A stretch of DNA of 64,000 nucleotides, from NCBI GenBank assembly GCA_963749075.1, contig CAVVLJ010000017.1, positions 608,001 through 672,000 of the forward strand, read 5' to 3'. Shown one piece after another: positions 1 to 64,000 of the stretch. The notes below the pieces were generated by a model that made no database searches, was not told the DNA's origin, and was given only the letters and a program-made list of their open reading frames with translations. How positions within the stretch are numbered: position 1 is the stretch's first letter; the number at the start of each line of letters is the position of its first letter. Made by a program: the position numbers and the translations under genes. This DNA comes from an uncultured Pseudomonadota bacterium (lineage in GTDB: Bacteria; Pseudomonadota; Alphaproteobacteria; JACZXZ01).

Positions 1-1167
1 GCTGCGCGGGGTCATGTTGTCGCGGTCGTCGATCGTGTAGCTCGCCCGCACGTTCACTCGATCCAGCGGCTCCGAGGTGATTGCCGCATTGCCGAAGATC
101 GTGTTGACCAGCCCGTCGAGGCTCGAGCGCGGTATCGAAATCCCGGTCGCGTTCACATTGCCGGTCGAGGGCGCGAAGGCGTCGTTCTGCATCTGCAGCC
201 CGTAGGCGAAATTGACGTTGAGCCGCGTCCTCGGCGTGACATTGAGACCGACCTGGGCCTTGACCTGATGGGCCGAGTTGCTCGGCGGCGTGCTCCAATA
301 GGCGCTCAAGCCGGCGACGCCGGGTCCGAAAGTCGCGGCCGACAAGGCAAAGGGATTCTGACCCTGGAAATAGGTCGTGTTGTCGTTGAAGGCGGAGAAC
401 GTGTAGCCGAGCTGGGCCTGCAGGCGGGCGCCGTTATATTGCGCCATGGCCTCGTAGCGGCCGGTGTCGTAGTTGATCGGCTCGGGGAAATAGAGAACCG
501 CACCGGTGGTCACGGCGCTGTAGGACGGCGAGACCGGGGTGCCGCCGAAGGTCAGGCCGGTCTCCTTGATGCCCTCCTTGTGCTCCTGGCGAATGTTCGT
601 GCTGAAGACCCAATCGCCCACCTGATAGTGGGCATTGCCGCCGAAGATGTTGCGCTGGGTCTTCGCCTCGAGGACGTTCAGCTTGCCCGTGAGCGACGTG
701 GCAGATCCCACGCTGCCCTTGGCTATGCCCGCCGCAAGCGAGCCGTTTGGATTGTAGACGCTGTGGAAGGTGTTGGAGCCATAATAGGGAATGCCGTCGT
801 AGTAGAACTTCAGGCCCCATGTGCCCTGCTGGCCGTAGGCGGCGCTGACGGAGCGGGACGTGAGTCCCAGATTGGCGGCCTCGATGTCCCAATAGTGCGT
901 CCCGCCGGAGTCCCAGGGGTCGTGGCCGCGATAGGTGAAGTCGCCGATCGCGAAACCCGGATCGACCAGCCCGGTGAAGCGGCCGAAGAGGAAGGACTTG
1001 CCGCTGACGTAGCCGGCGCCGACGGTGACCTCATTGGTGCCGCTGGGCTCCGCATTCGCATCGGGAGCGCTTGTCCCAGCGTTGGTGCTTTGAGCCTGCT
1101 GCGCGCGGACTGCAAGCGGCACGAGACAGCTTGCCGCCAATGCCGCGACGATCAATGTGCGCTTCAT
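1..1167 (-). CDS. mtrB: MtrB/PioB-family outer-membrane beta-barrel of a porin-cytochrome complex (3' part runs off the window)
   Basis: Not in the ORF track. Read by hand from ATG 1167: MKRTLIVAALAASCLVPLAVRAQQ...EVTVGAGYVSGKSFLFGRFTGL...NLGLTSRSVSAAYGQQGTWGLKFYYDGIPY. Signal peptide and beta-strand pattern; lies directly downstream of the decaheme gene. Confidence 0.88.
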   Translation of the reverse strand, partial: MKRTLIVAALAASCLVPLAVRAQQAQSTNAGTSAPDANAEPSGTNEVTVGAGYVSGKSFLFGRFTGLVDPGFAIGDFTYRGHDPWDSGGTHYWDIEAANLGLTSRSVSAAYGQQGTWGLKFYYDGIPYYGSNTFHSVYNPNGSLAAGIAKGSVGSATSLTGKLNVLEAKTQRNIFGGNAHYQVGDWVFSTNIRQEHKEGIKETGLTFGGTPVSPSYSAVTTGAVLYFPEPINYDTGRYEAMAQYNGARLQAQLGYTFSAFNDNTTYFQGQNPFALSAATFGPGVAGLSAYWSTPPSNSAHQVKAQVGLNVTPRTRLNVNFAYGLQMQNDAFAPSTGNVNATGISIPRSSLDGLVNTIFGNAAITSEPLDRVNVRASYTIDDRDNMTPRS

Positions 1168-1221
1168 GGTCGCCCCCCATACGCGACTCGCAGTTACGCC
1201 CCAAACTCCCCCGTCAAGCGC

Positions 1222-2193
1222 TCACCGTAAGAAAGCGGCTCCCGCCGGATTGTTCGAACCGTGGATCTGGGAGTGGCAATTGATGCAGCCGTGCGCCATC
1301 AGCTGGAACTTCCCGATGATGGCCCCAGCGAACGTGCCCCCAACCGTGTTCGCGCCGCTATAGGGCTCGCCCGGGTGGAACGTGGTGTCGTGGCAATTCT
1401 GGCAGAGATACGGCGGACGCTCCTTCAGCAGGCGGGCCTGGGTGGAGCCGTGCGGCGTGTGGCAATTGGTGCAGTCCTCCGCCACCGGCGGGTGCTCCCA
1501 GAGAAGCGGACCGCGCTTCTCCGCGTGGCAGGTGTAGCAAGTCTCGTTGATGGTGTACTCCTTGAGGGCCTTCGGACCCGGAGAGCCGTGCGGATTGTGG
1601 CAGTCCGAGCACACCACTTTGCCCTCGCGGATCGGGTGGTGCGAGTACTCGAAGCTCTGCGCACGCTGCTCGGCGTGGCAGGTGAAGCACACCTGCGGCT
1701 GCGTCGCCTTGACCAGCACGGGATCCTTCGCCGCATGCGCGGTGTGGCAGTTGACGCAGGCGACCCCGCTGCTCTCCATCAGGCTGCCCTTCCAGTTCAT
1801 GCGCAGGCCCGACTCGTGACAGCTCAGGCAGACGCCGTTGCGCGCCTCGACCGGCGATTTCTTGGCGCCTCGGAAGACGATCGCCGGCAACACCGTCGTC
1901 GGCGACGCCACATGCGCGGCGCTCGGTCCGTGACAGGTCTCGCAGCCCTGCTGGGCGAACGGCGTGCGCGAATCGCCCGTCACCGCCATCGGCGTCTGGA
2001 ATATGAGGTTAACGGGAGCCTGGTCGTGGCAGCCGAGGCACGTCTTCGTGCCCCCTTCGGCATAGGCTCCGGCCGCTGCTTGCGCCGCCTGCGCTTGCGC
2101 CACCTGCTGTGGCTCGGTCGCCTGCGCCGTCAGCGTCCACCACGCGGCGCCCAGTGCGCACAGAACTCCGACCGTCAGCCTCGCGTTCGCCAT
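1222..2193 (-). CDS. mtrA: Periplasmic decaheme cytochrome c, DmsE/MtrA/MtoA/PioA family
   Basis: Signal peptide, exactly 10 CxxCH motifs, HPIREGKVVCSDCHNPHGS and C-terminal CINCHSQIHGSN typical of the family. Confidence 0.95.
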   Translation of the reverse strand: MANARLTVGVLCALGAAWWTLTAQATEPQQVAQAQAAQAAAGAYAEGGTKTCLGCHDQAPVNLIFQTPMAVTGDSRTPFAQQGCETCHGPSAAHVASPTTVLPAIVFRGAKKSPVEARNGVCLSCHESGLRMNWKGSLMESSGVACVNCHTAHAAKDPVLVKATQPQVCFTCHAEQRAQSFEYSHHPIREGKVVCSDCHNPHGSPGPKALKEYTINETCYTCHAEKRGPLLWEHPPVAEDCTNCHTPHGSTQARLLKERPPYLCQNCHDTTFHPGEPYSGANTVGGTFAGAIIGKFQLMAHGCINCHSQIHGSNNPAGAAFLR

Positions 2194-2838
2194 GGAGCTC
2201 CCCCTCCGCTTCGTGGAGCGCTGATTTGTTGCAGCCGCGCTCCGCTAGCGTCGCGTCTAACTCATGTTGCCGCTCTTCGCATCTTTGCCGTTCTTAGAAG
2301 CCTCTCCTCGTTCCGCGAGCGTCTAACCATTGACCGCGACGACATCGGCGCCGCCCCAAGCGAGGGGCAGCGCGTTCGCGGGAGACAGGCGATGGAAGAG
2401 AACCGCCGTGCGGCCGGCATGCAGCGCCTGGCGCGATCGCCCTGCATCGCGTGCGGCGTGCGCCAGCTTGCGGCTAAGCTGCACTGACACGGCGCCCTTG
2501 GCGAAGCCCCCTAGGGGTTCACCCGGCGCAGCCGCCCCTCTGCACATCGACGCCCCCCATGAGCCGGCCACCCTCAGTCTTAACCCGTCCCCTCAACGCC
2601 AGCCTTCATTCATCTGGACCATTCCGCTCGTCCTTGTGAATGAACGCCTTTTTCAGCCACTGGTACTCTCCGAGGGTTCGCTTGCTTTTTGTAGTGCCAG
2701 GATCATATTTTCAATTAATACCAGACCTATCTTCGTTGTAGACGCTCTCCGCGGCCCCTCGGTTCTCGCCGCAGCGGATGCCGCTCTCGACCTCGACGCG
2801 GCGAGACCATTTCCTACGGTCGATCGACATCTCGGTCT

Positions 2839-2852
2839 CTGATCTGGATCAA
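2839..2852. promoter_or_regulatory. FNR/FixK-type box (1 mismatch) between divergent mtrA and the cbcL-like gene
   Basis: CTGAT-CTGG-ATCAA versus consensus TTGAT-N4-ATCAA. Confidence 0.6.
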
Positions 2853-3127
2853 TGCCGCGAGCCGGAGCTGCGCGAGCGGCCATCCCCGCGCTCCCCGGAC
2901 GACCCTGGCGCTCGACGGCCAGATCGGCCGAGTCGCATAGAAAAATCAGAATGATAACGGCTTCGACGGGGCCTGCGACGGGAGCGACGGCCGCCGCACT
3001 CCGGCCGCGCGATGCGGCCGGTTGCCCTCGCAATTCAGCCCGGCGAGGTCCAATTCCGGTCTTGTCTGCAGCCGCGATGGGCGTACTCTCCCGACGATAA
3101 GGGCTGGGTTACTCGGCCATCTGGGGA

Positions 3128-4940
3128 ATGTCGGATCAAACGGGGAGATCCAGTCCGATGCGACGTGCGAGACTTGCCGTGTGGCTCACGGCAGCCGTCT
3201 TTGGCGGCATGATGTGTTGTCCCGCAACGCCGAGCGCCTGGTCGGCGGAGAGCGCCGCGGCCGGCTCTCATTCCGCCGACCCCGCGGCCGCATCTCCGGA
3301 CCTCAACGACAACGCGACCTGCCTGGCGTGCCATGGCAACCCGGACTTCATCGTGCCGCGGGCCGACGGAAGCGTGCGCTCGCTCTACATCGACAAGAAC
3401 CATTTTGCTGCCAGCGTGCACGGCAAGCTGCTGGTGTGCGTCAATTGCCACACCAAGATCACCGAAATCCCCCACAGGGACGTGTCGAAGACCCTGCTCG
3501 CGTGGCGCCAGAGCATTCCTCCCATATGCGGCACCTGCCACGCCGACCAGCTCAGCCAGTACATGACGTTGGTGCACGCCAAGGAGATCATGAAGGACGG
3601 CAATCCCAAGGCAGCCGTCTGCTCGGATTGCCACGGCGCGCACAACATCGCGAACCCCACACCCGAGCATGTCAGGTTCACCATCATAGAGAACTGCGGC
3701 AACTGCCACCAAGCGCAACTGAAGAGCTACCTCCAGACCTACCACGGCCAGGTCACCATCCTGGGCTACGGGTACACGGCCAAGTGTTTCGACTGCCACG
3801 GCAATCATGCCATCGTGCCGGTCGGCAGCCCGGCATCCCCGGTCTATCCGGCGAACCGGCTCAAGACCTGCCGGAAATGCCACACGCATGCGACGGCCGG
3901 CTTCGAGACGTTCGAGCCCCACGCCACGACCAACAACCTCTCGCGCTATCCCTATACCTGGCTCGCATCGAAATTCATGTTCGCGCTCCTCGGCGGCACG
4001 TTCGCGTTTTTCTGGACGCATTCGGCGCTGTGGTACTACCGCGAGGTGCGGGACCACCTGGCGATGAAGCATCGGCCGCACGTCAAGACGGCCGAGCTGC
4101 TGCAGGACAAGCCCGTCTACTACCAGCGCTGGAGCGCCATGTGGCGCATCGCCCACCTTTCCTTCGCGATCTGCATGATCGCGCTGATCCTCACCGGCAT
4201 GACCCTGTTCTATGCCGACAGCTTCTGGGCGCCGGCGGTCCAGAGGGCGTTCGGCGGCCCGCGCATCACCGGCACGGTCCACCGCATCTTCGCGGTCGTG
4301 TTCGTGTCGATCTTCGTCGCCCACCTCGGCTACGTGGTGGTGCGCGTCGGCAGGCAGTTGCGCACGTTCGACTGGTTCGGGCCGTACTCGATGGTCCCCA
4401 GCCTGAAGGACCTCGAGGACGCCATCGGGATGTTCAGGTGGTTCTTCGGCCTCGGCCCGCAGCCCCTGTTCGACAAGTGGACCTACTGGCAGAAGTTCGA
4501 CTACTGGGCGCCGTTCTGGGGCGTCACCATCATCGGCGTGAGCGGCGCCATGATGTGGTTCAACACCTTGACGGCATCCTACCTGCCCGGGTGGGTGTTC
4601 AACGTCGCCATGATCTTCCACGGCGAGGAGGCCTTCCTGGCCGCCGCGTTCCTCTTCACGGTGCATTTCTTCAACAACCACTGGAGGCCGGAGAACTTCC
4701 CGCTCGACACCATGATGTTCACCGGCGTCATGCCGCTGGAGAAATTCAAGCGGGAGCATATCATCGAGTACAACCAACTCGTCGCATCGGGCCGGCTCGC
4801 GGACTACATCGTCCACGCGCCGTCGCGGCCCATGACGGTCGGCTCCAAGATTTCTGGGCTTCACCCTGATGGCGGCAGGCCTGATCCTCCTGGTCCTGAT
4901 CATGAACGGCTTCGCGCACAACCTGATCACAGGCGAATGA
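3128..4940 (+). CDS. CbcL-like inner-membrane protein: heptaheme cytochrome c fused to an FdnI/HydC-type cytochrome b; +1 indel near 4852
   Basis: 7 CxxCH, then TM helices with conserved His (RIAHLSF, TVHRIFA, IFHGEEAFLA, TVHFFNNHWRP) and KFDYWAPFWG. Removing one T at ~4852 restores a final TM helix ILGFTLMAAGLILLVLIMNG ending at TGA 4940. Confidence 0.85.
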
Positions 4941-5140
4941 TCATGGGCCGCAGGCTTCCGGCGGCCAGGAGAAGAGACTCGCTTGGCCCCGTTGCGGAGC
5001 AACCGATCGCGCGCCGCTGACATCGCCGCCGCAGTGCAGCTCCATTATCGCCTGCGCCGCATTGATCCAAGGCGAAGTTCAGGGCTAAGCTCCCGGCGCG
5101 CGCAGGGTCTCGGGCGGAGCGGTGGCAGCCGGAGAACGGC

Positions 5141-6772
5141 ATGAATCGGCAAAGCCTCAAGTTCAAGGTCGGTCTCTATCTCACCGCGGCACTTTCCCTG
5201 GCGGTGGTTCTGTTCACCGTGGTGGTCGCCTGGAATCAGCGGAACGAGCTGCTCGACACGGTGGCCGGCTACGTCATCCAGCTTTCCGAGGTCATTACCA
5301 GAAGCACGCGTTTCGCAATGCTTCAGAATCAGCCCGCCTACGTGGATACCATCATCCGCGACGTAGCCCAGCAGGAAGGCATCGACAGGATCAGGATCTT
5401 CAGCGCGGACGGCAGGATCACGCATTCGACCTACCCTCCCGAGATCGGCCAGATCGTGGACCGCAAGGCCGAAGGCTGCTCGCTGTGCCACCAGACCGAG
5501 AAGCCGCTCGAGGAAGTTCCCATGGGCAAGCGGACATGGACCTTCACGGCCCCCGGAGGAGAGCGTCTTTTGGGCAGCATGCAGGTGATCCGCAATGCGC
5601 CCTCCTGCTACAACGCCGCCTGTCATCAGCACGCCAAGGACACCCCCGTGCTCGGCGTCCTCGATATCCGCTATTCGCTGAACGACATGGATCGGAGGAT
5701 CCGCGGGAACGTGCTTACGATCATCGCATTTTCCCTGGGATTCGTGCTCGTCGCCTCGCTCACGGTCGGCCTTTTCGCCCACCCTCTGGTCTATGTGCCG
5801 CTGCGCGATTTGGAAGCCGGGGCGAGGCGCATCGCCGCCGGCAATCTGGAGGAGCCCATTCCGGTGCGGAGCGGCGACGAGTTCGGCGAGCTTGCGCGCT
5901 CCTTCAATGCCATGACGGCAGCGCTGCGGAATTCCCGCTCGGAGCTGCGCGAGTGGGCGGCGACGCTCGAGCAGAAAGTCGAGAGAAGAACCGAGCAGCT
6001 CCGCATTGCCCAGGCCGAAGCCACGCGGGGAGAAAAGCTGGCTTCGGTCGGACTGCTCGCCTCCGGCATCGCCCACGAGCTGAACAATCCGTTGACCGGC
6101 GTCCTCACCTTCTCGCAGCTGCTGCGGGAAAAGATGGCGGACGGGAGCCAGGACGCGGAGGACATGGACCTCGTGATCCGGGAAACCAGGAGGTGCGCCA
6201 GCATCATCCGAAGGCTGCTCGATTTCGCGCGAGAGAAGCCGCCGGAGAAGAAATTCGCCGACCTCAACCAGATCATCGAAGACACCGCCCGTCTCGTCGA
6301 ACGGCCCGCCCATTTGCGCGATATCGCCGTCACCCTGGACCTCGACCGAACCCTGCCGCAGGCCTGGATCGACCCGGACCAGATCAAGCAGGTCGTCATG
6401 AACCTGCTCGTCAACGCCCAGCATGCGATCGACGGAGAGGGCGGCATCGTTGTGCGCACGCGGCAAGTGCCGCACCCGAGAGCCTCGCAACCTGGCGCCA
6501 CCGCCGCGCCGATGGTGGAATTTTCGGTCAGCGATACCGGATGCGGAATACCCAATGAAAACTTCGGGCGGATTTTCGATCCCTTCTTCACCACCAAGAT
6601 CGGAATGGGCACGGGACTGGGATTGTCCGTCAGCCATGGCATCGTCGAGGCTCATGGCGGTACGATCGAAGTCGAAAGCGAAGTGGGGGAGGGCTCCACA
6701 TTCCGGGTCCGCCTCCCTCTCGTCCGGTCGCCCGAACTCGTGGACAGCGGCAGTCGAGGGAACATTTCGTGA
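5141..6772 (+). CDS. Sensor histidine kinase with periplasmic heme c motif, HAMP, HisKA and HATPase domains
   Basis: Two TM helices flank CSLCH and CYNAACH; H-box AHELNNPL, N-box NLLVNA, DTGCG, FFTTK, GTGLGL. Confidence 0.92.
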   Translation: MNRQSLKFKVGLYLTAALSLAVVLFTVVVAWNQRNELLDTVAGYVIQLSEVITRSTRFAMLQNQPAYVDTIIRDVAQQEGIDRIRIFSADGRITHSTYPPEIGQIVDRKAEGCSLCHQTEKPLEEVPMGKRTWTFTAPGGERLLGSMQVIRNAPSCYNAACHQHAKDTPVLGVLDIRYSLNDMDRRIRGNVLTIIAFSLGFVLVASLTVGLFAHPLVYVPLRDLEAGARRIAAGNLEEPIPVRSGDEFGELARSFNAMTAALRNSRSELREWAATLEQKVERRTEQLRIAQAEATRGEKLASVGLLASGIAHELNNPLTGVLTFSQLLREKMADGSQDAEDMDLVIRETRRCASIIRRLLDFAREKPPEKKFADLNQIIEDTARLVERPAHLRDIAVTLDLDRTLPQAWIDPDQIKQVVMNLLVNAQHAIDGEGGIVVRTRQVPHPRASQPGATAAPMVEFSVSDTGCGIPNENFGRIFDPFFTTKIGMGTGLGLSVSHGIVEAHGGTIEVESEVGEGSTFRVRLPLVRSPELVDSGSRGNIS

Positions 6773-8193
6773 GCGTGAAAATATTGGTCGTCGACGACGA
6801 GCGCATCATTATCGACAGTTGCCTTCGCATCTTGAGGAACGACGACTATCAGCTCGATGCCGTCCAGGACGGTTTGGAGGCGCTGCGCAAGATCGACGAG
6901 AACCATTACGACATCGTCATCCTGGACATCATGATGCCGAAGATCGACGGCCTCGAGGTGCTGCGCCGCGTCAGGGAGGGGCACCCCGACATCGATGTCA
7001 TCATGATCACCGGACTGTCGCAGATCGAGACGGCCGTGAAATCGATGAAGCTCGGGGCCTTCGACTACCTGCCCAAGCCGTTCGATCCGGACGAGCTCAG
7101 GCTCGTGGTGCATCGCGCGCTGGAGCGGCGGCGATTGCTCCAGGAGAACCTGAATCTCAAGACCGAGGTCGGCGCCAAGTACCGCTTCGAGAACATCATT
7201 GGGGCGAGCCCCCAGATGCAGAGCGTCTTCCGCCTTGTCGCCAAGTGCGCTCCGACCAACTCGACGGTGATGCTCACCGGCGAGTCGGGAACGGGCAAGG
7301 AGCTGATCGCTCGCGCCATTCACTACAACAGTCTGCGCAAGGACAAGCCGTTCGTCCCGGTGGACTGCAACGCGCTCAGCGAGAACCTGCTGGAGAGCGA
7401 GTTGTTCGGGCACGTCAAGGGCGCCTTCACCGGCGCTGTGGCGAACAAGAAGGGCATGCTGGAAACCGCCGGCGGCGGAACGCTTTTTCTCGACGAGATC
7501 GGCAATATCTCCCTCTCGACCCAAGCCAAGCTGCTGCGGGTCATTCAGGAGCGGGAGTTCAGGGCGGTCGGGGATACCAAGACGCAGGCCGCCAACTTCA
7601 GATTGATCACCGCGACCAACAAGGACCTCAAGGCCATGGTCGCGGACGGCAGGTTCCGCGAGGATCTCTTCTATCGGATCAACATCTTCCCCATCCGCAA
7701 TCCGCCGCTGCGAGAGCGCCGCGACGACATACCTGCCTTGGCCTTCCACTTCCTCGGCGTCTTCAGCGGGGAGATGGCGAAAAAGGTGACGGAGTTCTCC
7801 GACGAGGCCATGCGCGTGCTCATGAACTACGATTGGCCGGGCAATGTGCGGGAGCTCGAAAGCACGGTGCAGCGCGCGGTCATTCTGGCGACCGACGCCG
7901 TCATTCGCCGGGCGCATCTGTTCAGCATCGACGAGTTGCCGCCGGGGCTTGCTCTCGACATCCCGAAAACGGGCGAGGAGCTCAAGCAGATCAAGAAACT
8001 TGCGCGCGAGAAGTCGGTCGAGAACATCGAGAAGCTGTTCGTTCTCGATGCGCTCAAGAGAAACGCCTGGAACGCGACCAAGAGTGCCGAGGAGACCGGC
8101 ATGCAGCGCGCCAATTTCCAGGCTCTGATGAGAAAATACAACATCCGGATCCAGGAAGCCGAGCGCGATCCCGGCGAGCCCGATGCCTCGTAG
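6769..8193 (+). CDS. Sigma54-dependent NtrC-family response regulator
   Basis: Receiver domain, GESGTGKE, ESELFGHVKGAFTGA, WPGNVREL, C-terminal HTH; overlaps the kinase stop (GTGA). Confidence 0.95.
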   Translation: MSVKILVVDDERIIIDSCLRILRNDDYQLDAVQDGLEALRKIDENHYDIVILDIMMPKIDGLEVLRRVREGHPDIDVIMITGLSQIETAVKSMKLGAFDYLPKPFDPDELRLVVHRALERRRLLQENLNLKTEVGAKYRFENIIGASPQMQSVFRLVAKCAPTNSTVMLTGESGTGKELIARAIHYNSLRKDKPFVPVDCNALSENLLESELFGHVKGAFTGAVANKKGMLETAGGGTLFLDEIGNISLSTQAKLLRVIQEREFRAVGDTKTQAANFRLITATNKDLKAMVADGRFREDLFYRINIFPIRNPPLRERRDDIPALAFHFLGVFSGEMAKKVTEFSDEAMRVLMNYDWPGNVRELESTVQRAVILATDAVIRRAHLFSIDELPPGLALDIPKTGEELKQIKKLAREKSVENIEKLFVLDALKRNAWNATKSAEETGMQRANFQALMRKYNIRIQEAERDPGEPDAS

Positions 8194-8257
8194 GAGGCAG
8201 GCCGGCCTCCCTCGCGCCAGTCCCCGGCGCGGCGTCGCGCGCACGGTGCCGCAGCCC

Positions 8258-8893
8258 TCAGGCCGGCCGGAAATCCCCGTTCTCGCCCCGGCTCCCGGCT
8301 GAGCCATGCAGATCGGCAATCCGCGAAGCGATCTGATCCACTGCCTGCCATGAGGTGAATTCGACGCAGCTCCGCGGGTCGGTCGGTCCTCCCGTCATCT
8401 TCATGATGAAGCGGATGATCTGGCGATCGAGCCAGCGGTAATGCGGGTAGTCGAGCCGCCCGGCGACGGCGGCCGCCAAAACCGGCTTCAGCCCATGTCG
8501 GGCCAGCAATTTCCGAAGATATTGATGGCCCGCGGCGGCGTCCTTCCCCGCCTTCCTGGCGGCCAGATTCACCGAGACGAAGACAAGCGGAGCCCGCGCG
8601 AGCAGCTCTCCGTACGTCGCAAAGAAGCGCTCCGCTTCCGGCAGATGCCGGCCATATCGCACGGCCGCAACCACGACGACCAAGGGGGCCGCGGCGAGAT
8701 CCGCCGCCGCCGGAAACGCGCCCGCCAGGTCATGCGGCGGTGCGCAGATCCCGTGGTCGGCAAGCCGGTCCGCTATATGCGATGCGATCCGCCGCGATTG
8801 ACCGTCACGCGTGGCGTAGAACAAAAGCATCTTCTGACCCGGGTTCGCAGCGCAGCGCTGCACGGGCCTCTTCGACGATTGCCGCCGCGACAT
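8258..8893 (-). CDS. hemG: Quinone-dependent protoporphyrinogen IX dehydrogenase (flavodoxin fold); start may be 8830
   Basis: LLFYATRDGQSRRIA, SVNLAARK, AGRLDYPHYRWLDRQIIRFIMKMTGGPTDP..VEFTSWQAV match HemG. Confidence 0.88.
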   Translation of the reverse strand: MSRRQSSKRPVQRCAANPGQKMLLFYATRDGQSRRIASHIADRLADHGICAPPHDLAGAFPAAADLAAAPLVVVVAAVRYGRHLPEAERFFATYGELLARAPLVFVSVNLAARKAGKDAAAGHQYLRKLLARHGLKPVLAAAVAGRLDYPHYRWLDRQIIRFIMKMTGGPTDPRSCVEFTSWQAVDQIASRIADLHGSAGSRGENGDFRPA

Positions 8894-8946
8894 GCCCGCG
8901 CGGCGAGGAGATCGACGCGGTCATTCCGCTCGCCGCGGCCGCGCCC

Positions 8947-9591
8947 TCACTCCGCCCCATCGGCGCTCTCGCTGTCCTCGACCTCCTCGTAGCCGTCGAA
9001 CATCGCCTTGTACTTCTCGAGCGGCGTGCGGCCCAGCGTTCCGAGATAGGCATGGAACGAGATATAGAACGCGAAAAAGATGAAGATCAGCACGTGCACC
9101 GTATCGACGACGCGCACCCCGCCGAAAAAGGTCACCGCACCCGAAAAGCGCGTGAGATCCCAGAGCAGGATTCCCGTGACGCACTGAATGGGAAGCACGA
9201 TGAGCATGACGATCTGGTACGCCACGCTTTGCAGCGGATTGAACTTGCTGTAGACGCTCACCTGATGCGGATCGGGCGCTCCCTTGAAGATGCCATAGCC
9301 GTAATAGAGGAGCTGGCGCAGGTTGCCGCGGTAATATTCGATCGGATTTAGCTCGGGGTGGTAGACCCTGATCTTGTCGGAGAAAAGATAGAAGAAAAAC
9401 CACACGAAGAAGTTGGCGATGAGGACGAAGCCGATCCAGTTGTGGACGGCGACGGCAATCCTGAAAGGGACCACGTCGATAAGGCCAACGTAGCGGATCT
9501 GCACGCCGGTGAGAACCATCATCACGCAGGCGACCGCGTTGATCCAATGCCAAATCCTCACGGGGAGGGGGTGAACGTAAATCCGATGCAT
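8947..9591 (-). CDS. Di-heme cytochrome b (HydC/FdnI/PhsC type), CbcB-like
   Basis: MHRIYVHPLPVRIWHWINA, VHNWIG, KFNPLQ, VHVLIF, SFHAYL; four TM helices; starts 6 nt after the multiheme gene. Confidence 0.88.
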   Translation of the reverse strand: MHRIYVHPLPVRIWHWINAVACVMMVLTGVQIRYVGLIDVVPFRIAVAVHNWIGFVLIANFFVWFFFYLFSDKIRVYHPELNPIEYYRGNLRQLLYYGYGIFKGAPDPHQVSVYSKFNPLQSVAYQIVMLIVLPIQCVTGILLWDLTRFSGAVTFFGGVRVVDTVHVLIFIFFAFYISFHAYLGTLGRTPLEKYKAMFDGYEEVEDSESADGAE

Positions 9592-9596
9592 CTTGC

Positions 9597-10908
9597 CTAC
9601 CCTTTCCGTTGCTCGCGGGCCTTTCGGTTCAGGTATCGCTTGAAGGCCCATCTCGCGGTCAGATGGGCGACGGGCAGCGCGATGCCGCCGAGCAGAGCGA
9701 GGACAAAAAGAACGTCGAGAAACGTGATCCTGGTGCCGCCGATGGCGTAGAAGCCGCCGATCGAATCGATGGAGAAGACGGAGCTCAAGACCTGTTTGCT
9801 GGCGCCATAGCGCACCGGTATGCCGGTTGGGCCGGCGACGGACACCGTGACGCTCTCGAACGCGTCGGCTCCCGCCCGGTGGCAGGTATTGCAATCGCTG
9901 ATCGCCGCGGTCTTGCCCGCGAGCTCGTGCGCCTCGACCCCCGTGCGCACCTCCAAGCGGCCCTTGAGGCTCGTCTTGTCCCCGACGCCCGGGCGATTGA
10001 GCGTCTTGAGCAGCGTCCAGAGCGTCGTCGCATCCAGGCCAGGCTTCCCTGCAGTCGGGGAAGCGGTGCGACTTTCGAACTCGGGAATGCCCACCGGCCC
10101 GGAAACCTCCCTTTGCGCCGTGCTGTCATAGAGGATGAGGTCGACCATCCGCTGCGCCTTCGGCACATGGCAGGCGGCGCAGGACACCACGTCGAAATGC
10201 AGCGCGGCATTCGGGAGCCAATTGCTGTGCGCAGCGAGTGCGCCGGTATGGCAGCCGAGACAGAACGTCCTTCAATCCGTTGACCGCCGAGGGAACGTTC
10301 ACGTCATGGGCGCCGTGGCAACCGAAGCACAGGGGAGCCTGGGTCACGCCTTTGCGGCGTGCCACGCCATGCACGCTCGCGGCATAGGCGGTGAAGATGG
10401 CGCCGTGGCAGGTCTTGCAGGGAACCGTATCCATCGCCTCGGCCGCGCCCTTCATCACCGCGTGAGGCGAATGGCAGCCCGTACAAAGCGGGGCGTCCGG
10501 GTTCCCTGAGCGGACGAGAGCCGCGTGGACGCTTTTATCCCATTCCCCGAACTGATCGCTGTGACAGGTGCCGCAGACTTTGACCATCGCGATGGAAAAG
10601 TCGTGCTTGCTGCTGATGGTGTGCTCCGCCGGAGGATGACTGGCCGGGTCTATGTCGGTATGGCAGCCGGTGCAGCCGAGCGCGCTGTGGACCGATTGCG
10701 CGAAGGCATCGCCGGGTATGTGCAGCGAGAGCGATTCGCCGCTTGCGAGCTGCTTCTCCATCCCCGGAGCCCCATGGCACGCCAGGCATTGCTGGTCGCC
10801 CTCGGAGAGTGCAGCCGCAGATGCCGACGCCGTCATCCCGGCAAGAGCCAGCACGACGGCTGCGACAGCCGCGCCGATCGCGGCCGTAGCGAATGGTCCA
10901 TGTCCCAT
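9597..10908 (-). CDS. Membrane-anchored nonaheme cytochrome c, CbcA-like; +1 indel near 10265
   Basis: Signal peptide and 6 CxxCH in ORF 10126-11055. Removing one base at GACGTTCTGT gives KDVCLGCH and joins ORF 9597-10190 (CAACH, CNTCH, C-terminal TM helix), for 9 hemes in total. Confidence 0.85.
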
Positions 10909-11041
10909 CCCGCCGCCTGAGCCGGGCTTCCTCACGTGCGTCTCCGCATTTTCGTCTCGGTCCCCTTGGCCGCCGCCGGGGCACGCCACGCCCACCTTCC
11001 GATCCTTGCGCCTCTTCTGCACGCGAGCGCTTCGCCGGTCC

Positions 11042-11055
11042 TTGATGCAGATCAA
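11042..11055. promoter_or_regulatory. Perfect FNR/FixK box upstream of the nonaheme-cytb-hemG genes
   Basis: TTGAT-GCAG-ATCAA, intergenic. Confidence 0.8.
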
Positions 11056-11219
11056 ACGCCGGAAGCGTCGTAAGGGAAAGGGGCGGGCGAAACGTCACGG
11101 CTTTGCTGCCCCTCGCCTTGCCCCGCGAGCCTGCTCTCCGCAAGCATAAACGGGGTTAGGGGGCAGCCGCCCCCCTGTTCCCGGAGAAAGCCTCTTCGAC
11201 TCGGCATCGTCTGCCGCGA

Positions 11220-12026
11220 TCAGCCCTGGGCTCCCTTATTGCGCCAGGCCTTACCGCCGATCCACACCAGCATCGCCAACCCGATCAGCGGGAAGAGCAG
11301 GATGTAGGCAAGTGCCACGAACGGCGCGGCGAGGAACATGACCATATTGTAGAGGGACCGGCCGATGGTCCTGCCCGCCTTCTCCTGGCCCGCCGCCCCG
11401 GGTGCCGCTAACGAAGCCCTCCGCTTGCGCCAACCCTGCACGGCCGTCCGGGCCAGCAAGCCCAACCCGATGAACGGGAAGAGCGCGATGTAGGCGAGCG
11501 CCACGAACGGCGCGGCAAGGAACATGGCGACGTTGTAGAGGGACCGGCCGATGGTCCTGCCGGCGCTCTCCTTGCCGACCGCTGCGGGCTGCGCCGCTCC
11601 GCCGGGCTCCGGCGCCGCAACGGCAAGCTGCGGCAGCGTTTCCGCGGGAGGCGGCAGCGCTGGCGCAACAGCGGCATCCAGGCTCGTCTCGATCATTTCC
11701 GGGGTAAGCGGCTTGCGCAGGAACGCGCGCACGCCGGCGGCCTCCGCGCGCGCCTGATTCTCGGCCGTGCCATAACCGGTGATGATCACGACCGGAGTCC
11801 ACGGGCGCTTCGCACGCAGCTGCTCCGCCACCTCGAGCCCGTCCATTCCCGGCATCTTGATGTCGGTGAACACGGCCTCGTAGTCCTCTTGCGAAACCTT
11901 GTTGAGCGCCACCTCGCCGTTCTCGGCGCTGACAACCACATAGCCTTTCCGAGTGAGTACCCGGTCAAAGCTCTTGCCGATGACTGGATCGTCGTCCACC
12001 ACCAACACTTTTCTGATTGCGTTCAT
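11220..12026 (-). CDS. Response-regulator receiver with duplicated C-terminal hydrophobic segments and no DNA-binding domain
   Basis: VLVVDDD, FTDIKMPGMDG, ITGY, FLRKP; then two copies of AGRTIGRSLYNxxMFLAAPFVALAYIxLFPxIGL. Confidence 0.85.
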   Translation of the reverse strand: MNAIRKVLVVDDDPVIGKSFDRVLTRKGYVVVSAENGEVALNKVSQEDYEAVFTDIKMPGMDGLEVAEQLRAKRPWTPVVIITGYGTAENQARAEAAGVRAFLRKPLTPEMIETSLDAAVAPALPPPAETLPQLAVAAPEPGGAAQPAAVGKESAGRTIGRSLYNVAMFLAAPFVALAYIALFPFIGLGLLARTAVQGWRKRRASLAAPGAAGQEKAGRTIGRSLYNMVMFLAAPFVALAYILLFPLIGLAMLVWIGGKAWRNKGAQG

Positions 12027-12051
12027 GGCTTTCTCCTCTTCTTGCAGCGGG

Positions 12052-12501
12052 TCAGGAGGCGAGACTGCTCGTCTCTCCGTAGGGTTCCATTGTCGCGCCG
12101 GGGCTCCAGAGGTCCTTGCGCAGCGACCATTTCTTCTGGGTTACCGCGCCGCTGGCGGCGGTGATGACCTCGGACGGACCGACCGGCTTGGCGAGATAGT
12201 CGTAAGCGCCCAGCCGCACCGCCTCTTTGGCACTCTCGACGGTGGGATAGCCCGTGATCACGACCACCTCGCTTTGCGGGCACGTTTGCTTGATCGACTT
12301 CAGGACCGTGAGGCCATCCATGCCGGGCATGCGAAGGTCGACCAGCACGACATCGAAGCGCTTGTGCTCCAATGCCTGCAGCGCATCCTCGCCGCTCGCG
12401 GCGGCTTCCACGTTGTAATGGGCGGCCTGCAAGGACCTCTGAAAGCTGAGACGCACCACTTCGTCGTCATCAACGACCAGAACTTTGATTTGCTCGCTCA
12501 T
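12052..12501 (-). CDS. Stand-alone response-regulator receiver protein
   Basis: VLVVDDD, VDLRMPGMDG, ITGY, YLAKP; AAAGGG RBS before ATG 12501. Confidence 0.88.
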   Translation of the reverse strand: MSEQIKVLVVDDDEVVRLSFQRSLQAAHYNVEAAASGEDALQALEHKRFDVVLVDLRMPGMDGLTVLKSIKQTCPQSEVVVITGYPTVESAKEAVRLGAYDYLAKPVGPSEVITAASGAVTQKKWSLRKDLWSPGATMEPYGETSSLAS

Positions 12502-12546
12502 GTCGGTCCCCTTTGGCACCGGTTCGCTACTCTCGCCTTCATGTAT

Positions 12547-12563
12547 CGCAAGGCGCGTGCCAG
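12547..12563 (-). promoter_or_regulatory. Sigma54 (-24/-12) promoter for the leftward receiver-cytochrome genes
   Basis: Minus strand CTGGCACGCGCCTTGCG matches TGGCAC-N5-TTGC, about 45 nt before ATG 12501. AT-rich stretch upstream with IHF-like TTTCAACGGCTTA at 12711-12723. Confidence 0.8.
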
Positions 12564-13193
12564 ACCGAGCAGCCAGAGGAGATCGTCATATTATTCAACA
12601 TACTAGACGCAAGAAGCGGAGCCCGAGCCGGCAGGCGACCCCGGCGAGAGCGGCCGATAAGTATAAATTCCTTGTACACTCGCCGGCCTCGACCGATGTT
12701 GGTTCTTGTATTTCAACGGCTTACGACGATCGCGGGGCGATCGAATTCTTATACAGTCAGCCCCCGCAATGGCTCGCTCTCGCGGGCGAACCGGCAGAAT
12801 CCTCCAGCGGGTCGAGGACCCAACGTCAACCGTCCATCCAGCCAGCCGTCCAATGATTTGCGAATGATGCCGTGCCGGCGCCGCCGCCGGGTCGACGAGT
12901 TTCCAAGCGCACGGCACTGCCGGCGACTTCGAACGCTGTCGCCATCTCCGGCTCGCCGCAACCGGGCAGCTCGAAAGATATCGGGTGGCCGCGCCGCAGC
13001 GATCCTTCGCCCTGCGCTCGAGAATATTGGGCTTTACCCTGATCGCGATTGGCTCGATGCTGGTGCTCGCGATTGTCGGGTTCTGCGACGGCCTGTCACG
13101 AGCGTAATCGCGCCGAATGAGAGCGATCGCGTGGAACCGCCCAAGTGGGAAGCGGCGATCTCGGGCCGCCCCACCAACCGTCGAGGCTCTGCC

Positions 13194-14306
13194 ATGGAAC
13201 GTCTTATGCTCGCCGTCCTGCTGTCGGTGGCGCTGCTGCTCGCTTGGGACGACCATGCGTCGTCGGCAGCGGATATTGCCGCGGGCAAGATGGTGGCCAA
13301 GCAGCAATGCGCAGCGTGCCACGGCCTGGATGGCAAGGGCATTGCCCCGGGGATCCCCAACCTGGCGGGACAGCGCGACAGTTATCTGCTTGCCGCGCTG
13401 AACGAGTACAAGCAAGGCCTGCGAATTCACGCCGCCCTGACGACGATGGCCGAGCGCCTGAGCAAGGCGGACGAAGAGAACGTGGTTGCCTATTACGCCA
13501 GCCTGCCGCCGGTCGCGGCCGCGGCAGAAAAGCAGCCGGAAGCCGTTTCTCCCTATGAGCACGGAAAGGCGCTGGCGCAGGCCTGCGTTCGGTGTCATGG
13601 CGAAAACGGCAACAGCACGACTCCCGGCACGCCCAGCTTGAGCGGCCAGCAGCCGGGCTATCTAAGCACCGCGATCCAGGAGTATCTCACCGGAGCGCGC
13701 GAGCCCGCCCCGATGCACGCGCTGATACGGGGCCTGAAGGGACTGGATGTGGAGAGCCTGGCGCTCTATTTCGCCTCCCAGACCCCGGTGCCGCGTCCCG
13801 CGCCGGCCATCGGCAATGCTGCGGCAGGCGAGCCGCTCACCGGCCTGTGCGGCGGATGCCACGGCTTTCACGGCGTGAGCACCGATTCGGCGACGCCGAG
13901 CCTGGCGGGCCAGGATCCCCAGTATCTCGTGAACGCCGTCAAGGCCTACCGCTCCACCCGCAAGTATGCGCCGATGCAACGTGCCGTCGCCGGCGTCAGC
14001 GACAAGGACGCCGAGGACATCGCAGCATTCTACGCCGTCCAGAAATTAACCCCGGCCGAGCACGGGCAGGCGCTGGTTCAGGATCTTGTCGACAAATGCA
14101 ATCGCTGTCACAGCCCTGAGGTGAACAATCCGACGCTGCCGATCCCGCATATCAGAGGGCAGGACGAGGCGTATCTCGCCATGGCGATGAGGACGTACCG
14201 CGAGGGCAAGCGGCAAAGCTCCGTGATGCACAACATGATCTTACCCTACGGCAACGCCATCATGGAAGGCTTGGCTTCCTATTATGCCAATCAGCCGCCG
14301 GACTAA
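13194..14306 (+). CDS. Four-domain cytochrome c4/c553-type periplasmic protein
   Basis: Start MERLMLAVLL with signal peptide; CAACH, CVRCH, CGGCH, CNRCH, each followed by a PxLxGQ..YL-like motif. Confidence 0.9.
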   Translation: MERLMLAVLLSVALLLAWDDHASSAADIAAGKMVAKQQCAACHGLDGKGIAPGIPNLAGQRDSYLLAALNEYKQGLRIHAALTTMAERLSKADEENVVAYYASLPPVAAAAEKQPEAVSPYEHGKALAQACVRCHGENGNSTTPGTPSLSGQQPGYLSTAIQEYLTGAREPAPMHALIRGLKGLDVESLALYFASQTPVPRPAPAIGNAAAGEPLTGLCGGCHGFHGVSTDSATPSLAGQDPQYLVNAVKAYRSTRKYAPMQRAVAGVSDKDAEDIAAFYAVQKLTPAEHGQALVQDLVDKCNRCHSPEVNNPTLPIPHIRGQDEAYLAMAMRTYREGKRQSSVMHNMILPYGNAIMEGLASYYANQPPD

Positions 14307-14611
14307 ACGTCGTCCGACAAGCCTCGATGCGCCCGCGATCGACGTAAGCCGTTGACACGAGAATCGCATCCGAGATATGAGGGAGAGCAACTCGATGCGG
14401 CACATTGTGCGATTGGGGCGAGCGAAACGTGGTTCCCCCCGCCGGGCGACGCAGGCACCAGAAGCGCCGGCGCCGCGCGCAATTGGCCGCTCTCATCGGC
14501 CGCTTTGCCTCAGCGCAATTGGTGACACAGGGTACTTGAGTCCGATGAGGTACCCGTGAACCCTTCCGTTTCCCGGCCGGCGGGACAGATGCTTCAGCGC
14601 CAAGCGAAATC

Positions 14612-15922
14612 ATGAAGGACTTGAACGATCCGGCTCCCCGCAAGGGGCTCGTCGCGCGCGCTCTGGCCGTCATGCCGCTGTGCCGTACGCCTCTCACCCT
14701 CGCGACATCCGTCATTGCGGCAAGCATCCTCGGGATGCCGTTCCTGGTCGGCTATTCGCCGAGTGCTGCAGCTCAACCCGTCACGATCCAGCCCGGCAGC
14801 GCCGAGGAGCTCCGAGCCGTGTTCGCCAACGCCGAGGACGTGGCGGACGGCAAGCACCTCGCGGACACCTCCTGCGCCAGCTGTCACGGCGCGATCGGTA
14901 TCAGCGCCAAGCCGGGCGTGCCCAATCTCGCCGGCCAGCGGCCAGCCTACCTTTACCTCGAGCTGAAGGCCTACCAGTCGGGTGCGCGCGGCGACAGCGC
15001 GATGAACGACGCCGTCAAATTCCTGAGCGACGCCGCGCTGTTCAAGGTGGCCGCCTACTACGCCAGCCTCGATCCCGCAGAGCCCGGTGCGGCGAGCGGC
15101 GCGAAGCCCCCCGCTGCCGAGGCCGATCCGGTCCAGGCCGGCAAGGCCGCAGCGGCCGGCTGCGCCGGCTGCCACGGCGAGGCCGGCGTCAGCAAGACGG
15201 CGGGCATGCCGAGCCTCGCCGGCCTCGACCCGAAATACCTCGAAGCAAGCATGCAGGCCTACAAGGGAGGGCAACGCAAGAGCGAGCTCATGAAGCCGAT
15301 GGTCGCGGCGCTCGGCGATGCGGATATGAATAACATTGCGCTCTACTATGCGCTGCAAAAGCCCGCCCGGGCCGAGACCCCAGCGGCCGGAGACCCGGCC
15401 GCGGGCAAGGCCGCGGCTGCAAGCTGTGCCGCGTGCCATGGCGACCACGGCGTCAGCGCGAACCCAGCATTCCCGAGCCTCGCCGGTCAGGATGCGGAGT
15501 ACTTCGCGAGCGCGCTCCACGCCTATAAGGACGGCGGCCGCGAAGACGAAACAATGAAAGGCCAGGCGGCGTCGCTTGGCGACGGCGCCATCAAGGACCT
15601 GGCGGCCTATTACGCGAGCCAGCAGCCGCAGGAGCCGAAGGTGCAGAAGCCCCTGAGCGCCGCCGAATGGGCGCAGAGGTGCGACCGCTGTCACGGCGTC
15701 AACGGCAACAGCACCGATCCGAGCTTGCCGGCCTTGGCCGCACAGCGCGCGGACTATCTGGAAAAAGTGTTGCATGCCTACCGGACGGGCGCGCGCAAGA
15801 GCCCGCAGATGGCCGCCATGTCCGGCGCGCTGGCCGACGAGGATATCGAGAACCTGGCGGCCTACTACGCGCGCCAGAAGGCGCGCGCCGTCGTGTACGT
15901 GATGGTGCCGCTCAAGAAGTGA
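14612..15922 (+). CDS. Second four-domain cytochrome c4/c553-type protein
   Basis: CASCH, CAGCH, CAACH, CDRCH with PxLAGQ motifs and distal Met; start may be a later codon. Confidence 0.9.
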   Translation: MKDLNDPAPRKGLVARALAVMPLCRTPLTLATSVIAASILGMPFLVGYSPSAAAQPVTIQPGSAEELRAVFANAEDVADGKHLADTSCASCHGAIGISAKPGVPNLAGQRPAYLYLELKAYQSGARGDSAMNDAVKFLSDAALFKVAAYYASLDPAEPGAASGAKPPAAEADPVQAGKAAAAGCAGCHGEAGVSKTAGMPSLAGLDPKYLEASMQAYKGGQRKSELMKPMVAALGDADMNNIALYYALQKPARAETPAAGDPAAGKAAAASCAACHGDHGVSANPAFPSLAGQDAEYFASALHAYKDGGREDETMKGQAASLGDGAIKDLAAYYASQQPQEPKVQKPLSAAEWAQRCDRCHGVNGNSTDPSLPALAAQRADYLEKVLHAYRTGARKSPQMAAMSGALADEDIENLAAYYARQKARAVVYVMVPLKK

Positions 15923-16063
15923 GCGGGCCGCGGGGATCGTAATCCGGGGCCGGTGCCGCGTCCGGCGCATTGGCCGTAGCGAGCAACACCGAGGCCGCAG
16001 CGCCTAAGCCGCCGCATGAGCCCTGCCCGTGCGCTCCGGCTCGCAAGAGCGAAGGAACCGACC

Positions 16064-16852
16064 ATGAGTGATGTGCGACTGCACCGGCTTTATCATCATT
16101 TTTCGGAGCTGCCATATAGCCAGCGCGTCGTGTACACGGCGACGCTCCTCATATTCGGGCTGGGCTACCTCTTCGCCTTGACCTACGTCTATCACACCTA
16201 CGCCGGGCGGGCCGGAGGGAACCCCAAGATACTGTCGTACGAGGACCTCGTCGTCGCCTACAGCGGCAGCGGAAAGGGCTCGCGACTCGAGACGGCCCTG
16301 CGCGGACCGATGTCGACCATGCTGCCGCGCGACGAGCTCGACTCCATCATCGCCTGGGTGCGCCAAGGTGCCACGAGGGCAAAATACGAGACAGACATCA
16401 AGCCGGTGCTCGACAAGCGGTGCATGGCCTGCCACGACGGCAGCAATCCGCACCTTCCGAACCTGAACGGATACGAGAACCTGACGAAAATGACCGAGCA
16501 GGACACCGGCGCCAACGTCTTCACGCTGGTGCGCGTGTCGCATATCCACCTGTTCGGCGTCACCTTCATCTTCTACATCATGGGCATGATCTACAGCCAC
16601 GCCTACGTGCGGCCCGTGTGGTTCAAGTGCGCCGTCGCCGCAATGCCGTTCCTCTGCGTCTCGATGGATGTCAGCTCTTGGTATTTCACCAAGCTCTATC
16701 ATCCGTTCGCCCTGCTCGTGATGCTCGCCGGTGCCCTGATGGGCGCCTCCTTCGCGCTCATGTGGGTCACGTCGATGTATCAGCTGTGGTTCTCCAAGAC
16801 GCCTTCGCCGGTCGCCCTGAGGGAGAGCGGCGATATTCCCAACGTTGACTGA
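16064..16852 (+). CDS. Integral membrane protein with one heme c motif, function unknown
   Basis: N-terminal TM helix, periplasmic loop with CMACH, then VRVSHIHLFG and three more TM helices; AAGGA RBS. Confidence 0.75.
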   Translation: MSDVRLHRLYHHFSELPYSQRVVYTATLLIFGLGYLFALTYVYHTYAGRAGGNPKILSYEDLVVAYSGSGKGSRLETALRGPMSTMLPRDELDSIIAWVRQGATRAKYETDIKPVLDKRCMACHDGSNPHLPNLNGYENLTKMTEQDTGANVFTLVRVSHIHLFGVTFIFYIMGMIYSHAYVRPVWFKCAVAAMPFLCVSMDVSSWYFTKLYHPFALLVMLAGALMGASFALMWVTSMYQLWFSKTPSPVALRESGDIPNVD

Positions 16853-17021
16853 GTGCAACCGGGGAAATCCTCGGATCGCTACGTCCGAGGAAGCGTCGCC
16901 CTAGCGATAGGGCGTTCCGGCGCGCCGCACTCCGGCCGCAAATCCGATACGGCCCCCGCGCCGCTTACCCGGAGCGATGCCGGGCTTGCCCGCTTGAGCA
17001 GCCGCACCCGCGCCGGGGCCG

Positions 17022-17405
17022 CTACTTCGCCTTCTCCTTGAGAAAGGCGATGACGTCCTGGATGTCTTGATCGCTCTTGAGAGCGCCGGCCAACATCTTG
17101 GTGCCGGGAACGTCGGCCTTCGGGTCCTTGAGGAACTTCGCCAGGCTCGCCTCGTCCCAGGTGATGCCGGACTTCATCATGGCATCCGAGTATTTGAAGC
17201 CTCCGCCCGTGCCCGCCTTGCGTCCCATGACGCCGTTGAGGCTCGGGCCCATCCCGTTCTTGCCTTGATCAAGGCTGTGGCAAGCCTTGCATTGGCCGGT
17301 GAAGACCTTCTCGCCGTTCGCCACATCGCCGGCCGCAAGCGCCTCGCCGGCCGCTACGGAAAACGCCAGCGCGGTCGTGAGCGCAACGAGGTTAAGCTTG
17401 AGCAT
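17022..17405 (-). CDS. Cytochrome c2 (class I), copy 2
   Basis: Signal peptide, GDVANGEKVF, CKACH, GPSLNG, FKYSDAM, PGTKM. Confidence 0.92.
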   Translation of the reverse strand: MLKLNLVALTTALAFSVAAGEALAAGDVANGEKVFTGQCKACHSLDQGKNGMGPSLNGVMGRKAGTGGGFKYSDAMMKSGITWDEASLAKFLKDPKADVPGTKMLAGALKSDQDIQDVIAFLKEKAK

Positions 17406-17488
17406 TTCTCTCACCCTTTCAAGATCGCGGCGCTCCCGGTCGCCATCGGTCGCGCGGCAATTGAGCACCCGCAGCTGCGTTGGGGAAG

Positions 17489-17873
17489 CTACTTCGCTTT
17501 TTCCTTGAGGAAGGCGATGACGTTCCTGAATGTCCTGATCGCTCGAGAGCGAGCCGGCCAGCATCTTGTTGCCGGGAACTGCGGCCTTCGGGTCCTTGAG
17601 GAACTTCGCCAAGTTCGCCTCGTCCCAGCTGATGCCGGATTTCATCATCGCATCCGAGTACTTGAAGCCCGCGACCGAGCCCGCCTTGCTTCCGACGATG
17701 CCGTTAAGGCTCGAGCCCATCCCGTTCTTACCCTGATCGAGGCTGTGGCAAGCCTTGCAATGGCCGGCGTAGACCTTCTCGCCGTTCGCCACATCGCCGG
17801 CGGCGAACGCTTGGCCGATGGCGAGGGAAAGCGCAAGCGCGGCCGTGAGTGCTACGAGGTTCGACTTCAGCAT
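17489..17873 (-). CDS. Cytochrome c2 (class I), copy 1; +1 indel near 17523
   Basis: Close paralog of copy 2 (CKACH, PGNKM). Removing one base restores DVIAFLKEKAK-TAG as in copy 2. Confidence 0.88.
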
Positions 17874-17971
17874 TGTTCGTCCCCCTTTGAGATCGAGTTG
17901 CCTTCGGTTTCCATCGGCCGGGCGACAGTCCCGGCCGATGTTGCGGCGGCGATCAAGGCGCCAGGCAGGCA

Positions 17972-18386
17972 TCAATTGTCCTTGGCGCCCTGAAATATCC
18001 AAGTCCAGATGGCATTGCGATCGCAGCTCGACAGCTGCTTCTTGCCGTGCGGCATGCGGAGTTCGGGCGAGGCGCGCCAGTTGAGCAGCCACATCAGATT
18101 GCTGGCATCCGGATCGTGGGGCACGACCATTGGCCCGAACTTGGTGCCCTTCAACAGTCCCGCGTAAGTCGTCAAGTCCAGCCCGCTCTTGTCGTATCCC
18201 TCGCCGCCCGGTTGGTGGCAGGAGATGCAGCGTCCCTTGAAGATCGGGAAGATATCCTCGGAGAAGCTGACCGTATCTTGCGCCGCGCACGCCTCGCGTG
18301 ACCGCATCGTCAGATTCTGCGGCCGCCGCGGCTAGAGCGAGAGCGGCGGCGAAGATCGCGGCGTGGTATTTTCTCATGACCGTCAT
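17972..18386 (-). CDS. Small exported monoheme cytochrome c (planctomycete cytochrome C-like domain); +1 indel near 18313
   Basis: Signal peptide MTVMRKYHAAIFAAALALAAA in one frame; VSFSEDIFPIFKGRCISCH...LDLTTY...RMPHG...WIFQGA in the next. Confidence 0.75.
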
Positions 18387-18603
18387 CTTTCATCAGCCCC
18401 GGCGCCTCAACGATCCATCGCCGCCGAATGCTCCCCGTGCGGCTCGCGGCGCATTCCCCGAATGGCGACTACGCCTTTGTAATTGAAGCGCTTATCGGCA
18501 ATCGGCAGTTTCCATGGGTCGGCGCGGTCTTTGTAGTGCCAGGGCCGTAGAATCGGGTCATACCAGAAGACTTTCTCGTTGCCGCGCCGCGAGCGGCGCG
18601 ATC

Positions 18604-20094
18604 CTATGCCGCTCTCAGCGGCTTCCTGTTGCCCGTCCCCTCCGTCCGTGGTGCTATGGCCTCCGCCAGATCGGCGACTCCTTTGCGGATGTCCGCCTCC
18701 GACAACGCCCCATATCCCAAGAACAACGTGTGATTGGCATTTTCGCACCACGCGCGCTCCTCCGCGACGAGATCCGGCAAGGTGCAGACGCCGACCTCGC
18801 TCGCGCGCGCCAATCGCCGCACCTCGGGTGCCGGCGGGAAGCCGGGCGGCAGGAACCACGCCACGTGCGCCCCGGCCTCGGTACCGGCGAGCCGGACCTC
18901 GCCGAAATGTTGGCGCAGCGCAGCCCATAGGCCATCGCGCCGAGCCAGATGGATCTTGCGGACGCGGCGCAGGTGGCGGGCAAAGCCGCCGCTCTCGATG
19001 AATTTGGCCAGGCTGACTTGCTCGAGCCACGCCGGGCCATTCCCGACGAGCGCCTTGAGCGAAAGCATCGGCGCCACCAGCTCGGGCGGCACGACCATGT
19101 AGGCCAGGCGAAGCCCGGGGCCGAGCGTGCTCGTAAAATCGCCGACGAAGACTACCGTCCCAGCGACATCGAGGGCTTGCAGCGGGGCCGGCGGCACGCC
19201 GCGGTACCAAACGCCGCTGCCGCATTCGTCCTCCAGGATATGAGAACCGGCCTGCCGGGCCCATGCGATGAGGCGCTTGCGCCGTGCCGGCGGCAACGTG
19301 CCCCCCACCGGATATTGGTGCATGGGCGCGACATAGGTGAGCGTCACCGGACCGTGCGGCAGGCGATCCACGTCCAAGCCATGCTCGTCCACCGGCACCG
19401 GCACCAGCTCGGCGCCCTGGCTCGCCAGCGCTCTCGCCACCTCGTCCGGGCAGGTACATTCGACGACGACGCGGCTGCCGCGCGGGGCGAGATGGCGGGC
19501 CAGGATGTAATAGGCTTGATGGCGATTCGAGACGATCACGATTTGCTCCGGCGGCACGGCTATGCCGTGGCTCACGATCAGCCAGTCGGCGATGGCCCGG
19601 CGCAGGCATTCGAGGCCGGGCGGCGGATCGAATGCGACCCGCGCGCGGTAGTGCTCGATGGAGGGCAAAATGAGCTTCCGCCAGACCTTGAGCGGAAAGA
19701 GCTGGCCATCGAAGTGACGCGGGTCGAAGTCGATGGCGGGCGGAGCCGGTACCACCATTTGCGCTGCGCCGCCGCCTCGCTCGCTCCGCGATGCCGTCTC
19801 GCGTCTTGCCTTGTCCGCGCCGGCGCCCGGGCGCCTCGCGATCGCGTCGGCCGGCGGCTCGCTGCTGACGAAGGTGCCGACGCCAGGCCGCGTCTGCAGA
19901 TAGCCTTCGGCGATCAGCTGCTCGTGAGCCAGGAGTGCGGTCGTCCGCGACACGCCGAGCTGCTCGGCCAATTGGCGCGTCGCCATCATCGGCGCCCCGG
20001 GCTTCAGGCGGCGCTCGGCGATGAGCGCCCGCAGCTGCTCGTAAATCTGCACCTGCAGGGGCCTGGTCGAGCTGCGATCGATCTTGAGCACCAT
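18604..20094 (-). CDS. MocR/GabR-family regulator (GntR HTH plus PLP aminotransferase-like domain)
   Basis: PLQVQIYEQLR..., LGVSRTT, EGYLQTRPGVGTFV, HQYPVG, ILEDE, PGLRLAYMV. Confidence 0.9.
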   Translation of the reverse strand: MVLKIDRSSTRPLQVQIYEQLRALIAERRLKPGAPMMATRQLAEQLGVSRTTALLAHEQLIAEGYLQTRPGVGTFVSSEPPADAIARRPGAGADKARRETASRSERGGGAAQMVVPAPPAIDFDPRHFDGQLFPLKVWRKLILPSIEHYRARVAFDPPPGLECLRRAIADWLIVSHGIAVPPEQIVIVSNRHQAYYILARHLAPRGSRVVVECTCPDEVARALASQGAELVPVPVDEHGLDVDRLPHGPVTLTYVAPMHQYPVGGTLPPARRKRLIAWARQAGSHILEDECGSGVWYRGVPPAPLQALDVAGTVVFVGDFTSTLGPGLRLAYMVVPPELVAPMLSLKALVGNGPAWLEQVSLAKFIESGGFARHLRRVRKIHLARRDGLWAALRQHFGEVRLAGTEAGAHVAWFLPPGFPPAPEVRRLARASEVGVCTLPDLVAEERAWCENANHTLFLGYGALSEADIRKGVADLAEAIAPRTEGTGNRKPLRAA

Positions 20095-20170
20095 GGACGG
20101 GGCTCCTGACGACGGTCACTTGGTCTCCGAATGTCGGGATCGTCTTTAGACCCGTCGAGGCAATCGAGCA

Positions 20171-20184
20171 TTGATGTGCATCAA
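20171..20184. promoter_or_regulatory. Perfect FNR/FixK box upstream of the MocR-family gene
   Basis: TTGAT-GTGC-ATCAA, intergenic. Confidence 0.8.
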
Positions 20185-20239
20185 CACCGCACAGCAAGCG
20201 GCGCTCGCGCTTCGCATCAAGCAAAGAGCAGAGCGTCAG

Positions 20240-20983
20240 TCAGCGGGTCACGACCAGCCGCTGGTAGAGTCCGCCGAAGAAGGACGTGTTGCGCAAAGCT
20301 TGGCCGGCCCAGGGATGCGGCAGGCAAGCCGCGAGGTCGCCGCGCCACAAGTCGGGCGCGAAGGGCTCGAGCACCGCCAGCACGGGAAGCCAGAGATAGC
20401 GCAACGGGTGCCAACGGCTCGGCCGGGCATAATCGACGACGAGGATGGTGCCGCCGGGCCTGACCACGCGGAACACCTCGCTGAGCGTGCGCCGGCGCAC
20501 CTCGGCGGGCTGCTCGTGCAGCAGAAAGAAGACCATGGCGCGGTCGTAACTGGCGTCGGGCAGACCGAGCTCGGCCGAATCCCTCGCCAGCAAGCGCACC
20601 GGAGCGTCCGCCGGCAGCTTCCGCCTGAGGTTCTCGAGCTGGATCGGCAGAATATCGACGATATCGAGCGCCCCGCCGCCGGCGGCGACCCGTTGGCTGA
20701 GCCGGCTCGTGAGATCGCCATAGACGCAGGCCACCTGCAACGTGCGGCCGGATAGCGAATCGCCCAATTCGGAGAGCGCCGCGTCGCGCAGGCGGCGATA
20801 ATTCCCCCACAGGATCAAATTGACCAGCCATTGGCGCTCGAAGAGGCGAACCGCCTTGGGATGGATATAGGCCCACCAATAATGGGCCTTGAGATAGTGC
20901 GGCACTCCGTCGCCGGCGCCCGTCGCCGGGAGCGTCGCCGAATCAGCAGGAGGAGCGATGCCGGAATGTGGGGTCATGCCCAA
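20240..20983 (-). CDS. rquA: Rhodoquinone biosynthesis protein (methyltransferase-like)
   Basis: VPHYLKAHYWWAYIHPKAVRLFERQWLVNLILWGNY, QVACVYG (degenerate SAM motif), FFLLHEQP, FFGGLYQ: RquA signature. Confidence 0.9.
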   Translation of the reverse strand: MGMTPHSGIAPPADSATLPATGAGDGVPHYLKAHYWWAYIHPKAVRLFERQWLVNLILWGNYRRLRDAALSELGDSLSGRTLQVACVYGDLTSRLSQRVAAGGGALDIVDILPIQLENLRRKLPADAPVRLLARDSAELGLPDASYDRAMVFFLLHEQPAEVRRRTLSEVFRVVRPGGTILVVDYARPSRWHPLRYLWLPVLAVLEPFAPDLWRGDLAACLPHPWAGQALRNTSFFGGLYQRLVVTR

Positions 20984-21175
20984 TTCATCTCCCTCTCAAA
21001 GCGGCCGCTCTGGCAGCGGCGGAAACTGCGATCGGCCGTCATTCCACCCGCCTCGCGCTGCATCTTCTGGACGACCGGGACATCGCCCGGTGCGTTCCTC
21101 GCTCCCTCGGAGGCCCGCTGAGCGGCGGACGAACCCGCCAAACATTAGCTTACGAATTTCAGCGGGCGTTCTGCT

Positions 21176-21189
21176 TTGATTTAGATCAG
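21176..21189. promoter_or_regulatory. FNR/FixK-type box (1 mismatch), rquA side
   Basis: TTGAT-TTAG-ATCAG in the rquA/hemA divergent intergenic region. Confidence 0.65.
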
Positions 21190-21274
21190 CCGCAGCTTAC
21201 CGAAGAAGCGCCTCGGACGCCGGGCTGTTTTGAGGCGCGGTTCCTGCTTGGCGGGTCCGTCGGCATCCAATAGA

Positions 21275-21288
21275 GTGATCTAGATCAA
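21275..21288. promoter_or_regulatory. FNR/FixK-type box (1 mismatch), hemA side
   Basis: GTGAT-CTAG-ATCAA upstream of hemA. Confidence 0.65.
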
Positions 21289-21421
21289 GCGGCACGGCGT
21301 CCGCGAAGGCTAGCATATCTCTCGTGGTGCGGCGATATGTTGCGTTTTCATGTGCAGCGGGCGGCCCCAAGCGCCGAAGATGCGCGGGTCCGGCTCCTGT
21401 TCCAGGATCGGGCGGGTGAAT

Positions 21422-22636
21422 ATGGACTATGAGCGCAGATTCCGCGACGTCCTCGGCTCGCTGCAGTCCGAAGGGCGTTACCGCGTCTTCGCCGATCTCG
21501 AGCGCCGGGCCGGCGACTTTCCGCACGCCCTGTGCCACGGAGCCGACGGCCGGACCCGCGAAATCGTGGTCTGGTGCAGCAACGACTATCTCGGCATGGG
21601 CCAGCACCCGCTCGTGATCGCCGCCATGAAGGAGGCCCTCGAGACCTGCGGTGCCGGCGCCGGGGGCACGCGCAACATCTCCGGCACCAACCATTACCAC
21701 GTGCTGCTCGAGCGCGAGCTCGCCGAGCTGCACGGCAAGGAGGCGGCCCTTCTCTTCACCTCGGGCTATATCTCCAACGAGGCGACGCTCTCGAGCCTGA
21801 GCCGGCTGCTCCCGGGCTGCATCGTCTTCTCGGACGAGCGCAACCACGCTTCGATGATCGAGGGTATCCGCCACGGCGGCTCCGAGAAGCGCATCTTCCG
21901 GCACAACGATCCCGCCGACCTGGAGCGCCTGCTTGCCGAGGCCGATGCGGCGGCGCCGAAGCTCGTCGCCTTCGAAAGCGTCTATTCGATGGACGGCGAC
22001 ATCGCCCCCATCGCCGAGCTCTGCGCTGCCGCCGAGCGCCACGGCGCCCTCGTCTATCTCGACGAGGTGCATGCGGTCGGGCTCTACGGCGAGCGCGGCG
22101 GCGGCATCTCGGAGCGCCAGCGCGTGGCGCAGCGGATTCCGGTGATCGAGGGCACGCTGGCCAAGGCCTTCGGCGTGATGGGCGGCTACATCGCCGGCTC
22201 GGCAGCACTCGTCGACGCGGTGCGCAGTCACGCCGCGGGCTTCATCTTTACGACCGCCCTGCCGCCGCACGTGGCTGCCGGGGCGCTCGCGAGCGTGCGC
22301 CACCTCAAGGGAAGCGGGCGCGAGCGCGCGCAGCACCAGGAGCGCGCCGCCGCGCTGAAGCGCCGGCTCGCCGAGGCCCGCCTCCCGCTCATGCCGACGG
22401 AGAGCCACATCGTGCCGCTGCTCGTGGGCGACGCGCGGCTCTGCAAATCGGCTTGCGACGAGCTCCTCGAGCGCCACGGCATCTACGTGCAGCCGATCAA
22501 TTACCCGACCGTGCCGCGGGGCACCGAGCGGCTGCGCCTGACGCCAAACCCGCTGCACACGGATGCGCACATGGACGCGCTCGTTGCGGCACTGGCCGAG
22601 GTGTGGAGGCGCTTCGGCTTGCAGCGCGCGGCCTAG
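21422..22636 (+). CDS. hemA: 5-aminolevulinate synthase
   Basis: [61 protein letters not shown]. Confidence 0.96.
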
Positions 22637-22640
22637 CTCC

Positions 22641-23070
22641 GTGCTGAGCCAGAGGGTCGAACGCGCGCTGCCACGCTGCGAGCCCGAGCAGCTCTTCGAT
22701 CTCGCCGCCGACGTTCGAGCGCTATCCCGAGTTCCTGCGCTGGTGGATCGCGGCGCGCATCCGCAAGCGCGAGGCCGATGTCTACTACACCGACCAGATC
22801 CTCGGCCTCGGCCCCATCCGCCTAAGGTTCGGCTCCAAGACGGTCCTGCGCCGGCCGCAGCGCATCGAGGTGAGCTCGGACGAGGGACCGTTCCGGCGCT
22901 TCGGCCTCATCTGGACCTTCGAGCCGCAGCCGCGCGCCGGCTGCCGGGTGAGCCTCGCCGCCGAGCTCGAGCTGCGCTCCGCTCTCCTGCAACGCGTCGT
23001 CGACCGCGTCCTGCCGGTTGCCGTAGCCGATATCATCGCTGCCTTCGAAGCGCGCGCCCGCGGACTCTGA
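22641..23070 (+). CDS. Coq10/RatA(PasT) START-domain quinone-binding protein; +1 indel near 22714
   Basis: Reconstructed EPEQLFDLAADVERYPEFLRWW...SSDEGPFRRF...W.FEP...IIAAFEARARGL. Confidence 0.75.
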
Positions 23071-23128
23071 GTGCGCGCGGAAGCTTGCTCGCCTTGACAT
23101 GTGGATCACATGCATTCATGTTTTTCAC

Positions 23129-23359
23129 ATGTCCGTGATGATCCAAATTAGAAACGTGCCGGATGCCCTGCACCGCCAGCTCAAATCGCGTGCGGCGCTG
23201 GCGGGCATGTCGCTTTCCGATTACCTGCTCGGCGAGATTCGCCGGGTGGCCGAGCGGCCGACGCTCGACGAGCTGCGAGCGCGTTTGGAGCGCCGCTCGG
23301 GGATGACCCCTTCCGTGGCGCCGGCTAAGGCGGTCCGCGCCGAACGCGACCGCCGATGA
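23129..23359 (+). CDS. FitA/VapB-like ribbon-helix-helix antitoxin
   Basis: IQIRNVPDALHRQLKSRAALAGMSLSDYL; overlaps the toxin start; palindrome CATGTG-GAT-CACATG upstream. Confidence 0.85.
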   Translation: MSVMIQIRNVPDALHRQLKSRAALAGMSLSDYLLGEIRRVAERPTLDELRARLERRSGMTPSVAPAKAVRAERDRR

Positions 23360-23748
23360 TCGTCGTCGACGCTTCGGCCCTGCTCGAAGTGCTCCTTCGC
23401 ACGCCAACGGCAAAAGCGGTGGAAAGGCGGCTGTTCGAGGCTCGCCGGACGCTGCACGTGCCACATTTGCTCGACGTGGAGGTGGCACAGGTGATCCGCC
23501 GGTACGCGGCAAACGGCGAGATCGACAGCGAACGCGGCCGCGGGGCTCTCGCCGACCTGGCGGACCTTCCCTTGCACCGGTATCCGCACGACTTCCTTTT
23601 GCCGCGCGTTTGGGAATTGCGGAACATTCTCACGGCCTATGACGCCGTCTACGTCGCCCTTGCCGAAGTGCTCGACGCTCCGCTCCTCACGCGCGACCGA
23701 GCCCTCGCCGCCGCGGCCGGCCATCATGCGCGGGTCGAGCTGGTGTGA
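23356..23748 (+). CDS. vapC: VapC-family PIN-domain toxin
   Basis: MIVVDASAL, EVAQV, TAYDAVYVALAE, LLTRD. Confidence 0.9.
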   Translation: MIVVDASALLEVLLRTPTAKAVERRLFEARRTLHVPHLLDVEVAQVIRRYAANGEIDSERGRGALADLADLPLHRYPHDFLLPRVWELRNILTAYDAVYVALAEVLDAPLLTRDRALAAAAGHHARVELV

Positions 23749-23985
23749 AAGCCTCCCGATCCGCGGAGCGCCGCACTCGGAAGCAGCGCTTCTTCGAACG
23801 GCCGACAGCGCTGGAATGGCCCGGCGGGCCGTGGCGTAGGTTTGGCCTGCCACCCGAAGCCCCGGAGGGGCGAAGGGTGGCGGGCCACGACCGACGATGT
23901 GAGCGCTACGTCTACGCCATCTGAGAGTTTCCGGTTGTGCCTCGTACTAAGGAGTGGTACATAGGTTCATTTGCCGAGCAGCCGA

Positions 23986-24282
23986 ATGATCGTTAGCTTT
24001 CGGGACGAGTGGCTCCGCGCCTTATTCGTAGAGGACACGCGGTCGCGGCACATCCCGTCCGACCTCGAAAGCCGGCTCTTCCGCAAGCTCCAGATGATTG
24101 ACGACGCGACGACCGATCAGGACTTGCGGGTGCCGCCCGGCAATCACTTCGAGAAGCTGCGCGGCAATCTGTCGGGCTTCCACTCGATCCGCGTCAGCAG
24201 CCAATGGCGGCTGGTCTTCCGCTGGGACGGCAGCCAGGGCGAAGCAGAAGACGTCTATCTCGACGATCACAGCTACAGATGA
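23986..24282 (+). CDS. higB: HigB/RelE-family toxin
   Basis: DLRVPPGNHFEKLRGNLSGFHSIRVSSQWRLVFRW...DDHSY; toxin-first gene order. Confidence 0.9.
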   Translation: MIVSFRDEWLRALFVEDTRSRHIPSDLESRLFRKLQMIDDATTDQDLRVPPGNHFEKLRGNLSGFHSIRVSSQWRLVFRWDGSQGEAEDVYLDDHSYR

Positions 24283-24290
24283 GGCGACCC

Positions 24291-24599
24291 ATGCTGACGA
24301 CGAAGCGCAAGCCGGCCACGGTCGGCGAGATTCTGATCGAGGAGTTCATGCAGCCGATGGGACTGACGCAGGCTGCTCTGGCCGAGGCGATGGGCGTTCA
24401 GCGCAAGCACGTCAACGAGCTGTGCAATAACCGCCGGAACGTGACGGCGGCGACGGCGCTTATCCTCGCCCGCGTCTTCGGCAACAGCCCGGATTTCTGG
24501 CTCAATGTGCAGCGCCGGAGCGATCTGTGGGACGCGATGAACAGTCCGCGCGCGCGCGCGCGGATCGAACGCGCGAAGCCATTGGGTGCGGCAGCGTGA
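24291..24599 (+). CDS. higA: HigA-family HTH antitoxin
   Basis: GEILIEEFMQPMGLTQAALAEAMGV, FGNSPDFWLNVQ. Confidence 0.9.
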   Translation: MLTTKRKPATVGEILIEEFMQPMGLTQAALAEAMGVQRKHVNELCNNRRNVTAATALILARVFGNSPDFWLNVQRRSDLWDAMNSPRARARIERAKPLGAAA

Positions 24600-24630
24600 T
24601 CCCAACGGCCGGTACGGACATGCTCAGAAC

Positions 24631-24723
24631 TGGCGGAGCGAGAGGGATTCGAACCCTCGATACGGGTTAACCCCGTATGACGGTTTAGCAAACCGTTGGT
24701 TTCAGCCACTCACCCATCGCTCC
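24631..24723 (-). tRNA. tRNA-Ser(GCT)
   Basis: GGAGCGATGGGTGAGTGGCTGAAACCAACGGTTTGCTAAACCGT...GGTTCGAATCCC...CTCCGCCA; long variable arm, encoded CCA. Confidence 0.97.
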
Positions 24724-24783
24724 TGGCCGCCGGGAAACTATTGAATTACGGCGGCCTGCGCAAGCGCCCTCGGCCAGGGCCGA

Positions 24784-25443
24784 TCACGCCTCGGCCGGCT
24801 TGCGGTAGCGGAGGATGCAGGCGTAGTCGCGGACGACCGGGGTGATGGCGAGCAGGCCGTGCTCGCGCGCGGCGACGGTCTCGAGGTAGTGGGCGAGCCC
24901 GGCGCGCGGGGTCACCTCGAAGAGGGCGAGCCAGCGGCGCAAGAGCGCCCGGAACCAGCGCGGCAGGCCGCGCTGCTCGGAGAAATCGACCACCGCCAGG
25001 GTGCCGTCCGGGGCGAGGGCGGCGAGCGCGCGCTCGAGCGCGCGCTCCCAGCCCGGCATCATCGAGAGCGCGTAGGAGAAGAGCACCGCGTCGAAGGGGC
25101 CCTCGAGGCCGAAGGTCGCCGCTGGGTCGAGCTCCTCGGCAAGCGCCCGGCGGATGCGGATGCGCCCCTCGAGGCCGTGGCGGCGGATCTTGGCCTCCGC
25201 ACTCTTGAGCATCTCCGCCGAGGCATCGATGCCGTAGACGGCGGCGCTGGGATAGCGGCGCGCGAGCACCACGAGATTGCGCCCGGTGCCGCAGCCGACC
25301 TCGCAGACGCGCGCCCCGTCGGCGAGCGGGAGCCCCGCAATCAGCCGGTCGCGGCCGAGAAGGTAGAATTTGCGCGAGAGGTCGTAGATGTGCCGCTGGC
25401 GGCGGTACATGCGGTCCATGCGCTCAGCAGCCCCGCCGCTCAA
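24784..25443 (-). CDS. btaB: Betaine lipid N-methyltransferase; start TTG 25443 or ATG 25419
   Basis: MDRMYRRQRHIYDLSRKFYLLGRDRLI, EVGCGTGRNL, FSYALSM; directly after btaA. Confidence 0.88.
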   Translation of the reverse strand: MSGGAAERMDRMYRRQRHIYDLSRKFYLLGRDRLIAGLPLADGARVCEVGCGTGRNLVVLARRYPSAAVYGIDASAEMLKSAEAKIRRHGLEGRIRIRRALAEELDPAATFGLEGPFDAVLFSYALSMMPGWERALERALAALAPDGTLAVVDFSEQRGLPRWFRALLRRWLALFEVTPRAGLAHYLETVAAREHGLLAITPVVRDYACILRYRKPAEA

Positions 25444-25447
25444 GGGC

Positions 25448-26662
25448 TCAGCCCTCCCGCGCATAGATGTGGAAGCCGCCGTAGATCGCCGAGCGGTCGC
25501 GGCGGAAGAGGGCTGCGGCATGCTCGCGCGCGGCATGCCAGGTGGCGAGGAACTCGGCCGGCAAGGCTGCCTCGAGCGGCGAGGCGCTGCCCGCGGTGCG
25601 GAAGATGGCGAGCGCCCGGGGGCGCGCGGTGCGCTCGATCTCGCGCCAGAGGAGACGCAGCTGCTCCGGCCCCATCCAGTCCTGGGCATCGAGCAGCACG
25701 TAGCGGTCGACGCTGCCGGCGGGCTCGCGCGCGAGGAGGTCGGTGAGCGACGCGAGCTCGGTGCGCACGCGGCCGGCGCGCTCGGCGATGACCGGGAAGG
25801 AGGCGGGCCTCAGGTAGTCCGGCACGGGACCGCGCGCGGCGATGCCGTAGCGGCGGCCGAACGCCTGCCAGGCGAAATAATTCTCCTCGATGGGGAACTC
25901 GCAGGCGAGGCGCCGCAGCCGCTCGCAATAGAGCTGGGCCAGGTCGCCCATGGCATCCTCGCGCAGTGCCGCGAACTGGCGCGGCGGGATGCCCAGGCTG
26001 TAGAGCACGGTGGGGATGCGGCAGAGTGCGCGGATGGCTGCCGAGTCGAAGACGGGCGCCACCCATTCGTCGAAGAGGCGCACCTGCTCCTCGAGGCTGG
26101 TGGCCCCGAGCATGCGCGAGGGATCGCCGCCCGAGAGCCGTGCCAAGCCGTGGAGGAAGCCGATGAAGTGCGCCTGCACGCCGTGCCGGTAGAGACCGCT
26201 CGCGAAATAGCCGAGCCGGCGGCGGCCGAAGGGCGAGCGCCCTTCCCAGAAGGCGCGCGTCTCGTCGTCGAGATGGGGCTGGAGGTGGCGCCGGTAGATG
26301 TCCCACGCCGCCGGGTCGGTGCCCTCGCCGAAGAGGCGGTAGAACGTGCCGTGGTCGGGCAGGTGCCGCGCCGCCGCGAGCTTGAGCCGCGTGAGGGCAA
26401 GATGGGCGGGATTGAGATCGACCGCAATGATCTCGCGCGGATCGGCGAGGAGATAGTTGAGCACGTTGCAGCCGCCCGACGCGATGGTGACGACGCGGCA
26501 GGAGGCATCGAGGCTGAGTGCCGCGAGATCGACCGCCGGGTCTTCCCAGATCTGGTTGTAGACGAGCCGGCCGAACCAGAAGGCGAAGAGGCGCTCGAGC
26601 AGGCCCTTGCTGGTGTCGGAGCGGCCCTCGAAGACCGCCTCCTTGAGGAGTGCCGTGGTCAT
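25448..26662 (-). CDS. btaA: Betaine lipid 3-amino-3-carboxypropyl transferase (DUF3419)
   Basis: LVYNQIWEDP, IASGGCN, ENYFAWQAFGRRY, LLDAQDWM, DRSAIYGGFH. Confidence 0.92.
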   Translation of the reverse strand: MTTALLKEAVFEGRSDTSKGLLERLFAFWFGRLVYNQIWEDPAVDLAALSLDASCRVVTIASGGCNVLNYLLADPREIIAVDLNPAHLALTRLKLAAARHLPDHGTFYRLFGEGTDPAAWDIYRRHLQPHLDDETRAFWEGRSPFGRRRLGYFASGLYRHGVQAHFIGFLHGLARLSGGDPSRMLGATSLEEQVRLFDEWVAPVFDSAAIRALCRIPTVLYSLGIPPRQFAALREDAMGDLAQLYCERLRRLACEFPIEENYFAWQAFGRRYGIAARGPVPDYLRPASFPVIAERAGRVRTELASLTDLLAREPAGSVDRYVLLDAQDWMGPEQLRLLWREIERTARPRALAIFRTAGSASPLEAALPAEFLATWHAAREHAAALFRRDRSAIYGGFHIYAREG

Positions 26663-27732
26663 GGGCGGCGCGATCCTTCCGCAGCATTGAGTGGCTCGGC
26701 GCCGCCACCCTCTGCCGCAGCGCACGGCCGCGAGAGTGCCGCGGCGCCGATGTTGCCGAGGAACTGCTCGGTGGCGGCAGCCCAGGAGAAGGAGAGCGCG
26801 TGGGCGCGGCACGCCTCGGGGGCAATGCCGCGCGCCGCCTCGACCGCCGCCCCCAGGTCCTCGGAAAGCGCACCCGTGCCGCTCGTCCCGATCACGTCGA
26901 GGGGGCCGGTGACCGGAAAGGCGGCGACGGGAAGGCCGCTCGCCAGCGCCTCGAGGAGGACGAGGCCGAAGGTGTCCGAGCGGCTCGGGAAGACGAACAC
27001 GTCGGCCGCGGCATAGCAGGCGGCGAGCGTCGCGTCGTCGACGAAGCCGGTGTAGCGCGCGTTCGCGTACTTCGCCTTGAGCCTGGCGAGCTGCGGGCCG
27101 GCGCCGACCACGTATTTCGTGCCCGGGAGGTCGAGGCGGAGGAAAGCCTCGATGTTCTTCTCGACGGCGATGCGACCGGCATAGAGGTGGATGGGACGGG
27201 GCCCTGCCAGGAAATCCCTGGCATGCGGGCGGAAGAGCGTGCCGTCGACGCCGCGCGACCAGAGGGCGAGGTTGACGAAACCGCGCTCGGCCAGGCGCCG
27301 CGTCAGCGTCTCGGTCGGCACCATCACGGCGCGCGCGGGTGCGTGGAAGCGGCGCATGAAGGCGTAGCCGGGCCCGCGCGTGAAGGGAAAGCGCGCCTCG
27401 AGGTACTCGGGGAAGGCGGTGTGATAGGCGGTGGTGAAGGGGATCGAGCACCTGAGGCAATGGCGGCGCGCCGCCATGCCGAGCGGCCCCTCGGTCACGA
27501 TATGCACGGCATCGGGCGAAGCGGCATCGATGCGGCGCGCGACCCGGCGGGCGGGCAGCACCGCCAGGCGGATCTCCGGGTAGCTCGGGCAGGGAACGGT
27601 GCGAAAGCCGTCGGGCGAGATGACCTCGGTCTGGTGGCCGAAGAGCTCAAGGTGGCGAATGGTCTCCTTGAGCGTGCGCACCACCCCGTTCACTTGCGGC
27701 GGCCAGGCGTCGCTGATGAGCAGGATCCTCAC
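26659..27732 (-). CDS. GT4 glycosyltransferase, Agt-like glycolipid synthase
   Basis: RILLISDAWPPQVNGVVRTL, TEGPLG, AYHTAFPEY, GRIAVEKN, FPSRSDTFGLVLLEALASG; stop overlaps the btaA start. Confidence 0.85.
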   Translation of the reverse strand: MRILLISDAWPPQVNGVVRTLKETIRHLELFGHQTEVISPDGFRTVPCPSYPEIRLAVLPARRVARRIDAASPDAVHIVTEGPLGMAARRHCLRCSIPFTTAYHTAFPEYLEARFPFTRGPGYAFMRRFHAPARAVMVPTETLTRRLAERGFVNLALWSRGVDGTLFRPHARDFLAGPRPIHLYAGRIAVEKNIEAFLRLDLPGTKYVVGAGPQLARLKAKYANARYTGFVDDATLAACYAAADVFVFPSRSDTFGLVLLEALASGLPVAAFPVTGPLDVIGTSGTGALSEDLGAAVEAARGIAPEACRAHALSFSWAAATEQFLGNIGAAALSRPCAAAEGGGAEPLNAAEGSRRP

Positions 27733-27827
27733 CCTCGCCACCGCTCGAGGAGATCTGGGAAACGCGACAAGTCGAACACTGCCATCCACAAGATGTTGTG
27801 GTGCTAGCGATTCGATACATCAAAATG

Positions 27828-27845
27828 GTGAAGGATTGATGACGG
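27828..27845 (-). promoter_or_regulatory. Putative Pho box
   Basis: Minus strand CCGTCAT-CAAT-CCTTCAC, a 7-4-7 direct repeat resembling CTGTCAT-N4-CTGTCAC, upstream of the P-free lipid genes. Confidence 0.6.
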
Positions 27846-28053
27846 TGGGGAGGCGATGTTCTCGCTACACGGTCGATCGCTTCAGAAGCTCCTCGCGCCG
27901 CTGCCCTTCCGGCATGAGGCGGCGCAGCAGTCGAAGAAGCCGCGGCGAGCAATTCGGGTGCAACGACGCAGCAGAGCTCGGCCGAGTTCCGGAGAACCGC
28001 GTCGGCTCTGGAAGGGGGTAATGCTGCAAAAAGGGGGCAATCAATGGACTCTA

Positions 28054-29154
28054 TTACCCCTTTTTTCCCGCCGTTCCCTCATTTCGGGATGTCGCGACCT
28101 TCCGCCAGCGGACGCCGCGGCCACTGCCCACGGTCTGGAGGCGGCCGGCGTCCCGTTCGCTCCGCAGCACATGACGAAGCATGTCGACACCGACGCTGGG
28201 GCAGCGCCGATGCAGTTCGGAGGCCGAGAACGCGCCGATCATCTGCCCGATGGCCTGGAGCACGAGCCTGGTTTTCATCCCGCGCCCGTCGCGCAACTCG
28301 CCCAGGTCGCGCGCGAACTCGTCATAGGCCGCGCGCAGCACCCCGAGGAAATAGCCGACCCAGGGCATGGGATCGTGCGCGCTTTCGTGCCAGCCTTGGG
28401 AGGCCCGATAGAGCGTGTCGTAATAGCCTTCCCTGCTCGCTTCGATCAGCCGCTCGAGCGAGATGTAGCGAGCGACCTCGTAATCCTCGCGATAAAGAAG
28501 CAGCACGGTGATGAGGCGCGCCATGCGTCCGTTGCCGTCCGAAAAAGGATGGATGCAAAGGAAATCGAGCACATAAAGCGCCGTGAGGATCAAAGGGTCT
28601 ATGCCGCTGGCGCCCGCCGCCGCAAACGCGCGATGCAGCGCGTCCATGGCCTCGGGAGTCCGCCACGCCGGCGTCGGCGCGAAGCGCACGAAGGTGGAGC
28701 CATCGGGGCGCTTCTCTGTGATGAGGTTGTCCGTGGCCTTCCACTGTCCAGGGGCGCCGGCGCCCGAAAACTTGAAGAGATCGCGATGGAGCTGCAGCAC
28801 GAGGTTGGGCGTGATCTCCATATACTCGTGCCGCTCGTGAATAAGCTGCAGCACATTGCGATAGCCCGCGATTTCGCCCTCGGGGCGGTTTCCGGCCCGC
28901 GGTTCCGCATTCCGGCGCACGAGAAGCTCGATGGCGGTGCGCGGCAGCGTTACGCCTTCGAGGCGATTCGAGGATTCCGTACTCTCGACGATGGCGACTT
29001 GGCGGAGGTACTCCAAGACCTCCGGAGCGCGCTCCTTGAACAAATCCTGCTTTCCCTTGCCCTCGCCGATGGCGCGCATCGCCGTCGCGAGGGCGTGCGT
29101 CAAACGGAGATTATCAATGATGGCAGGAACGAAGGAGCTCACATACGCCCCCAA
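28054..29154 (-). CDS. Fic-domain protein
   Basis: HPFSDGNGRMARL catalytic motif; STESSNRLEG inhibitory-helix-like motif. Confidence 0.92.
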   Translation of the reverse strand: MGAYVSSFVPAIIDNLRLTHALATAMRAIGEGKGKQDLFKERAPEVLEYLRQVAIVESTESSNRLEGVTLPRTAIELLVRRNAEPRAGNRPEGEIAGYRNVLQLIHERHEYMEITPNLVLQLHRDLFKFSGAGAPGQWKATDNLITEKRPDGSTFVRFAPTPAWRTPEAMDALHRAFAAAGASGIDPLILTALYVLDFLCIHPFSDGNGRMARLITVLLLYREDYEVARYISLERLIEASREGYYDTLYRASQGWHESAHDPMPWVGYFLGVLRAAYDEFARDLGELRDGRGMKTRLVLQAIGQMIGAFSASELHRRCPSVGVDMLRHVLRSERDAGRLQTVGSGRGVRWRKVATSRNEGTAGKKG

Positions 29155-29170
29155 GCCGCCCGGTTTAGCC

Positions 29171-29788
29171 CTATGGCACCGCCATGCCGCGCTGGACGGC
29201 CGGGCGCGCGCCGATCGCGTCGTACCAGCGCTTGACGTTGGGGAACTCGGCGAGGTCGACGGTCTGCCACTCGTGGCGCGCGGCCCAGGGGTAGGTGGCG
29301 ATGTCGGCGATGGTGTAGCTCTTGCCGGCGAGATAGGGGCTCTCAGCTAAGCGCCTGTCCATCACGCCGTAGAGCCGCCGCGTCTCGTTGGTGTAGCGCT
29401 CGATGGCGTAGGGGATCTTCTCCGGCGCCGCGCGGCGGAAATGGTGGCATTGCCCGAACATGGGGCCGACGCCGCCCATCTGGAACATGAGCCACTCGAG
29501 CGTGACGTAGCGCCCGCGCACATCCTGCGGCAGGAGCTTGCCGCACTTCCCGGCGAGATAGACGAGGATGGCGCCGGACTCGAAGAGGGTGAAGGGCTTG
29601 CCGTCCGGCCCGTCCGCATCCGTGATGGTCGGGATTTTGCCGTTGGGGTTGAGCGCCACGTAAGAAGGGGCGAACTGCTCGCCCTTCGAGATGTCGATCT
29701 TGTGCACGCGATAGGGGAGGCCGAGCTCCTCCAGCATGATCGAGACCTTGCGGCCGTTGGGCGTGCTCCAGGTGTAGAGATCGATCAC
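29171..29788 (-). CDS. Glutathione S-transferase family (YfcG-like)
   Basis: [35 protein letters not shown]. Confidence 0.92.
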
Positions 29789-29813
29789 TTGCAGCCTCCC
29801 CTTCCGTGGTCCG

Positions 29814-30956
29814 TCACGCCAGCGCCTGCTCGAGGTCGCCGATAAGGTCGTCCGCGTCCTCGATGCCGACCGAGAGGCGGAGGAGGTCGGGCGGCACTGG
29901 CGTGCCGGGACCTTCGATGCTGGCGCGGTGCTCGATCAGGCTCTCGACGCCGCCGAGCGAGGTCGCGCGCTTGAAGACCTTGACGCGGGCGGCCGTGGCG
30001 ACCGCCGCCGCCTCGCCGCCGCTGAGGCGGAGCGAGAGCATGCCGCCGAAGCCGCCCTCCATCTGCTTCGCGCTGACCGCGTGGCCGGGATCGCTCTGCA
30101 GGCCCGGATAATGCACCGCGAGGCTCTTGTCATGGTGCTGGAAGTGCCTGGCGAGCGCCAAGGCGCTCCGCGAGCAGCGCTCGACGCGGACGAAGAGCGT
30201 GCGCATGCCGCGCAGCAAAAGCCACGCCTCGAACGGCCCCATGATGGCGCCGCTGTTGCGGCGCATGCGGCGGATGCGCTGCCAGAAATCGTCGTCGCGC
30301 GCGGCGACGAGGGCACCTCCCATCACGTCGCTGTGGCCGTTCAGGTACTTGGTCGCCGAGTGCATGACGATGTCGGCGCCGAATGCGATGGGCCGCGTGA
30401 GCACCGGGGTCGCGACCGTGCTGTCGACCGCGAGGAGGGCGCCCGCGGCGTGCGCGAGTGCCGCCCACTCCGCGATGTCGACGACTTCCCAGGTCGGGTT
30501 GGACGGCGTCTCGATCCACACGATGCGCGTGCGTCCCGGCTGCAAGGCCGCCTTGAGCGCCGCCGCGTCGCCGGTCGGCACGAGGTCGAGCTTGAGCCCC
30601 CAATCGCCGGCGAACTCGACGAGCCACTTGCGCAGGCCCCAGTACATGACGCTCTGGGCGATCACATGGTCGCCCGGCTTGAGCGCCTGGAAGACCGCCG
30701 TCGCTGCGGCCATGCCCGAGGGGAAGACGAGGCAGCCCGCACCGCCCTCGAGCGCCTTCAAGAGCGCCTCGGCCTGATCGTAGCTCGGATTGTCGTCTCG
30801 GCTGTAGCTGCGGCCGTTGCGGTACTGGTTGTCGGAATCGCGGATGTAGGTGGTGGAGGGGTGGATGGCCGGGATGATGGCGTGGCTCGGCTCGTCGATC
30901 CAGCCGAGCGCCTGGGCGGCGAGCGTCGCGGGCTTCAAGGGCTTGCTCTCGGTCAT
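29814..30956 (-). CDS. Cys/Met metabolism PLP enzyme (cystathionine gamma-synthase-like)
   Basis: [46 protein letters not shown]. Confidence 0.9.
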
Positions 30957-31048
30957 GAATTCTTTGCGGAGGTCCAGTTGCCGGGCGGCGCGATATTGGC
31001 ATAATTCGCCCGCATGCGCACCAGGAAGCAAGGCCAAGGGAGGACGGT

Positions 31049-31342
31049 ATGGCGGCTTACGTGATCGGCGATATCGGCGAGATCAGGAACCAGGAGGCCT
31101 ATGCGCAATATCGCGCACAGGTGCTTGCCACCATGGAGAAATACGGCGGCCGCTTCCTCGTGCGCGGCGGCGCGCATGAGACGCTCGAGGGCGAATGGCG
31201 GCCCGGCCGGGTCGTCATCCTCGAGTTCCCCGACATGGCCGCGGCCAAGGCCTGGCACGGCTCCAAGGAGTATGGCCCGCTCCTCAAGCTGCGCCAGTCC
31301 GCCTCCGAGGGCAGCCTCGTCGCCGTCGAGGGGGTGGGCTAG
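31049..31342 (+). CDS. DUF1330 family protein
   Basis: YGGRFLVRGG, LEGEW, VILEFPD, AKAWHGSKEY. Confidence 0.88.
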   Translation: MAAYVIGDIGEIRNQEAYAQYRAQVLATMEKYGGRFLVRGGAHETLEGEWRPGRVVILEFPDMAAAKAWHGSKEYGPLLKLRQSASEGSLVAVEGVG

Positions 31343-32034
31343 CGCCGCGCGTATTGCGTGGCGCCGAAGAGGATCTCCCGCGCCTTGTCGTCGGGCGGGC
31401 CATCGCGGCGCAGGTCGGCGAGCACCTTGACGCCGCGCTGCACGGCCGGCCGCGCCTCGATCGCCAGGTACCAGCGCTTGACGTTGGGGAAGCTCTCGAG
31501 GTCGTGGCCCTGGTTTTTGATCGAGCGCGTCCACGGCCAGGTGGCGATGTCGGCGATGGTGTAATCGTCGCCCGCGAGGTACCTGGCCTCGCCCAGGCGG
31601 CGGTCCATGACGCCGTAAAGCCGGCCCGCCTCGTTGGTGTAGCGGTTGATCGCATAAGTCAGCTTCTCGGGCGCGTAATTGCGGAAGTGGTGGGCCTGGC
31701 CGAACATCGGCCCGATGCTCGCCATCTGGAACATGAGCCACTCGAGCGTCACGTAGCGGCCGCGGATGTCATGGGGCAGGAACTTGCCGGTCTTGCCGGC
31801 GAGATAGATGAGGATGGCGCCCGACTCGAAGAGCGAGAACGGCTTCCCGCCCGGGCCGTCCTGGTCGACGATCGCCGGGATGCGGTTGTTCGGGCTGATC
31901 TTGAGGAAGGCCGGGTCGAACTGCTCGCCCCTGCCGATGTTGACCGGGTGCGCGTGATAGGCGAGGCCGCACTCCTCGAGCATGATATGGACCTTGTGGC
32001 CGTTGGGCGTCGCCCAGCTATAGACGTTGATCAT
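31339..32034 (-). CDS. Glutathione S-transferase family (YfcG-like), second paralog
   Basis: WATPNGHK, SPNNRIPAI, FESGAIL, GPMFGQAHHF. Confidence 0.92.
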   Translation of the reverse strand: MINVYSWATPNGHKVHIMLEECGLAYHAHPVNIGRGEQFDPAFLKISPNNRIPAIVDQDGPGGKPFSLFESGAILIYLAGKTGKFLPHDIRGRYVTLEWLMFQMASIGPMFGQAHHFRNYAPEKLTYAINRYTNEAGRLYGVMDRRLGEARYLAGDDYTIADIATWPWTRSIKNQGHDLESFPNVKRWYLAIEARPAVQRGVKVLADLRRDGPPDDKAREILFGATQYARR

Positions 32035-32203
32035 CCCATCCTCCTCCTGCCTCGGCTCTCCCTTTGCGCCGTTGCGACATGAGATCGTCACGCGGCCGGC
32101 AAAGGCAAGCGCGCGAAAGCCGCTGCAAAGTCAAGGCATTGTAGCCGCTTGCCGGTGCCGCGCAATGCGGCCGAGAGGTTTGAGGCCGCGCCGGCGCCGC
32201 AGC

Positions 32204-32581
32204 TCAGGCGGGCTTGCCGCAATAGGCCTCGATGCGATAGCCGTCCGGGTCGACGACGAAGGCGGCGTAATAGCTCTCGCCATAGTCCTTGCGCGGGCCC
32301 GGCTTGCCGTTGTCGCGGCCGCCGGCCTTGAGTGCTGCGGCGTGGAAGCGGTCCACGTCGGCGCGGTGCGCCGCCGCAAAGCAGAGATGGAGCCCCGACT
32401 TGTCGTCGGGCGGCACCGGCCGCTCGGCCGCCATCACCCAGAGGTGCGGCGCCTCATCACCATAGCCGGCGTAGCCCGCGCCCTCGCTCAGGCACTTGTA
32501 GCCGAGCGCTGCCAGGGCCGCATCGTAGAACGCCCTCGCGCGCGCGATGTCCTTAACGCCAATCGAGACATGGTCGATCAT
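32204..32581 (-). CDS. VOC/glyoxalase family protein
   Basis: MIDHVSIGV, HLCFAA, GGRDNGKPGPR, YYAAFVVDPDGYRIEA. Confidence 0.9.
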   Translation of the reverse strand: MIDHVSIGVKDIARARAFYDAALAALGYKCLSEGAGYAGYGDEAPHLWVMAAERPVPPDDKSGLHLCFAAAHRADVDRFHAAALKAGGRDNGKPGPRKDYGESYYAAFVVDPDGYRIEAYCGKPA

Positions 32582-32656
32582 GGGGAGTCCCTCTTCTCGC
32601 AATTGCAGCGTCGCTTGCCGATGGATGCGGCGCGGACGCTAGCAGGACCGAGGGCT

Positions 32657-33535
32657 TCAGACTGTCAGATTCTTGCGCATTTCGCCGAGGTGCTGCGGCG
32701 TGACCGAGCGGCGGAAGGCCGAGGGCGTGGTGCCGAAGGCGGCTTTGAAGGCGGCGGTGAAATGGCTATGGCCGGCAAAGCCCAGATCGAGGGCAAGCGT
32801 CAAGAGGCTGCCGCGGCCCTCGAGCATGCGCTCGAGCGCCAAGGCGAGGCGCGCGCGCAGGCGATATTGGTGGATGGGGATGCCGACGCTCGCGCGGAAG
32901 AGGCGCGCCAGATGAAAGGGCGAGCTCGCCACGCTCTCGGCGATCTCGCCGAGGCCGAGATCGCACTCCGGCCGGCCGGCGAGGAGCAGCTTGGTCGCCT
33001 CGACGCGCTCGCGCCGCAGCCGCGCGCTCGCCTCGCGCTGCCTGCGGCGAGGGCGGCCCTCTTTCTCGCCCGGCGTTGCGAGAATGGCGTTGAGCAGCGC
33101 GAGCGCCGTCTCCTCGAGCTCGAGCGAGGCTGCCGCCCCGCTCCGCACGCGGTGGCGAAGCCGGCGTCCGAGAAGAAGCGCGTGCGGATCGAGGAGCCCG
33201 TGGGTGCGCGGAAAGGGACGCCCAGGCGTGCCCCGGTCCTCGTTGCCCAGCGCCTCGGAGAGCACCTCGTCCGCGAAGTCGAGTACCATGCAATCGTCGC
33301 CGCCCGGCACCGGATGGCTTACCCGGTAGGGCTCGTCGGCATTGAAGAAGATCACGTGATTGGCGTCGGCGACGTGGCGCTCGCCGCGCACGTGCCTGAC
33401 GAAGACGCCGTTTCTCGGGAAGACCAGCTTGTGCCCGCTCGTGCATTCCTCGGCGCCGCACTGGGCGCTCTCGGGTCGGCAGCGCACGTCCGTGAGCGTC
33501 ACGAGCGGGGTGCGAGAGAGGGTCTTGGCTTGCAT
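32657..33535 (-). CDS. AraC-family transcriptional regulator
   Basis: SPFHLARLFR, ALDLGFAGHSHFTAAFKAAFGTTPS. Confidence 0.9.
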   Translation of the reverse strand: MQAKTLSRTPLVTLTDVRCRPESAQCGAEECTSGHKLVFPRNGVFVRHVRGERHVADANHVIFFNADEPYRVSHPVPGGDDCMVLDFADEVLSEALGNEDRGTPGRPFPRTHGLLDPHALLLGRRLRHRVRSGAAASLELEETALALLNAILATPGEKEGRPRRRQREASARLRRERVEATKLLLAGRPECDLGLGEIAESVASSPFHLARLFRASVGIPIHQYRLRARLALALERMLEGRGSLLTLALDLGFAGHSHFTAAFKAAFGTTPSAFRRSVTPQHLGEMRKNLTV

Positions 33536-33613
33536 GGCCCGACGATAGGAGCTCCGCCAAGCTGCGCCAGCAGGATCGTCCCGTGCTGCCGTTGGCGGAG
33601 CGCCCGCCCCTCG

Positions 33614-34570
33614 CTACTGCTTCGTCCAGCTCGTGTCGGGATCGAAGGCGGTCATGCGGCCGGCGAGCGCCGCCGTATTGCGGCCGAGGTCCTTCTGGTA
33701 GACGACGCCGTCCTGGTTGACGATGAAGGTCATGACGCCCGAGTCCCGGTACTTGGCGGGATAGGCGACGAGCGCGAAGCCGCCGATCATGTGGCCTTTG
33801 ACGATGTAGCTATAGGCCCCGCCGGACGCGTCTTTCCCCTGCCGCGTCAGGATCTTGTAGTAATAGCCGTGGTAGGGCGCGTGCTTGCCCGTCGCCTTGT
33901 CCTTGGGCCCGTAGCCCTCGGCGCGGGCGCTCGCCACGAGCGGCCCCAAGGGGCTCTCCGCCTCGCCCGCCGCCGCCGGCCAATAGAGCCCGTCGTGCTT
34001 GCCGGGGCTGCTCACGAACTTCGCCGCGTACTCGCGGAGCCCGCTTGTCTGAGAGGCGTATTCGCGCTGCGCCTCAACATAGGCGCGGCACACGTCGATG
34101 GCGCCCAATTCATCGCGGCCGATCCGCCGGGCGAGGATCTCGTGCTCGCCGGCAGCCGCGTCGAAGCGCCAGGCGCTCGCCTGCTTGACGAGCGGGATCG
34201 GCATGGGCCAAGCGTCCTCGCCGATCTCGACGACCGCCTTGTCGTCGCCCTCCATGACGATCTTGTGCGCCTTGTCGAAGGCGGCCACGAACCGCGCGCG
34301 GGCCTCCTTGTCGGCGACCGCGTCGCCGGAGTACACGAGCTTCCGCGCCTGCGGTCCGAGGATCTTCACGAGATCGCGCGTGGCGTCCGCGCGCGTCGCC
34401 GTGACGAGCGCGTCCACCGCCGCCTCGGGCGTAGCAAAGGTCGTCGCCTTGGCCATGACGGCCGCAGCAGGTGCTGCAGCAAGCGCCGACGCGACGATCG
34501 CGGCGAGCGTCAACGCGGCTCGCCGGCGCCGCACGAAGCTTCTCAGATCATTCCATCTCACTCGGGCCAT
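33614..34570 (-). CDS. DUF2950 family exported protein
   Basis: WPMPIPLV, EILARRIGRDEL, SSPGKHDGLYW, PYHGYYYKIL, GGFALVAYPAKY. Confidence 0.88.
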   Translation of the reverse strand: MARVRWNDLRSFVRRRRAALTLAAIVASALAAAPAAAVMAKATTFATPEAAVDALVTATRADATRDLVKILGPQARKLVYSGDAVADKEARARFVAAFDKAHKIVMEGDDKAVVEIGEDAWPMPIPLVKQASAWRFDAAAGEHEILARRIGRDELGAIDVCRAYVEAQREYASQTSGLREYAAKFVSSPGKHDGLYWPAAAGEAESPLGPLVASARAEGYGPKDKATGKHAPYHGYYYKILTRQGKDASGGAYSYIVKGHMIGGFALVAYPAKYRDSGVMTFIVNQDGVVYQKDLGRNTAALAGRMTAFDPDTSWTKQ

Positions 34571-34593
34571 GGCGTCCTCGTGCATTCTTCTAG

Positions 34594-34635
34594 GTGGACC
34601 GGCTTGTAAGTGGACCGGCTTGTAAGTGGACCGGC
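34594..34635. repeat. 16-bp tandem repeat, about 2.6 copies
   Basis: GTGGACCGGCTTGTAA x2 plus GTGGACCGGC, intergenic. Confidence 0.85.
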
Positions 34636-34643
34636 GCCGGCGA

Positions 34644-35864
34644 TCATGGGCGCGGCGGGGCGCCGGGCGCCCCAGGTGCAGCGGCAGGGCGAGATGCCGG
34701 AGCGGCAGGCCGGGCCGGCGCCGCAGCGCGCGGCGGGGGTGCTGCCCTTGGCGGTGCGGCCAGGCTCGCTTGGCCGCGCGCCGCCTGAGCGCGGGCGGCT
34801 GAGCCATTGCCCATGCTCGAGAAGGCGGGCGGCGCCGGGCGGGCAGGTGCTGCCGGACGGGCCGCGGGGCGCGCCGCAGGTGCACTGGGCGCCGGTGCGC
34901 CGCGGGGCGGTGCGGCCACCATGGGTCCTGGGTGCGGTGCCGGTCGCGCTGCCGCGGGGGCGCCTGCCGCATAGCCCCTGGCATCGCGCGAGGCTGCAGG
35001 ACCTGCCGCCTGGCCGCCGGTGTAGCGCGCGCGCGTGCCGGCATCGCGATAGGCCACGCCGCGGCGGTGGTAGGGATCGTGCTGCCAGGTATCGCCGCTG
35101 AAGGGCCGCCGGTTGCGGTCGATGCGATTGAAGCGGCCGGCGTCGATGCGGATGCGGTGGCCGCGCCAGTCCCAGCTGTCCCAGCCCCAGAAATCGCCGA
35201 AGACGGCGAAGGCGGCGCCGTAGGCGAGCGCCGCCCCGATGGTGCAGCCCGACCACGGCGCGAACTGCACCGGCGGATAGCCGGCGTAGGGCCAGGCGCC
35301 GAAGACGGCGCCGGGATTGTAGCAGGGCACGTAGACGTCGCTCGAGCTGGTCGGCTCGATCTGGATGTCCTGGCCGTCGGAGGTCACGCTGATTTGCGGG
35401 CCAGAGGCGAGCGTGCCCGCGGCCTGTGCCGCACGGCGCAGGCGCTGCACCGAGTCCATCACGTCGGACTGCTGGGCGAGGAAGGCGTCGCCCACCGACT
35501 GCATCCACTGGAGCTGGCTGCTCATCATCTGGAGAATCTGCGGGAAGGCGACGAGCGAGATGACGCTCGGGTCCCAGTCCTGGCCCTGCGCCGCCGAGGC
35601 GAGGGAGGCGCCGCTCGAGCCCGAGCTCTGCACCCACTGCGCCGCGGCGCTGACCTCGAGCGGATAGGTGGCGGCCATCAGAATCTCGCCGAGGAGCGGA
35701 TCGGGATAAAGCGCGATCGGCGCCAGCATCTGGTCGAGCTGCTCGGGCGTGAAGGCCGGCGCCGTCTGGGCCGAGGCCCGCGGGTAGTGCAGCGAGAGGG
35801 GTAGAGGCACGAGGGCCAAGATCGCGAGAGCCGCCGCGATGGCGCGAACCAGGCTCGTCTTCAT
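34644..35864 (-). CDS. DUF3300 family exported protein with Pro/Ala-rich tail
   Basis: EQLDQMLAPIALYPDPLL..ILMAATYPLEV, WDPSV, WQHDPYHRRGVAYRD; usual partner of DUF2950. Confidence 0.88.
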   Translation of the reverse strand: MKTSLVRAIAAALAILALVPLPLSLHYPRASAQTAPAFTPEQLDQMLAPIALYPDPLLGEILMAATYPLEVSAAAQWVQSSGSSGASLASAAQGQDWDPSVISLVAFPQILQMMSSQLQWMQSVGDAFLAQQSDVMDSVQRLRRAAQAAGTLASGPQISVTSDGQDIQIEPTSSSDVYVPCYNPGAVFGAWPYAGYPPVQFAPWSGCTIGAALAYGAAFAVFGDFWGWDSWDWRGHRIRIDAGRFNRIDRNRRPFSGDTWQHDPYHRRGVAYRDAGTRARYTGGQAAGPAASRDARGYAAGAPAAARPAPHPGPMVAAPPRGAPAPSAPAARPAARPAAPARPAPPAFSSMGNGSAARAQAARGQASLAAPPRAAPPPRAAAPARPAAPASRPAAAPGAPGAPPRP

Positions 35865-36130
35865 GTCTTATCCTTTCTTCACCCAGGTCACGCGATGACT
35901 CGAGTTCTCCGAATATACTGCGATCCTAGCGGTTTCCGGCGCGGAATGTCAGCCTCGGCGAGAACAAATTTTGGGCCTCGCCGGAGGACACGCATCGAGA
36001 GAAGCGAATTCAACCATCGGCAGCGGCGACGGAAGCGCCATCACGTCGGGCCGCGAGGACGCGCCGAATGCGCGAAGAGGGCTCGACGGCCGAAGCCTGC
36101 AAGGTCCGCCACGGAAACTTTGATGCCGCT

Positions 36131-36715
36131 CTATCGAATTGCCTTTGCCAAATCTCTGCCAAGCCCCGCCCGCTGCAAGCGCTCCACGATGCGCTCGACC
36201 GAGGCTTCGCGATGCGTCTCGCGAATAAGCGCCGCATCGTGCGCCGAAGGCGGCTGAGGCGCTCCTCGAGGCGGCTTGCGAAATAAATCAGGCCGTTCGC
36301 TCGCGAGCTCCAACAGGCGCACCATGGCGGCGCTCGGCGTCACCTCGCCGCTCTCATACTTCTCGAAGGCCTTTTCGCCGCCGCCGAAGACGCGCGCCGC
36401 CTCGCGCTGAGTGAGGCCGCAATCCTCTCGTATCGAGCGGATTTGCAACGGGGTCAGCCTTGCCCCCTTGGCCAACGCCTTTGCCTCGCTCAGGGCCAGA
36501 TCGGCAATCTCATTGTCCTCATCGACCAGTTGGCCGTCGTCATCGTCCGGGTCGTCGAGGCTCGCCCACCAGCCCGGCTGCGGGTAAGTATAGCGATACC
36601 CGCCGATCTCGATGGACACCATTTTCACGCCGCGCCGCATGGGACGCCCGGTCTCGGCCGACAAGATGCTATCGGGATAGTTCCTTGGATTGGCCGTCTT
36701 GCGTGGCCGGCCCAT
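36131..36715 (-). CDS. MqsA-like HTH antitoxin
   Basis: IRSIREDCGLTQREAARVFGGGEKAFEKYESGEVTP; downstream of an mqsR-like frame. Confidence 0.82.
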   Translation of the reverse strand: MGRPRKTANPRNYPDSILSAETGRPMRRGVKMVSIEIGGYRYTYPQPGWWASLDDPDDDDGQLVDEDNEIADLALSEAKALAKGARLTPLQIRSIREDCGLTQREAARVFGGGEKAFEKYESGEVTPSAAMVRLLELASERPDLFRKPPRGAPQPPSAHDAALIRETHREASVERIVERLQRAGLGRDLAKAIR

Positions 36716-36718
36716 GGC

Positions 36719-36991
36719 TCAAGCCCCCTTGAAACTGATGAGCAGATACCGATTGTCGTGGTCCTTGGTGAATTTGATGTAGAGCGTCCTGCCAGACGCG
36801 GCTCGAGACGTGCGAGGTCATCGACTTGTCGAAATCCCTCGGCGTCAATGCCTGCACCAGCGCCACCACCACGCATCGAGGCCCAGCGCCGCTGCACCCT
36901 TGGTTGCCGTCATCGTCCGGTTCAGGGTCTTTGGATCGGCGAGCGCCGCCTTGATATCCACCAGCGGATAGTGCGGCCTGCGCTTTTCCAT
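36719..36991 (-). pseudogene. mqsR: MqsR-family toxin, disrupted by two frame breaks
   Basis: MEKRRPHYPL... / ...FDKSMTSH...VWQD / LYIKFT...LLISFKGA are separated by two frame changes; the segment after WQD seems to be missing. Confidence 0.72.
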
Positions 36992-37010
36992 ATCCCCCAT
37001 CTTGGGGGAT
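36992..37010. promoter_or_regulatory. Palindromic operator candidate for the mqsRA-like operon
   Basis: ATCCCCCA-TCT-TGGGGGAT directly upstream of the mqsR ATG. Confidence 0.5.
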
Positions 37011-37059
37011 TATCGCCGGAAGGTCAAGGCAAAGACGACGAGCGCGCTGCGCTCAAGCC

Positions 37060-38514
37060 TCACCCGGCGAGCTTCTTGCGCAGGAGCTCGTTCACCATCT
37101 TCGGATTGGCCTTGCCGCCCGTCGCCTTCATGACCTGGCCGACCAGCCAGCCGACGACGCCCTCCTTGCCGCTTTTGAATTGCGCCACCTGGCCGGGATT
37201 GTCGGCGATCGCCTTGGCGATCGCCGCCTCGATGGCGCCGGTGTCGCTGATCTGCGTGAGCCCCTTGGCGGCGACGATGGCGGCGGCGGGCTTGCCGCTC
37301 TCGAACATCTCGTCGAGCACCTCCTTGGCGCTGCGGCCGGAGATGGTGCCGTCGGCGACGAGATCGATGAGGCCGCCGAGGGCCTCGGCGCTCACCGGCG
37401 ACGCCGTCATCTCGAGCCCCGCCTTGTTGAGGCGGCCGAAGAGCTCCGAGATCACCCAGTTGGCGGCGAGCTTGGCGTCGCGCCCCTCGGCCACCGCCTC
37501 GAAGTAGTCGGCGCTCGCGCGCTCGGCGACCAGCACGCCCGCATCGTAAGCCGTGATCCCGTAGCCCGCGATGAAGCGCGCCTTCTTGGCGTCCGGCAGC
37601 TCGGGGAGTGAGCGGCGCAGCTCCTCGACCCAAGACGGATCGAGCTCGAGCGGCAGGAGGTCGGGGTCGGGGAAGTAGCGGTAGTCGTGCGCCTCCTCCT
37701 TCGAGCGCATCTCGCGCGTGATGCCGCGCTTGGCGTCGAAGAGGCGCGTCTGCTGCGCCACCACGCTGCCACCCTCGATGAGCTCGACCTGGCGGCGCGC
37801 CTCGTACTCGATCGCCTGCTGCACGAAGCGCACCGAGTTCACGTTCTTGATCTCGCAGCGCGTGCCGAGCTCGCCGCCCGGCCGGCGCACCGAGACGTTC
37901 ACGTCGGCGCGCATGGAGCCCTCCTCCATGTTGCCGTCGCAGGTGCCGAGATAGCGCAGGATCGAGCGCAGCTTGCGCAAATAGGCGCCCGCCTCCTCGG
38001 AGCTGCGCATGTCGGGCTTGGAGACGATCTCCATGAGCGCCACGCCGGAGCGGTTGAGATCGACGAAGGTGCGGCGCGGGTCCTGGTCGTGGAGGCTCTT
38101 GCCGGCGTCCTGCTCGAGATGGAGCCGCTCGATGCCGACCTCGCGCACGCCGCCGTCCGGGAGATCGACCGCGATGCTGCCCTCGCCCACGATGGGCTGC
38201 TTGTACTGGGAGATCTGATAGCCGGCCGGGAGGTCCGCGTAGAAGTAGTTCTTGCGATCGAACACCGAGACGAGGTTGATGCGGGCGTTGAGCCCGAGCG
38301 CGGTGCGCACCGCCTGGGCGATGCAGACCGCGTTGATGACCGGCAGCATGCCGGGCATGGCGGCATCGACGAATGAGACCTGGGTGTTGGGCTCGGCGCC
38401 GAACTTCGTCGCGGCACCCGAGAAGAGCTTGGCCTCGGAGACCACCTGGGCGTGGACCTCGAGCCCGATGACGATCTCCCACTCGCCGCTCTTGCCTGCG
38501 ATGAGGGCGGTCAT
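37060..38514 (-). CDS. gatB: Asp/Glu-tRNA amidotransferase subunit B
   Basis: [34 protein letters not shown]. Confidence 0.97.
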
Positions 38515-38546
38515 GGCCGATCCCGCAGAGTGCGCGTGAACGAGCC

Positions 38547-38653
38547 ACCCCCCACCCTGCCCTCCCCCTCAAGGGGGGAGGGGAAAGAGAGAATGAGCCG
38601 ACCCGCCAAACGAGCCCCCTCCCCCCTTGAGGGGGAGGGATGGGGTGGGGGGT
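38547..38653. repeat. Palindromic intergenic repeat (REP/MITE-like), family A copy 1
   Basis: CCCTCCCCCTCAAGGGGGGAGGG and its inverted copy; near-identical arms at 56195-56296. Confidence 0.85.
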
Positions 38654-38677
38654 AAGTCGCGAGCCGACTCTCGCCCA

Positions 38678-40159
38678 TCATCCCCTCCCCGCTACGAAGG
38701 CGGGCAGGTGCGCAAAGCCGGCGGCCTCCTCGAGCGCCGCCGCGATGGCGAGCACCGTCTCCTCGTCGAAGGCGCGGCCGATGATCTGGAGGCCGAGCGG
38801 CAGCCCGTCCGCCGAGAGGCCGGCCGGCAGCGAGATGCCGGGCAGGCCCGCGAGATTGGCCGGCACCGTGAAGACGTCGTTCAAATACATGGCGATGGGA
38901 TCGTCCATGTTGTCGCCGACCGCGAAGGCCGCACTCGGCGTCGAGGGGGCGAGGATGGCGTCGACCGTCGCGAAGGCCTCGGTGAAGTCGCGGAGGATGA
39001 GGGCGCGCACGCGCTGCGCCTTCAAGTAATAGGCGTCGTAATAGCCGGCCGAGAGCACGTAGGTGCCGATCATGACGCGCCGGCGCACCTCGCGGCCGAA
39101 GCCCGCGGCGCGCGTCTTCTCGTACATGTCGATGAGGTCCTCGCCCGCCACGCGCAGGCCGTAGCGCACGCCGTCGTAGCGCGCGAGGTTGGAGGAGGCC
39201 TCGGCGGGGGCGATGATGTAATAGGTCGGCAGCGCATATCTGGTGTGCGGCAGGCTCACTTGGCACGTCTCGGCACCCGCCGCCTCGAGCCAGGCAATAC
39301 CCTGCCGCCAGAGGCCGTCGATCTCCTCCGGCATGCCGTCGACGCGGTATTCCTTGGGGATGCCGACCTTGAGGCCCTTGAGCGAGCGGCCGACCGCCGC
39401 CTCGTAATCGGGCACCGGGCGGTCGACCGAGGTCGAGTCCTTGGCGTCGTGACCGGCGATCGCGCGCAGCATGATGGCGGCGTCGCGCACGCTCCTCGTC
39501 ATGGGGCCGGCCTGGTCGAGCGAGGAGGCGAAGGCGACGATGCCCCAACGCGAGCAGCGCCCGTAGGTCGGCTTCATGCCGACGATGCCGCAGAAGGCGG
39601 CGGGCTGGCGGATCGAGCCGCCGGTATCGGTGCCGATGGCGCCGAGTGCCGCGCGCGCCGCGACCGCCGCGGCCGAGCCGCCGGAGCTCCCGCCGGGGAC
39701 GAGCGGGCGGTTGTCGCCTTTGCGGCGCCACGGGTTCTCGACGGGGCCATAGAAGCTCGTCATGTTGGAGGAGCCCATGGCGAACTCGTCGAGGTTGGTC
39801 TTGCCGAGCATGACGGCACCCGCGCGCCACAGATTGGCGGTGACGGTCGACTCATAGGCCGGCTTGAAGCCGTCGAGGATGTGCGAGCCGGCGGTGGTCA
39901 AGACACCCTCGGTGCAGAAGAGATCCTTGATGGCGAGCGGGATGCCCTCCATAAGGCCGCCCTCGCCGCGCTTGAGCCGTGCGTCCGCGGCCTCCGCCAT
40001 GGCGAGCGCCGCCTCCGGCGTCTCGCTGATGAAGGCGTTGAGCGGGCGCGCCGCCTCGACCGCGCGGATATGCGCCTCCGCGAGCTCGCGCGCGGAGAAG
40101 CTGCCTTTACGCAGGCCGTCGCGGGCAGCTGCGATGGTGAGCTCGTTGAGCGCGGTCAT
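38678..40159 (-). CDS. gatA: Asp/Glu-tRNA amidotransferase subunit A
   Basis: [46 protein letters not shown]. Confidence 0.97.
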
Positions 40160-40443
40160 TCGAGCACCTTGGGCACCGCGAAGAAGCCCTCGACCCCCTC
40201 GGGCGCATTCTTGAGCACCTTCTCGCGGTAGCCGCCGTCGGTGACCTTGTCCGGCCGCCAGGGCAGCTTGGCATTGACCGTGCTCGCGAGCGGTGCTACC
40301 GCCGCCGTGTCGACCTCGTTCAACTGCTCGATCCAGGCGAGCAGGCCCGAGAGCTCGCGGGCGAGCGGCTTGAGCTCCTCCTCGCCGACCTTGATGCGCG
40401 CGAGGCGCGCGATCTTGCGCACCGTGGCTTCGTTGACGGACAT
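40156..40443 (-). CDS. gatC: Asp/Glu-tRNA amidotransferase subunit C
   Basis: [17 protein letters not shown]...FFAVPKVLE. Confidence 0.95.
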
Positions 40444-40594
40444 GGAATGGCCCAGAATGTCGATGGCGCCAAGGCCGCCGGGCGGCCGAATTCGCGGCCG
40501 GAAAATAGCACCCGGTGGCGGCCGCCCGCAACCGCCCCGGCGGCCGGCCAGCTTTCGCCGCCGGGCGGCCATCCGCCCGGATGGCGACGGCGGC

Positions 40595-41173
40595 CTAGCG
40601 CTTCTCCGTCCAGCTCTCGGAAAATGCCAGCGCGCAGGTGCTGAAGGGCTTTCCCTCGCGCTCCTTGGGCCACGGGCGGCCGGCCGCCTCGATGCCGTTG
40701 CGCGACAGGCGGGCGCCGAGCGCGGGCACCAGCACCGTGCACACGCCGTAAGGACGCCCCGGTTCCGCATTGGGCTGGGTGTGGATGAGCAGCGGCTCGC
40801 CGATCTCGTACCAGGTGAGCGCGATCTCCTCATCGCGCGAGACCACGCGCTCCGTCCAGAAATAGCGCGGGTCGCCGGAGCGGCTGAACTGGGCATCGAG
40901 CACGGGGATCGCCCTGTCGGCGGTCTCGGCGTTGAGCATGCCCTGGACGGTCGCTTGCAGCCAGCGCGCCATCGCGATGTTGTCCGAGTAGATGCGCCAG
41001 CGATTGTCCGTGAGCTCGCTCTTGACGTAGAGAACGTGCCCCGGCCCGGCAGGGCAGAAGACGATGCGCCAGAAGCTCGCATTCGTCGTGATGGCATCGC
41101 CGTCGTTCCGGCTCAGCCGGATGAAGGGGTTTTCGCCCGTGAGGATCACGCGGTTGGGGTCTGCGACGCTCAT
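40595..41173 (-). CDS. Hypothetical protein
   Basis: MSVADPNRVILTGENPFIRL...; GGAGG RBS and coding-like codon use; no family recognised. Confidence 0.7.
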   Translation of the reverse strand: MSVADPNRVILTGENPFIRLSRNDGDAITTNASFWRIVFCPAGPGHVLYVKSELTDNRWRIYSDNIAMARWLQATVQGMLNAETADRAIPVLDAQFSRSGDPRYFWTERVVSRDEEIALTWYEIGEPLLIHTQPNAEPGRPYGVCTVLVPALGARLSRNGIEAAGRPWPKEREGKPFSTCALAFSESWTEKR

Positions 41174-41306
41174 CTCATCGACCTCCCGGCGGCAAGAGCT
41201 CTCCCGCCACTCTACCAGCAGAGCTCGCTCCGGGTCTGTACTATACTGGCGAAGCCGCCGAAACGCTCGAGCCGGCATCCGGGCGGCAACCTGCCCAGGA
41301 GATGCG

Positions 41307-41729
41307 ATGGACGACATTCTCCTTGCTTTCGTCGTCTATGGCGCCGTCGTCGTGGCCTTCGGCGCTTGCGTCGCCGCCATCTCGCGCGGCGCGAGGGAAG
41401 CCGGCGGCGCGGAGCCGGGCAAGGGGAGCGGTGCCCGCGCGTTTCCCATATGGAGTCTCCTGGCGCTGGGCGTTCCCCTTTCGGGGCTCATCGGCGACCC
41501 CATCTTTGGACTTCTCGCGATCGGGCCTTTCGCCCAGCCCTCGACGCCCTGGGTTGCGCTCCTGGGATCGAGCCTGGCGGACTTGGGCTGGCTGCTCGCG
41601 GGCGCGGCACTCGGCGTCGGGCACTTCAACGCCCTCAAGCTCCATAGCCGGCTATCGACCTTCGCCGCGGCACTCGCCTTCTTCGCCATAGGGACCGTGC
41701 TGGCAAATGCCGACGCCTTCGCCAAGTGA
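41307..41729 (+). CDS. Hypothetical membrane protein
   Basis: AGGAG RBS; four hydrophobic segments. Confidence 0.6.
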
Positions 41730-41828
41730 AAGATCGCGCAACAGGCCTTGCGCGCCGGTGCAGCGAGCGGTTAGGGAGAAGCTGCCGGTCGAGCGCGGCC
41801 GGCGCGGGCAAAGATTTGGGAGGAATCC

Positions 41829-42101
41829 ATGCTCTTCATGGTGGTCGAGCGCTTCAAGAACCGCGACGCCAAGGCGGTCTATCGCCGCTTTCGCGAGCAA
41901 GGCCGCGGGGCGCCGGAGGGGCTCACCTACGTCAATAGCTGGATCGAGGCCAATTTCGACCGCTGCTTCCAGCTCATGGAATGCGACGACGCGCGCCTGC
42001 TCCAGCAGTGGGTCGCCTTCTGGGGCGATCTCATCGAGTTCGAGATCACGCCGGTCGTCCCCTCGGCGGAGACGCGCACGGCGATCGAGCCCTTGCTCTG
42101 A
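41829..42101 (+). CDS. DUF3303-like small protein
   Basis: [31 protein letters not shown]. Confidence 0.8.
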
Positions 42102-42108
42102 GGCGGCC

Positions 42109-42585
42109 GTGAGCGAGCGACCCGCCCCGCTCTCCTCCCTCGCCGAGCTCAAGGCGCGCTTGGCAACCGGCGAGCGCCTCCTCGGCCTCGACGTGGGGAG
42201 CAAGACGATCGGCCTGGCACTCTCCGACACTACGCTCACCGTGGCCTCGCCCATGGAGACCATCCGTCGCGGCAAGTTCGCGGCCGACGCCGAGCGGCTG
42301 CGGCGGATCATCGCCGAGCAGGGCGTGGGCGGCCTCGTCGTGGGGCTGCCGATCAACATGGACGGCAGCGAGGGGCCGCGCTGCCAGTCGGTGCGCCAGT
42401 TCGCCCAGAACCTCCTCGCCCGCGTCACACTCCCCCTCGCCTTCTGGGACGAGCGCCTCTCGACCGCGGCGGTGACGCGCACGCTCCTCGAGGCCGACAT
42501 GTCGAGGAAGCGCCGCGCCGAGACGGTCGACAAGCTGGCCGCCGCCTATATCCTCCAGGGCGCGCTCGACGCCGGCCGCGGCTGA
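42109..42585 (+). CDS. ruvX: RuvX/YqgF nuclease
   Basis: [48 protein letters not shown]. Confidence 0.95.
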
Positions 42586-42608
42586 GCGGCGGCAAGGCTA
42601 ATGCGTCA

Positions 42609-42728
42609 GTTTCACCTCATCCTTCGAGACGCCGCCTAAGGCGGCTCCTCAGGATGAGGTGAAACCCCTAGCACCGGGTCCTCATCCTGAGGAGCGTCGC
42701 GCATGCGACGCGTCTCGAAGGATGAGGA
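42609..42728. repeat. Palindromic intergenic repeat pair (REP-like), family B
   Basis: CTCATCCTTCGAGACG...CTCCTCAGGATGAG followed by the inverted unit CTCATCCTGAGGAGCG...CGTCTCGAAGGATGAG. Confidence 0.8.
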
Positions 42729-42822
42729 TCCAGCCGGACTGACCCACTATCTGGGCAATGCGGCCGTTGACAATCCGGGCGACGGGAGTAGCGTTTCGGG
42801 GAAGCCGCACGGGAGCATCCCA

Positions 42823-43704
42823 ATGAGCGTTCTCGCCGTCAATCAAGGGCCGCGCTACCGCCGTCTCGCGGGCGAGGCGGCAGCTTACGAGAAGATCTCG
42901 GTCGACAAGCTGACCCCCATCATCGGCGCCGAGATCGGCGGGGTGAGGCTGGCCGGGCCGCTCGACAACCGCACGCTCGACGAGATCAACCGCGCGCTCG
43001 CCGAGAACCTGGTGCTCTTCTTCCGCGACCAGGAGCTGACGCCGGAGCAGCACCTCGGCTTCGGCCGCCTCTTCGGCGAGCTCCACCTCCATCCGGCGGC
43101 ACCCCACGCGCCGGGCCGGCCGGAGCTCATGATCGTCCATGCCGACAAGGAGAGCTTCCGCGCCAACGGCGAGGGCTGGCACAGCGACGTGTCCTGCGAT
43201 GCCGAGCCGCCCATGGGCAGCATCCTCTACATCAAGACCTGCCCGCTCCAGGGCGGCGATACCCTCTTCGCCAGCATGTATGCGGCCTACGAGGCGCTCT
43301 CCGAGCGCATGAAGACCTACCTCGAGGGGCTCTCCGCCGTGCACGACGGCGAGCCCGCCTATCGCGGCACCTACGCCAACTACGGCATCGTGGACAAGGC
43401 GAGCTATCCGCGCGCCGAGCACCCGGTCGTGCGCACCCATCCCGTGACCGGGCGCCAGGCGCTCTACGTCAACCGCGGCTTCACCACGCACATCCTCGGC
43501 ATCCCGCGCGACGAGAGCGACGGCGTGCTCGCCTACCTCTTCGCGCACATGGAGAACCCGCTCTTCCAGTGCCGCTTCCGCTGGCGCGCCAACTCGCTTG
43601 CCTTCTGGGACAACCGCTCAACGCAGCACCGCGCCATGTGGGACTATTGGCCGCACACCCGCTCCGGCTTCCGCGTGACCGTGCGCGGGGAGAAGCCGGT
43701 CTGA
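42823..43704 (+). CDS. TauD/TfdA-family 2-oxoglutarate dioxygenase
   Basis: WHSDVS, GGDTLFA, HPVVRTHPVTGR, WDNRSTQHRA. Confidence 0.92.
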   Translation: MSVLAVNQGPRYRRLAGEAAAYEKISVDKLTPIIGAEIGGVRLAGPLDNRTLDEINRALAENLVLFFRDQELTPEQHLGFGRLFGELHLHPAAPHAPGRPELMIVHADKESFRANGEGWHSDVSCDAEPPMGSILYIKTCPLQGGDTLFASMYAAYEALSERMKTYLEGLSAVHDGEPAYRGTYANYGIVDKASYPRAEHPVVRTHPVTGRQALYVNRGFTTHILGIPRDESDGVLAYLFAHMENPLFQCRFRWRANSLAFWDNRSTQHRAMWDYWPHTRSGFRVTVRGEKPV

Positions 43705-43726
43705 CGCCGCCCGCGGGCGGTGCGGC

Positions 43727-44647
43727 ATGAGGCCGGTCCTCCTCGCGGTCGTCCCGGTCTTCCTCGTCATCGTGCTGGGCGCCGTCCTGCGCCGGCTCGG
43801 CTTTCCCGGCGACGCCTTCTGGCAGCAGACCAACCGCGTCAATTATTACCTCTTCTTTCCCGCCCTCCTGGTGCACACGCTGGCGCGCGCCAGCTTCCGC
43901 GGCGCCGGCATCGTCCCCATGCTGGGCTCGACCGCCTTCGCCATCCTCGCGACCAGCCTCCTCCTCTTCCTGCTGCGTCCGGCGCTCCGCATAGGCGGCC
44001 CCGCCTTCAGCTCGGTCTTCCAGGGGGCGGTGCGCCAGAACACCTTCGTCGGCCTCGCCGCGGCGGCGAGCCTCTACGGCCAGGAGGGCCTGACGCTGGC
44101 GGCCGTGCTGCTCGCGGGCTACGTGCCGCTGGTGAACCCGATCTGCATCGCCGTCTTGGTGCGCTACGGCAGCCGCGGCGGCGGCAGCGGCGGGGCCGCC
44201 CGCATGGCCGCCGAGATCGTGAAGAACCCGATCCCCATCGCTTGTGCTGTCGGCCTCTTCCTCGACCTCTCCGGCATCGGCCTGCCCTTCGGCTCAGCCG
44301 AGCTCCTCGGCATCCTCGGCGAGGCGTCGCTCGCGCTCGGGCTGCTCGCCACGGGTGCCGGGCTCGAGGCCATGGCGGTGCGCCGCCTGGGGCTGCCGAT
44401 CCTCGTGGCCTCGCTCGCCAAGCTCGTCCTCCTGCCGCTCCTCGTGGCGCTCCCGCTCGCCTTCCTCGGGGTGCACGGCTTGGCGCTCTCGATCGCCGTG
44501 CTCTTCGCGTCGCTGCCGAGCGCCTCGGGCTCCTACGTGCTGGCGGCGGTGCTCGGCGGCGATGCGGCACTCATGGCCGCCATCCTGGTGGTCGAGACCG
44601 CACTCGCCGTCGCCACCATGCCGGCGGCCCTGCTCCTTCTCACCTGA
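43727..44647 (+). CDS. AEC-family membrane transporter
   Basis: YYLFFPALL, VRQNTFVGLA, IVKNPIPIA, VLAAVLGGD; many TM helices. Confidence 0.85.
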   Translation: MRPVLLAVVPVFLVIVLGAVLRRLGFPGDAFWQQTNRVNYYLFFPALLVHTLARASFRGAGIVPMLGSTAFAILATSLLLFLLRPALRIGGPAFSSVFQGAVRQNTFVGLAAAASLYGQEGLTLAAVLLAGYVPLVNPICIAVLVRYGSRGGGSGGAARMAAEIVKNPIPIACAVGLFLDLSGIGLPFGSAELLGILGEASLALGLLATGAGLEAMAVRRLGLPILVASLAKLVLLPLLVALPLAFLGVHGLALSIAVLFASLPSASGSYVLAAVLGGDAALMAAILVVETALAVATMPAALLLLT

Positions 44648-44705
44648 GCGGGCTTCTCAGCTGAGCGCTGTTGACGCGAGCGGGCCGGCGCGCTAGAGCG
44701 GCCGG

Positions 44706-45197
44706 GTGTCCGCCGCCAGGCCCAAAGCCGAGACCCCCGCCATCCGCCCGGCGACGCTTGCCGACGTGCCGGCGCTGGTCGAGCTGGAGAACCGCATCTT
44801 CGCGGGCGACCGGCTCAGCCCGCGGAGCTTCCGCCATCTCATCGCCCACGGCCATGCCGCGGTCCTCGTCGAGGAGCGGGAGGGGCAGATCCGCGGCCTG
44901 GCCGTGCTGTTCTTCCGCCGCGGCAGCAGGGCTTCCCGCCTCTACTCCTTCGCCGTGGCGCCGGAGCATCGCGGCCGCGGCCTGGCCAAGGCGCTCCTCG
45001 AAGCTGCCGAGCGCGCGGCTGGGGCGCACGGCTGCACGGCGCTGCGGCTCGAGGTGCACAAGGAGAACCACCAGGCGCAGGCGGTCTATCGCAAGGCCGG
45101 CTACCACGCCTTCGCCAGCTACCCCGCCTATTACCACGACGGCGGCACAGCACTCCGCATGGAGAAGCGCCTCGAGGGCGGCCGGGCGGGCGCCTGA
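44706..45197 (+). CDS. GNAT acetyltransferase (RimI-like)
   Basis: RLYSFAVAPEHRGRGLA, LRLEVHKEN, YYHDGGTALRMEK. Confidence 0.88.
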   Translation: MSAARPKAETPAIRPATLADVPALVELENRIFAGDRLSPRSFRHLIAHGHAAVLVEEREGQIRGLAVLFFRRGSRASRLYSFAVAPEHRGRGLAKALLEAAERAAGAHGCTALRLEVHKENHQAQAVYRKAGYHAFASYPAYYHDGGTALRMEKRLEGGRAGA

Positions 45198-45477
45198 GGG
45201 GCGGCGGCGCGCCGCCGCCGCAGTTTTTTCGCGCGGAGGCAAATTTGCAGTTGAGGCTGCGGCGGGAATCGACGACGATCCGACCCTAGCCCTGATGCCA
45301 GGGCGGGACGGACGATCCGAGCGATGAGCCTGACCCTCGTGTGGACCGCAAAGGCCACAGCACCGCGACAAGCTGCTCCGACATGCCGACTGCGAGCAAC
45401 GACCCCGAGTGCTACGCCCGCGCGATGCGGGCGCAAGCGACGGCGGCTCTGACCATCGCCATGCCCAGGGCCGGCGC

Positions 45478-47043
45478 ATGACCGCGCATATCATCATCGT
45501 CGACCGGCGGGGCGACTTCAAATGGGACGAGGCCGGCCACCCGGTGGCGACCGCGCGCGAGTACCTCTCGCGCCCGGAGGCCTTCATGTCGCGCTACCCG
45601 CGCATCATCAACCTCTGCCGCGACTACGACTACATGAGCTACGGCTACTACTGCTCGCTCCTTGCCGAGGCGCGCGGCGAGCGCGTCATCCCCTCGGTCT
45701 CGACCATCCTCGACCTCTCGCGCAAGTCGATCTACGGCCTCGCCCTCGACGAGCTCGACGAGCTCCTCGAGAAGACCGCCAAGAAGGACGCCAAAGGCAC
45801 CTCCGGGTCCTTCGCCCTCCACGTCTTCTTCGGCATGCCCGAGGAGGAGCGCTACCAGGACCTGGCGCACCAGATCTTCGACCTCTTCCGCTGCCCGCTC
45901 CTCAAGGTGCAGATCAACCCGGGCGAGAAGTGGCGCGTCACCTCGATCGAGCCGGTGCCGCTCAACGAGGTCAAGCCCGAGCAGGAGCCCCTCTTCGTGC
46001 GGGCGCTCGAGGCCTACACAAGGGTCGCCTGGCGGCCGCCCAAGGCCAAGCCGCCGCCGCGCTTCTATCTCGCCGTGCTGCACAGCCCGCAGGAGGCCCT
46101 CCCGCCCTCCTCGCCGCGCACGCTGCAGAAGATCGTCAAGGTCGGCGAGCAGATGAACATCGAGGTCGAGCTCGTCGAGAAGAAGGACTACCACCGCATC
46201 GCCGAGTTCGACGCGCTCTTCATCCGCGAGACCACGGCGCTCGACCACCACACCTACCGCTTCGCCAAGAAGGCGGAATACGAGGGCATGGTGGTGATCG
46301 ACGACTCCACCTCGATCCTCCGCTGCACCAACAAGGTCTATTTGGCCGAGCTCCTGCGCTCGCACCGCGTGCCGACGCCGCGCACCCTCGTCGTCGACCG
46401 CGCGCGCATGGGCGAGATCGAGGCGGAGTTCGGCTATCCCCTCGTGCTCAAGATACCCGACGGCTCGTTTTCGCGCGGCATCCACAAGGTGACGGGCAAG
46501 CAGGAGCTCAAGGACCTCTCGGCCGAGCTCTTCCGCCGCTCCGAGCTCATCATCGCCCAGGAGTTCGTGCCGACCCAGTTCGACTGGCGCATCGGCATCC
46601 TCAATGGCCGCGCCGTCTACGCCTGCCAGTATTTCATGTCGCGCAACCACTGGCAGATCGTGAAGCACAGCGCGAGCGGCCGCTTCTCCGAGGGCGGCTG
46701 CAAGACGCTCGCGGTCGAGGAGGCGCCGCCATCCGTGGTCGATGCCGCGGTCAAGGCGGCGCGCCTCATCGGCGACGGCCTCTACGGCGTCGACCTCAAG
46801 GAGACCGAGCGCGGACCCGTGGTCATCGAGATCAACGACAACGCCAGCATCGACACGGGCTACGAGGACACCGTGCTCAAGGACGAGCTCTACCGCATCA
46901 TCCTCGGCGAGTTCGTCCGCCGCCTCGAGGCGCAGATGGAGCCGATCGGGGTCAATGGCGGGGAGGCGCCCCGCCCGGCAGTCACGAGTGTCGCGAGCGC
47001 GATCGAGCCCGCGCTGCCGTTTGAGGTGGGGAGGAAGGAGTGA
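45478..47043 (+). CDS. RimK-family ATP-grasp ligase with extended N-terminal domain
   Basis: IINLCRDYDYMSYGYYCSLLAEARG, DALFIRETT, CTNKVYL, LKIPDGSFSRG, GLYGVDLK, IEINDN. Confidence 0.9.
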   Translation: MTAHIIIVDRRGDFKWDEAGHPVATAREYLSRPEAFMSRYPRIINLCRDYDYMSYGYYCSLLAEARGERVIPSVSTILDLSRKSIYGLALDELDELLEKTAKKDAKGTSGSFALHVFFGMPEEERYQDLAHQIFDLFRCPLLKVQINPGEKWRVTSIEPVPLNEVKPEQEPLFVRALEAYTRVAWRPPKAKPPPRFYLAVLHSPQEALPPSSPRTLQKIVKVGEQMNIEVELVEKKDYHRIAEFDALFIRETTALDHHTYRFAKKAEYEGMVVIDDSTSILRCTNKVYLAELLRSHRVPTPRTLVVDRARMGEIEAEFGYPLVLKIPDGSFSRGIHKVTGKQELKDLSAELFRRSELIIAQEFVPTQFDWRIGILNGRAVYACQYFMSRNHWQIVKHSASGRFSEGGCKTLAVEEAPPSVVDAAVKAARLIGDGLYGVDLKETERGPVVIEINDNASIDTGYEDTVLKDELYRIILGEFVRRLEAQMEPIGVNGGEAPRPAVTSVASAIEPALPFEVGRKE

Positions 47044-47230
47044 GGCGGGTTGGAGCGGCCGCTATAATTCCGGGTCGGCAGATCAATTCACGGTTGCAAT
47101 CGTTCTTGTTTTGTGCTAAAGACATTAGCCAAGACGGCGGCCCACAAGGCCTCGCGTTGACAGGGGAAGCCACCACAACATATCGTGGTTCACCCGCATA
47201 GCCGAGATTTGCAGCGGAGGGACACTGGTC

Positions 47231-48169
47231 GTGGACATGGCATTTGCAGCCACCGGCAAGGGCCGCTCAGATCGCGACGCGATCATGGCTTGCGAGGACA
47301 ATCTCGCATTCATGCGCCGGCTGCCGAGGGAGTCGATGCAATTGATCGTGACGTCCCCGCCCTACAACATCGGCAAGGCTTACGAAGCCAAGTCGCCGCT
47401 CGATGCTTATGTCCAGGCGCAGGCGGAGGTGATCGCCGAGTGCGTGCGCCTGCTACACCCGCGCGGCTCGCTCTGCTGGCAAGTCGGGAACCACGTCCAG
47501 AAGGGAGAAATCTTCCCGCTCGACATCGTGCTCTACCCCCTATTCCGAGGACATGGCCTCAGACTGCGCAACCGCATCGTCTGGCATTTCGAGCATGGCC
47601 TGCACTGCTCCAAGCGGCTCTCCGGCCGCTACGAGACCATCATGTGGTTCACCAAGTCGGACGATTACGTCTTCAACCTTGACGCTGTCAGGGTTCCCTC
47701 GAAGTACCCTGGAAAGAAATATTTCAAGGGACCGAAGGTAGGCCAACTTTCCGGCAATCCGCTCGGCAAGAATCCGAGCGATGTGTGGATATTTCCGAAC
47801 GTAAAGAACAATCACGTCGAGAAGACGATCCACCCTTGCCAATTCCCGATCGAGCTTGTCGAACGTCTCGTGTTGTCGCTGACGAATCCGGGTGATGCGG
47901 TGTTTGATCCATGCATGGGTGTCGGGTCCACCGTCGTCGGTGCGCTCAAGCACGGCCGCGCCGGCTATGGCTGCGACATCGTACAAGAATACGTCGATGT
48001 CGCGTGGCGTCGCGTCCGTAAGCTTCGCGCCGGCACGCTTAGAACGCGCCCCATGGATAGGCCCGTCTATGATCCAGCCAAACCCCACGGCGGCCAAAGA
48101 GAACCCCGTCACGCCCGCCGGCAAAAGTCCCTCTTGTCGATCGTGGCGGAACTCGAGCGTGGCCTATGA
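47231..48169 (+). CDS. Type II R-M DNA methyltransferase (beta class, probably N4-cytosine)
   Basis: TSPPYN precedes HPCQFP and FDPCMGVGST; overlaps the endonuclease start. Confidence 0.92.
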   Translation: MDMAFAATGKGRSDRDAIMACEDNLAFMRRLPRESMQLIVTSPPYNIGKAYEAKSPLDAYVQAQAEVIAECVRLLHPRGSLCWQVGNHVQKGEIFPLDIVLYPLFRGHGLRLRNRIVWHFEHGLHCSKRLSGRYETIMWFTKSDDYVFNLDAVRVPSKYPGKKYFKGPKVGQLSGNPLGKNPSDVWIFPNVKNNHVEKTIHPCQFPIELVERLVLSLTNPGDAVFDPCMGVGSTVVGALKHGRAGYGCDIVQEYVDVAWRRVRKLRAGTLRTRPMDRPVYDPAKPHGGQREPRHARRQKSLLSIVAELERGL

Positions 48170-48777
48170 GACTCGTCACCCGATATTCGCATCTGAATGG
48201 GCTGGAGTATCTTAAGGTTCATAAGCCGAAGCTTTGGCGGGAGATACGCAGCGTCATCTCGCGGGTCGATGCGGCCACTTGCCGGACCAAGGTCTCGAAA
48301 GAGGTGCGCACGAAGGACAAGCTGCTGTACTCGCCGATCGAGCTGAACAAGGCGGTGAAGGGCGGCTTCAGGGCGCACGGCTGGAGCGAAAGCCGCACGT
48401 CTTATTGGGTTACCTCGGACGCGCGGCTCATCCGCAAGACGATGCACATGACGCCGGCCCAGCAGAAGGCCAAGATCGAAGCGTCGGGTCGCACCCCGAT
48501 TTACTCCTTTAACCAAACCGACTTCGTGAAAGAGCGCGTCGCCGTCGAGGTGCAGTTCGGCAAGTACGCCTTTGTCGCCTACGACCTCTTCGTGAAGCAC
48601 ATGGCATTCTTTGTCGGCGACGTAATCGACGTAGGGATCGAAATTCTGCCCATGAAGGAGTTGCAACAAGAGATGTCGTCCGGCGTCGGCTATTACGAGG
48701 GCGAGCTTTACAACCTAATTCGAGAAGGAAGGAGCATTCCGGCGGTGCCCCTTGTTCTGATCGGGGTTGCTGCTTAG
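48166..48777 (+). CDS. BglII/BstYI-family restriction endonuclease
   Basis: NQTDFVKERVAVEVQFGKYAFVAYDLFVKH, DVGIEILP. Confidence 0.88.
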   Translation: MRLVTRYSHLNGLEYLKVHKPKLWREIRSVISRVDAATCRTKVSKEVRTKDKLLYSPIELNKAVKGGFRAHGWSESRTSYWVTSDARLIRKTMHMTPAQQKAKIEASGRTPIYSFNQTDFVKERVAVEVQFGKYAFVAYDLFVKHMAFFVGDVIDVGIEILPMKELQQEMSSGVGYYEGELYNLIREGRSIPAVPLVLIGVAA

Positions 48778-48885
48778 ATTGAATTTGGCGACATACTGCT
48801 TTGTCATCTATTCCTCGGCAGAGCCGACTTCCAAGGCAGCGAGTCGCCCGGCGTACCGTGGCAGCCGCCAGCGCTCTCGGCATGG

Positions 48886-50034
48886 CTACCGACGTATGGC
48901 CTTCCGACGGGCTTTCGGCCGCAGCACCAGCATTAATTCGTCCGCGTGGTGGCGCGCCGCTCGGCCAGACAGTTCGTCTCCGTCCGTCCGTGTCCCACCA
49001 AGGGTACTGAACGTGCTCTTTACCCTACGTTCTTCTAGCCGGAAGTGCCGCTGTGCTATTTCGCGCACAAGATTTCCTGAAAGGCCATTAGAACAATCGT
49101 AGTTCGGGAATGTAACTATACCCGTTGCACCGACACACGATAATGTGCGCAGCAAGTCTTCGAGTGCGCCTGCGGATTCGCCTTTGAGACTGTATTTTGA
49201 GCGTGGCCGGTGCCGCGGAGCGGGATATCGTCCCACACCTGATACTGCGCCGCACTTGCCGACCGCTATTGTTTCGAGGACGTGATAGAATCGGCTGTAG
49301 TGAACCCCTGAATAGGGCGGATCGATAAAGACGAGGTCGCCGGCCCGGAGCGTGGGGACTATTCTATTTGCATCTGACCGCTCAGCATGTCCCTGTCGTT
49401 GCGCAAACTCCAGAGAAATCTGTTCGAATGCTTCCCGCGTCACGTCGGCAATATCACGCTTCCACGCGTCCGCTATAAACCGCTTTGCGGTTCTTGTCGG
49501 TTGAAATGGCTGCGCGGTGTGTCCCGGCGCGGCAGCCGACTTGCTAGCGGCATGGATGAGCGCCGCAAGAGCTACGGTTTTGTCCGGCTTTCGCGTTGGC
49601 AGACTTGCTCTCAACGCGTCAATCCAAGTTGCTTGTTCCGGACTAAAGTAATGTCCACCATACGCTTGGGTGACGACTCCCGATTGCGCAGCGCTCCATT
49701 TGCGATAGTCGGCGACAACAGAACGCGTGAGTCTCTCAGACCAAGGTACAGAGACCTTGTCTAACCATGCCTGCGCGGAGGCATGCCATTTCCTCCACAC
49801 TGCTCTCGCGCCGAGCGCGGCTACGCGACCGATAACGGCCTCAGCCAATACCACGCTATATTGTTGAAGATCGACAGCCAACACCGGAAGGGCAAAGCGC
49901 CGAGCCGCAAACGAAGCTACAGCGCCTGAGCCAGCGAATAAGTCCACAAAACGATCCGCCGAAGCGAGCTCCTTTTCAAGAAGGAGCCCGAGGCCGTTCC
50001 GCAGCATCGCCCGTTTGGACCCCATATATTTCAA
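48886..50034 (-). CDS. DNA adenine methyltransferase (alpha class)
   Basis: KYMGSK, DLFAGSG before FIDPPY, HYSRFYHVLET. Confidence 0.88.
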   Translation of the reverse strand: MKYMGSKRAMLRNGLGLLLEKELASADRFVDLFAGSGAVASFAARRFALPVLAVDLQQYSVVLAEAVIGRVAALGARAVWRKWHASAQAWLDKVSVPWSERLTRSVVADYRKWSAAQSGVVTQAYGGHYFSPEQATWIDALRASLPTRKPDKTVALAALIHAASKSAAAPGHTAQPFQPTRTAKRFIADAWKRDIADVTREAFEQISLEFAQRQGHAERSDANRIVPTLRAGDLVFIDPPYSGVHYSRFYHVLETIAVGKCGAVSGVGRYPAPRHRPRSKYSLKGESAGALEDLLRTLSCVGATGIVTFPNYDCSNGLSGNLVREIAQRHFRLEERRVKSTFSTLGGTRTDGDELSGRAARHHADELMLVLRPKARRKAIRR

Positions 50035-50057
50035 GTCTCACCTATACCCAACCGCCT

Positions 50058-51406
50058 TCAGCTTGGAGTCAAACTCCAAACGGCTACGCGCTCGCAACTG
50101 CCAAGCCCGACAAGCGCTTGACCGAGCTCACTTCCAACGCGGAAGAATGTCTGCTCCTCCCGTGGATGCCTGTTTTGAAAGATGTCGAGATCCCGCAAGA
50201 GCGGCTCTATATCCGCCCAGAGATCAAGTAGATCGTCCGCGCCCTTTGCATTATCCCACAGTCCACGCGATTGGCCCATACGCTCCCACCAGAAAGCTAT
50301 GGCATCGGACGTGAATCCCACTGATTGAAAGAGATCCGCGATCGAGCCCGATGCGACACGCAACAAGAGCGTCGCCCGCGCAACGATGGCGGAATGGCTA
50401 TTCTCCCTCGTTCCTGGCGAGATTCTTCGAGAATTCGAAAATGCTCAGGTTATCGGGGGCATTATTGCGGCAAAGGAACTTAAGCCATCGTTCTGCCGCG
50501 TCCTTGGAGAAACCCTGATTTTCCACAACCCTGGACGCGAGTTGCCGAAATCCTGTTGGATCGCGCGCGGCCGAAACGCCATTTTGTCCCTTGAAAATGG
50601 ATTCTACCGCCAAGCGCAGAATATGGCGATCAATCGTGTCAAACCGAGAGGGCTGGGAGGGCTCCAGAGCGAGCCAGATGTCTCGTGCGAACGTGAGCGT
50701 CTTGGATGGATCAAGACACCATGCATCCGGCATCCCGTCCGGACGGTAGCTCGAACTCGTTTCGAGCTTCTCTATCCTCCGTAGGCAATTGAAGATCCAT
50801 GCCCCATTGCAGAAACCATTCCTTGGCCTGAGGTGCGGCAACACTGCCACCGCCCAGCGGTGCAAGCCAGTCGTCCAACGTACGACCGTTAGGTCGTACG
50901 ATCGAGGCGAACAGATCACCAGACATAGGTTGTGCGCACCAATATTCCAGGCAGTCCCAAACAAATACATGGGTCGATGATTGGGCTCTCAATGCGGCCA
51001 CCGAATTGGGGGCGTCAATGACGAAATGGTACCTGTCAAAGACGCCCACGCCAGTTGTCGCGAGAAGCGACATCGCAGCTCGAAGCTCGGCGTAATAGGC
51101 TAGGTGGCGCGCCCTGTGGGGATCGCCGCGTAAGAGGGAGGAGATCGCCTTTCCGAGGTAACTCCACCCATCTGTACAATGCAGTAGACAGCTAGCTGCG
51201 ATGTATTGCGACAATTGACGTGGCCTTTTAAGGGCACCGGCTTTGCTTTCGAAAGCTATCTTCTTCTTTGTATCGATCACATACCAGTTTCGCTCACCGA
51301 CCCATCTTGAGGTTTTTGCAAAGTGCCTCAAGCCCGCCAGGGTCTTTTCGACATTTTTGCGCTTCAGCGATTGGACCGCGCCAAAATTGTGAGGGCTAAG
51401 TGACAT
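50058..51406 (-). CDS. Uncharacterised protein of about 450 aa with HEPN-like motifs; two +1 indels (~50756, ~50420)
   Basis: ORFs 50711-51406, 50398-50970 and 50058-50366 join on removing two single bases. HLAYYAELRAAMSLL, STH and restored ARNESSY resemble HEPN signatures. Confidence 0.65.
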
Positions 51407-51408
51407 AG

Positions 51409-52934
51409 TTATGCCGGCCGATGCAAGCGTTTGGCAGCTTTGCCGACGTCACCTTGGCAAGCGCGGAGATGTTGGAGGAGCTGTGCCCGCAGCTCCTTGT
51501 AACCGCTGCTTCCTCTGAATACGAGCTTCTGTCGGCGCAGGTCTTCAGAAATGTTCGGGGCGGAGCTCGTGCGCCAGTCGAAAGTGGCAAGCCCGATCGC
51601 AATACTCTCCAGGAATGCTGCCACAGGCTCATAGCAATGGATTTCAGCGCCACAGTAACCGCACCCGCGTCGCTTGCTGAAGCCTTTTTGTCGAGTTGCC
51701 ATGTATCAAGCCGGAGATGGGGCGCCATAACAAAGCACAAATCATTGACTACGTGCAGGAAACCGCGCACACCCTGGTCGGTGACGATGAGCGAGCAGTT
51801 ACCGTAGAATGCTGGATCTTCTGATTTCGTGATCGAGACGCGTTGCCGCTCTGCATCCGCCCGCAATTCGACGGCCCAGGGCTCTTCGACGGCATGAACA
51901 GCTTTGGAGAGTTTCTGCCAAGCGAAAATTAGAAAAGCCGCCTGCTGCGCACGGCTCCAACCGAGAACTTCTCCACCTTCTCGAAGTCGGGAACCGAACA
52001 ACCCCCCGATTTTTGTGCCACGACCATCCCAGGATCGTACAAGCGTGGCCATTAGCGCCTTTATCCACGCCGATTGCGTCACCCAGCTGATGTGACGCTC
52101 GCCTAGCATGTTTATTCGATCGTACCAGGGGCTGTCGGAGTGCGACCAAAGAGCCTCCGTCAGCTCCTGCGACCGCGTCTCCCGATAGATCGGATGCCCT
52201 TCCGCCTTGTCCAGCCAATCCTCGGCCCTGAGCAAAGGGTACAAGTCGAACGCGAGGCTCGGGTTTATTCGCTTCGGCTTGATATTGATGGTCCAAAAAA
52301 GATACGCCTGCCAGCTCACGTCTAGTCCGCTGAACGCCACGACTGGCACCTCGAATCCGGCGGCGGTGGAGTCCTCTTCGAATGCCCAAAGCCGATGTTG
52401 GCCGTCAATTACTTCCAAAGGCGGCACCGCGGATGGCCGCCAAGTTTTTGTCCAATTCGAATATGGCAGTGCAATGGTACAAGAGCCCTCGTCGTCATGC
52501 ACTGTGAGGAGGTCATGCTCCGCCACTTTGCCACCTGGGCGTACGTCCGATTTGTGAAGAATGTTGATCACAATAGCAGTTGGCAACCAACCCGGCTTTC
52601 GCAGATCGTAGAACTCAGTCGTCTTGCGCTTTGCCGTACTCAGTGTGGACCAAGGATACCCGAATTCAACGAAGCGCGAGATTTCCTCAGATCGTTCTGG
52701 ATCATGTTGTCGCTGGATGCCGAGGTCGGCAGCGCGTGGCGTGACACCAGATGTCTGACGGCGCACGATTCCACACAGACTGCGAAGCTCCTGTGCAGAA
52801 AGCGAGAACAGATAGAAATGCGGCGATGGCTTGGCTCGATGGTGGGCGGAATCATACTGCACGCGATTCCAGGCCTTGAGCCATTGATGAACCTTAATGA
52901 CGGGGATACGCCGACGTTCTTCAGGCTTAGCCAT
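51409..52934 (-). CDS. DGQHR-domain protein (DndB/DpdB-like, ParB/Srx fold); -1 indel near 51632
   Basis: GIQRQHD, LPTAIVINI, EVIDGQHRL, LFWTINIKPKRINPSL. C-terminus continues in frame 51409-51702 and ends 2 nt before the next ATG. Confidence 0.88.
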
Positions 52935-53057
52935 CCCCCTCCCCCGTTTTCATACACGGCATTTTGCCCGGCGATACGAGAAAGGACAACCCCGATTGTA
53001 TAGGCGGTCCACTTTTCTACCGGCACCGCAACATCCAGGCGCGAACTTCCGCCCCCC

Positions 53058-53080
53058 ATACTGCGCCTTTAATGACCGCC
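53058..53080 (+). repeat. 23-bp direct repeat of the pyrB promoter/start region (other copy 53833-53855)
   Basis: ATACTGCGCCTTTAATGACCGCC versus ATACTGCTCCTTTAATGACCGCC, 22/23 identical. Confidence 0.85.
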
Positions 53081-53128
53081 GTAAGAGCCAATCGCAAAGG
53101 GCGCCGCGCTCTTCTGTCCGCTCGCGCC

Positions 53129-53482
53129 TCATGCCTCCCGCTTTGCTCTCGGCGACACCGCGAGCCCGAGAAATACGAGCACGGCCCGGTTGAGCCGCAG
53201 GATATCCTCGTCGTCCAGGCGTCCGAGACGCGCGCCGAGCTTCGATTTTGGCACGGTGGTGATCTTGTCCACCATTAGGCGGCAGCTCTCGCGCAGTCCG
53301 TTTCGCTCGTTCGGCGCAACGCGCAGGCGGAACAAGGGCGCTTCTGTCTCGTCGCTGGTGAAGGCGCAGATGGTGATGGAGTCCGTTCCGTCGAAGCTGT
53401 CGTCCTGCAGGATGACGACCGGACGCGGTTTGCCCGCATAGCCCTTGCCGCCCGAGACGGTCCAGACGTCTCCCCGCCTCAT
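53129..53482 (-). CDS. PemK/MazF-family toxin
   Basis: MRRGDVW, YAGKPRPVVILQDD, NGLRESCRLMVDKITTV. Confidence 0.9.
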   Translation of the reverse strand: MRRGDVWTVSGGKGYAGKPRPVVILQDDSFDGTDSITICAFTSDETEAPLFRLRVAPNERNGLRESCRLMVDKITTVPKSKLGARLGRLDDEDILRLNRAVLVFLGLAVSPRAKREA

Positions 53483-53704
53483 TCATCGCCCCGATCCGAC
53501 ACCGCGTCGATGAAGGCCTGATCCTCGCGCGCGCGTGCGCTGGCAGCCACGGCGCGCGACTGGCGATGGGCCTGTCGCGCGGAAGGCGGGCGAGCGCACG
53601 TCGGGCACCCAGATCTGGATGGGGCGCAGACCCTGCCCGCGCAGCCGCTCGCGATGTTCTCGCACCTTCACGCGGGAGGGCTTCGGCTGAGATGTCGAGG
53701 TCAT
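53479..53704 (-). CDS. MazE-like antitoxin (DUF3018-type); +1 indel near 53575
   Basis: [29 protein letters not shown], continuing AHRQSRAVA...[10 protein letters not shown] after one-base correction; palindrome GTTACATGTAAC at 53723-53734. Confidence 0.8.
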
Positions 53705-53846
53705 GGCATTCCTCCGCCAGCAGTTACATGTAACCTAGCACGGGCAAGGAGGTTGTGCCAGACCTGTCCGCCGGCCCCGCGCCACTGACATCCGACCTTC
53801 CGCGTCCTTGCCCCACCCCGCCCCCACCCGCTATACTGCTCCTTTA

Positions 53847-54830
53847 ATGACCGCCTTAGCCCCTCTCCCCGTGTTGCGCTTCCCGCACCGGCATCTCCTC
53901 GGCATCGAGGGGTTGACTGCCGAGGAGATCACCTTCCTCCTCGACCTCGCCGAGTCCTACGTCGAGCAGAACCGCCAGGCCGACAAGAAGAGCGCCATCC
54001 TGCGCGGCCGTACGGTCATCAACCTCTTCTTCGAGAACTCGACGCGCACGCGCACCTCCTTCGAGCTGGCGGGGAAGCGCCTGGGCGGCGACGTGATCAA
54101 CATGCAGGTCGCGGCCAGCAGCATCAAGAAGGGCGAGACGCTCATCGACACGGCGATGACGCTCAACGCCATGCACCCGGACGTGCTGGTGGTGCGCCAC
54201 TTCGACTCGGGCGCCGTCAAGCTCCTCTCCGAGAAGGTCAACTGCTCGGTCATCAACGGCGGCGACGGCAGCCACGAGCACCCGACGCAAGCGCTCCTCG
54301 ACGCCCTCACCATCCGCCGCCGCAAGGGCCGCATCCGCGGCCTCGCCGTCGCCATCTGCGGCGACATCCTCCATAGCCGGGTCGCGCGCTCCAACATCTC
54401 GCTCCTCAACATCATGGGAGCCAAGGTGCGGGTGGTGGCACCCCCCACCCTCCTTCCCGCCGCCGTCGAGCGGCTCGGCGTCGAGGTCTTCTACGACATG
54501 CGGAACGGCCTCAAGGACGTCGACGTGGTGATGATGCTGCGCCTCCAGACCGAGCGCATGCACGGCTCCTTCGTGCCCTCGATCCGCGAGTACTTCCACT
54601 TCTTCGGCCTCGATTACGCCAAGCTCGAGGTGGCCAAGAAGGACGCCATGATCATGCACCCGGGTCCCATGAACCGCGGCGTCGAGATCGACAGCGAGGT
54701 GGCCGACGACATCGGCCGCAGCGCCATCCACGAGCAGGTCGAGATGGGGGTCGCCGTGCGCATGGCCTGCCTCGATTCCCTGACGCGCCGCGGCCAGCGC
54801 GGGAACGAGGGCGACGGAGCCGAGGCATGA
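53847..54830 (+). CDS. pyrB: Aspartate carbamoyltransferase catalytic subunit
   Basis: [43 protein letters not shown]. Confidence 0.97.
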
Positions 54831-56158
54831 GCATCCCCCAGGGGATGCGCCCCGGCCGCACGGCCTATCTCGACGTGCGCCTCCTCGACCCGGCAAGCGG
54901 GCTCGACGCGCGCGGGGCGCTCTTGACCGAGGGCGAGACGATCGCCGACTTCGGGCCCCGCCTCTTCAACGACGGCGTGCCCGAGGGCATCGACGCCGTC
55001 CACGGCCGCGGCGCCTGCTTGGCCGCCGGCCTCGTCGACATGCGCGTGCAGCTCTGCGAGCCCGGCGAGGAGCACAAGGAGACCATCCAGACCGGAAGTG
55101 CCGCCGCCGCCGCGGGCGGCGTCGCCGCCATGGTGACGCTGCCCAACACCGAGCCGGTGATCGACGACGTGGCCGGCGTCGAGTTCATAGCGCGGCGCGC
55201 GCGCGAGGTGAAGCGCGTCAAGATCTACTGCCACGCCGCGGTGACCAAGGGCCTCGCCGGCAGGGAGCTCGCCGAGATCGGCCTCTTGCAGGAGGCGGGT
55301 GCGCTCGCCTTCACCGACGGGCTCAAGGCGGTCGCACACCCGCTCGTCATGCGCCGCGCCCTCTCCTACGCGCGCACCTTCTCGGCACTCGTCATCCAGC
55401 GCCCCGAGGAGCCGGAGCTCGCCGAGGGCGGTGCGATGAACGAGGGCGAGGTGGCGACGCGCCTCGGCCTCCCCGGCATCCCGCGCCTCGCCGAGGTCAT
55501 GCTGCTCGAGCGCGACTTGCGCCTCGTCGAGCTCACGGGCGGGCGCTATCACGCAGGTCCCCTCTCGACGGCGGAGGCGGTCGAGGCGATGCGGCGCGCC
55601 AAGGCGCGCGGCCTCGCCGTCACCTGCGACACGGCCCCCCACTACTTCACGCTCGACGAGAGTGCCGTCGGCGACTACCGCACCTTTGCCAAGGTCTCGC
55701 CGCCCTTGCGCCGGCCCGAGGACCGCGAGGCGCTCATCGAGGGCATCGCCGACGGCACCATCGACGTGATCGCGAGCGACCACGCGCCCCAGGACCAGGA
55801 CAGCAAGCGCCAGCCCTTCGCCCAGGCGGCGGCCGGCATCATCGGGCTCGAGACGCTGCTGCCGCTCTCGCTCGCCCTCGTTCACGACGGCCGGCTCGGG
55901 ATTCTCCAGGCGCTCGCACCGCTCACCTCTCGGCCCGCGCAGCTCCTCGGCCTCGCCGCCGGCCGCCTGGCCAAGGGGGCGCCAGCCGATCTCGTGCTCT
56001 TCGATCCCGATGTGCCGTGGACCGTCGAGGAGAGCCGCTTCCGCAGCAAGTCGAAGAACTCGCCCTTCGCCGGGCGCGAGGTCAAAGGCAGAGCGCTCCG
56101 CACCATCGTCGACGGCCGCCCGGTCTTCGTCGACGGGGAGGCCGGGAAACGGCTATAA
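54827..56158 (+). CDS. pyrC: Dihydroorotase-like protein (PyrC/PyrC')
   Basis: GLVDMRV (His pair absent, as in inactive PyrC'), [20 protein letters not shown]; coupled to pyrB. Confidence 0.9.
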
Positions 56159-56194
56159 GTCGCGGCTCGCTCCTCGGCGACCACGACGGCCAAT

Positions 56195-56296
56195 ACCCCC
56201 CTCCCTACCCTCCCCCTCAAGGGGGGAGGGGAAATGCGGATGCCACGCCGAAACTGACCCCCTCCCCCCTTGAGGGGGAGGATTGGGGTGGGGGGT
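56195..56296. repeat. Palindromic intergenic repeat, family A copy 2
   Basis: Same arms as 38547-38653 with a different spacer. Confidence 0.85.
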
Positions 56297-56335
56297 GAGC
56301 CGGCCGCGATTGCCGAGCTATGGAGACGCCACTTC

Positions 56336-56941
56336 ATGCCCTCGCCCCTCGGCAGTCTCTTGCCGCTCCTCGCCGCAGCGCTCGCCGGCTATCTCCTCGG
56401 CTCGATCCCCTTCGGACTGCTGCTCACGCGCCTGGCGGGGCTCGGCGACATCCGCAAGGTGGGCTCCGGCAATATCGGCGCCACCAACGTGCTGCGCACC
56501 GGCAACAAGGCGCTCGCCGCGCTCACGCTCCTCCTCGACATCGGCAAGGGAGCGGCGGCGGTGCTGCTCGCCGGCCGATTCGGGGCGGACCTGGCGCTCG
56601 TGGCGGGCGGAGGTGCCGTGGTCGGCCACCTTTTCCCCATCTGGCTCGGCTTCAAGGGCGGCAAGGGGGTGGCGACCGGGCTCGGCGTACTGCTCGCCGC
56701 CGCCTTCCCGGTCGGCCTCGCGGCTATCGCCACCTGGCTCGCCGCCGCCGCCGTCTTCCGCTACTCCTCGCTCGCCGCCCTCGCGAGCTTCGCTCTCTCG
56801 CCGCTCTACGGCTGGCTCCTCGCCGGTCCCCGCGTCGCGGTCCTCGCCGCCTTCATCGCCGTGCTCGTGTTCCTGCGCCACCGCGACAACATCCGCCGCC
56901 TCTTCAAGGGCGAGGAGACGCGGATCGGCGCCAAACGCTAG
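56336..56941 (+). CDS. plsY: Glycerol-3-phosphate acyltransferase
   Basis: YLLGSIPFG, GSGNIGATNVLR, FKGGKGVAT, RHRDNI. Confidence 0.96.
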   Translation: MPSPLGSLLPLLAAALAGYLLGSIPFGLLLTRLAGLGDIRKVGSGNIGATNVLRTGNKALAALTLLLDIGKGAAAVLLAGRFGADLALVAGGGAVVGHLFPIWLGFKGGKGVATGLGVLLAAAFPVGLAAIATWLAAAAVFRYSSLAALASFALSPLYGWLLAGPRVAVLAAFIAVLVFLRHRDNIRRLFKGEETRIGAKR

Positions 56942-56992
56942 CTCGCTCATCCTACAGTTGACGAAGTCTCACCCCTTCTCCATCTTGGCGCG

Positions 56993-58111
56993 ATGGCGCG
57001 CGACCGGGCCTTCAGCCATGCCGAGCGGCTCGACTGGCTTCGCCTGATCCGGAGCGAGAACGTCGGGCCGATCACCTTCTACCAGCTCCTCGCCCGCTTC
57101 GGCTCGGCCGACTCGGCGCTGGCAGCGCTGCCCGAGCTCGCGCGGCGCGGCGGGCGGCGGGCGCCGATTCGCATCCCCTCGCGGGCAGCCGCGGAGCGCG
57201 AGCTTGCCGCGACCGAGGCGTTCGGCGGCCGCCTCCTCTGCCGCGACGAGCCCGGCTACCCGGCGACGCTCGCTGCCATCGAGGATGCACCACCCGTCGT
57301 GGCACTCCTCGGCCACGGCCATCTCATGGAGCGCCGCATGATCGGCGTGGTCGGCGCGCGCAACGCCTCCGCGAGCGGCCGGCGCTTCGCCCGCCAGCTC
57401 GCGGTGGAGCTGGGCGAGGCCGGCCTCGTCGTGGTCTCGGGCCTGGCGCGCGGCATCGACGCCAGCGCGCACGAGGGAGCGCTCAAGAGCGGCACCATCG
57501 CGGTCATGGCCGGCGGCGTCGACGTGGTCTATCCCGAGGAGAACCGGGCACTCTACGGCCGCGTCAGAGAGGAGGGTCTGGCGCTCTCCGAGATGCCCCC
57601 CGGGACGGAGCCGCAAGGCCGCCATTTCCCGCGGAGAAACCGAATCATTTCAGGACTTTGCCTCGGCCTCGTGGTGGTCGAGGCGGCGCAGCGCTCAGGA
57701 TCCCTCATCACCGCCCGCTTCGCCGCCGAGCACGGCCGCGAGGTCTTCGCCGTGCCCGGCTCGCCGCTCGATCCGCGCTGCAAGGGGACGAACGGCCTCA
57801 TCCGCGACGGCGCCCACCTGACCGAGGGGGCGGCCGACGTGCTCGCCGTGCTCGCGGGCATGGGCCTGCCGCCCTTGCGCGAGGCGCCGGCCGAGGGCGA
57901 GGCGCCGCCGCCCGCCCAGCCGACGCCTACCGAGCTCGAAAAAGCGCGCCTGCTCGTCCTCGAGGCGCTCGGCCCGACGCCGGTCCCGGTTGACGAAATC
58001 CTGCGGCAAACCCATCTCTCCCCCGCAGTGGTGTCGTTGGCGCTCCTCGAGCTGGAGCTCGCCGGGCGGTTGGAGCGCCACCCCGGCAATCGGGCAAGCT
58101 TGCTCTCCTAG
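56993..58111 (+). CDS. dprA: DNA-processing protein
   Basis: VVGARNAS, SGLARGID, FPRRNRIISG, SGSLITA. Confidence 0.96.
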   Translation: MARDRAFSHAERLDWLRLIRSENVGPITFYQLLARFGSADSALAALPELARRGGRRAPIRIPSRAAAERELAATEAFGGRLLCRDEPGYPATLAAIEDAPPVVALLGHGHLMERRMIGVVGARNASASGRRFARQLAVELGEAGLVVVSGLARGIDASAHEGALKSGTIAVMAGGVDVVYPEENRALYGRVREEGLALSEMPPGTEPQGRHFPRRNRIISGLCLGLVVVEAAQRSGSLITARFAAEHGREVFAVPGSPLDPRCKGTNGLIRDGAHLTEGAADVLAVLAGMGLPPLREAPAEGEAPPPAQPTPTELEKARLLVLEALGPTPVPVDEILRQTHLSPAVVSLALLELELAGRLERHPGNRASLLS

Positions 58112-58158
58112 GCGAAACCGACTAGCCTCCCGGCCCTTTGGCAACCAGGCCAGGCGCA

Positions 58159-60807
58159 ATGATCGTCGTCGTCGTCGAGTCACCGGCCAAGGCCAAGACC
58201 ATCAACAAGTACCTGGGCAAGGACTATGTGGTGGTGGCGAGCTACGGCCATGTGCGCGACCTCCCGGCCAAGGACGGCTCGGTGCGGCCCGAGGAGGACT
58301 TCGCCATGTCGTGGGAGGTCGACGGCGGCTCGGAGAAGCACATCCGCGCCATCGCGAGTGCCTTGAAGGGCGCCGACCGGCTCTGCCTGGCGACCGACCC
58401 GGACCGCGAGGGCGAGGCCATCTCCTGGCACGTGCTGCAGCTCTTGAAGGAGCGCCATGCCCTCGGCAAGGCCGAAGTGAAGCGCGTCGTCTTCAACGAG
58501 ATCACCAAGGACGCGGTGCTCGAGGCCATCGCCCATCCGCGCGAGGTCAACCGCGAGCTCGTCGAGGCCTATCTCGCGCGCCGCGCCCTCGACTACCTCG
58601 TGGGCTTCACGCTCTCGCCCGTGCTGTGGCGCAAGCTGCCGGGGAGCCGCTCGGCCGGCCGCGTGCAGTCGGTGGCACTCCGCCTCGTCTGCGAGCGCGA
58701 GTCCGAGATCGAGCGCTTCCGCCCGCGCGAATATTGGACCATCGACGTGGAATTCCGCACCGAGGGCGGCCAGACGCTCACGGCGCGGCTCAGCCACCTC
58801 AAGGGCAAGAAGCTCGAGAAGTTCGACCTCGGCGACAAGGCCTCAGCGGATGCCGCGGTGACGCTCCTCGAGGGCGGCGACTATGCCGTCCTCAAGGTCG
58901 AGCGCAAGCAGCAGCGCCGCCATCCCAACCCGCCCTTCACCACCTCGACCCTGCAGCAGGAGGCCTCGCGCAAGCTCGGCTTCAGCGCGAGCCGCACCAT
59001 GCGCGTGGCCCAGCGGCTCTACGAGGGCGTCGAGCTCGGCGGCGAGAGCGTCGGCCTCATCACCTACATGCGCACGGACAGCACCGTGCTCGCCAACGAG
59101 GCGCTCGCCGCCTCGCGCCGTCTCATCGAGCGGCAGTTCGGCAAGAACTACGTCCCGGCCGAGCCGCGGCGCTACAAGGCCACGGCCAAGAACGCCCAGG
59201 AGGCCCACGAGGCGATCCGCCCGACCGACCTCTTCCGCCGGCCCCAGGAGGTGGCGGGACACCTCGACGACGACCAGCGCCGGCTCTACGAGCTCATCTG
59301 GCTGCGCACGGTGGCGAGCCAGATGGAGAGCGCCGTGCTCGACCAGGTGGCGGTCGACATCGCCGACAAGGCGGGGGCCGCCATCCTCCGCGCTACCGGC
59401 TCGGTGCTGCTCTTCGACGGCTTCCTCCGCGTCTACCAGGAGGGCCGCGACGACCCGGGCGAGGAGGATCAGGACGAGCGCCGCCTGCCCCAGGTCAAGG
59501 AGGGCGAGGGTCTCGCGCGGCAGGCCATCAAGCCCGAGCAGCATTTCACCCAGCCGCCGCCGCGCTACACCGAGGCGAGCCTTGTCAAGCGCTTGGAAGA
59601 GCTCGGCATCGGGCGGCCCTCGACCTACGCCTCGATCATCCAGGTCCTGCAGGACCGCAAATACGTGCGCATCGACAAGGGCCGCTTCCTGCCCGAGGAC
59701 CGCGGCCGCGTCGTCACCGCCTTCCTGGTGAGCTTCTTCCAGCGCTACGTCGAGTACAACTTCACCGCTGAGCTCGAGAACAAGCTCGACGACGTGTCGG
59801 ACGGCCGCGTCGACTGGAAGCAGCTGCTGCGCGATTTCTGGGCCGATTTCTCGAAGGCGGTCGAGGGCACCAAGGACCTCTCGATCAAGCAGGTCATCGA
59901 GGCGCTCAACGAGGAGCTGGCGCCGCATTTCTTCCCCGACGCGGGCGACGGCAAGGACCCGCGCGCCTGCCCGGCCTGTGCCGCGGGCCGGCTCAGCCTC
60001 AAGCTCGGCAAGTTCGGCGCCTTCATCGGCTGCTCGAACTACCCGGAATGCCGCTACACCCGCCCGCTCGAGGTGCGCGTCAACGGCGAGGGCAACGGCG
60101 GCCAGGCAGCACTCGAGGGGCCGAAGCCGCTCGGCAGCGATCCCGCGAGCGGCCTGCCGGTGGGCTTACGCAAGGGGCCCTACGGCTATTACGTGCAGCT
60201 CGGCGACACGCCGGCCGCCAACGGCAACGGCGCCGAAAACGGCACGGCCAAGGCGAAGGGCCGCGGCAAGGCCAAGGCCGCCGCCGAGAAGCCGAAGCGC
60301 GTCTCGCTGCCGCGCGGGGTCAAGCCCGAGGAGGTCACCTTGGCACTCGCCCTGCAGCTCCTCTCGCTGCCGCGCGAGGTCGGCCTCCATCCCGAGACGG
60401 GGAAGCCGATCTCGGCCGGGCTCGGCCGCTTCGGCCCCTACGTCAGGCACGAGGGCACATATAAGAGTGTCGGCACCCTCGAGGAGGTGCTGACGATCGG
60501 GCTCAACCGCGCGGTCGATCTCCTGAGCCAGGCGCGCACGCACGGGCCGACCACGTTGCGCGAGCTCGGCGCCCATCCCGCGGACAGTGCCGTGGTGCGC
60601 ATCATGAAGGGCCGCTACGGCCCCTACATCAAGCACGGCTCGACCAACGCGCCGATCCCGAAGGGGAAGGCTCCCGAGGCGGTGACGCTCGAGGAGGCTG
60701 TGGCCCTCCTGGCCGCGCGCGCGGCCCGAGGCGGCGGCGGCGCCAAGACGCCGACGCGAAAGGCGCGGGCGAGCCGCAAGAGCAAGGCCGTGGCGGACGT
60801 GGACTGA
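58159..60807 (+). CDS. topA: DNA topoisomerase I
   Basis: VESPAKAKTI, ATDPDREGE, SAGRVQS, ITYMRTD, AQEAHEAIRP. Confidence 0.97.
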   Translation: MIVVVVESPAKAKTINKYLGKDYVVVASYGHVRDLPAKDGSVRPEEDFAMSWEVDGGSEKHIRAIASALKGADRLCLATDPDREGEAISWHVLQLLKERHALGKAEVKRVVFNEITKDAVLEAIAHPREVNRELVEAYLARRALDYLVGFTLSPVLWRKLPGSRSAGRVQSVALRLVCERESEIERFRPREYWTIDVEFRTEGGQTLTARLSHLKGKKLEKFDLGDKASADAAVTLLEGGDYAVLKVERKQQRRHPNPPFTTSTLQQEASRKLGFSASRTMRVAQRLYEGVELGGESVGLITYMRTDSTVLANEALAASRRLIERQFGKNYVPAEPRRYKATAKNAQEAHEAIRPTDLFRRPQEVAGHLDDDQRRLYELIWLRTVASQMESAVLDQVAVDIADKAGAAILRATGSVLLFDGFLRVYQEGRDDPGEEDQDERRLPQVKEGEGLARQAIKPEQHFTQPPPRYTEASLVKRLEELGIGRPSTYASIIQVLQDRKYVRIDKGRFLPEDRGRVVTAFLVSFFQRYVEYNFTAELENKLDDVSDGRVDWKQLLRDFWADFSKAVEGTKDLSIKQVIEALNEELAPHFFPDAGDGKDPRACPACAAGRLSLKLGKFGAFIGCSNYPECRYTRPLEVRVNGEGNGGQAALEGPKPLGSDPASGLPVGLRKGPYGYYVQLGDTPAANGNGAENGTAKAKGRGKAKAAAEKPKRVSLPRGVKPEEVTLALALQLLSLPREVGLHPETGKPISAGLGRFGPYVRHEGTYKSVGTLEEVLTIGLNRAVDLLSQARTHGPTTLRELGAHPADSAVVRIMKGRYGPYIKHGSTNAPIPKGKAPEAVTLEEAVALLAARAARGGGGAKTPTRKARASRKSKAVADVD

Positions 60808-60821
60808 AGCGAGAGCCGGAG

Positions 60822-63083
60822 TTGCCGAGCCAGCATCCGAAGCAGAAGCCCTCCCCGCTGCCCACGCGGGAGGAGCTCGTGAACTTCATCCGCGAGAGCC
60901 CGGTGCCGGTGGGCAAGCGCGAGATCGCGCGCGCCTTCCGCCTCACGGGCGCCGAGCGCATCCAGCTCAAGGCCATGCTCAAGGAGCTGCAGCACGAGGG
61001 GGCGCTCGGGCGCGACCGCGCGCGGCGCTTCGGAGCCGCCGGCCGCCTGCCCGAGGTGACGCCCGTCGAGGTCATCGGCACCGATGCCGACGGCGAGCTC
61101 CTGGCGCGGCCGCTCGCGTGGGAGGGCGAGGGTCCGCCGCCGCGCATCTATATGGCGCCCGAGCGGCGCGGCCAGCCTGCCCTCGGGCGCGGCGACCGCG
61201 TGCTGGCGCGCTTGCGCCACGTCGGCGCCGGCAACTACGAGGGCCGCACCATCCGCCGCATCAGCGAGGCGCCGGACAAGGTGCTCGGCGTCCTCGCCTT
61301 CGGTCCAGACGGCGGGCGCATCCGGCCGACCGACCGCAAGCTCAAGGCCGAGTTCGCCGTGGCGCGCGGCGACGACGGCGGCGCCAAGGAGGGCGAGCTG
61401 GTGCTTGCCGAGGTGCTGCCTGGCCACCGGCTCGGCCTGCGCCAGGCGAAGATCGTCGAGCGCCTGGGCGATCTCGGCAACCCGCGCTCGGTCAGCCTGA
61501 TCGCCATCCTGGGGCGCGGCATTCCCGTCGATTTCCCGGCGGATGCGCTCGCCGAGGCAGCGGCCGCCGGCCCGGTCGGCCTGGCCGGGCGCACAGACCT
61601 GCGCCGCACCCCGCTCGTCACCATCGACGGCGAGGACGCCCGCGACTTCGACGATGCCGTGTGGGCCGAGCGCGATCCCGACGCCGGCAACCCCGGCGGC
61701 TGGCACCTTCTCGTCGCCATCGCCGACGTGGCGCATTACGTGCGGCCCGGGTCCCCGCTCGACCGCGCCGCCGGCGAGCGCGGCAATTCCGCCTATTTCC
61801 CCGACCGCGTCGTGCCCATGCTGCCGGAGGCGCTCTCCAACGGCTGGTGCTCGCTCAAGCCCGGCGAGGAGCGCGGCTGCCTCGCCGTGCACATGTGGAT
61901 CGACAAGGAGGGCGACAAGCTCCGCCACCGTTTCGAGCGCGGCCTCATGCGCTCGGCGGCGCGCCTCACCTATGCGCGGACGCAGGACGCCCACGACGGC
62001 CGCGGCGACGACGCCACAGCACCCCTCGCCGAGACGGTGATAGCACCGCTCTACGGCGCCTTCGAGGCCCTCCTCAAGGCGCGGCTCCGGCGCGGCGCCC
62101 TCGACCTCGACCTGCCCGAGCGGCAGATCGTCATCGGGGCGGACGGCCACATCGACCGCATCGTCCCCCGCCCGCGCCTCGACAGCCACCGCCTCATCGA
62201 GGAATTCATGATCGCGGCCAACGTCGCCGCGGCGGAGACGCTCGAGGAGCGCCGCACCCTCTGCATGTACCGCGTGCATGACGAGCCGGCGCCCGAGAAG
62301 ATCGACGCACTCCGCGAGTTCCTCGCCGGCCTCGGCTACAAGCTCGCCAAGGGACAGGTGCTGCGCCCCCAGCACTTCACCCAGATCCTCGACAAGGCGG
62401 CCGGCACGCCCGAGAGCCGCCTGGTGAGCGAGGTGGTGCTCAGGAGCCAGGCCCAGGCGCTCTACAGCCCCGAGAACCACGGCCATTTCGGCCTGGCGCT
62501 GCGCCGCTACGCCCATTTCACCTCGCCCATCCGGCGCTATCCCGACCTCCTCGTCCACCGCGGCCTCATCAGCGCCCTCGGGCTCGGGACCGACGGGCTG
62601 CCGCAAGGGCTCACGGAAGCCGTCTTCGCCCGCCTCGGCGAGCACACCTCCATGACCGAGCGGCGCGCGGACGCCGCCGAGCGTGAGGCGGAGGACCGCT
62701 TCACCGCCGCCTACCTCGCCTCGCGGGTAGGGGCGAGCTTCGCGGGCCGCATCTCGGGCGTCACCCGCTTCGGCCTCTTCGTCACCCTCGAGGAGACCGG
62801 CGCCGACGGGCTGATACCGATCAGTACGCTGCCCTCCGACTATTACATTCACGAGGAGCAGCGCCACCGCCTCGTCGGGCGCACGAGCGGCAACACCTAC
62901 GTGCTCGGCGACGCGGTCGAGGTGCGGCTCGGCGAGGCCGACATGGTGACGGGCGGGCTCATCTTCGAGCTCCTCTCGGGCGGCACCGCTGGTCGAGCGG
63001 GGAAGGGCAGCGCCGGCCGCGGCCGGCCGCGCGGCAGGCCGCCGCAGCGCCGCGGGGCCAAAGGGCGGGCACCGCACGGCTAG
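60822..63083 (+). CDS. rnr: Ribonuclease R
   Basis: TIDGEDARDFDDA, IEEFMIAAN, HFTSPIRRYPD, S1 domain. Confidence 0.95.
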   Translation: MPSQHPKQKPSPLPTREELVNFIRESPVPVGKREIARAFRLTGAERIQLKAMLKELQHEGALGRDRARRFGAAGRLPEVTPVEVIGTDADGELLARPLAWEGEGPPPRIYMAPERRGQPALGRGDRVLARLRHVGAGNYEGRTIRRISEAPDKVLGVLAFGPDGGRIRPTDRKLKAEFAVARGDDGGAKEGELVLAEVLPGHRLGLRQAKIVERLGDLGNPRSVSLIAILGRGIPVDFPADALAEAAAAGPVGLAGRTDLRRTPLVTIDGEDARDFDDAVWAERDPDAGNPGGWHLLVAIADVAHYVRPGSPLDRAAGERGNSAYFPDRVVPMLPEALSNGWCSLKPGEERGCLAVHMWIDKEGDKLRHRFERGLMRSAARLTYARTQDAHDGRGDDATAPLAETVIAPLYGAFEALLKARLRRGALDLDLPERQIVIGADGHIDRIVPRPRLDSHRLIEEFMIAANVAAAETLEERRTLCMYRVHDEPAPEKIDALREFLAGLGYKLAKGQVLRPQHFTQILDKAAGTPESRLVSEVVLRSQAQALYSPENHGHFGLALRRYAHFTSPIRRYPDLLVHRGLISALGLGTDGLPQGLTEAVFARLGEHTSMTERRADAAEREAEDRFTAAYLASRVGASFAGRISGVTRFGLFVTLEETGADGLIPISTLPSDYYIHEEQRHRLVGRTSGNTYVLGDAVEVRLGEADMVTGGLIFELLSGGTAGRAGKGSAGRGRPRGRPPQRRGAKGRAPHG

Positions 63084-63363
63084 CCGCGCGCGGGCCGACT
63101 CGGCTCGCTCCCGCCAGATGTGGCAAAATTCACGCGCTGCGGGTTATTTCGCCTCGGAAGTCCTTGGACAAGAGAAGCGCACTGCGCTACTTCTTACATG
63201 GCATATCGGGCAAGTAATGTCCTCCCTTGGCCACTTGGCCACTTGGCCGGCGGCCTTCGGCGGCCCCGCTTGCGGCGGGCGCCGGAGCGAAGGAGGACGG
63301 TGTGCATCCAGAGGGAACGCTTCCAGAGCGCGGACGGGTCGGCGGGGGGTTAGAGGATCGCGA

Positions 63364-64000
63364 ATGAGCGATGGTTTGCGGAGGACGCTCGCGGCGCGCT
63401 GCGCATGGCTGCGGCGCCCGGGCGTTGGCCTTCCCCTCTTCCTCGTCCTGGCACTGGCCGGCTGCGCGCAGGCCAGCGGCAGCGCGCACGGCCCCTTCGT
63501 CGGCGTCGCCGAGGCGGAGTTCGGCGCCGGCTTCACCGACATCGCCGAGCGCTACGTCGAGCCGGTCTCGATCGGCGATCTCGCGGTGGCCGGCATGCAG
63601 CGCATGGAGACCGTCGACGACAAGCTCAAGCTCACGCGCGAGGGGAGCCGGCTCCGCCTCTCCTACCAGGGCGGCCGGAGCATCGACTTCGCGGCCCCGA
63701 GCGACGATGATCCGGTCGCCTGGGCGGTGACCACGAGCCTGGTGCTCGACGGCGCGCGCGAGCTCTCGCCGGCGCTCAAGTCGACCGACCTCGAGGCCAT
63801 CTACGATTTCGTCTTCACCGGTGCCCTCAAGAGGCTCGACCCCTACTCGCGCTACGCCACTGCTGCTGCGGCCCGCGAGCAGCGCGCCCAGCGCGACGGC
63901 TTCGGCGGCATCGGCATCACCGTCAAGGAGGACGGCAAGGACATCCGCGTCGTCTCGGTGTTCGACGACGGGCCCTCGGCCAAGGCGGGCATCAAGCCCG
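63364..64000 (+). CDS. S41/CtpA-family PDZ protease, probable lipoprotein (runs off the window)
   Basis: Read by hand: LALAGC lipobox, LDPYSRY, GFGGIGITV, GPSAKAGIKP. Confidence 0.8.
   Translation, partial: MSDGLRRTLAARCAWLRRPGVGLPLFLVLALAGCAQASGSAHGPFVGVAEAEFGAGFTDIAERYVEPVSIGDLAVAGMQRMETVDDKLKLTREGSRLRLSYQGGRSIDFAAPSDDDPVAWAVTTSLVLDGARELSPALKSTDLEAIYDFVFTGALKRLDPYSRYATAAAAREQRAQRDGFGGIGITVKEDGKDIRVVSVFDDGPSAKAGIKP

Follow-up and report, generated by a model that had tools for sequence, protein, structure and literature searches.

Several studies have described the parts that are assembled in the locus considered here. MtoAB or MtrCAB adjoining a CbcL homologue has already been published, namely as MtoC in Dechloromonas and Gallionella and as MtrH in Rhodoferax (PMC6295460, PMC8805035). 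Rhodoferax ferrireducens, which reduces Fe(III) and carries mtrCAB together with a CbcL homologue, produces rhodoquinone (PMC6529003, PMC6295460). The Geobacter CbcBA operon follows a sigma-54 promoter and includes a receiver protein; its multiheme c protein has an anchor at the C-terminus and a histidine, its four-helix b subunit is of a kind whose usual annotation is thiosulfate-reductase-like, and a sigma-54-dependent response regulator adjoins the operon (bioRxiv 10.1101/2021.04.15.440034).

The window analysed here, a stretch of 64 kb, appears to carry an accessory island of extracellular electron transfer (EET) genes, moved horizontally, in a soil alphaproteobacterium, in which the two known systems are joined into a chain that could carry electrons between the quinone pool and material outside the cell; taken as a whole, we regard this explanation as moderately probable. 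These are known iron-bacteria parts, newly combined, beside a gene for a low-potential quinone. A preliminary description had presented the locus as a hybrid for which it knew of no described counterpart, a claim that must be dropped given that MtoAB with the CbcL homologue MtoC has been described (PMC6295460, PMC8805035), and the hybrid is therefore not new in itself. Our literature search found neither the combination, in Proteobacteria, of an Mto cluster with a CbcBA operon of the Geobacter style nor a recurring link of rquA to such clusters. The EET set itself is real and compact, extending from an outer-membrane porin–cytochrome to a pair of dissimilar cytochrome bc modules in the inner membrane, while its novelty as a hybrid, the role given to hemA and its extent as a 23-kb unit were not supported. 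All the named genes were recovered by profile matches (MtrB, MtrA, the c/b fusion, the bc modules, regulators, HemG, RquA, ALA synthase and the Coq10-like protein), the alphaproteobacterial host was confirmed by class-level kin and a genome of the same genus (G134), and a six-frame recount of positions 1–23070 returned exactly the 39 CxxCH motifs first reported. The other 41 kb of the window hold one, and across 227 genome bins of 23 kb the median is 0 and the top bin away from the locus has 6.

Module A would be an Mto-type unit of MtrB and MtrA without MtrC, MtoC, two c4-type tetrahemes and a membrane monoheme protein, its mtrB–mtrA arrangement being that of MtoAB and PioAB. These genes and the small cytochromes to their right are as follows:

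1..1167, minus strand: mtrB/mtoB-type outer-membrane beta-barrel porin (PF11854, 208.2 bits for the part in the window)
1222..2193, minus strand: mtrA/mtoA-type periplasmic decaheme cytochrome, 323 aa (TIGR03508, 303.1 against a cut-off of 192.2; 10 CxxCH)
3128..5020, plus strand: mtoC/cbcL-family inner-membrane fusion, N-terminal 7-heme c part and C-terminal b-type membrane domain (PF01292, 38.7 against 30.1; multiheme families)
13194..14306, plus strand: tetraheme periplasmic cytochrome, two c4-type diheme units (Cytochrom_C, 92.7 bits; 4 CxxCH)
14612..15922, plus strand: second tetraheme c4-type cytochrome (Cytochrom_C, 102.6 bits; 4 CxxCH)
16016..16852, plus strand: membrane monoheme cytochrome, Aq_1264_TM type (atlas clusters bearing PF27139)
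17022..17405, minus strand: cytochrome c2/cH-type monoheme carrier, copy 2 (cytochrome cH, 1qn2, and c2, 1co6, E about 1e-28)
17489..17873, minus strand: cytochrome c2-type monoheme carrier, copy 1 of the tandem duplicate (sequence reading; run contigs)
17972..18386, minus strand: secreted PSCyt1-type monoheme cytochrome (PF07635, 40.8 bits)

The whole mtrB gene ends at window position −1067 and encodes 744 aa, the N-terminal 389 of them inside the window, with 410.8 bits against PF11854 over profile positions 27–635; MtrA residues 11–320 match chain A of PDB 6r2q (E 3.8e-77). The 7-heme c/b fusion belongs to the CbcL/MtoC/MtrH family and is homologous to Geobacter CbcL, and at least 74 of 77 homologues retain six of its seven heme motifs as well as His 298, 343, 385, 498, 513, 518 and 544. 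While the first tetraheme scores 124.8 bits with the PdsA model, under the cut-off of 330, the solved structures closest to the second are cytochromes c4 (6q2u at 1e-21, 1etp, 1h1o). The membrane monoheme protein, with 15 atlas matches in PF27139 clusters (the best three at 0.99), keeps CxxCH 136–140 and His 176, 178 and 195 in 30–31 of 31 sequences, the histidines lying in membrane helices, and may constitute a third membrane redox module. The genes of module A are co-conserved: of 80 MtoC loci, 22 carry MtrA, 34 and 39 the c4 proteins, 29 the membrane monoheme protein and 14 HemG, and the c4/c4/monoheme trio accompanies MtrA in 19 of its 22 loci.

The content of module A bears on the direction of electron flow, which MtoC may also let run inward. 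An outer-surface MtrC-type cytochrome is missing, as it is in the Fe(II)-oxidising MtoAB and PioAB; indeed neither the window nor the adjoining 20 kb on its left was found to hold a NapC/CymA-type protein, MtrC, HiPIP or dms gene, the last three of which had been suggested as worth seeking in that flank. The carriers belong to the c4 and c2 types, whose usual role is to donate electrons to oxidases at high potential, and the genome encodes a cbb3 oxidase; MtoC is best known from iron oxidisers. These points count against our best explanation. On the other hand, no photosynthetic reaction centre was found in the genome and a RuBisCO search gave a weak RuBisCO-like match and nothing stronger; these results, together with the rhodoquinone of the Fe(III) reducer Rhodoferax ferrireducens, speak for it. 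Anaerobic electron export is the direction that we favour.

Module B would be a Geobacter-style CbcBA operon, with a heme-c kinase and an NtrC-type activator acting as the switch at a sigma-54 site:

5141..6772, plus strand: sensor histidine kinase (HAMP, HisKA and HATPase_c domains)
6769..8193, plus strand: NtrC-type sigma-54-dependent response regulator (Response_reg; Sigma54_activat, 234.8 bits; AAA_lid_14)
8258..8893, minus strand: hemG, quinone-dependent protoporphyrinogen IX dehydrogenase, the operon's last gene (NF008316, 153.8 against 142)
8947..9591, minus strand: cbcB-like four-helix cytochrome b, thiosulfate-reductase (PhsC)-like type (PF01292, 80.7 bits)
9597..10908, minus strand: cbcA-like 9-heme c cytochrome, signal peptide and C-terminal membrane helix (single reading frame in relatives; run contigs)
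11220..12026, minus strand: receiver-domain protein, two C-terminal copies of a membrane-helix motif (Response_reg, 97.9 bits)
12052..12519, minus strand: single-domain receiver protein, the operon's first gene, likely ATG 12501 (Response_reg, 109.8 bits)
12548..12562, minus strand: sigma-54 −24/−12 promoter element, TGGCAC-N5-TTGC (motif scan)

All four of the CbcBA features given above are matched here, and it is from this architecture and from family names that module B is taken as a putative homologue of Geobacter CbcBA. The CbcB-like protein has four hydrophobic segments and four histidines (16, 51, 167 and 181) that all 9 sequences compared retain; it matches NF011582 at E 1.1e-37, under that model's cut-off, and its atlas neighbours carry the name thiosulfate reductase cytochrome b. 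The CbcA-like gene is unsplit in seven of eight related loci, the eighth ending at a contig edge, and all 8 sequences compared share the histidine of its membrane helix, H176 when counted along the C-terminal fragment. A complex model of CbcB-like with the CbcA-like C-terminus, which sets the C-terminal helix of the latter against helix 4 of the former, scored 0.70 against 0.02 for the best of three controls, with at least 48% of contacts shared between runs and partner pLDDT of at least 61. Of 157 solved complexes, 116 attain the mark applied, as do 2 of 215 mismatched pairs, a calibration that holds only roughly because the alignments were our own, and the pass may reflect resemblance to solved hydrogenase–cytochrome b complexes. 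The larger receiver protein has its helices at 174–192 and 236–254, and in one related locus (L039) the same motif forms a separate small reading frame past the sigma-54 site. A HemJ gene is present at another site in the genome. Co-conservation extends to this module, in that the 37 CbcB-like metagenome loci with a length of 6 kb or more hold CbcA-like (36), NtrC (27), RR268 (26), kinase (25) and HemG (11).

The dedicated regulators noted in the preliminary description are borne out by the kinase, the NtrC-type activator and the receivers, and the lack of CymA noted there also holds. Membrane helices at 12–30 and 191–209 of the kinase flank a periplasmic domain with CxxCH and Cx4CH, and none of 11 orthologues departs from C113/C116/H117 or C156/C161/H162; the protein is probably a heme-c redox sensor, and its neighbour would by architecture be a BccR-like activator. 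The element at 12548–12562 is the only zero-mismatch sigma-54 site in the window (13 in the 5.49-Mb genome) and recurs at the same place in L048, L039, L013 and L036, or five of eight loci with the window counted; rpoN is present in the genome. From this promoter the two receiver proteins, CbcA-like, CbcB-like and hemG would be driven. The partners, substrates and direction that we infer are these: anoxia and low redox potential would lead the sensor to turn on module B, quinol would be oxidised at the inner membrane by CbcBA and MtoC, periplasmic c-type carriers would hand electrons to MtrA within MtrB, and the electrons would leave to acceptors such as humic quinones or Fe(III) in soluble or chelated form.

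Several reading frames are split or fused in the assembly, as judged from contigs of two public runs that lack one base at each of 4851, 10264, 17523 and 18315. The four apparent frameshifts are assembly errors, 1-bp insertions, and the cluster genes are intact in the reads. Upon their removal the MtoC fusion is 603 aa (4851), the CbcA-like reading frame that was split becomes a 9-heme protein of 436 aa with 9 CxxCH (10264), the fused c2 copies become two separate genes, copy 1 having 127 aa and its own stop (17523), and the secreted PSCyt1-type monoheme protein is 137 aa (18315).

The locus had been described as a single 23-kb unit, a figure that exceeds what is inherited together. Homology with G134 spans window positions −1076 to about 18260 (∼19.3 kb) and then stops, with unrelated flanks on both sides and a different genomic context in G134, where the PSCyt1-type gene is kept but inverted. 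By this alignment, the ∼19.3-kb block is the core of the system and the common unit ends near 18260. MtrA was found in 2 of 11 genomes of the family and MtoC in 4 of 401 sampled from the class. Outside the shared block lie four genes:

18604..20094, minus strand: MocR/PdxR-type GntR–aminotransferase regulator, co-oriented with rquA and downstream of it (NF052282, 348.5 against 320)
20240..20983, minus strand: rquA, rhodoquinone biosynthesis methyltransferase (NF038261, 286.8 against 175)
21350..22636, plus strand: hemA, 5-aminolevulinate synthase (TIGR01821, 648.6 against 338.55)
22648..23070, plus strand: START/polyketide-cyclase (Coq10/RatA-like) reading frame (PF03364, 64.6 against 23.4)

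The MocR gene has a DNA match in none of three relatives and occurs in 0 of 80 MtoC loci. Heme synthesis dedicated to the system had been ascribed to hemA; it is one of three hemA paralogues in the genome, and its orthologue is kept away from any cluster in G134, G288 and G404, two of which have no cluster, while in G134 hemA and the cluster are on different contigs. On these comparisons hemA is a conserved neighbour and not a part of the EET system. The Coq10-like protein reaches just 37.6 against 258 with the RatA model, and a similar gene adjoins rquA in L013, L124 and L126 and, as a weak match, in L238; it could possibly be a quinone-binding helper linked to rquA.

The membership claimed for rquA stands in part: it lies just outside the mobile block shared with G134, yet its link to such clusters recurs in other lineages. 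RquA was above cut-off in 12 of 33 cluster-bearing genomes (the window's own included), whereas the class sample has it in 27 of 401. Half of the 12 have rquA within 20 kb of the cluster and the other 6 on another contig; in one case it precedes mtrA, in the same orientation, by 205 nt or more. As a further point for the link, cluster genes were found in none of 28 rquA neighbourhoods from 26 other alphaproteobacterial genomes. Against the link, G134 shares the block and has no rquA, 21 of the 33 cluster-bearing genomes are without it, none occurs in the flanks of 80 metagenome CbcB-like loci (37 of them at least 6 kb), and no other rquA genome of the class sample (401) holds MtoC. Given that neither MenA nor a futalosine family was found in the genome (96% complete), the low-potential quinol of both modules and HemG is likely to be rhodoquinone made with the adjacent rquA. 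In L020, mtrB and rquA are separated by fumarate reductase genes, and thus rhodoquinone may serve fumarate respiration there.

In the locus, which belongs to an uncultured soil alphaproteobacterium, a single mobile block unites a Mto-type conduit with a CbcBA-type module under sigma-54 control; the link of this locus to rquA is recurrent, not universal. Porin–cytochrome conduits have been studied mostly in Shewanella, Geobacter and a few iron oxidisers, and the locus indicates that uncultured soil and peat Alpha-, Beta- and Gammaproteobacteria carry a transferable package of Mto-type conduit and CbcBA module. Gene order in the source assembly (G000; 5.49 Mb, 23 contigs, 96.3% complete) was obtained from family scans and counts of CxxCH motifs, and is given here in window coordinates, negative positions lying to the left of the window.

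Features of the locus
-1067 to 1167, minus strand: mtrB (PF11854, 410.8 bits, profile positions 27-635, whole gene)
1222-2193, minus strand: mtrA (10 CxxCH; TIGR03508, 303.1 against a cut-off of 192.2; PDB 6r2q_A, E 3.8e-77)
3128-5020, plus strand: fusion of a 7-heme cytochrome c with a cytochrome b (mtoC)
5141-6772, plus strand: histidine kinase
6769-8193, plus strand: NtrC-type sigma-54 activator
8258-8893, minus strand: hemG
8947-9591, minus strand: PhsC-like cytochrome b (CbcB-like)
9597-10908, minus strand: multiheme cytochrome c gene (CbcA-like)
11220-12519, minus strand: two receiver genes
13194-15922, plus strand: two c4-type tetrahemes
16016-16852, plus strand: membrane monoheme protein
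17022-18386, minus strand: two c2-type genes and a PSCyt1-type monoheme gene
18604-20094, minus strand: MocR-type regulator
20240-20983, minus strand: rquA
21350-22636, plus strand: hemA
22648-23070, plus strand: START/Coq10-like ORF
23971-24282: HigB-like toxin ORF (PF05015, 102.1 bits)
24631-24723: tRNA-Ser

The preliminary description had counted 39 CxxCH motifs in 23 kb, and a six-frame count over 1-23070 gives the same 39. A single further motif lies in the remaining 41 kb of the window; among 227 genome bins of 23 kb the median is 0, and the highest bin away from the locus holds 6. An Rfam scan of 1-26000 (E up to 0.01) matched only the tRNA-Ser and one overlapping sub-threshold hit, with no riboswitch or known RNA in the spacer between mtrA and mtoC, and a 96-nt 'tRNA-His(atg)' called by ARAGORN at 23603 was disregarded, Rfam giving no confirmation. 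That spacer and the first mtoC codons are spanned by a ~100-bp repeat (~3029-3140) that many contigs of two genomes of the same genus, G134 and G288, match at 75–82% identity; the source genome holds 2 other copies (74–76% identity), and the repeat has no Rfam match. On the right, a short ORF at ~24280-24600 behind the HigB-like toxin ORF may be its antitoxin, and 23976-24574 is 81% identical to G288. Farther along lies what is probably a small defence island of its own (~47100-53000). Its GC content is 0.55–0.63 against ~0.69 around it, and it encodes a DNA methylase (PF01555) and a BglII-type restriction endonuclease (PF09195), along with a weak DndB-like ORF.

The extent of the mobile part was read from DNA comparison and local alignment with three kin, namely G134, G288 and G404, the last a member of the same family. 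G134 matches the window from -1076 to 18259 at 69–87% identity with no match on either side, and there the block is set among unrelated genes, with a second copy of the fusion gene. The block is absent from G288 and G404, MtrA occurs in 2 of 11 family genomes, and of the 401 genomes in a class-wide sample 4 encode the fusion protein. The block is thus a co-inherited island of ~19.3 kb, at whose borders no integrase or transposase was found. The cluster had previously been taken as a single 23-kb unit with hemA as its dedicated heme synthesis gene, and both views need revision: rquA, the MocR gene and hemA lie outside the block common to G134, and hemA is instead a conserved neighbour, matched in all three kin on other contigs and one of three paralogues in the source genome. 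For the MocR gene and rquA there is no DNA match in the three kin. The other paralogues of hemA, the ALA synthase gene (G000:C17:370778-372001 and C20:668503-669741), are 69% and 77% identical to the window copy, and a second, weaker ccoN-like match (C17:375008-376342) is ~3 kb away from one of them.

Four ORFs of the assembly appear broken. The tail of the fusion protein diverges past residue 575, the CbcA-like gene is split into 6-heme and 3-heme pieces, two c2 genes are fused, and the small monoheme cytochrome has lost its signal peptide. Four interrupted or fused genes might be read as decay, with frameshifts marking a dead pathway, a reading that we consider very improbable. The CbcA-like gene is one ORF in 7 of 8 related loci, and alignment to the closest relative reveals one surplus base in the window's copy. 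Over 1-20000, contigs from two public soil-metagenome runs (one study) are each without one base at exactly 4851, 10264, 17523 and 18315, and the missing bases are supported by the full depth of the covering contig. Removal of the extra bases restores full-length proteins matching relatives: a fusion protein of 603 aa with 7 hemes, a CbcA-like protein of 436 aa with 9 hemes, a c2 of 127 aa and a secreted monoheme cytochrome of 137 aa. Hence the genes are intact, the frameshifts being products of the assembly. Since one run (X1) is possibly the sample of origin, the comparison serves as an assembly check and carries no independent biological evidence. Together with a further insertion at 12798-12800, these single-base insertions amount to ~1 per 4 kb against the run contigs, and ORF calls in the rest of the source genome may be affected by similar ones.

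The porin–cytochrome pair is of the MtrAB/MtoAB/PioAB kind, an MtrB/PioB-family beta-barrel adjacent to a DmsE/MtrA-family decaheme; both genes are on the minus strand, and mtrA precedes mtrB by 55 nt. The part of mtrB inside the window matches TIGR03509 at E 1.7e-64, below cut-off merely from truncation there. The 20 kb beyond mtrB and the interval from mtrA to mtoC contain no additional multiheme ORF that could be MtrC or OmcA, and matches to PF22113 are weak cross-matches only, inside MtrA, MtoC and other cluster cytochromes. Neither the window nor the left flank holds a molybdopterin oxidoreductase of a DmsEFAB system; the 20 kb past mtrB, free of MtrC, HiPIP and dms genes, encodes a chromate transporter, an aminotransferase, CinA, a dehydrogenase and ABC transporter genes. 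The earlier observation that the window contains no CymA/NapC protein stands, as PF03264 matches are marginal, none passing, and fall inside MtrA (25.8 bits) and MtoC (23.4 bits). Directly past mtrB lies a 120-codon ORF (-1489 to -1127; G000:C17:606512-606874, minus strand) with a signal-peptide-like start, no family match and no counterpart in G134.

The fusion protein has the architecture of the CbcL/MtoC/MtrH family, 7 CxxCH motifs and PF01292 (38.7 against a cut-off of 30.1) in one polypeptide. Six of its seven heme motifs are kept in at least 76 of 77 homologues, and the histidines in successive membrane helices and the pair 513/518 in all 77, the pattern described for CbcL (bioRxiv 10.1101/2021.04.15.440034). 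The combination had first been regarded as a hybrid conduit without described counterpart. However, CbcL homologues ∼35% identical to the Geobacter protein are published beside mtoAB or mtrCAB, namely MtoC in Dechloromonas aromatica and Gallionella capsiferriformans and MtrH in Rhodoferax ferrireducens, with the same pairing in seven further species and heme motifs ranging from 3 to 23 across the family (PMC6295460; see also PMC8805035). The hybrid is thus a known kind in a new host class. In those accounts, as far as their accessible text goes, the likeness covers an MtrA-type decaheme and MtrB-type porin beside a CbcL-homologous multiheme c/b fusion, the absence of MtrC, extra periplasmic class-I cytochromes and modular horizontal spread (PMC6295460; PMC8805035). 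Unlike the described clusters, whose mtoC and mtoD are reported almost exclusively from Betaproteobacteria (PMC8805035), this one is hosted by an alphaproteobacterium. No MtoD-like match stands out, the monohemes being c2/cH-type. The locus further differs from Mto clusters in its hemG, its pair of tetraheme c4 proteins, a membrane cytochrome of the Aq_1264_TM type, and a CbcBA-type operon that brings regulators of its own.

Searching species genomes with the fusion protein as query gave 249 relatives, of which 80 loci were kept, with flanks of at most 10 kb and often shorter. The relatives come from Xanthobacteraceae and other alphaproteobacterial MAGs, Burkholderiales, Thiobacillus, Sulfuricaulis, Chromatiaceae, Thiodiazotropha and others. 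Of these 80 loci, 22 have MtrA in their flanks, 17 have MtrB, and 34 and 39 have the one and the other c4 tetraheme. The membrane monoheme protein was found in 29, HemG in 14, the kinase in 12, the NtrC-type activator in 11, a separate cytochrome b in 8 and rquA in 2; hemA, the Coq10-like ORF, MocR and c2 genes were found in none. The trio of two c4 proteins and the monoheme protein accompanies 19 of the 22 loci that hold MtrA. The membrane monoheme protein falls in clusters carrying PF27139 (Aq_1264_TM), and invariant histidines in its helices (176, 178 and 195) suggest a further membrane redox site. Relatives of the c4 and c2 carriers include the c4 of Acidithiobacillus ferrooxidans (1h1o), and the PdsA model matches the c4-type tetrahemes weakly. 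Among the related loci, L151 (G408:C17:16000-35900) carries on one strand rquA, mtrA, mtrB, a second mtrA–mtrB pair, a c4 tetraheme, a membrane monoheme gene and, after a 1.5-kb gap, a 6-heme ORF; with locus L039 it makes up a ~30-kb cluster.

The second module is headed by a zero-mismatch sigma-54 element, TGGCAC-N5-TTGC, at 12548-12562 on the minus strand, unique in the 64-kb window and one of 13 such sites genome-wide. It stands ∼30–50 nt ahead of the first receiver gene, and equivalent elements hold the same position in related loci L048 (that of G134), L039, L013 and L036, making 5 of 8 loci with the window; rpoN is present. Inside the operon lie a small receiver protein (RR155) and a membrane-anchored one (RR268), and an NtrC-type gene is adjacent. 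The b subunit has four hydrophobic segments and four invariant histidines, matches PF01292 (80.7 bits) and, as best curated match, NF011582 (thiosulfate reductase b subunit, E 1.1e-37), and its Atlas neighbours are named thiosulfate reductase cytochrome b. The CbcA-like protein carries 9 CxxCH motifs and, at residues 157-175 of its C-terminal fragment, a membrane helix followed by H176, which is invariant in 8 of 8 sequences. A complex model of the b subunit with this fragment scored 0.70 (best of 3 controls, 0.02) and passed a mark that 116 of 157 solved complexes reach, as do 2 of 215 mismatched pairs, counts that are approximate owing to our own alignments. Its runs agree in at least 48% of contacts, partner pLDDT is at least 61, and the modelled interface places the anchor stretch 152-187, H176 included, on helix 4 of the b subunit. 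Solved hydrogenase–cytochrome b complexes have a similar helix arrangement, and the pass may therefore reflect that resemblance.

On architecture, module B would belong to the CbcBA type. The cbcBA operon and bccR of Geobacter sulfurreducens (GSU0593-0598) have a sigma-54 promoter, two small proteins and a receiver, with the sigma-54-dependent regulator BccR adjacent; CbcA there has seven hemes and a C-terminal helix that seemingly gives a fourth histidine, and CbcB has four helices and is usually annotated as thiosulfate-reductase-like (Joshi, Chan, Bond, bioRxiv 10.1101/2021.04.15.440034). The operon described here shares the promoter type, the receiver in the operon, the neighbouring sigma-54-dependent regulator, the histidine-bearing C-terminal anchor on the multiheme c and the four-helix, thiosulfate-reductase-like b. 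It differs from the Geobacter operon, as that preprint describes it, in having nine hemes instead of seven, two receivers of which one is membrane-anchored, and an activator that is paired with a heme-c kinase, the pair being convergent with the operon rather than divergent. It differs also in including hemG, in a host without menaquinone, the Geobacter substrate, and in that the c and b subunits are fused in two relatives of the module. In these relatives, the gammaproteobacterial MAG loci L020 (6915-8969) and L028 (14381-16396), CbcA-like and CbcB-like form one ORF of 672–685 aa, which resembles a fusion reported for Chloroflexi. The tail of RR268 (11220-12026) bears two copies of a membrane-helix motif; in L039 (~13220-12870, minus strand) the motif, again in two copies, makes up a small ORF of its own immediately after the sigma-54 site, which may correspond to the small hypothetical proteins heading the Geobacter operon. 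In the kinase, two membrane helices flank a periplasmic domain whose CxxCH and Cx4CH motifs are unchanged in all 11 orthologues; the protein is probably a heme-c redox sensor. Like the Aq_1264_TM-type membrane cytochrome, it is uncharacterised and shows clear signs of conservation.

A metagenome scan with the b-subunit alignment found relatives in 469 of 600 candidate stretches, of which 80 loci were kept, 37 of them at least 6 kb long. Of these 37, 36 contain a CbcA-like gene. NtrC was found in 27 and the kinase in 25, the membrane and small receivers in 26 and 19, and HemG in 11; the fusion protein occurs in 5 and MtrA in 4. From these counts module B is widespread and self-standing, and joined to module A, the Mto-type unit, in some genomes only. 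The few loci with MtrA or MtoC in their flanks, and the CbcB-like gene in just 8 of the 80 MtoC loci, agree with the view that the juxtaposition is due to chance and that MtrAB–MtoC, the CbcBA-like pair, c2 and rquA serve separate respiratory tasks; the CbcBA-like pair might, for example, supply electrons to an unrelated reductase in the periplasm, and rhodoquinone might be used in fumarate reduction. In the same direction point c2 homologues in relatives without the cluster, the position of rquA and hemA outside the common block, and frd genes adjoining rquA in L020. Many contigs are short, however, so that absence within flanks is weak evidence, and both modules have moved jointly as a single block, whose flanks are unrelated in the two genomes. 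The modules are also adjacent in at least nine genomes of several lineages with differing gene orders, the kinase/NtrC pair directly adjoins mtoC in 11–12 of the 80 loci, and few other c-type partners exist, nearly every CxxCH motif of the genome lying within the locus. We regard chance neighbourhood as unlikely, and one connected pathway as the better account.

The direction in which such a pathway would run is less clear; we place export at about one half and uptake at about one quarter, the remainder falling to a reversible or unconnected system. For export we count the CbcBA-type operon carrying hemG and the presence of rquA in a host without menaquinone genes. Geobacter CbcBA serves the lowest-potential Fe(III) reduction (bioRxiv 10.1101/2021.04.15.440034). 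Were the island to run inward as in Mto-type uptake, a donor outside the cell (Fe(II), reduced humics or something cathode-like) would reduce MtrA, and the electrons would go on by c4 and c2 to a cbb3 oxidase for energy, and through MtoC or CbcBA uphill to the quinone pool. Such uptake would accord with the lack of MtrC, with c4/c2-type carriers that have high-potential relatives, the A. ferrooxidans c4 included, with the cbb3 oxidase that is present, and with the tie of MtoC and MtoD to iron-oxidising Betaproteobacteria (PMC8805035; PMC6295460). Autotrophic or phototrophic iron oxidation is, on the other hand, unlikely in that a search of all 6 genus members' genomes gave no photosynthetic reaction centre and the source genome has just a weak, partial RuBisCO-like match (51 bits). 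A low-potential rhodoquinone would hinder uphill entry into the pool, and the CbcBA-type operon with hemG fits anoxic, low-potential conditions. The c4-like diheme shuttle PdsA works outward in Aeromonas and Vibrio (PMC8805035). MtoA and PioA form no function-specific clades according to Baker et al. (PMC8805035), so that neither the missing MtrC nor an MtrA tree settles the direction.

An alphaproteobacterial precedent, PioAB(C) of Rhodopseudomonas palustris TIE-1, is likewise an MtrAB homologue without MtrC, but here there is neither a reaction centre in the genus nor a HiPIP gene in the flank, inner-membrane Cbc modules are present, and MtrA has 323 aa. PioA is much longer.

HemG, encoded by the last gene of the operon, exceeds by a modest margin (153.8 against 142) the cut-off of NF008316, the curated model for menaquinone-dependent protoporphyrinogen IX dehydrogenase, and may instead have a related flavodoxin-like function. 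A HemJ gene lies elsewhere in the source genome, which makes hemG accessory and island-borne; as such it fits an O2-independent heme supply. In the source genome neither MenA, nor any futalosine-pathway family, nor FrdC was found. RquA, a methyltransferase, matches the curated equivalog model NF038261 over model positions 1-218 (286.8 against a cut-off of 175), its gene lying 2 kb past the block. The setting recalls Rhodospirillum rubrum and Rhodoferax ferrireducens, the latter a known maker of rhodoquinone, where RquA likewise occurs in a bacterium otherwise expected to be ubiquinone-only and in an anaerobic, low-potential context (PMC6529003). Unlike in those organisms as described there, rquA lies at most 20 kb from a porin–cytochrome/Cbc cluster here and in five other genomes, and the source genome has no detectable FrdC-type fumarate reductase.

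The preliminary description had proposed a search for mtrAB co-localised with CbcL- or CbcBA-like genes and rquA. Co-location of mtrAB, mtoC and CbcBA-like genes proved recurrent, whereas rquA follows them only in part. Across three sets it occurs in 2 of 5, 3 of 5 and 6 of 22 cluster-bearing genomes (12 of 33 with the source genome); 6 of the 12 have it within 20 kb of the cluster on the same contig, and the remaining 6 on another contig. The gap between rquA and the block is 2 kb in the source genome. In L013 the gene precedes mtoC by 4.4 kb, in L020 and the sister genome G406 it lies ∼3.3 kb beyond mtrB, in G408 it precedes an mtrA of the same strand by at least 205 nt, and in G426 it is found ∼9.9 kb beyond the last cytochrome gene. 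In a tree of 36 RquA sequences, the five linked ones it includes all fall in one 12-row clade (support 100/99) together with seven unlinked ones. Against a dedicated link stand G134, which has the block without rquA, the 21 of 33 cluster genomes without the gene, and the fumarate reductase genes between mtrB and rquA in L020. Within the class sample rquA is over cut-off in 27 of 401 genomes, and a genome-wide association with MtoC fails, as the source genome is the only one of these to have MtoC; at the 28 rquA sites of the 26 other genomes, the fetched flanks hold no MtrA, MtrB, fusion protein, b subunit or ORF with at least 3 CxxCH. Nor was rquA found in any of the 80 metagenome CbcB-like loci, 37 of them at least 6 kb long; linked cases have rquA 9–19 kb from cbcB, and these flanks are therefore mostly too short to show it. 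The START/Coq10-like gene recurs beside rquA in the window, in related loci L013, L124 and L126 and weakly in L238, which ties this ORF to rquA and not to the cytochromes. Its product matches PF03364 (64.6 against 23.4) and falls short of the RatA model (37.6 against 258), and its start codon is uncertain.

Rhodoquinone has a lower potential than ubiquinone, one similar to that of menaquinone. A tentative reading, which we hold to be possible rather than probable, is that RquA acts as a quinone adapter: rhodoquinone would let Cbc oxidases that evolved with menaquinone work in ubiquinone-only Proteobacteria, and selection would keep rquA beside the islands, with which it could also have spread. 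The recipient of an mtr island needs menaquinone genes according to Baker et al. 2022 (PMC8805035, available text), and in the accessible part of the rhodoquinone study phylogenetic profiling had found no gene co-occurring with rquA (PMC6529003). Literature searches, bioRxiv supplements lying outside their scope, returned nothing that links rhodoquinone to porin–cytochromes. Should the adapter reading hold, a single gene would meet the need of an Mtr island for a low-potential quinone in its recipient, and a further physiological role of rhodoquinone, in soils and peat, would be recognised. Bacteria able to respire iron or humic substances would then be easier to predict, and the smallest set of genes required to transfer low-potential electron export to a ubiquinone-only host would be defined.

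Two cluster genomes without rquA encode a MenA-like prenyltransferase, at L060:474-1550 (genome G410) and G134:C47:7199-8308, that may offer an alternative route to a low-potential quinone. The matches are below all curated cut-offs and no other men genes surround the G134 copy; the G410 gene lies ∼1.6 kb upstream of mtoC, on the contig of the cluster.

Follow-up and report, generated by a model that had tools for sequence, protein, structure and literature searches.

The rhodoquinone biosynthesis gene rquA adjoins a porin-cytochrome cluster in a 64,000-nucleotide stretch of DNA (the window) from an uncultured alphaproteobacterium, and it is best explained as a horizontally gained, working-looking gene whose product would make rhodoquinol available as a shared anaerobic electron donor beside the cytochromes. 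The probability of this whole explanation is estimated at about one half. The features of the window are listed in Table 1.

The product of the gene is almost certainly a true RquA, judged from its sequence. It matches the equivalog model NF038261, "rhodoquinone biosynthesis methyltransferase RquA", with 286.8 bits (cut-off 175) and over the whole model (positions 1-218 of 218), which bears out the original prediction of rquA at this place. A class I methyltransferase fold is indicated by the Pfam families Methyltransf_25 (47.6 bits) and Ubie_methyltran (42.7 bits), and scores with UbiE/MenG models stay at 25-40 bits, far under the cut-offs of those models. In an alignment of RquA homologues alone, the stretch Q83-A85-C86-Y88-G89-D90 is invariant across 13 sequences; Stairs et al. 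(2018) describe a SAM-binding motif I in RquA that departs from the motif of other class I methyltransferases. The ATG at 20977 is the likelier start, with GGGAGA ahead of it, and a whole-genome search finds one copy of the gene. The protein is 85-86% identical to homologues that adjoin frdABCD. Like the RquA of Rhodospirillum rubrum and the homologues of that enzyme in proteobacteria and eukaryotes, it combines a full-length equivalog match with the class I methyltransferase fold, and its host shares with hosts of the R. rubrum type a ubiquinone pathway gene and a predicted low-oxygen context; in R. rubrum, rquA is raised 8.4-fold anaerobically (PMC6529003). The window host differs in lacking a FrdCD-type fumarate reductase and puf-type reaction-centre genes, and its rquA has a porin-cytochrome cluster and a MocR regulator for neighbours in place of frdABCD. 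The open reading frames (ORFs) upstream of rquA in two puf-linked loci (L075, L095) have no homologue in the window genome, so phototrophy was rejected as the reason for rhodoquinone.

Table 1. Features of the window around rquA, with positions counted from its first nucleotide.
Feature	Position	Strand	Evidence and remarks
MtrB/PioB-family outer-membrane porin, 5' part	1-1167	-	PF11854, 410.8 bits on full ORF (L119 2933-5167)
Periplasmic decahaem cytochrome c, DmsE/MtrA/MtoA/PioA family	1222-2193	-	TIGR03508, 303.1 bits (cut-off 192.2); 10 CXXCH
FNR-like box, 1 mismatch	2839-2852		Between divergent decahaem and MtrH/CbcL-like genes; box at equivalent site in G003
Inner-membrane protein, MtrH/MtoC/CbcL type	3128-5020	+	7 CXXCH, then cytochrome-b-like membrane domain
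HAMP histidine kinase	5141-6772	+	Pfam; kinase/regulator pair 88-94% identical in G003
Sigma-54 response regulator	6769-8193	+	Pfam; pair as above
HemG-type protoporphyrinogen IX dehydrogenase	8258-8893	-	NF008316, 153.8 bits (cut-off 142); Flavodoxin_5; likely start 8830
Cytochrome b + hexahaem operon	8947-11055	-	Pfam, NCBIfam
FNR-like box, perfect	11042-11055		Upstream of hexahaem operon; perfect box at same place in G003
Two response-regulator genes	11220-12519	-	Pfam Response_reg
Two tetrahaem class-I cytochromes, PdsA-like	13194-14306, 14612-15922	+	NF049874 PdsA, 124.8 and 118 bits (cut-off 330); 4 CXXCH each
Membrane protein, one CXXCH	16016-16852	+	3 hydrophobic segments over threshold; no Pfam or NCBIfam match
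Two tandem cytochrome c2/c550-like genes	17022-17873	-	NF043008-like, Cytochrom_C; signal-peptide-like starts 17873, 17405
Small PSCyt1-type monohaem cytochrome c (P0122)	17972-18307	-	PF07635, 40.8 bits (cut-off 22)
MocR-family (GntR + aminotransferase-like) regulator, PdxR-like	18604-20094	-	NF052282, 348.5 bits (cut-off 320)
FNR-like box, perfect	20171-20184		Between rquA stop and MocR start; downstream of rquA, upstream of MocR
rquA, rhodoquinone biosynthesis enzyme	20240-20983	-	247 aa; NF038261; likely ATG 20977
Two FNR-like boxes, 1 mismatch each	21176-21189, 21275-21288		Divergent rquA-hemA intergenic region
5-Aminolevulinate synthase (ALAS), extra paralog (hemA)	21350-22636	+	TIGR01821, 648.6 bits; likely start 21422
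HigB toxin + HTH antitoxin-like pair	23971-24599	+	Pfam HigB-like_toxin, 102 bits; HTH_3
tRNA-Ser(GCU)	24631-24723	-	ARAGORN + Rfam; far boundary of non-syntenic segment

The porin gene extends past the window start; its full-length product has 744 residues and is 70% identical to its ortholog in another genome of the same genus (G003). The decahaem gene is co-directional with it, and 55 bp separate the decahaem end from the porin start. A chromate transporter gene lies downstream of the porin. The MtrH/MtoC/CbcL-type protein appears to have the N-terminal multihaem and b-type membrane domain architecture described for that group (PMC6295460) and is 52-68% identical to like proteins at loci L038, L068, and L086. 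Its matches to formate-dehydrogenase gamma (36.5 bits) and Ni/Fe-hydrogenase cytochrome b (20.5 bits) are weak and both under the cut-offs, its matches to decahaem families are weak too, and only two of its hydrophobic segments passed in a crude hydropathy scan. The cytochrome b + hexahaem operon, which comprises genes for a hexahaem cytochrome c (probably starting at 10908) and a cytochrome b561/PhsC-like membrane subunit (probably starting at 9591) with an ORF of two CXXCH between them (9597-10190), is a second candidate module for quinol oxidation or quinone reduction. Homologues of the one-CXXCH membrane protein come after a PdsA-like gene in L023, L073, and G003, in L073 directly upstream of rquA; in L054 a 39%-identical homologue lies about 5 kb from rquA with no PdsA-like match. 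The tandem c2/c550-like genes read as one run-on frame with an apparent frameshift near 17534, and the small PSCyt1-type cytochrome has a signal-peptide-like start in another frame at 18386. A single "cytochrome c 17022-18386" gene was discarded as a model that fuses the pair of c2-like genes to the small cytochrome read out of frame; tblastn matches to its residues 27-139 are off-frame echoes of the PSCyt1 gene. The small cytochrome has homologues of 61-78% identity in G003 and, in the vicinity of rquA, at 4 of 80 genome and 10 of 80 metagenome loci.

The five ORFs of the 5.49-Mb genome with at least four CXXCH motifs all belong to this cluster and lie 4-19 kb from rquA. An outer decahaem cytochrome of the MtrC/OmcA type is absent, and the whole genome contains no further ORF with at least eight CXXCH. 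The cluster resembles the MtoAB/PioAB and MtrCAB conduits in its MtrB_PioB porin adjoining a DmsE-family decahaem, its MtrH/CbcL-like partner, and its PdsA-like periplasmic cytochromes, and it has hemG nearby, as reported for MtrCAB in Albidoferax ferrireducens (Baker et al. 2022); it differs from MtrCAB conduits in the missing outer decahaem and in a host that lacks menaquinone. The direction of the conduit, outward or inward, is not told by sequence alone, because MtrC is missing and CbcL/MtrH/MtoC homologues are known from iron reducers and iron oxidizers alike (PMC6295460). An inward, iron-oxidizing route could do without rhodoquinone.

The rquA gene had been placed inside the cluster. It does adjoin the cluster, but it sits at the edge, 1.85 kb past the last cytochrome gene, with the MocR-type regulator between and unrelated genes on the other side. 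Together with this regulator, an extra ALAS paralog, and the HigBA pair, it forms a strain-specific segment of about 6.7 kb that terminates at the tRNA-Ser gene. Synteny with G003 stops near 17.9 kb and restarts beyond this tRNA, which is 97-98% identical in same-genus genomes. G003 keeps the syntenic cluster and has no rquA. The DNA carrying the MocR gene and rquA (18600-21350) finds no match in five same-genus genomes, and rquA is found in none of the 10 same-family genomes searched. The hemA locus of the relatives is syntenic with another copy (C20:659-680 kb), not with the one beside rquA, and the genome has a third copy at C17:370.8-372.0 kb. A MocR homologue also adjoins rquA in L053 and L122. 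GC content (0.62-0.73 in the segment, 0.667 in the genome) is uninformative as a sign of horizontal transfer, the segment being like the genome, and an ARAGORN call of tRNA-His(atg) at 23603-23698 was set aside, with no confirmation from Rfam. The assembly is 96.3% complete with 5.15% contamination, and apparent frameshifts occur near the segment. From these comparisons, it is probable that rquA was gained horizontally in the window lineage, and the window differs from frdABCD-rquA arrays in that its rquA came as a separate segment joined to a pre-existing cluster.

FNR-like boxes (TTGAT-N4-ATCAA, at most one mismatch) had been predicted at the cluster, and five are indeed present in the window against 0.27 expected, a number reached in none of 100 shuffles. 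Genome-wide there are 95, and the 19-kb box stretch of the window is the second densest. The two boxes in the rquA-hemA intergenic region have their centres about 205 and 305 bp upstream of the ATG of rquA, for which the nearer box is the more plausible one. It is somewhat probable on this pattern that rquA and the cluster are under shared low-oxygen regulation.

The host appears to be ubiquinone-based, as had been proposed. UbiA, the sole ubiquinone-pathway marker examined, scores 365.4 bits with TIGR01474 (cut-off 275.45), and in the 96.3%-complete genome no match to MenA or to the MqnA/D family PF02621 is found and the best MenD match (75 bits) falls under the cut-off of 244. Four of five same-genus genomes have a MenA-like gene that, at 81-101 bits, narrowly misses the cut-off of 102; the window genome has none. 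A swap of menaquinone for rhodoquinone in the genus was rejected: this gene is an orphan beside SufS-like and RtcB-like genes, and MenD and MqnA are missing in all five. G003, whose own MenA-like gene is such an orphan, keeps the cluster with no rquA, MenD, or MqnA, and therefore the cluster persists on ubiquinone alone. Coupling to rhodoquinone is not obligatory for the porin-cytochrome route. No ORF of the window matches a fumarate reductase family, in agreement with the original prediction, and neither PF02300 nor tblastn with FrdC and FrdD of L113/L114 finds an anchor subunit in the genome. Complex II is present as a single SdhA/SdhB-like pair (C21:581.9-584.4 kb) and could reduce fumarate with rhodoquinol. 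The reported potentials are about -63 mV for rhodoquinone, +100 mV for ubiquinone, and -80 mV for menaquinone (PMC6529003).

Linkage of rquA to genes of extracellular electron transfer (EET) is not unique to the window genome. Of 80 rquA loci from other genomes, gathered with a 13-row RquA alignment and so biased to close relatives of the window RquA (57-85% identity), 10 have a porin-cytochrome, decahaem, CymA-like, or CbcL-like gene no more than 10 kb from rquA, and these 10 fall in at least seven separate places on a quick RquA tree. Compact arrays are found in L053 (porin, decahaem, CymA-like, MocR, rquA), in L113 (cytochrome c, MtoA, MtoB, Frd genes, and rquA on one strand; FrdA, FrdB, and FrdD scanned), and in L073 (PdsA-like, membrane cytochrome, rquA). 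MenA is absent in four of five genomes with such linkage. In an unbiased order sample of 400 Burkholderiales-type genomes, rquA and a decahaem gene co-occur in 5 against 5.1 expected, the level of chance, and two of the five non-seed genomes with both have them less than 8 kb apart. Among 80 metagenome rquA loci, most of them on short contigs and with flanks totalling 0.40 Mb, no ORF with at least four CXXCH occurs, and FrdA matches are found in 20.

The commonest neighbour of rquA is frdABCD, present in 22 of the 80 genome loci including the nearest RquA relatives (L019, L120, L121), and frd also occurs in 5 of the 10 EET-linked loci. Because half of the EET-linked loci carry frd, the proposed linkage to a cytochrome conduit rather than to fumarate reductase is a peculiarity of this genome. 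The frdABCD-rquA arrays, with or without mtrAB/mtoAB (for example JOSHI_001, L068, L072, L113, L114), resemble the window in that rquA is found a few kb from a decahaem, an MtrB/PioB porin, and a quinol-dehydrogenase-type cytochrome, and they differ from it in containing fumarate reductase, which the window and its genome lack. Stairs et al. (2018) report that many bacteria have complex I-III, cytochrome, and haem genes at a distance of up to 15 genes from rquA, and their Supplementary file 1 tabulates adjacency to cytochrome genes, for example in Burkholderiales bacterium JOSHI_001. The role in EET had been called undescribed. As a functional idea it is indeed missing from the portions of the published text available, where adjacencies are tabulated with no such link, but the adjacency itself had already appeared in that supplement.

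How rhodoquinol would be used can be read in several ways. It could be a dedicated donor, specific for the MtrH/CbcL-type and cytochrome b + hexahaem modules, replacing menaquinol and sending electrons outward to Fe(III), humics, or electrodes, with rquA a passenger of porin-cytochrome islands. The only multihaem cluster adjoins rquA in a genome that has neither FrdCD nor a men/mqn pathway, the linkage recurs in the compact arrays and mostly in genomes with no MenA, the potential of rhodoquinone is close to that of menaquinone, and Rhodoferax (Albidoferax) ferrireducens, an organism with both rquA and mtr genes, is reported both to make rhodoquinone and to reduce Fe(III) (PMC6529003). These points favour the rhodoquinone-for-menaquinone idea of the original prediction, but frd is the commoner neighbour and recurs in the linked loci, co-occurrence across the 400 genomes is no higher than chance, complex II is present, and G003 maintains its cluster without rquA; in the window, moreover, rquA lies 18 kb from the porin and decahaem and arrived later than the cluster. 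A dedicated coupling is accordingly doubtful. The classical role alone, in which complex II works as a fumarate reductase on rhodoquinol to keep redox balance under anoxia and the site reflects an island at a tRNA-adjacent hot spot together with the habit of rquA of lying near respiratory and haem genes, is unlikely. The single SdhA/SdhB-like pair, the prevalence of frd at genome and metagenome loci and beside the nearest RquA relatives, the neighbourhoods that Stairs et al. (2018) describe, and the boundary at tRNA-Ser and HigBA speak for it; however, the boxes are common to rquA and the cluster, the cytochrome linkage recurs in several lineages, and by simple arithmetic a single gene placed in a 5.49-Mb genome has about a 1% chance of falling within 20 kb of its one 15-kb multihaem cluster.

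The presence of hemA and hemG raises a further reading, in which rquA, the FNR-boxed ALAS paralog, and HemG constitute an anaerobic tetrapyrrole module and rhodoquinone (or ubiquinone) accepts electrons from HemG without oxygen, so that haem is supplied to the c-type cytochromes. The divergent arrangement of rquA and the extra hemA with two boxes between, HemG in the clusters of both the window genome and G003, the occurrence of hemG near mtrCAB in betaproteobacteria (Baker et al. 2022, PMC8805035), and a hemA about 2.4 kb from the rquA end in L095 are consistent with it. However, hemA is near rquA in only 1 of the 80 other loci and HemG in none, HemG of G003 works without rhodoquinone, and a quinone of low potential accepts electrons less well than ubiquinone does, which makes haem supply highly improbable.

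In the preferred reading, that of a shared donor, rquA would have arrived with the MocR-type regulator, next to the extra ALAS gene, in the 6.7-kb segment, placed between the genus-conserved cluster and tRNA-Ser. Under oxygen limitation, a predicted FNR/FixK-type regulator would act on the boxes and switch on rquA, this second hemA, the MocR gene, and the cytochrome operons. RquA would then turn part of the ubiquinone pool into rhodoquinone, the established activity of its family, and rhodoquinol would be the sole low-potential quinol of the host. Its likely sinks would be the MtrH/CbcL-type protein, the cytochrome b + hexahaem module, and complex II. That rhodoquinol feeds the porin-cytochrome pathway itself is plausible but rather less likely than not. 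Such a route would resemble menaquinol-dependent EET in Shewanella (CymA) and Geobacter (CbcL, ImcH) in that an inner-membrane multihaem cytochrome oxidizes a low-potential quinol of close potential; it would differ in the use of rhodoquinone, which is one enzyme away from ubiquinone.

Models of EET take menaquinol as the inner-membrane donor, and many alpha- and betaproteobacteria with Mtr/Mto clusters have ubiquinone only. For mtrCAB, Baker et al. (2022; PMC8805035) state that a recipient needs menaquinone biosynthesis genes, and they noticed frdABCD passengers beside it. A broader reading, itself rather doubtful, is that porin-cytochrome EET in menaquinone-less Proteobacteria works with rhodoquinone as its low-potential quinone; rquA would be a mobile passenger, often with frdABCD and ccm, that lets a ubiquinone-only recipient run acquired Mtr/Mto/Cbc systems outward to Fe(III), humics, or electrodes, and in the window it would be a secondary addition to an existing cluster. 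If this is wrong, the locus is another case of the known placement of rquA among respiratory and haem genes. In the window genome, a rhodoquinone-to-mineral electron route is plausible, if unproven, and the original prediction is supported in part. If the route is real, conversion of ubiquinone to a quinone of about -63 mV by a single gene would account for how ubiquinone-only hosts could reduce low-potential minerals, and also for the frdABCD passengers beside mtrCAB.

RquA converts ubiquinone to rhodoquinone. The 247-aa product of the window's rquA matched the NCBIfam equivalog NF038261 (rhodoquinone biosynthesis methyltransferase RquA) over the full model (positions 1-218 of 218), scoring 286.8 bits where the curated cut-off is 175; with UbiE/MenG models it scored no more than 25-40 bits, and the Pfam result was a class I methyltransferase. 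The likelier start is an ATG at 20977 with GGGAGA in front. Judged from its sequence, the ORF is a genuine RquA and adds one more member to a known family; it is single-copy in the source genome (5.49 Mb, 23 contigs; 96.3% complete, 5.15% contamination). The prediction of a ubiquinone-based host was borne out: UbiA is present (365 bits), profile searches of the genome gave no match for MenA or MqnA/D, and MenD reached at best 75 bits against a cut-off of 244. As had also been seen beforehand, no ORF in the whole window matched any fumarate reductase family. Genome-wide, FrdC gave no match, a tblastn search with FrdC and FrdD from betaproteobacterial loci found nothing, a search for homologues of puf-region genes was negative, and one SdhA/SdhB-like pair lies on contig C21. 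By gene content, the genome has no alternative source of a low-potential quinone and no FrdCD enzyme. Four of five same-genus genomes (G003, at 7241-8311 of its locus L116; G001, G002 and G005), but not the source genome, carry a MenA-like prenyltransferase that scores 81-101 bits where the cut-off is 102; it is an orphan, accompanied by neither MenD nor MqnA.

Features of the rquA-cytochrome region and copies of 5-aminolevulinate synthase (plain coordinates refer to the window; C17 and C20 are contigs of the source genome, the window lying on C17)
Feature	Position	Strand	Remarks
MtrB/PioB porin	runs off window start		PF11854 at 410.8 bits, 744 aa
DmsE-family decahaem	1222-2193
FNR-like box	2839		between decahaem and CbcL-like gene
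7-haem protein with cytochrome-b-like membrane part	3128-5020		divergent from decahaem
Histidine kinase, sigma-54 regulator	between 7-haem gene and HemG
HemG	after histidine kinase/sigma-54 regulator		in cytochrome-rich block
FNR-like box, perfect	11042		before hexahaem operon
Operon: hexahaem, 2-CXXCH ORF, cytochrome b561	after HemG
Two response regulators	between hexahaem operon and PdsA-like genes
Two tetrahaem PdsA-like cytochromes	ahead of 16016-16852
Membrane monohaem protein	16016-16852	+	278 aa, one CXXCH, 3 hydrophobic segments over threshold
Two tandem cytochrome c2-like genes	17022-17873	-	read as one frame
PSCyt1-type small monohaem cytochrome (P0122)	17972-18307	-
MocR-type regulator	18604-20094		between PSCyt1 cytochrome and rquA
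FNR-like box, perfect	20171		between rquA stop and MocR start
rquA	20240-20983	-	single ORF, 247 aa, NF038261 match
FNR-like boxes	21176 and 21275		rquA-hemA intergenic region
5-aminolevulinate synthase (hemA)	21350-22636 (C17:629.4-630.6 kb)		divergent from rquA; TIGR01821 at 648.6 bits
HigBA	between 5-aminolevulinate synthase and tRNA-Ser
tRNA-Ser(GCU)	24631-24723
Methyltransferase, DUF3419 protein, glycosyltransferase, housekeeping genes	beyond tRNA-Ser(GCU)
5-aminolevulinate synthase, further copy	C20:~668.5-669.7 kb
5-aminolevulinate synthase, further copy	C17:370.8-372.0 kb

All five ORFs with at least four CXXCH motifs in a whole-genome count belong to the window cluster. MtrC was not found in the genome, so the conduit is of the two-component MtoAB/PioAB-like form, and the 7-haem protein appears to share the CbcL/MtrH/MtoC architecture set out in a section of PMC6295460. 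The gene rquA had been placed inside the cluster; it lies instead at the edge, with 1.85 kb separating it from the last cytochrome ORF and 18 kb from the genes for the porin and the decahaem. The membrane monohaem product matched no Pfam or NCBIfam family. It has homologues in loci extracted from other genomes (L023 16086-16883, L073 1044-1829, L100 9980-10780); in loci of both alpha- and betaproteobacteria the gene comes after one for a PdsA-like tetrahaem cytochrome; it stands directly upstream of rquA in L073 and may encode an undescribed inner-membrane component of such pathways. Near 17534 the C-terminus expected for the first c2-like copy is lost, and the run-on frame could be a real fusion, a pseudogene or an assembly indel error. 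P0122 looks frameshifted relative to its own signal peptide, a signal-peptide-like start lying at 18386 in another frame; of 160 loci examined, 14 have a homologue (61-78% identity) in the vicinity of rquA, often less than 1 kb away, and in G003 one stands at the cluster end without rquA. Further downstream, the methyltransferase adjoins the DUF3419 protein (24784-27460, minus strand), a candidate pair that we take to resemble betaine-lipid synthesis genes (BtaB/BtaA), and 47231-53486 looks like a small restriction/defence patch, in which a DNA methylase with a BglII-like endonuclease is joined by another methyltransferase and an ORF weakly resembling DndB.

The FNR-like boxes seen earlier around rquA and the cluster are indeed enriched, with five occurrences of TTGAT-N4-ATCAA (at most one mismatch) in the window against 0.27 expected. 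Boxes of this kind number 95 in the genome (14 perfect), and the 19-kb cluster stretch is its second densest; the densest run, six in 19 kb, lies at C17:526-550 kb, some 80 kb ahead of the window. G003 carries boxes at equivalent sites before its decahaem and hexahaem operons. Taken together, this makes low-oxygen control common to rquA and the cytochrome operons plausible. In three loci (the window, L053 8070-9524 and L122 3-755) rquA has a MocR-family regulator as its partner, in differing orientations.

None of five same-genus and five same-family genomes carries rquA, which was found in 27 of 401 genomes of a spread sample of the class. From the porin through to the genes for the c2-like and PSCyt1 cytochromes, the G003 cluster keeps the same gene order; most proteins are 68-94% identical, the two CbcL-like copies of G003 49-54%, and the MocR and rquA DNA (18600-21350) has no match in the five same-genus genomes. 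Three copies of 5-aminolevulinate synthase are seen as DNA matches in the source genome; because the relatives' hemA locus is syntenic with C20:659-680 kb, the window copy, which carries FNR-like boxes, is an extra paralog. Synteny with the relatives takes up again at tRNA-Ser, and GC content gave no signal on the origin of the segment. Our reading is that some 6.7 kb around rquA would be specific to the strain and would have been joined to a cluster of greater age. The closest RquA sequences (L019, L120 and L121; 85-86% identity) come directly after frdABCD, and that of L122 (81%) has a MocR homologue alongside. A START/Polyketide_cyc protein, presumably of the fold of ubiquinone-binding Coq10, adjoins rquA in L019 (7799-8275), L120 (4548-5012), L122 (903-1454) and L038 (3002-3619); its gene is absent from the window's segment. 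Contig C10 (14.5 kb) is 98% identical to a stretch of G003, whereas identity falls to 78-84% for the syntenic C20:659-670 kb; a piece of another, related organism thus seems to be present in the bin, in keeping with the contamination estimate.

The linkage extends beyond one genome, with extracellular-electron-transfer-type neighbours in 10 of 80 rquA loci (the best 80 of 581 confirmed loci, from one-genome-per-species contigs with 1.23 Mb of flank). Within 10 kb of rquA, 13 of these best 80 have an ORF with at least four CXXCH motifs and six have one with at least eight; the 13 include three PufC (reaction-centre cytochrome) and one pentahaem without assignment. The neighbours comprise DmsE decahaems (L036, L053, L068, L072), MtrB_PioB porins by Pfam (L036, L053, L068, L086), MtrC/OmcA (L082), CbcL-like proteins (L038, L068, L086), NapC/CymA-like proteins below the subfamily cut-off (L023, L036, L040, L053, L072) and PdsA-like cytochromes with the membrane monohaem protein (L023, L073). 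Such loci occupy at least seven separate places on a quick RquA tree, many forks of which are poorly supported, and MenA is absent in four of five genomes with this linkage. EB_dh (ethylbenzene dehydrogenase-like haem) proteins stand beside CbcL-like genes near rquA in L086 (9006-10319) and L038 (3776-5581), and may be related to the DOMON-type partners mentioned in a passage of PMC8805035. In three alphaproteobacterial MAG loci (L075, L092, L095) rquA directly follows pufC, which lies about 200 bp upstream; in L095 hemA lies about 2.4 kb past the rquA end.

Fumarate reductase is the commoner companion in this set: 22 of the best 80 of 581 loci have FrdC or FrdD no more than 10 kb from rquA, and frd is also present in five of the ten with extracellular-electron-transfer genes. 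The betaproteobacterial order (L113, L114) runs cytochrome c, (CymA-like), MtoA, MtoB, FrdABCD, rquA, and in such arrays rquA is as much a frd gene as a mto gene. Among 80 metagenome rquA loci (0.40 Mb of flank, 32 loci of at least 6 kb), none has an ORF with at least four CXXCH motifs and 20 matched FrdA. Co-occurrence at genome level is weak. In the class sample, two of the seven decahaem genomes (of 401) carry rquA over the cut-off and two more a sub-threshold RquA-like gene; these counts are small and include related genomes. In a 400-genome sample of the order to which L068's genome belongs, that seed left out, 54 have a decahaem and 38 rquA, with both in 5 against 5.1 expected; two of the five (G514, G603) hold them 6-7 kb apart, and the others about 2 Mb apart (one) or on different contigs (two). 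In G003 the cluster persists without rquA, MenD and MqnA, with only the orphan MenA-like gene just below cut-off. The association recurs as physical linkage among a minority of lineages and does not amount to a general dependency.

The original prediction held the role to be undescribed. Adjacency is already in print as data, since Stairs et al. 2018 tabulate it: in Supplementary file 1 of PMC5953543, Burkholderiales bacterium JOSHI_001 has MtrB/PioB at -1 of rquA, multihaem cytochromes upstream and frdABCD at +1 to +4, Noviherbaspirillum denitrificans likewise has the porin at -1, and a Rhodoferax ferrireducens record has ccmB-ccmI genes one gene after rquA. The functional proposal was not found: among the papers listed by full-text literature searches, none tied rhodoquinone or rquA to extracellular electron transfer or multihaem cytochromes. 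According to passages of Stairs et al. 2018 (PMC5953543), genes for complexes I-III, cytochromes, ubiquinone and haem frequently stand no more than 15 genes from rquA, and operon linkage of rquA with complex II is suggested there; the context described here partly fits this known pattern of rquA among respiratory and haem genes. Passages of Baker et al. 2022 (PMC8805035) report that betaproteobacterial mtrCAB is adjoined by frdABCD and ccm and has hemG in its vicinity, and state that an mtrCAB recipient needs menaquinone genes; neither 'rquA' nor 'rhodoquinone' occurs in the main text of that paper.

The proposal that rhodoquinone stands in for menaquinone in extracellular electron transfer is reasonable and testable, with only partial support from the comparative tests. 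A section of PMC6529003 puts the potential of rhodoquinone at -63 mV, that of ubiquinone at +100 mV and that of menaquinone at -80 mV, and reports 8.4-fold anaerobic induction of R. rubrum rquA. Fumarate reduction through complex II is a candidate sink equal to the porin-cytochrome route. Low oxygen would turn on rquA, hemA2 and the cytochromes jointly, and rhodoquinol would then feed whichever oxidases accept it: the two adjacent Cbc-type modules, complex II, or both. According to a passage of PMC6295460, electrons can pass either way between the quinone pool and proteins of the CymA and CbcL types; if the conduit runs inward, rhodoquinone would be unnecessary for it.

Follow-up and report, generated by a model that had tools for sequence, protein, structure and literature searches.

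Organization of the three-gene locus

Three-frame reading of the minus strand between 48886 and 52934 of the window (the whole 64-kb stretch of DNA that was analysed) reveals a gene for a DGQHR protein, a middle gene distributed over three frames and a gene for a D12 adenine methylase. The DGQHR gene (ParB/Srx-like, DndB-related; TIGR03187) occupies 51409..52934, its true C-terminus lying in the frame of the ORF 51702..51409. Read straight, the ORF (52934..51396, 512 aa, containing VIDGQHRLW) reaches 51396 with an out-of-frame tail. The middle gene, termed partner gene here, spans 50058..51406 as a whole and encodes a mostly helical protein of 448 aa that has a HEPN-like core and belongs to no known family; its three ORFs measure 231 aa (51406..50711), 190 aa (50970..50398) and 102 aa (50366..50058). 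The third gene (48886..50034, 382 aa) is intact and encodes a D12-class N6-adenine DNA methyltransferase, designated type A of the cassette. The intergenic region upstream of the trio (52935..53128, minus strand) is presumed from its position to hold the promoter; a scan with the sigma-70 consensus returned no more sites than in shuffled sequences, and none in 52935..53128.

An earlier note, made from the sequence of the window, had described three tightly coupled genes with gaps of 2 and 23 nt, which is confirmed when the stop at 51409-51411 (in the frame of the ORF 51702..51409) is taken as the end of the DGQHR gene. The division of the middle gene into three ORFs is also correct; the pieces correspond to residues 1-219, 215-328 and 321-448 of the intact relative P0001 (81, 75 and 79% identity) and span the whole of it, with nothing deleted. 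The note had attributed the recognition of three motifs to repair of this gene. RNESSY does require the first break to be read through, and P0001 reads ARNESSYRPDG at that position, but AYYAELRAAMSLL and STH (within SSTHVFVW) already lie in the first ORF. The arrangement of the trio is not a matter of chance, because the same gene order recurs across dozens of unrelated genomes; the trio is thus borne out as a conserved unit.

Characterization of the three proteins

The DGQHR domain scores 66.3 bits with TIGR03187 (cut-off 58.85; 64 bits when the genome was searched), and D177-G-Q-H-R181 is invariant among 40 homologues. The relation to DndB is confined to the ParB-like domain, as evident from the hhalign comparison (A3 against DndB, probability 86.7%, E 4.4e-6) and from the Pfam DndB family (PF14072), whose score of 25.4 bits (23.8 in the genome search) stays below the cut-off of 29.1 and covers only model positions 13-159 of 338. 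The C-terminal half of the protein (~510 aa in all) is helical and unrelated to DndB. Identification of the protein as DndB itself was rejected, as a full-length PF14072 match above the gathering score is absent and the operon of the window has no dnd linkage. The model of the homologue from locus L003 (pLDDT 85.3) resembles ParB-like proteins in the VIA search (PadC, Z 6.6, rmsd 2.7 over 99 aligned residues; pNOB8 ParB-N, Z 6.5), followed at lower scores by sulfiredoxin (Z 4.8 and 4.5) and KorB (Z 4.6), with the Osa structure among the weak matches (Z 3.0). These scores are low, though they agree with a ParB/Srx fold of the N-terminal domain. Foldseek returned a weak list headed by ParB (7bm8, E 0.26), with SspE (6jiv) at rank 7 (E 0.36).

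The partner has 795 relatives of ~447 aa, none with a Pfam domain, and the family comprises 1230 representatives at 50% identity. The invariant residues are H76, D79, H101, Y104, Y105, T145, H146, D204, D211, R215, N216, Y220 and R343. The structural model has a pLDDT of 89.7, with residues 217-226 below 50. When compared with 48,161 chains by VIA, its top five matches are all HEPN domains, namely 2hsb (Z 8.7, rmsd 3.1, 125 of 126 residues aligned), 1ufb (7.8), 1wol (7.8), 4nqf (7.7) and 3o10 (7.4), although scores of 7.4-8.7 are in a range (Z below ~13) where helical proteins can share a common arrangement; Csm6, HEPN toxins and AbiV rank lower. Foldseek found no match to the partner model at E ≤ 0.001, a PDB sequence search gave a single chance row, and none of 40 partner members matched a HEPN Pfam family at E ≤ 1. 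Profile comparison also gave negligible probabilities against 11 MAE_28990 (PF18737) proteins (hhalign, 0.1%) and against DndB (0.25%), and no HTH or other DNA-binding family is recognised in the partner. The invariant motif, R215-N216-x-x-S-Y220 (R-N-x3-Y), carries Tyr where His is expected and lies beside the low-confidence loop of the model; the catalytic Rx4-6H motif is absent, the last helix of the aligned range bearing R343-x5-R349 and no His. The designation of this protein as HEPN-like in the earlier note is therefore supported in part: the five best fold matches are all HEPN domains, but their Z-scores are middling, a profile link is missing and R-N-x3-Y stands in place of Rx4-6H.

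The methylase scores 56.6 bits with PF02086 (MethyltransfD12) and 83.5 bits with the PADLOC MTase_II model, and its translation carries DLFAGSG and DPPY, consistent with a putative adenine methylase activity. In 25 of 49 loci, the gene immediately after the partner encodes a homologue of this type A enzyme, 374-404 aa in length. Close relatives of the type A methylase and of the partner were each found in 0 of 400 other sampled genomes of the phylum, the methylase thus being as rare as the partner.

Predicted complex of the DGQHR protein and its partner

Modelling of the DGQHR protein together with the partner gave an ipSAE of 0.63 (median of three runs) as compared to 0.00 for the best control. 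Of 157 solved complexes, 116 attain the mark used for this score, as do 2 of 215 mismatched pairs, counts that hold only roughly because our own alignments were used. Contacts agree between the runs to at least 83%, and the pLDDT of the partner is at least 85. In the predicted interface, invariant DGQHR residues 471-476 face invariant partner residues 393-397. The model supports binding of the DGQHR protein to the partner.

Conservation, linkage and spread of the cassette

Among 49 related loci, which were found with the partner, 47 carry the DGQHR-partner pair, and they extend across bacterial phyla and to Methanoregula. Culturable, harmless strains with intact copies are found in Bradyrhizobium, Chelativorans sp. 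J32, Sandarakinorhabdus oryzae and Zymomonas mobilis (on a 30,952-bp plasmid). A start/stop overlap of 4 nt is common between the cassette genes, and the pair is always upstream of the methylase within one operon. A D12 methylase adjoins the pair in 38 of the 49 loci, 25 of the type found in the window (type A) and 13 Dam-like (type B). The other modification neighbours are an MT-A70 enzyme in L020, DndC (655 bits) with a DndD-like ATPase in L030, and DndA (322 bits) in L031; overall, a modification gene adjoins the pair in 41 loci, and in 39 of these the mark is m6A. The pair is intact with no modification gene as nearest neighbour on either side in L001, L035 and L038, in whose genomes the only methylases are Dam-like ones located away from the pair (36-39% identity to type B).

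All-against-all clustering of the loci revealed no other gene conserved with the trio. This includes nucleases: restriction enzymes, whether PD-(D/E)xK, HNH, GIY-YIG or of another kind, are not a conserved part of the cassette, and no nuclease fold is seen in genes 1 or 2. Nor is a transfer or replication gene conserved with the trio, and DpdA/TGT stands beside it in no locus. The trio operon has no dnd gene, and DndC was not found in the genome of the window (96.3% complete), so that the earlier statement that the operon lacks dnd genes and a typical nuclease stands.

The cassette spreads horizontally. In a quick tree of the partner, rows from Chloroflexota, Myxococcota and Spirochaetota group together on short branches, every deep branch includes type A methylases, and type B makes up a single starred clade with 10 members. 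The 85 nearest neighbours in 45 loci include integrases, resolvases, RepA, TrbL and relaxase-like genes (L005, L011, L012, L014, L018, L024). Defence-type neighbours, tallied without a matched background, comprise PDC-S06 (631 bits), SoFic (384 bits), a type I methylase and Mrr-like, DRT-like and HEPN_RiboL-PSP genes, and on the Zymomonas plasmid a DUF4433 and macro-domain pair is located two genes from the trio. The cassette is plasmid-borne in Zymomonas and Rhizobium tumorigenes, all five plasmid records being typed as non-mobilizable, while many other loci are chromosomal with housekeeping neighbours; no match was found among 50,697 phage records.

In the window, the island that holds the trio has a GC content of 0.55-0.60 as compared to about 0.66-0.75 in its flanks, and it was horizontally acquired. 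A BglII-like R-M pair and MazEF are also present in it. The suggestion that the trio guards this neighbouring R-M system was not upheld, since outside the window a BglII-like pair lies near the trio only in L028 (1 of 49 loci), in another orientation and with a different divergence.

State of the copy in the window

Two surplus letters, one at 50754 and the other at 50423, spread the partner gene over three frames in the window. Logan contigs of run X1, which contain 95% of the sampled words of the 64-kb stretch, include a contig of 953 nt (depth 4.5) with one letter fewer at each of these two break points. Removal of both letters yields a single 448-aa ORF, 364 of whose 448 residues are identical to P0001 in a gap-free alignment. 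As the X1 contig lacks both extra letters, the breaks probably stem from assembly errors or from a strain variant, and the gene is probably whole.

The DGQHR gene displays a -1 frameshift of its own at ~51631-51632, which removes the C-terminal ~75 residues (past ~434). Homologues from 48 loci stay in a single frame through this site and on into the part for which the window has changed frame. The frameshift is reproduced in X1, whose contig over 51446-52793 has no gap at this site. Since the frameshift takes away the predicted contact motif (residues 471-476), the copy in the window is probably disabled apart from its methylase. That the cassette here is a dead relic, with the methylase acting alone as an orphan, is slightly favoured. 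The DGQHR frameshift is seen in independent contigs with the residues past ~434 gone, and the window assembly has two partner-gene breaks as well; set against this are the probably whole partner gene in X1, the unaffected ParB-like domain of the DGQHR protein and the depth of the contigs (4.5-6.5), which allows for a strain mixture. This reading concerns the state of the copy in the window and fits any reading of the family. Decay in genes 1 and 2 with the methylase kept is seen in the window and also in L020, where the DGQHR gene is split (222 + 280 aa) beside a whole MT-A70 gene. For the genome of the window itself, the smaller practical point is that its first gene is frameshifted and that the two further breaks are likely assembly errors.

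Interpretation of the trio

We give an even chance to the interpretation of the trio as a mobile, modification-linked, R-M-like defence module, which is unnamed in the libraries and literature searched; no experiment on any family member was found in that literature. As we infer it, R-M-like defence being the function and the sensor and cutter roles and the substrate included, the adenine methylase would mark the host DNA. The DGQHR protein would be a ParB/Srx-type nucleotide-dependent DNA-binding protein, and may join the 448-aa helical partner in a heterocomplex able to read whether nucleic acid is modified and to act on invaders that lack the mark. Its HEPN-like four-helix core and its invariant His, Asp, Arg and Tyr residues would make the partner the likely catalytic or effector subunit, and the modification enzyme appears exchangeable (two D12 types, MT-A70 or Dnd). 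Counted for this interpretation were the strict pairing, the adjacent modification gene, the predicted complex, the horizontal spread, the neighbours, the low-GC island, the rarity shared by methylase and partner, the retention of the methylase where genes 1 and 2 decay, and the literature precedents (SspE and GmrSD-type NTPases on the restriction side, PMC10853773; operons of ParB, HEPN and methylase genes predicted to be R-M-like, PMC3710099). Counted against it were the lack of a recognisable DNase fold in any of the three proteins, the weak HEPN likeness with no canonical Rx4-6H, the service of both characterised DGQHR proteins (DndB and DpdB) on the modification side, the position of the L030 pair at the site usual for dndB, upstream of dndC, and the exchange of methylases, which a restriction partner with sequence specificity would hardly tolerate well. 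The pairs without an adjacent modification gene (L001, L035, L038) also fit poorly with a pair that would be lethal in the absence of its own methylase.

The broader proposal, held more tentatively and at somewhat less than even chances, is that the family represents a new kind of R-M, in which a ParB/Srx switch and a HEPN-derived protein with Tyr for His take the place of an endonuclease and work with any mark supplied by the operon, be it m6A, made by methylases of three unrelated types, or phosphorothioate. The pair would then serve as a general reader-effector for marked self.

The main rival, which we regard as rather unlikely, is that the pair is no restriction component and instead controls or assists the modification enzyme in the manner of DndB, repressing, loading or limiting the methylase or Dnd, the cassette then serving epigenetic marking or self-marking with no effector of its own. 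The relation of the ParB-like domain to DndB, a protein described as repressing transcription of dndBCDE (PMC4507180), is consistent with this view, as are the location of the pair directly upstream of DndC in L030 and beside DndA in L031, its constant place before the methylase in one operon, its persistence in an intact state in the methylase-less loci and the failure to find a nuclease fold. However, ~950 residues, many of them invariant and polar, are much for a repressor; the similarity to DndB stops after the ParB-like domain and does not extend to the partner, which also has no recognised HTH or DNA-binding family; and a costly effector agrees better with the mobility, with neighbours of the defence type and with genes 1 and 2 decaying beside a whole methylase. 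Quite improbable is a role in selfish or mobile-element maintenance (addiction, anti-restriction or plasmid exclusion), with the methylase shielding the element and the ParB/Srx protein hitting competitors, as cited for Osa: integrases, resolvases, RepA, TrbL and relaxase-like genes adjoin several loci, the cassette is plasmid-borne in two organisms, ParB/Srx proteins with ATPase and DNase activity are cited in plasmid conflict (PMC12839542, PMC10853773) and Osa is among the weak fold matches, but the trio has no conserved transfer or replication genes, many loci are chromosomal with housekeeping neighbours, the phage records gave no match and the plasmid records are all non-mobilizable.

If the trio is a defence system, it would represent an R-M-type mechanism that dispenses with the classical nuclease, and would give a function to a protein family of ~1200 sequence clusters for which Pfam has no model. 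It would also tell on which side DGQHR/DndB-like proteins work, restriction (the case of SspE) or control (the case of DndB), a matter that reviews of the Dnd system present as an open question (PMC10853773). The side of action is directly testable, as the pair stays constant and the modification gene is swapped (two D12 types, MT-A70, Dnd).

Comparison with known systems

No named system in PADLOC-DB v2.0.0 corresponds to the trio, as the earlier note had proposed: the partner is matched in 0 of 3 intact members, the DGQHR protein gives a weak DpdB match (23-26 bits) in 2 of 3, and the cassette methylases match generic MTase_II models only. The cassette shares with type II R-M systems of the D12/Dam class a PF02086 methylase coupled to non-methylase genes, mobility and a frequent location in defence islands; it differs in lacking a known restriction endonuclease, the place of which is taken by proteins of ~510 and 448 aa. 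DpdB, cited as an ATPase aiding base insertion (PMC12839542), is likewise a DGQHR ParB-like protein, but member-level scores are far higher (66 bits for the second DGQHR protein of L022) and no DpdA/TGT lies beside the trio.

DndB, the repressor of dndBCDE (PMC4507180), resembles the cassette protein in the DGQHR motif, the ParB/Srx-like domain and the place upstream of a modification gene. DndB is, however, a single protein of ~360-390 aa, whereas a DGQHR protein of ~510 aa and a separate, unrelated partner of 448 aa are present here, and dnd linkage is limited to 2 of the 49 loci (L030, L031). SspE is called the DndB equivalent, and SspE and GmrSD-type ParB-like NTPases are described as acting on the restriction side (PMC10853773). 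The use of a ParB-like NTPase as the sensing part of a modification-linked defence is common to SspABCD-SspE, GmrSD, BrxU and, as proposed, the cassette; in the former, DUF262 is fused to DUF1524/HNH, whereas the cassette has no HNH/DUF1524 and its second activity would reside in a separate helical protein. The motif of SspE, GmrSD and BrxU is DGQQR, as compared to DGQHR in the cassette.

The nearest printed precedent is the ParB-HEPN(MAE_28990)-methylase operon class, predicted computationally to be R-M-like in Table 1 of Anantharaman et al. 2013 (PMC3710099). The claim of a new system thus stands as far as the trio is unnamed in the libraries and literature searched, and is qualified by this account of ParB, HEPN and methylase operons for other families. 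In both, a ParB-superfamily gene is followed by a HEPN-type gene with DNA methylases nearby; among the PF18737 loci sampled, an upstream ParB-like partner was present in 10 of 10, and methylases lay beside two. Their ParB-like partner is DUF262/GmrSD_N (~360 aa) rather than DGQHR, their HEPN protein is shorter (~215 aa) with a canonical RNxxAHG, and their operons have no methylase as a constant third member. Assignment of the trio to the MAE_28990 class was rejected, PF18737 giving no match in the genome of the window and an hhalign probability of 0.1% with the partner; the two architectures are analogous and are built from different families.

The cassette and its state in the window

The trio occupies 48886-52934 of the minus strand. 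The first gene (52934..51396, minus strand) encodes a 512-aa protein with the motif VIDGQHRLW, which scores 66.3 bits with TIGR03187 (cut-off 58.85) and falls short of the Pfam DndB gathering score (25.4 vs 29.1), aligning to the first half of that model only. The middle gene, henceforth the partner gene, is read in three frames (51406..50711, 50970..50398 and 50366..50058, minus strand), none of which has a match in Pfam, NCBIfam, PHROGs or PADLOC. The third gene (50034..48886, minus strand, 382 aa) encodes an adenine methylase of the D12 class, containing FAGSG and DPPY (PF02086 56.6 bits; PADLOC MTase_II 83.5 bits). The intergenic gaps are indeed 2 and 23 nt, and all three motifs quoted for the middle gene in the earlier note are present, RNESSY being readable only across the first break. 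The description of the trio is borne out, with two corrections that concern the middle-gene breaks and a frameshift in the DGQHR gene.

The three middle pieces span residues 1-219, 215-328 and 321-448 of P0001, the closest intact relative of the partner, and because together they cover it, the gene contains two single-base shifts and no deletion. Independent contigs were available from a soil metagenome, run X1, in which 95% of the sampled words of the window are present. A 953-nt X1 contig (depth 4.5) has one letter fewer at 50423 and at 50754 and is otherwise identical; removal of these two letters gives a single 448-aa ORF, gap-free and identical to P0001 at 364 of 448 positions. Since the X1 version is one ORF, the middle-gene breaks are most likely assembly errors of the window or a minor strain variant. 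Other apparent frameshifts in the assembled genome could have a similar origin.

The DGQHR gene is itself frameshifted at ~51631-51632, a break absent from the earlier note, which exchanges the last ~75 residues. Homologues in related loci continue in a single frame into sequence that the window has in the ORF 51702..51409, and an X1 contig over 51446-52793 has no gap at the shift site. Programmed frameshifting was considered and is unsupported, all 40 of 40 aligned homologues being single-frame. The first gene of this copy is probably disabled.

The GC content is 0.55-0.60 across 47.1-53.7 kb vs ~0.66-0.75 in both flanks. Within this island, an intact BglII-like type II R-M pair lies at 47231-48777 (plus strand), its genes overlapping by 4 nt; the methylase has 312 aa (N6_N4_Mtase 167.3 bits) and the endonuclease 203 aa (Endonuc-BglII 118.1 bits; PADLOC REase_II PDLC03442 310.7 bits). 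A pair 62-66% identical to it occurs in one related locus (L028), ~1.5 kb downstream of the trio and in the other orientation. On the other side, the genes at 53129-53704 (minus strand) encode a toxin of the MazF/PemK type (71.7 bits) and a MazE-like antitoxin (55.1 bits). The two copies of a 35-nt direct repeat (53049-53083 and 53824-53858; 86% identity) enclose them, and the second copy falls within the opening codons of the following ORF (53808..54830). This repeat looks like a target duplication left when the MazEF module or the whole island inserted. No tRNA gene was found in 44000-56000, promoter and terminator sites in the window are no more numerous than in shuffles, and no RNA run is listed among those that contain the window sequence.

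Conservation and gene order

The partner family is compact (~447 aa), and none of its 795 matches among word-sharing candidates carries a precomputed Pfam domain. A search of 1.84 billion proteins gave 1230 family representatives at 50% identity, of which 919 reach E ≤ 1e-30; the best 150 of the 1230 are all near-full-length, and no distant named relative was reached among them. With one genome taken per species, a pattern scan gave 49 partner loci, from Pseudomonadota, Actinomycetota, Chloroflexota, Planctomycetota, Acidobacteriota, Armatimonadota, Spirochaetota, Myxococcota, Binatota and the archaeon Methanoregula. In 47 of these, the gene immediately upstream of the partner encodes a DGQHR homologue; the other two (L048 and L049) contain fragments only. 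The gene order described earlier recurs in many loci, the cassette is real and conserved, and a 4-nt stop/start overlap between its successive genes is common. Intact trios are present, for instance, in Bradyrhizobium shewense ERR11 (L003), Chelativorans sp. J32 (L018) and Sandarakinorhabdus oryzae (L013, with the Dam-like methylase).

The gene downstream of the partner is a homologue of the window-type methylase in 25 of the 49 loci. A Dam-like D12 methylase, distinct from that of the window, is found in 13, lying upstream in L023 and reduced to a split, oppositely oriented remnant in L019. In L020 (Brevundimonas viscosa, 4478-8061), the pair directly adjoins an oppositely oriented MT-A70 methylase gene (PADLOC MTase_II 294 bits); here the DGQHR gene is in two pieces (222 + 280 aa), next to a whole partner gene. 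In two loci the pair is followed by Dnd genes. Those of L030 (4328-11861) are DndC (655 bits) and, after Uma2, a DndD-like ATPase; the Methanoregula contig L031 (299-4034) has DndA (322 bits), encoded on the opposite strand, before it ends. The contig of L033 stops 400 nt past the partner gene. The pairs of L001, L035 and L038 are intact, and the nearest neighbours scanned there include no modification gene; L010, L042, L048 and L049, broken or partial, fell outside the neighbour scan. Clustering revealed no further gene common to more than a handful of loci, the remaining clusters being antisense shadow ORFs. Partner and methylase share one 826-aa ORF in L032 (5917-8397), where the DGQHR gene is split. 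The protein collection yielded a single fused form, the 805-aa protein P0270 (partner + D12), from a contig as long as that of L032 (234,708 bases); the fused reading may be an indel artefact.

When 39 partners were placed in a quick maximum-likelihood tree, the window methylase type occurred on all deep branches, and partners linked to the Dam-like type made up a single clade of 10 with good support, plus L023. Loci lacking a methylase and those with Dnd genes are scattered inside, and distant phyla stand together on short branches. Among 400 other genomes sampled in the phylum none gave a partner match, and the window methylase type has one distant match (26% identity); DndB is present in 23 and the HEPN family PF18737 in 16. 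A collection of 50,697 phage records gave no match to the cassette.

In L022, a second DGQHR-domain protein of 765 aa (6950-9244) begins directly after the trio methylase; it matches Pfam DndB (47.5 bits) and PADLOC DpdB (66 bits), and hhalign relates it to the trio DGQHR domain (97.9%) and not to the partner (probability 0.08%). The 30,952-bp Zymomonas mobilis plasmid NC_013788.1 carries the trio at 4514-8176, annotated as 'DGQHR domain-containing protein', 'hypothetical protein' and 'Dam family methyltransferase', and ~1.9 kb downstream (10082-11805) a DUF4433 protein and a macro-domain protein, a pairing which we take to be reminiscent of DarT/DarG. The methylome reported for Zymomonas ZM4 has three m6A motifs, all assigned (PMC8432527), and the plasmid pZZM405 / NC_013788.1, labelled ZM4, is traced to strain CP4 (PMC5930841). 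Since the plasmid carrying the trio is that of CP4 and not of ZM4, this methylome is uninformative on the trio, and the idea of a silent trio methylase, taken from it, was dropped.

Structure of the partner and of its predicted complex

The partner model (P0001, 40 sequences; pLDDT 89.7, pTM 0.91) is nearly all helical with one small hairpin. With Foldseek against PDB, neither the partner nor the DGQHR protein had a match at E ≤ 0.001. A Pfam search with 40 intact partners at E ≤ 1 returned chance rows only (best DUF4398, 3/40, E 0.022), and a PDB sequence search with the partner profile returned one row (E 0.63). In the ESM Atlas, the nearest partner clusters are unnamed, and the sole named lead, YaaC (0.78), is below the threshold of the tool.

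When the model was aligned to 48,161 representative chains, the top five were HEPN domains (2hsb Z 8.7, 1ufb and 1wol 7.8, 4nqf 7.7, 3o10 7.4), aligning over almost their full length to model residues ~60-360, followed at lower rank by Csm6, HEPN toxins, C-domains of aminoglycoside nucleotidyltransferases and AbiV. Z values of this size can, according to the tool, reflect a common helical arrangement, and the modelled likeness of the partner to HEPN is therefore suggestive only. Residues H76, D79, H101, Y104, Y105, T145, H146, D204, D211, R215, N216, Y220 and R343 are among those invariant across phyla, and E107 is nearly so. As compared to the HEPN motif R-N-x3-H, the partner has R-N-x3-Y, with equal spacing and Tyr replacing His, bordering a loop of pLDDT under 50. 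The view of the middle protein as HEPN-like is suggested by this fold search; the Rx4-6H motif is missing.

The N-terminal part of the DGQHR model (L003, pLDDT 85.3) matches ParB/Srx structures weakly but consistently (PadC Z 6.6, pNOB8 ParB-N 6.5, sulfiredoxin 4.8, KorB 4.6), and its helical C-terminal half has no clear fold match. The DGQHR-partner complex predicted for L003 reached an ipSAE of 0.63 (median of three runs) vs 0.00 for the best of three controls, a mark attained in 116 of 157 solved complexes and in 2 of 215 mismatched pairs; as our own alignments were used, these counts apply only approximately. The runs share at least 83% of contacts, with partner pLDDT of at least 85. The contacts of lowest expected error are predicted between DGQHR residues 471-476, a nearly invariant R-G-S-x-G-Y, and partner residues 393-397, including invariant W395 and D397. 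Exactly this DGQHR segment is removed by the frameshift in the window.

Proposed function

Our preferred reading, at about even odds, is that the trio is a modification-linked defence module, in which the methylase would mark self DNA and the DGQHR-partner complex would read the mark and act on unmarked nucleic acid. This proposal draws on the strict linkage of the pair to a DNA-modifying enzyme of varying type and on the mobility of the cassette, the 85 nearest neighbours scanned including integrases, resolvases and conjugation genes as well as several defence genes (PDC-S06, SoFic, Mrr-like, type I methylase, DRT-like and HEPN_RiboL-PSP). It draws also on the position of the window trio between an R-M pair and MazEF, on that of the Zymomonas plasmid trio two genes from the DUF4433 and macro-domain pair, and on the breaks, which hit genes 1 and 2 and leave the methylase whole (in the window and in L020). 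The earlier interpretation as a new anti-phage system is partly supported. Against it, the Rx4-6H motif is absent and no known nuclease fold was found in the trio.

Also against defence stand the intact pairs of L001, L035 and L038, whose genomes have only unlinked Dam-like genes elsewhere. Both studied DGQHR proteins, DndB (PMC4507180) and DpdB (as cited in PMC12839542), act on the modification side, and the pair of L030 occupies the dndB position. Owing to these points, some weight goes to the pair being a DndB-like controller, although we consider this rather unlikely; the trio DGQHR protein has the ParB-like domain in common with DndB (hhalign 86.7%) and nothing further, and the partner is unrelated to DndB (hhalign probability 0.25%). 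A role in mobile-element conflict or maintenance is considered improbable.

Comparison with known systems

The cassette is real, conserved and nameless in the resources searched. PADLOC-DB v2 has no partner model (0 of 3 intact members matched) and gives the trio DGQHR protein a weak DpdB match only. The trio is not described in the literature searched on DGQHR, DndB-like, HEPN and MAE_28990 proteins. In the Dnd literature, DndB is reported as a repressor of dndBCDE (PMC4507180), and a 2024 reappraisal leaves its role open among regulator, NTPase and co-effector and regards SspE as its Ssp counterpart (PMC10853773).

The closest architecture is that of the MAE_28990 operons (ParB + HEPN + methylase) noted in 2013 (PMC3710099). 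PF18737 proteins have ~215 aa and E...RNxxAHG, whereas the partner has 448 aa; their upstream gene is DUF262/GmrSD_N in 10 of 10 loci, whereas that of the trio is DGQHR. A PF18737 search of the genome of the window gave no match, and profile-profile hhalign between MAE_28990 and the partner family gave a probability of 0.1%. Owing to these differences and negative profile tests, the architecture is analogous but both families differ. The cassette is classed with ParB-like and HEPN-like proteins coupled to DNA modification.
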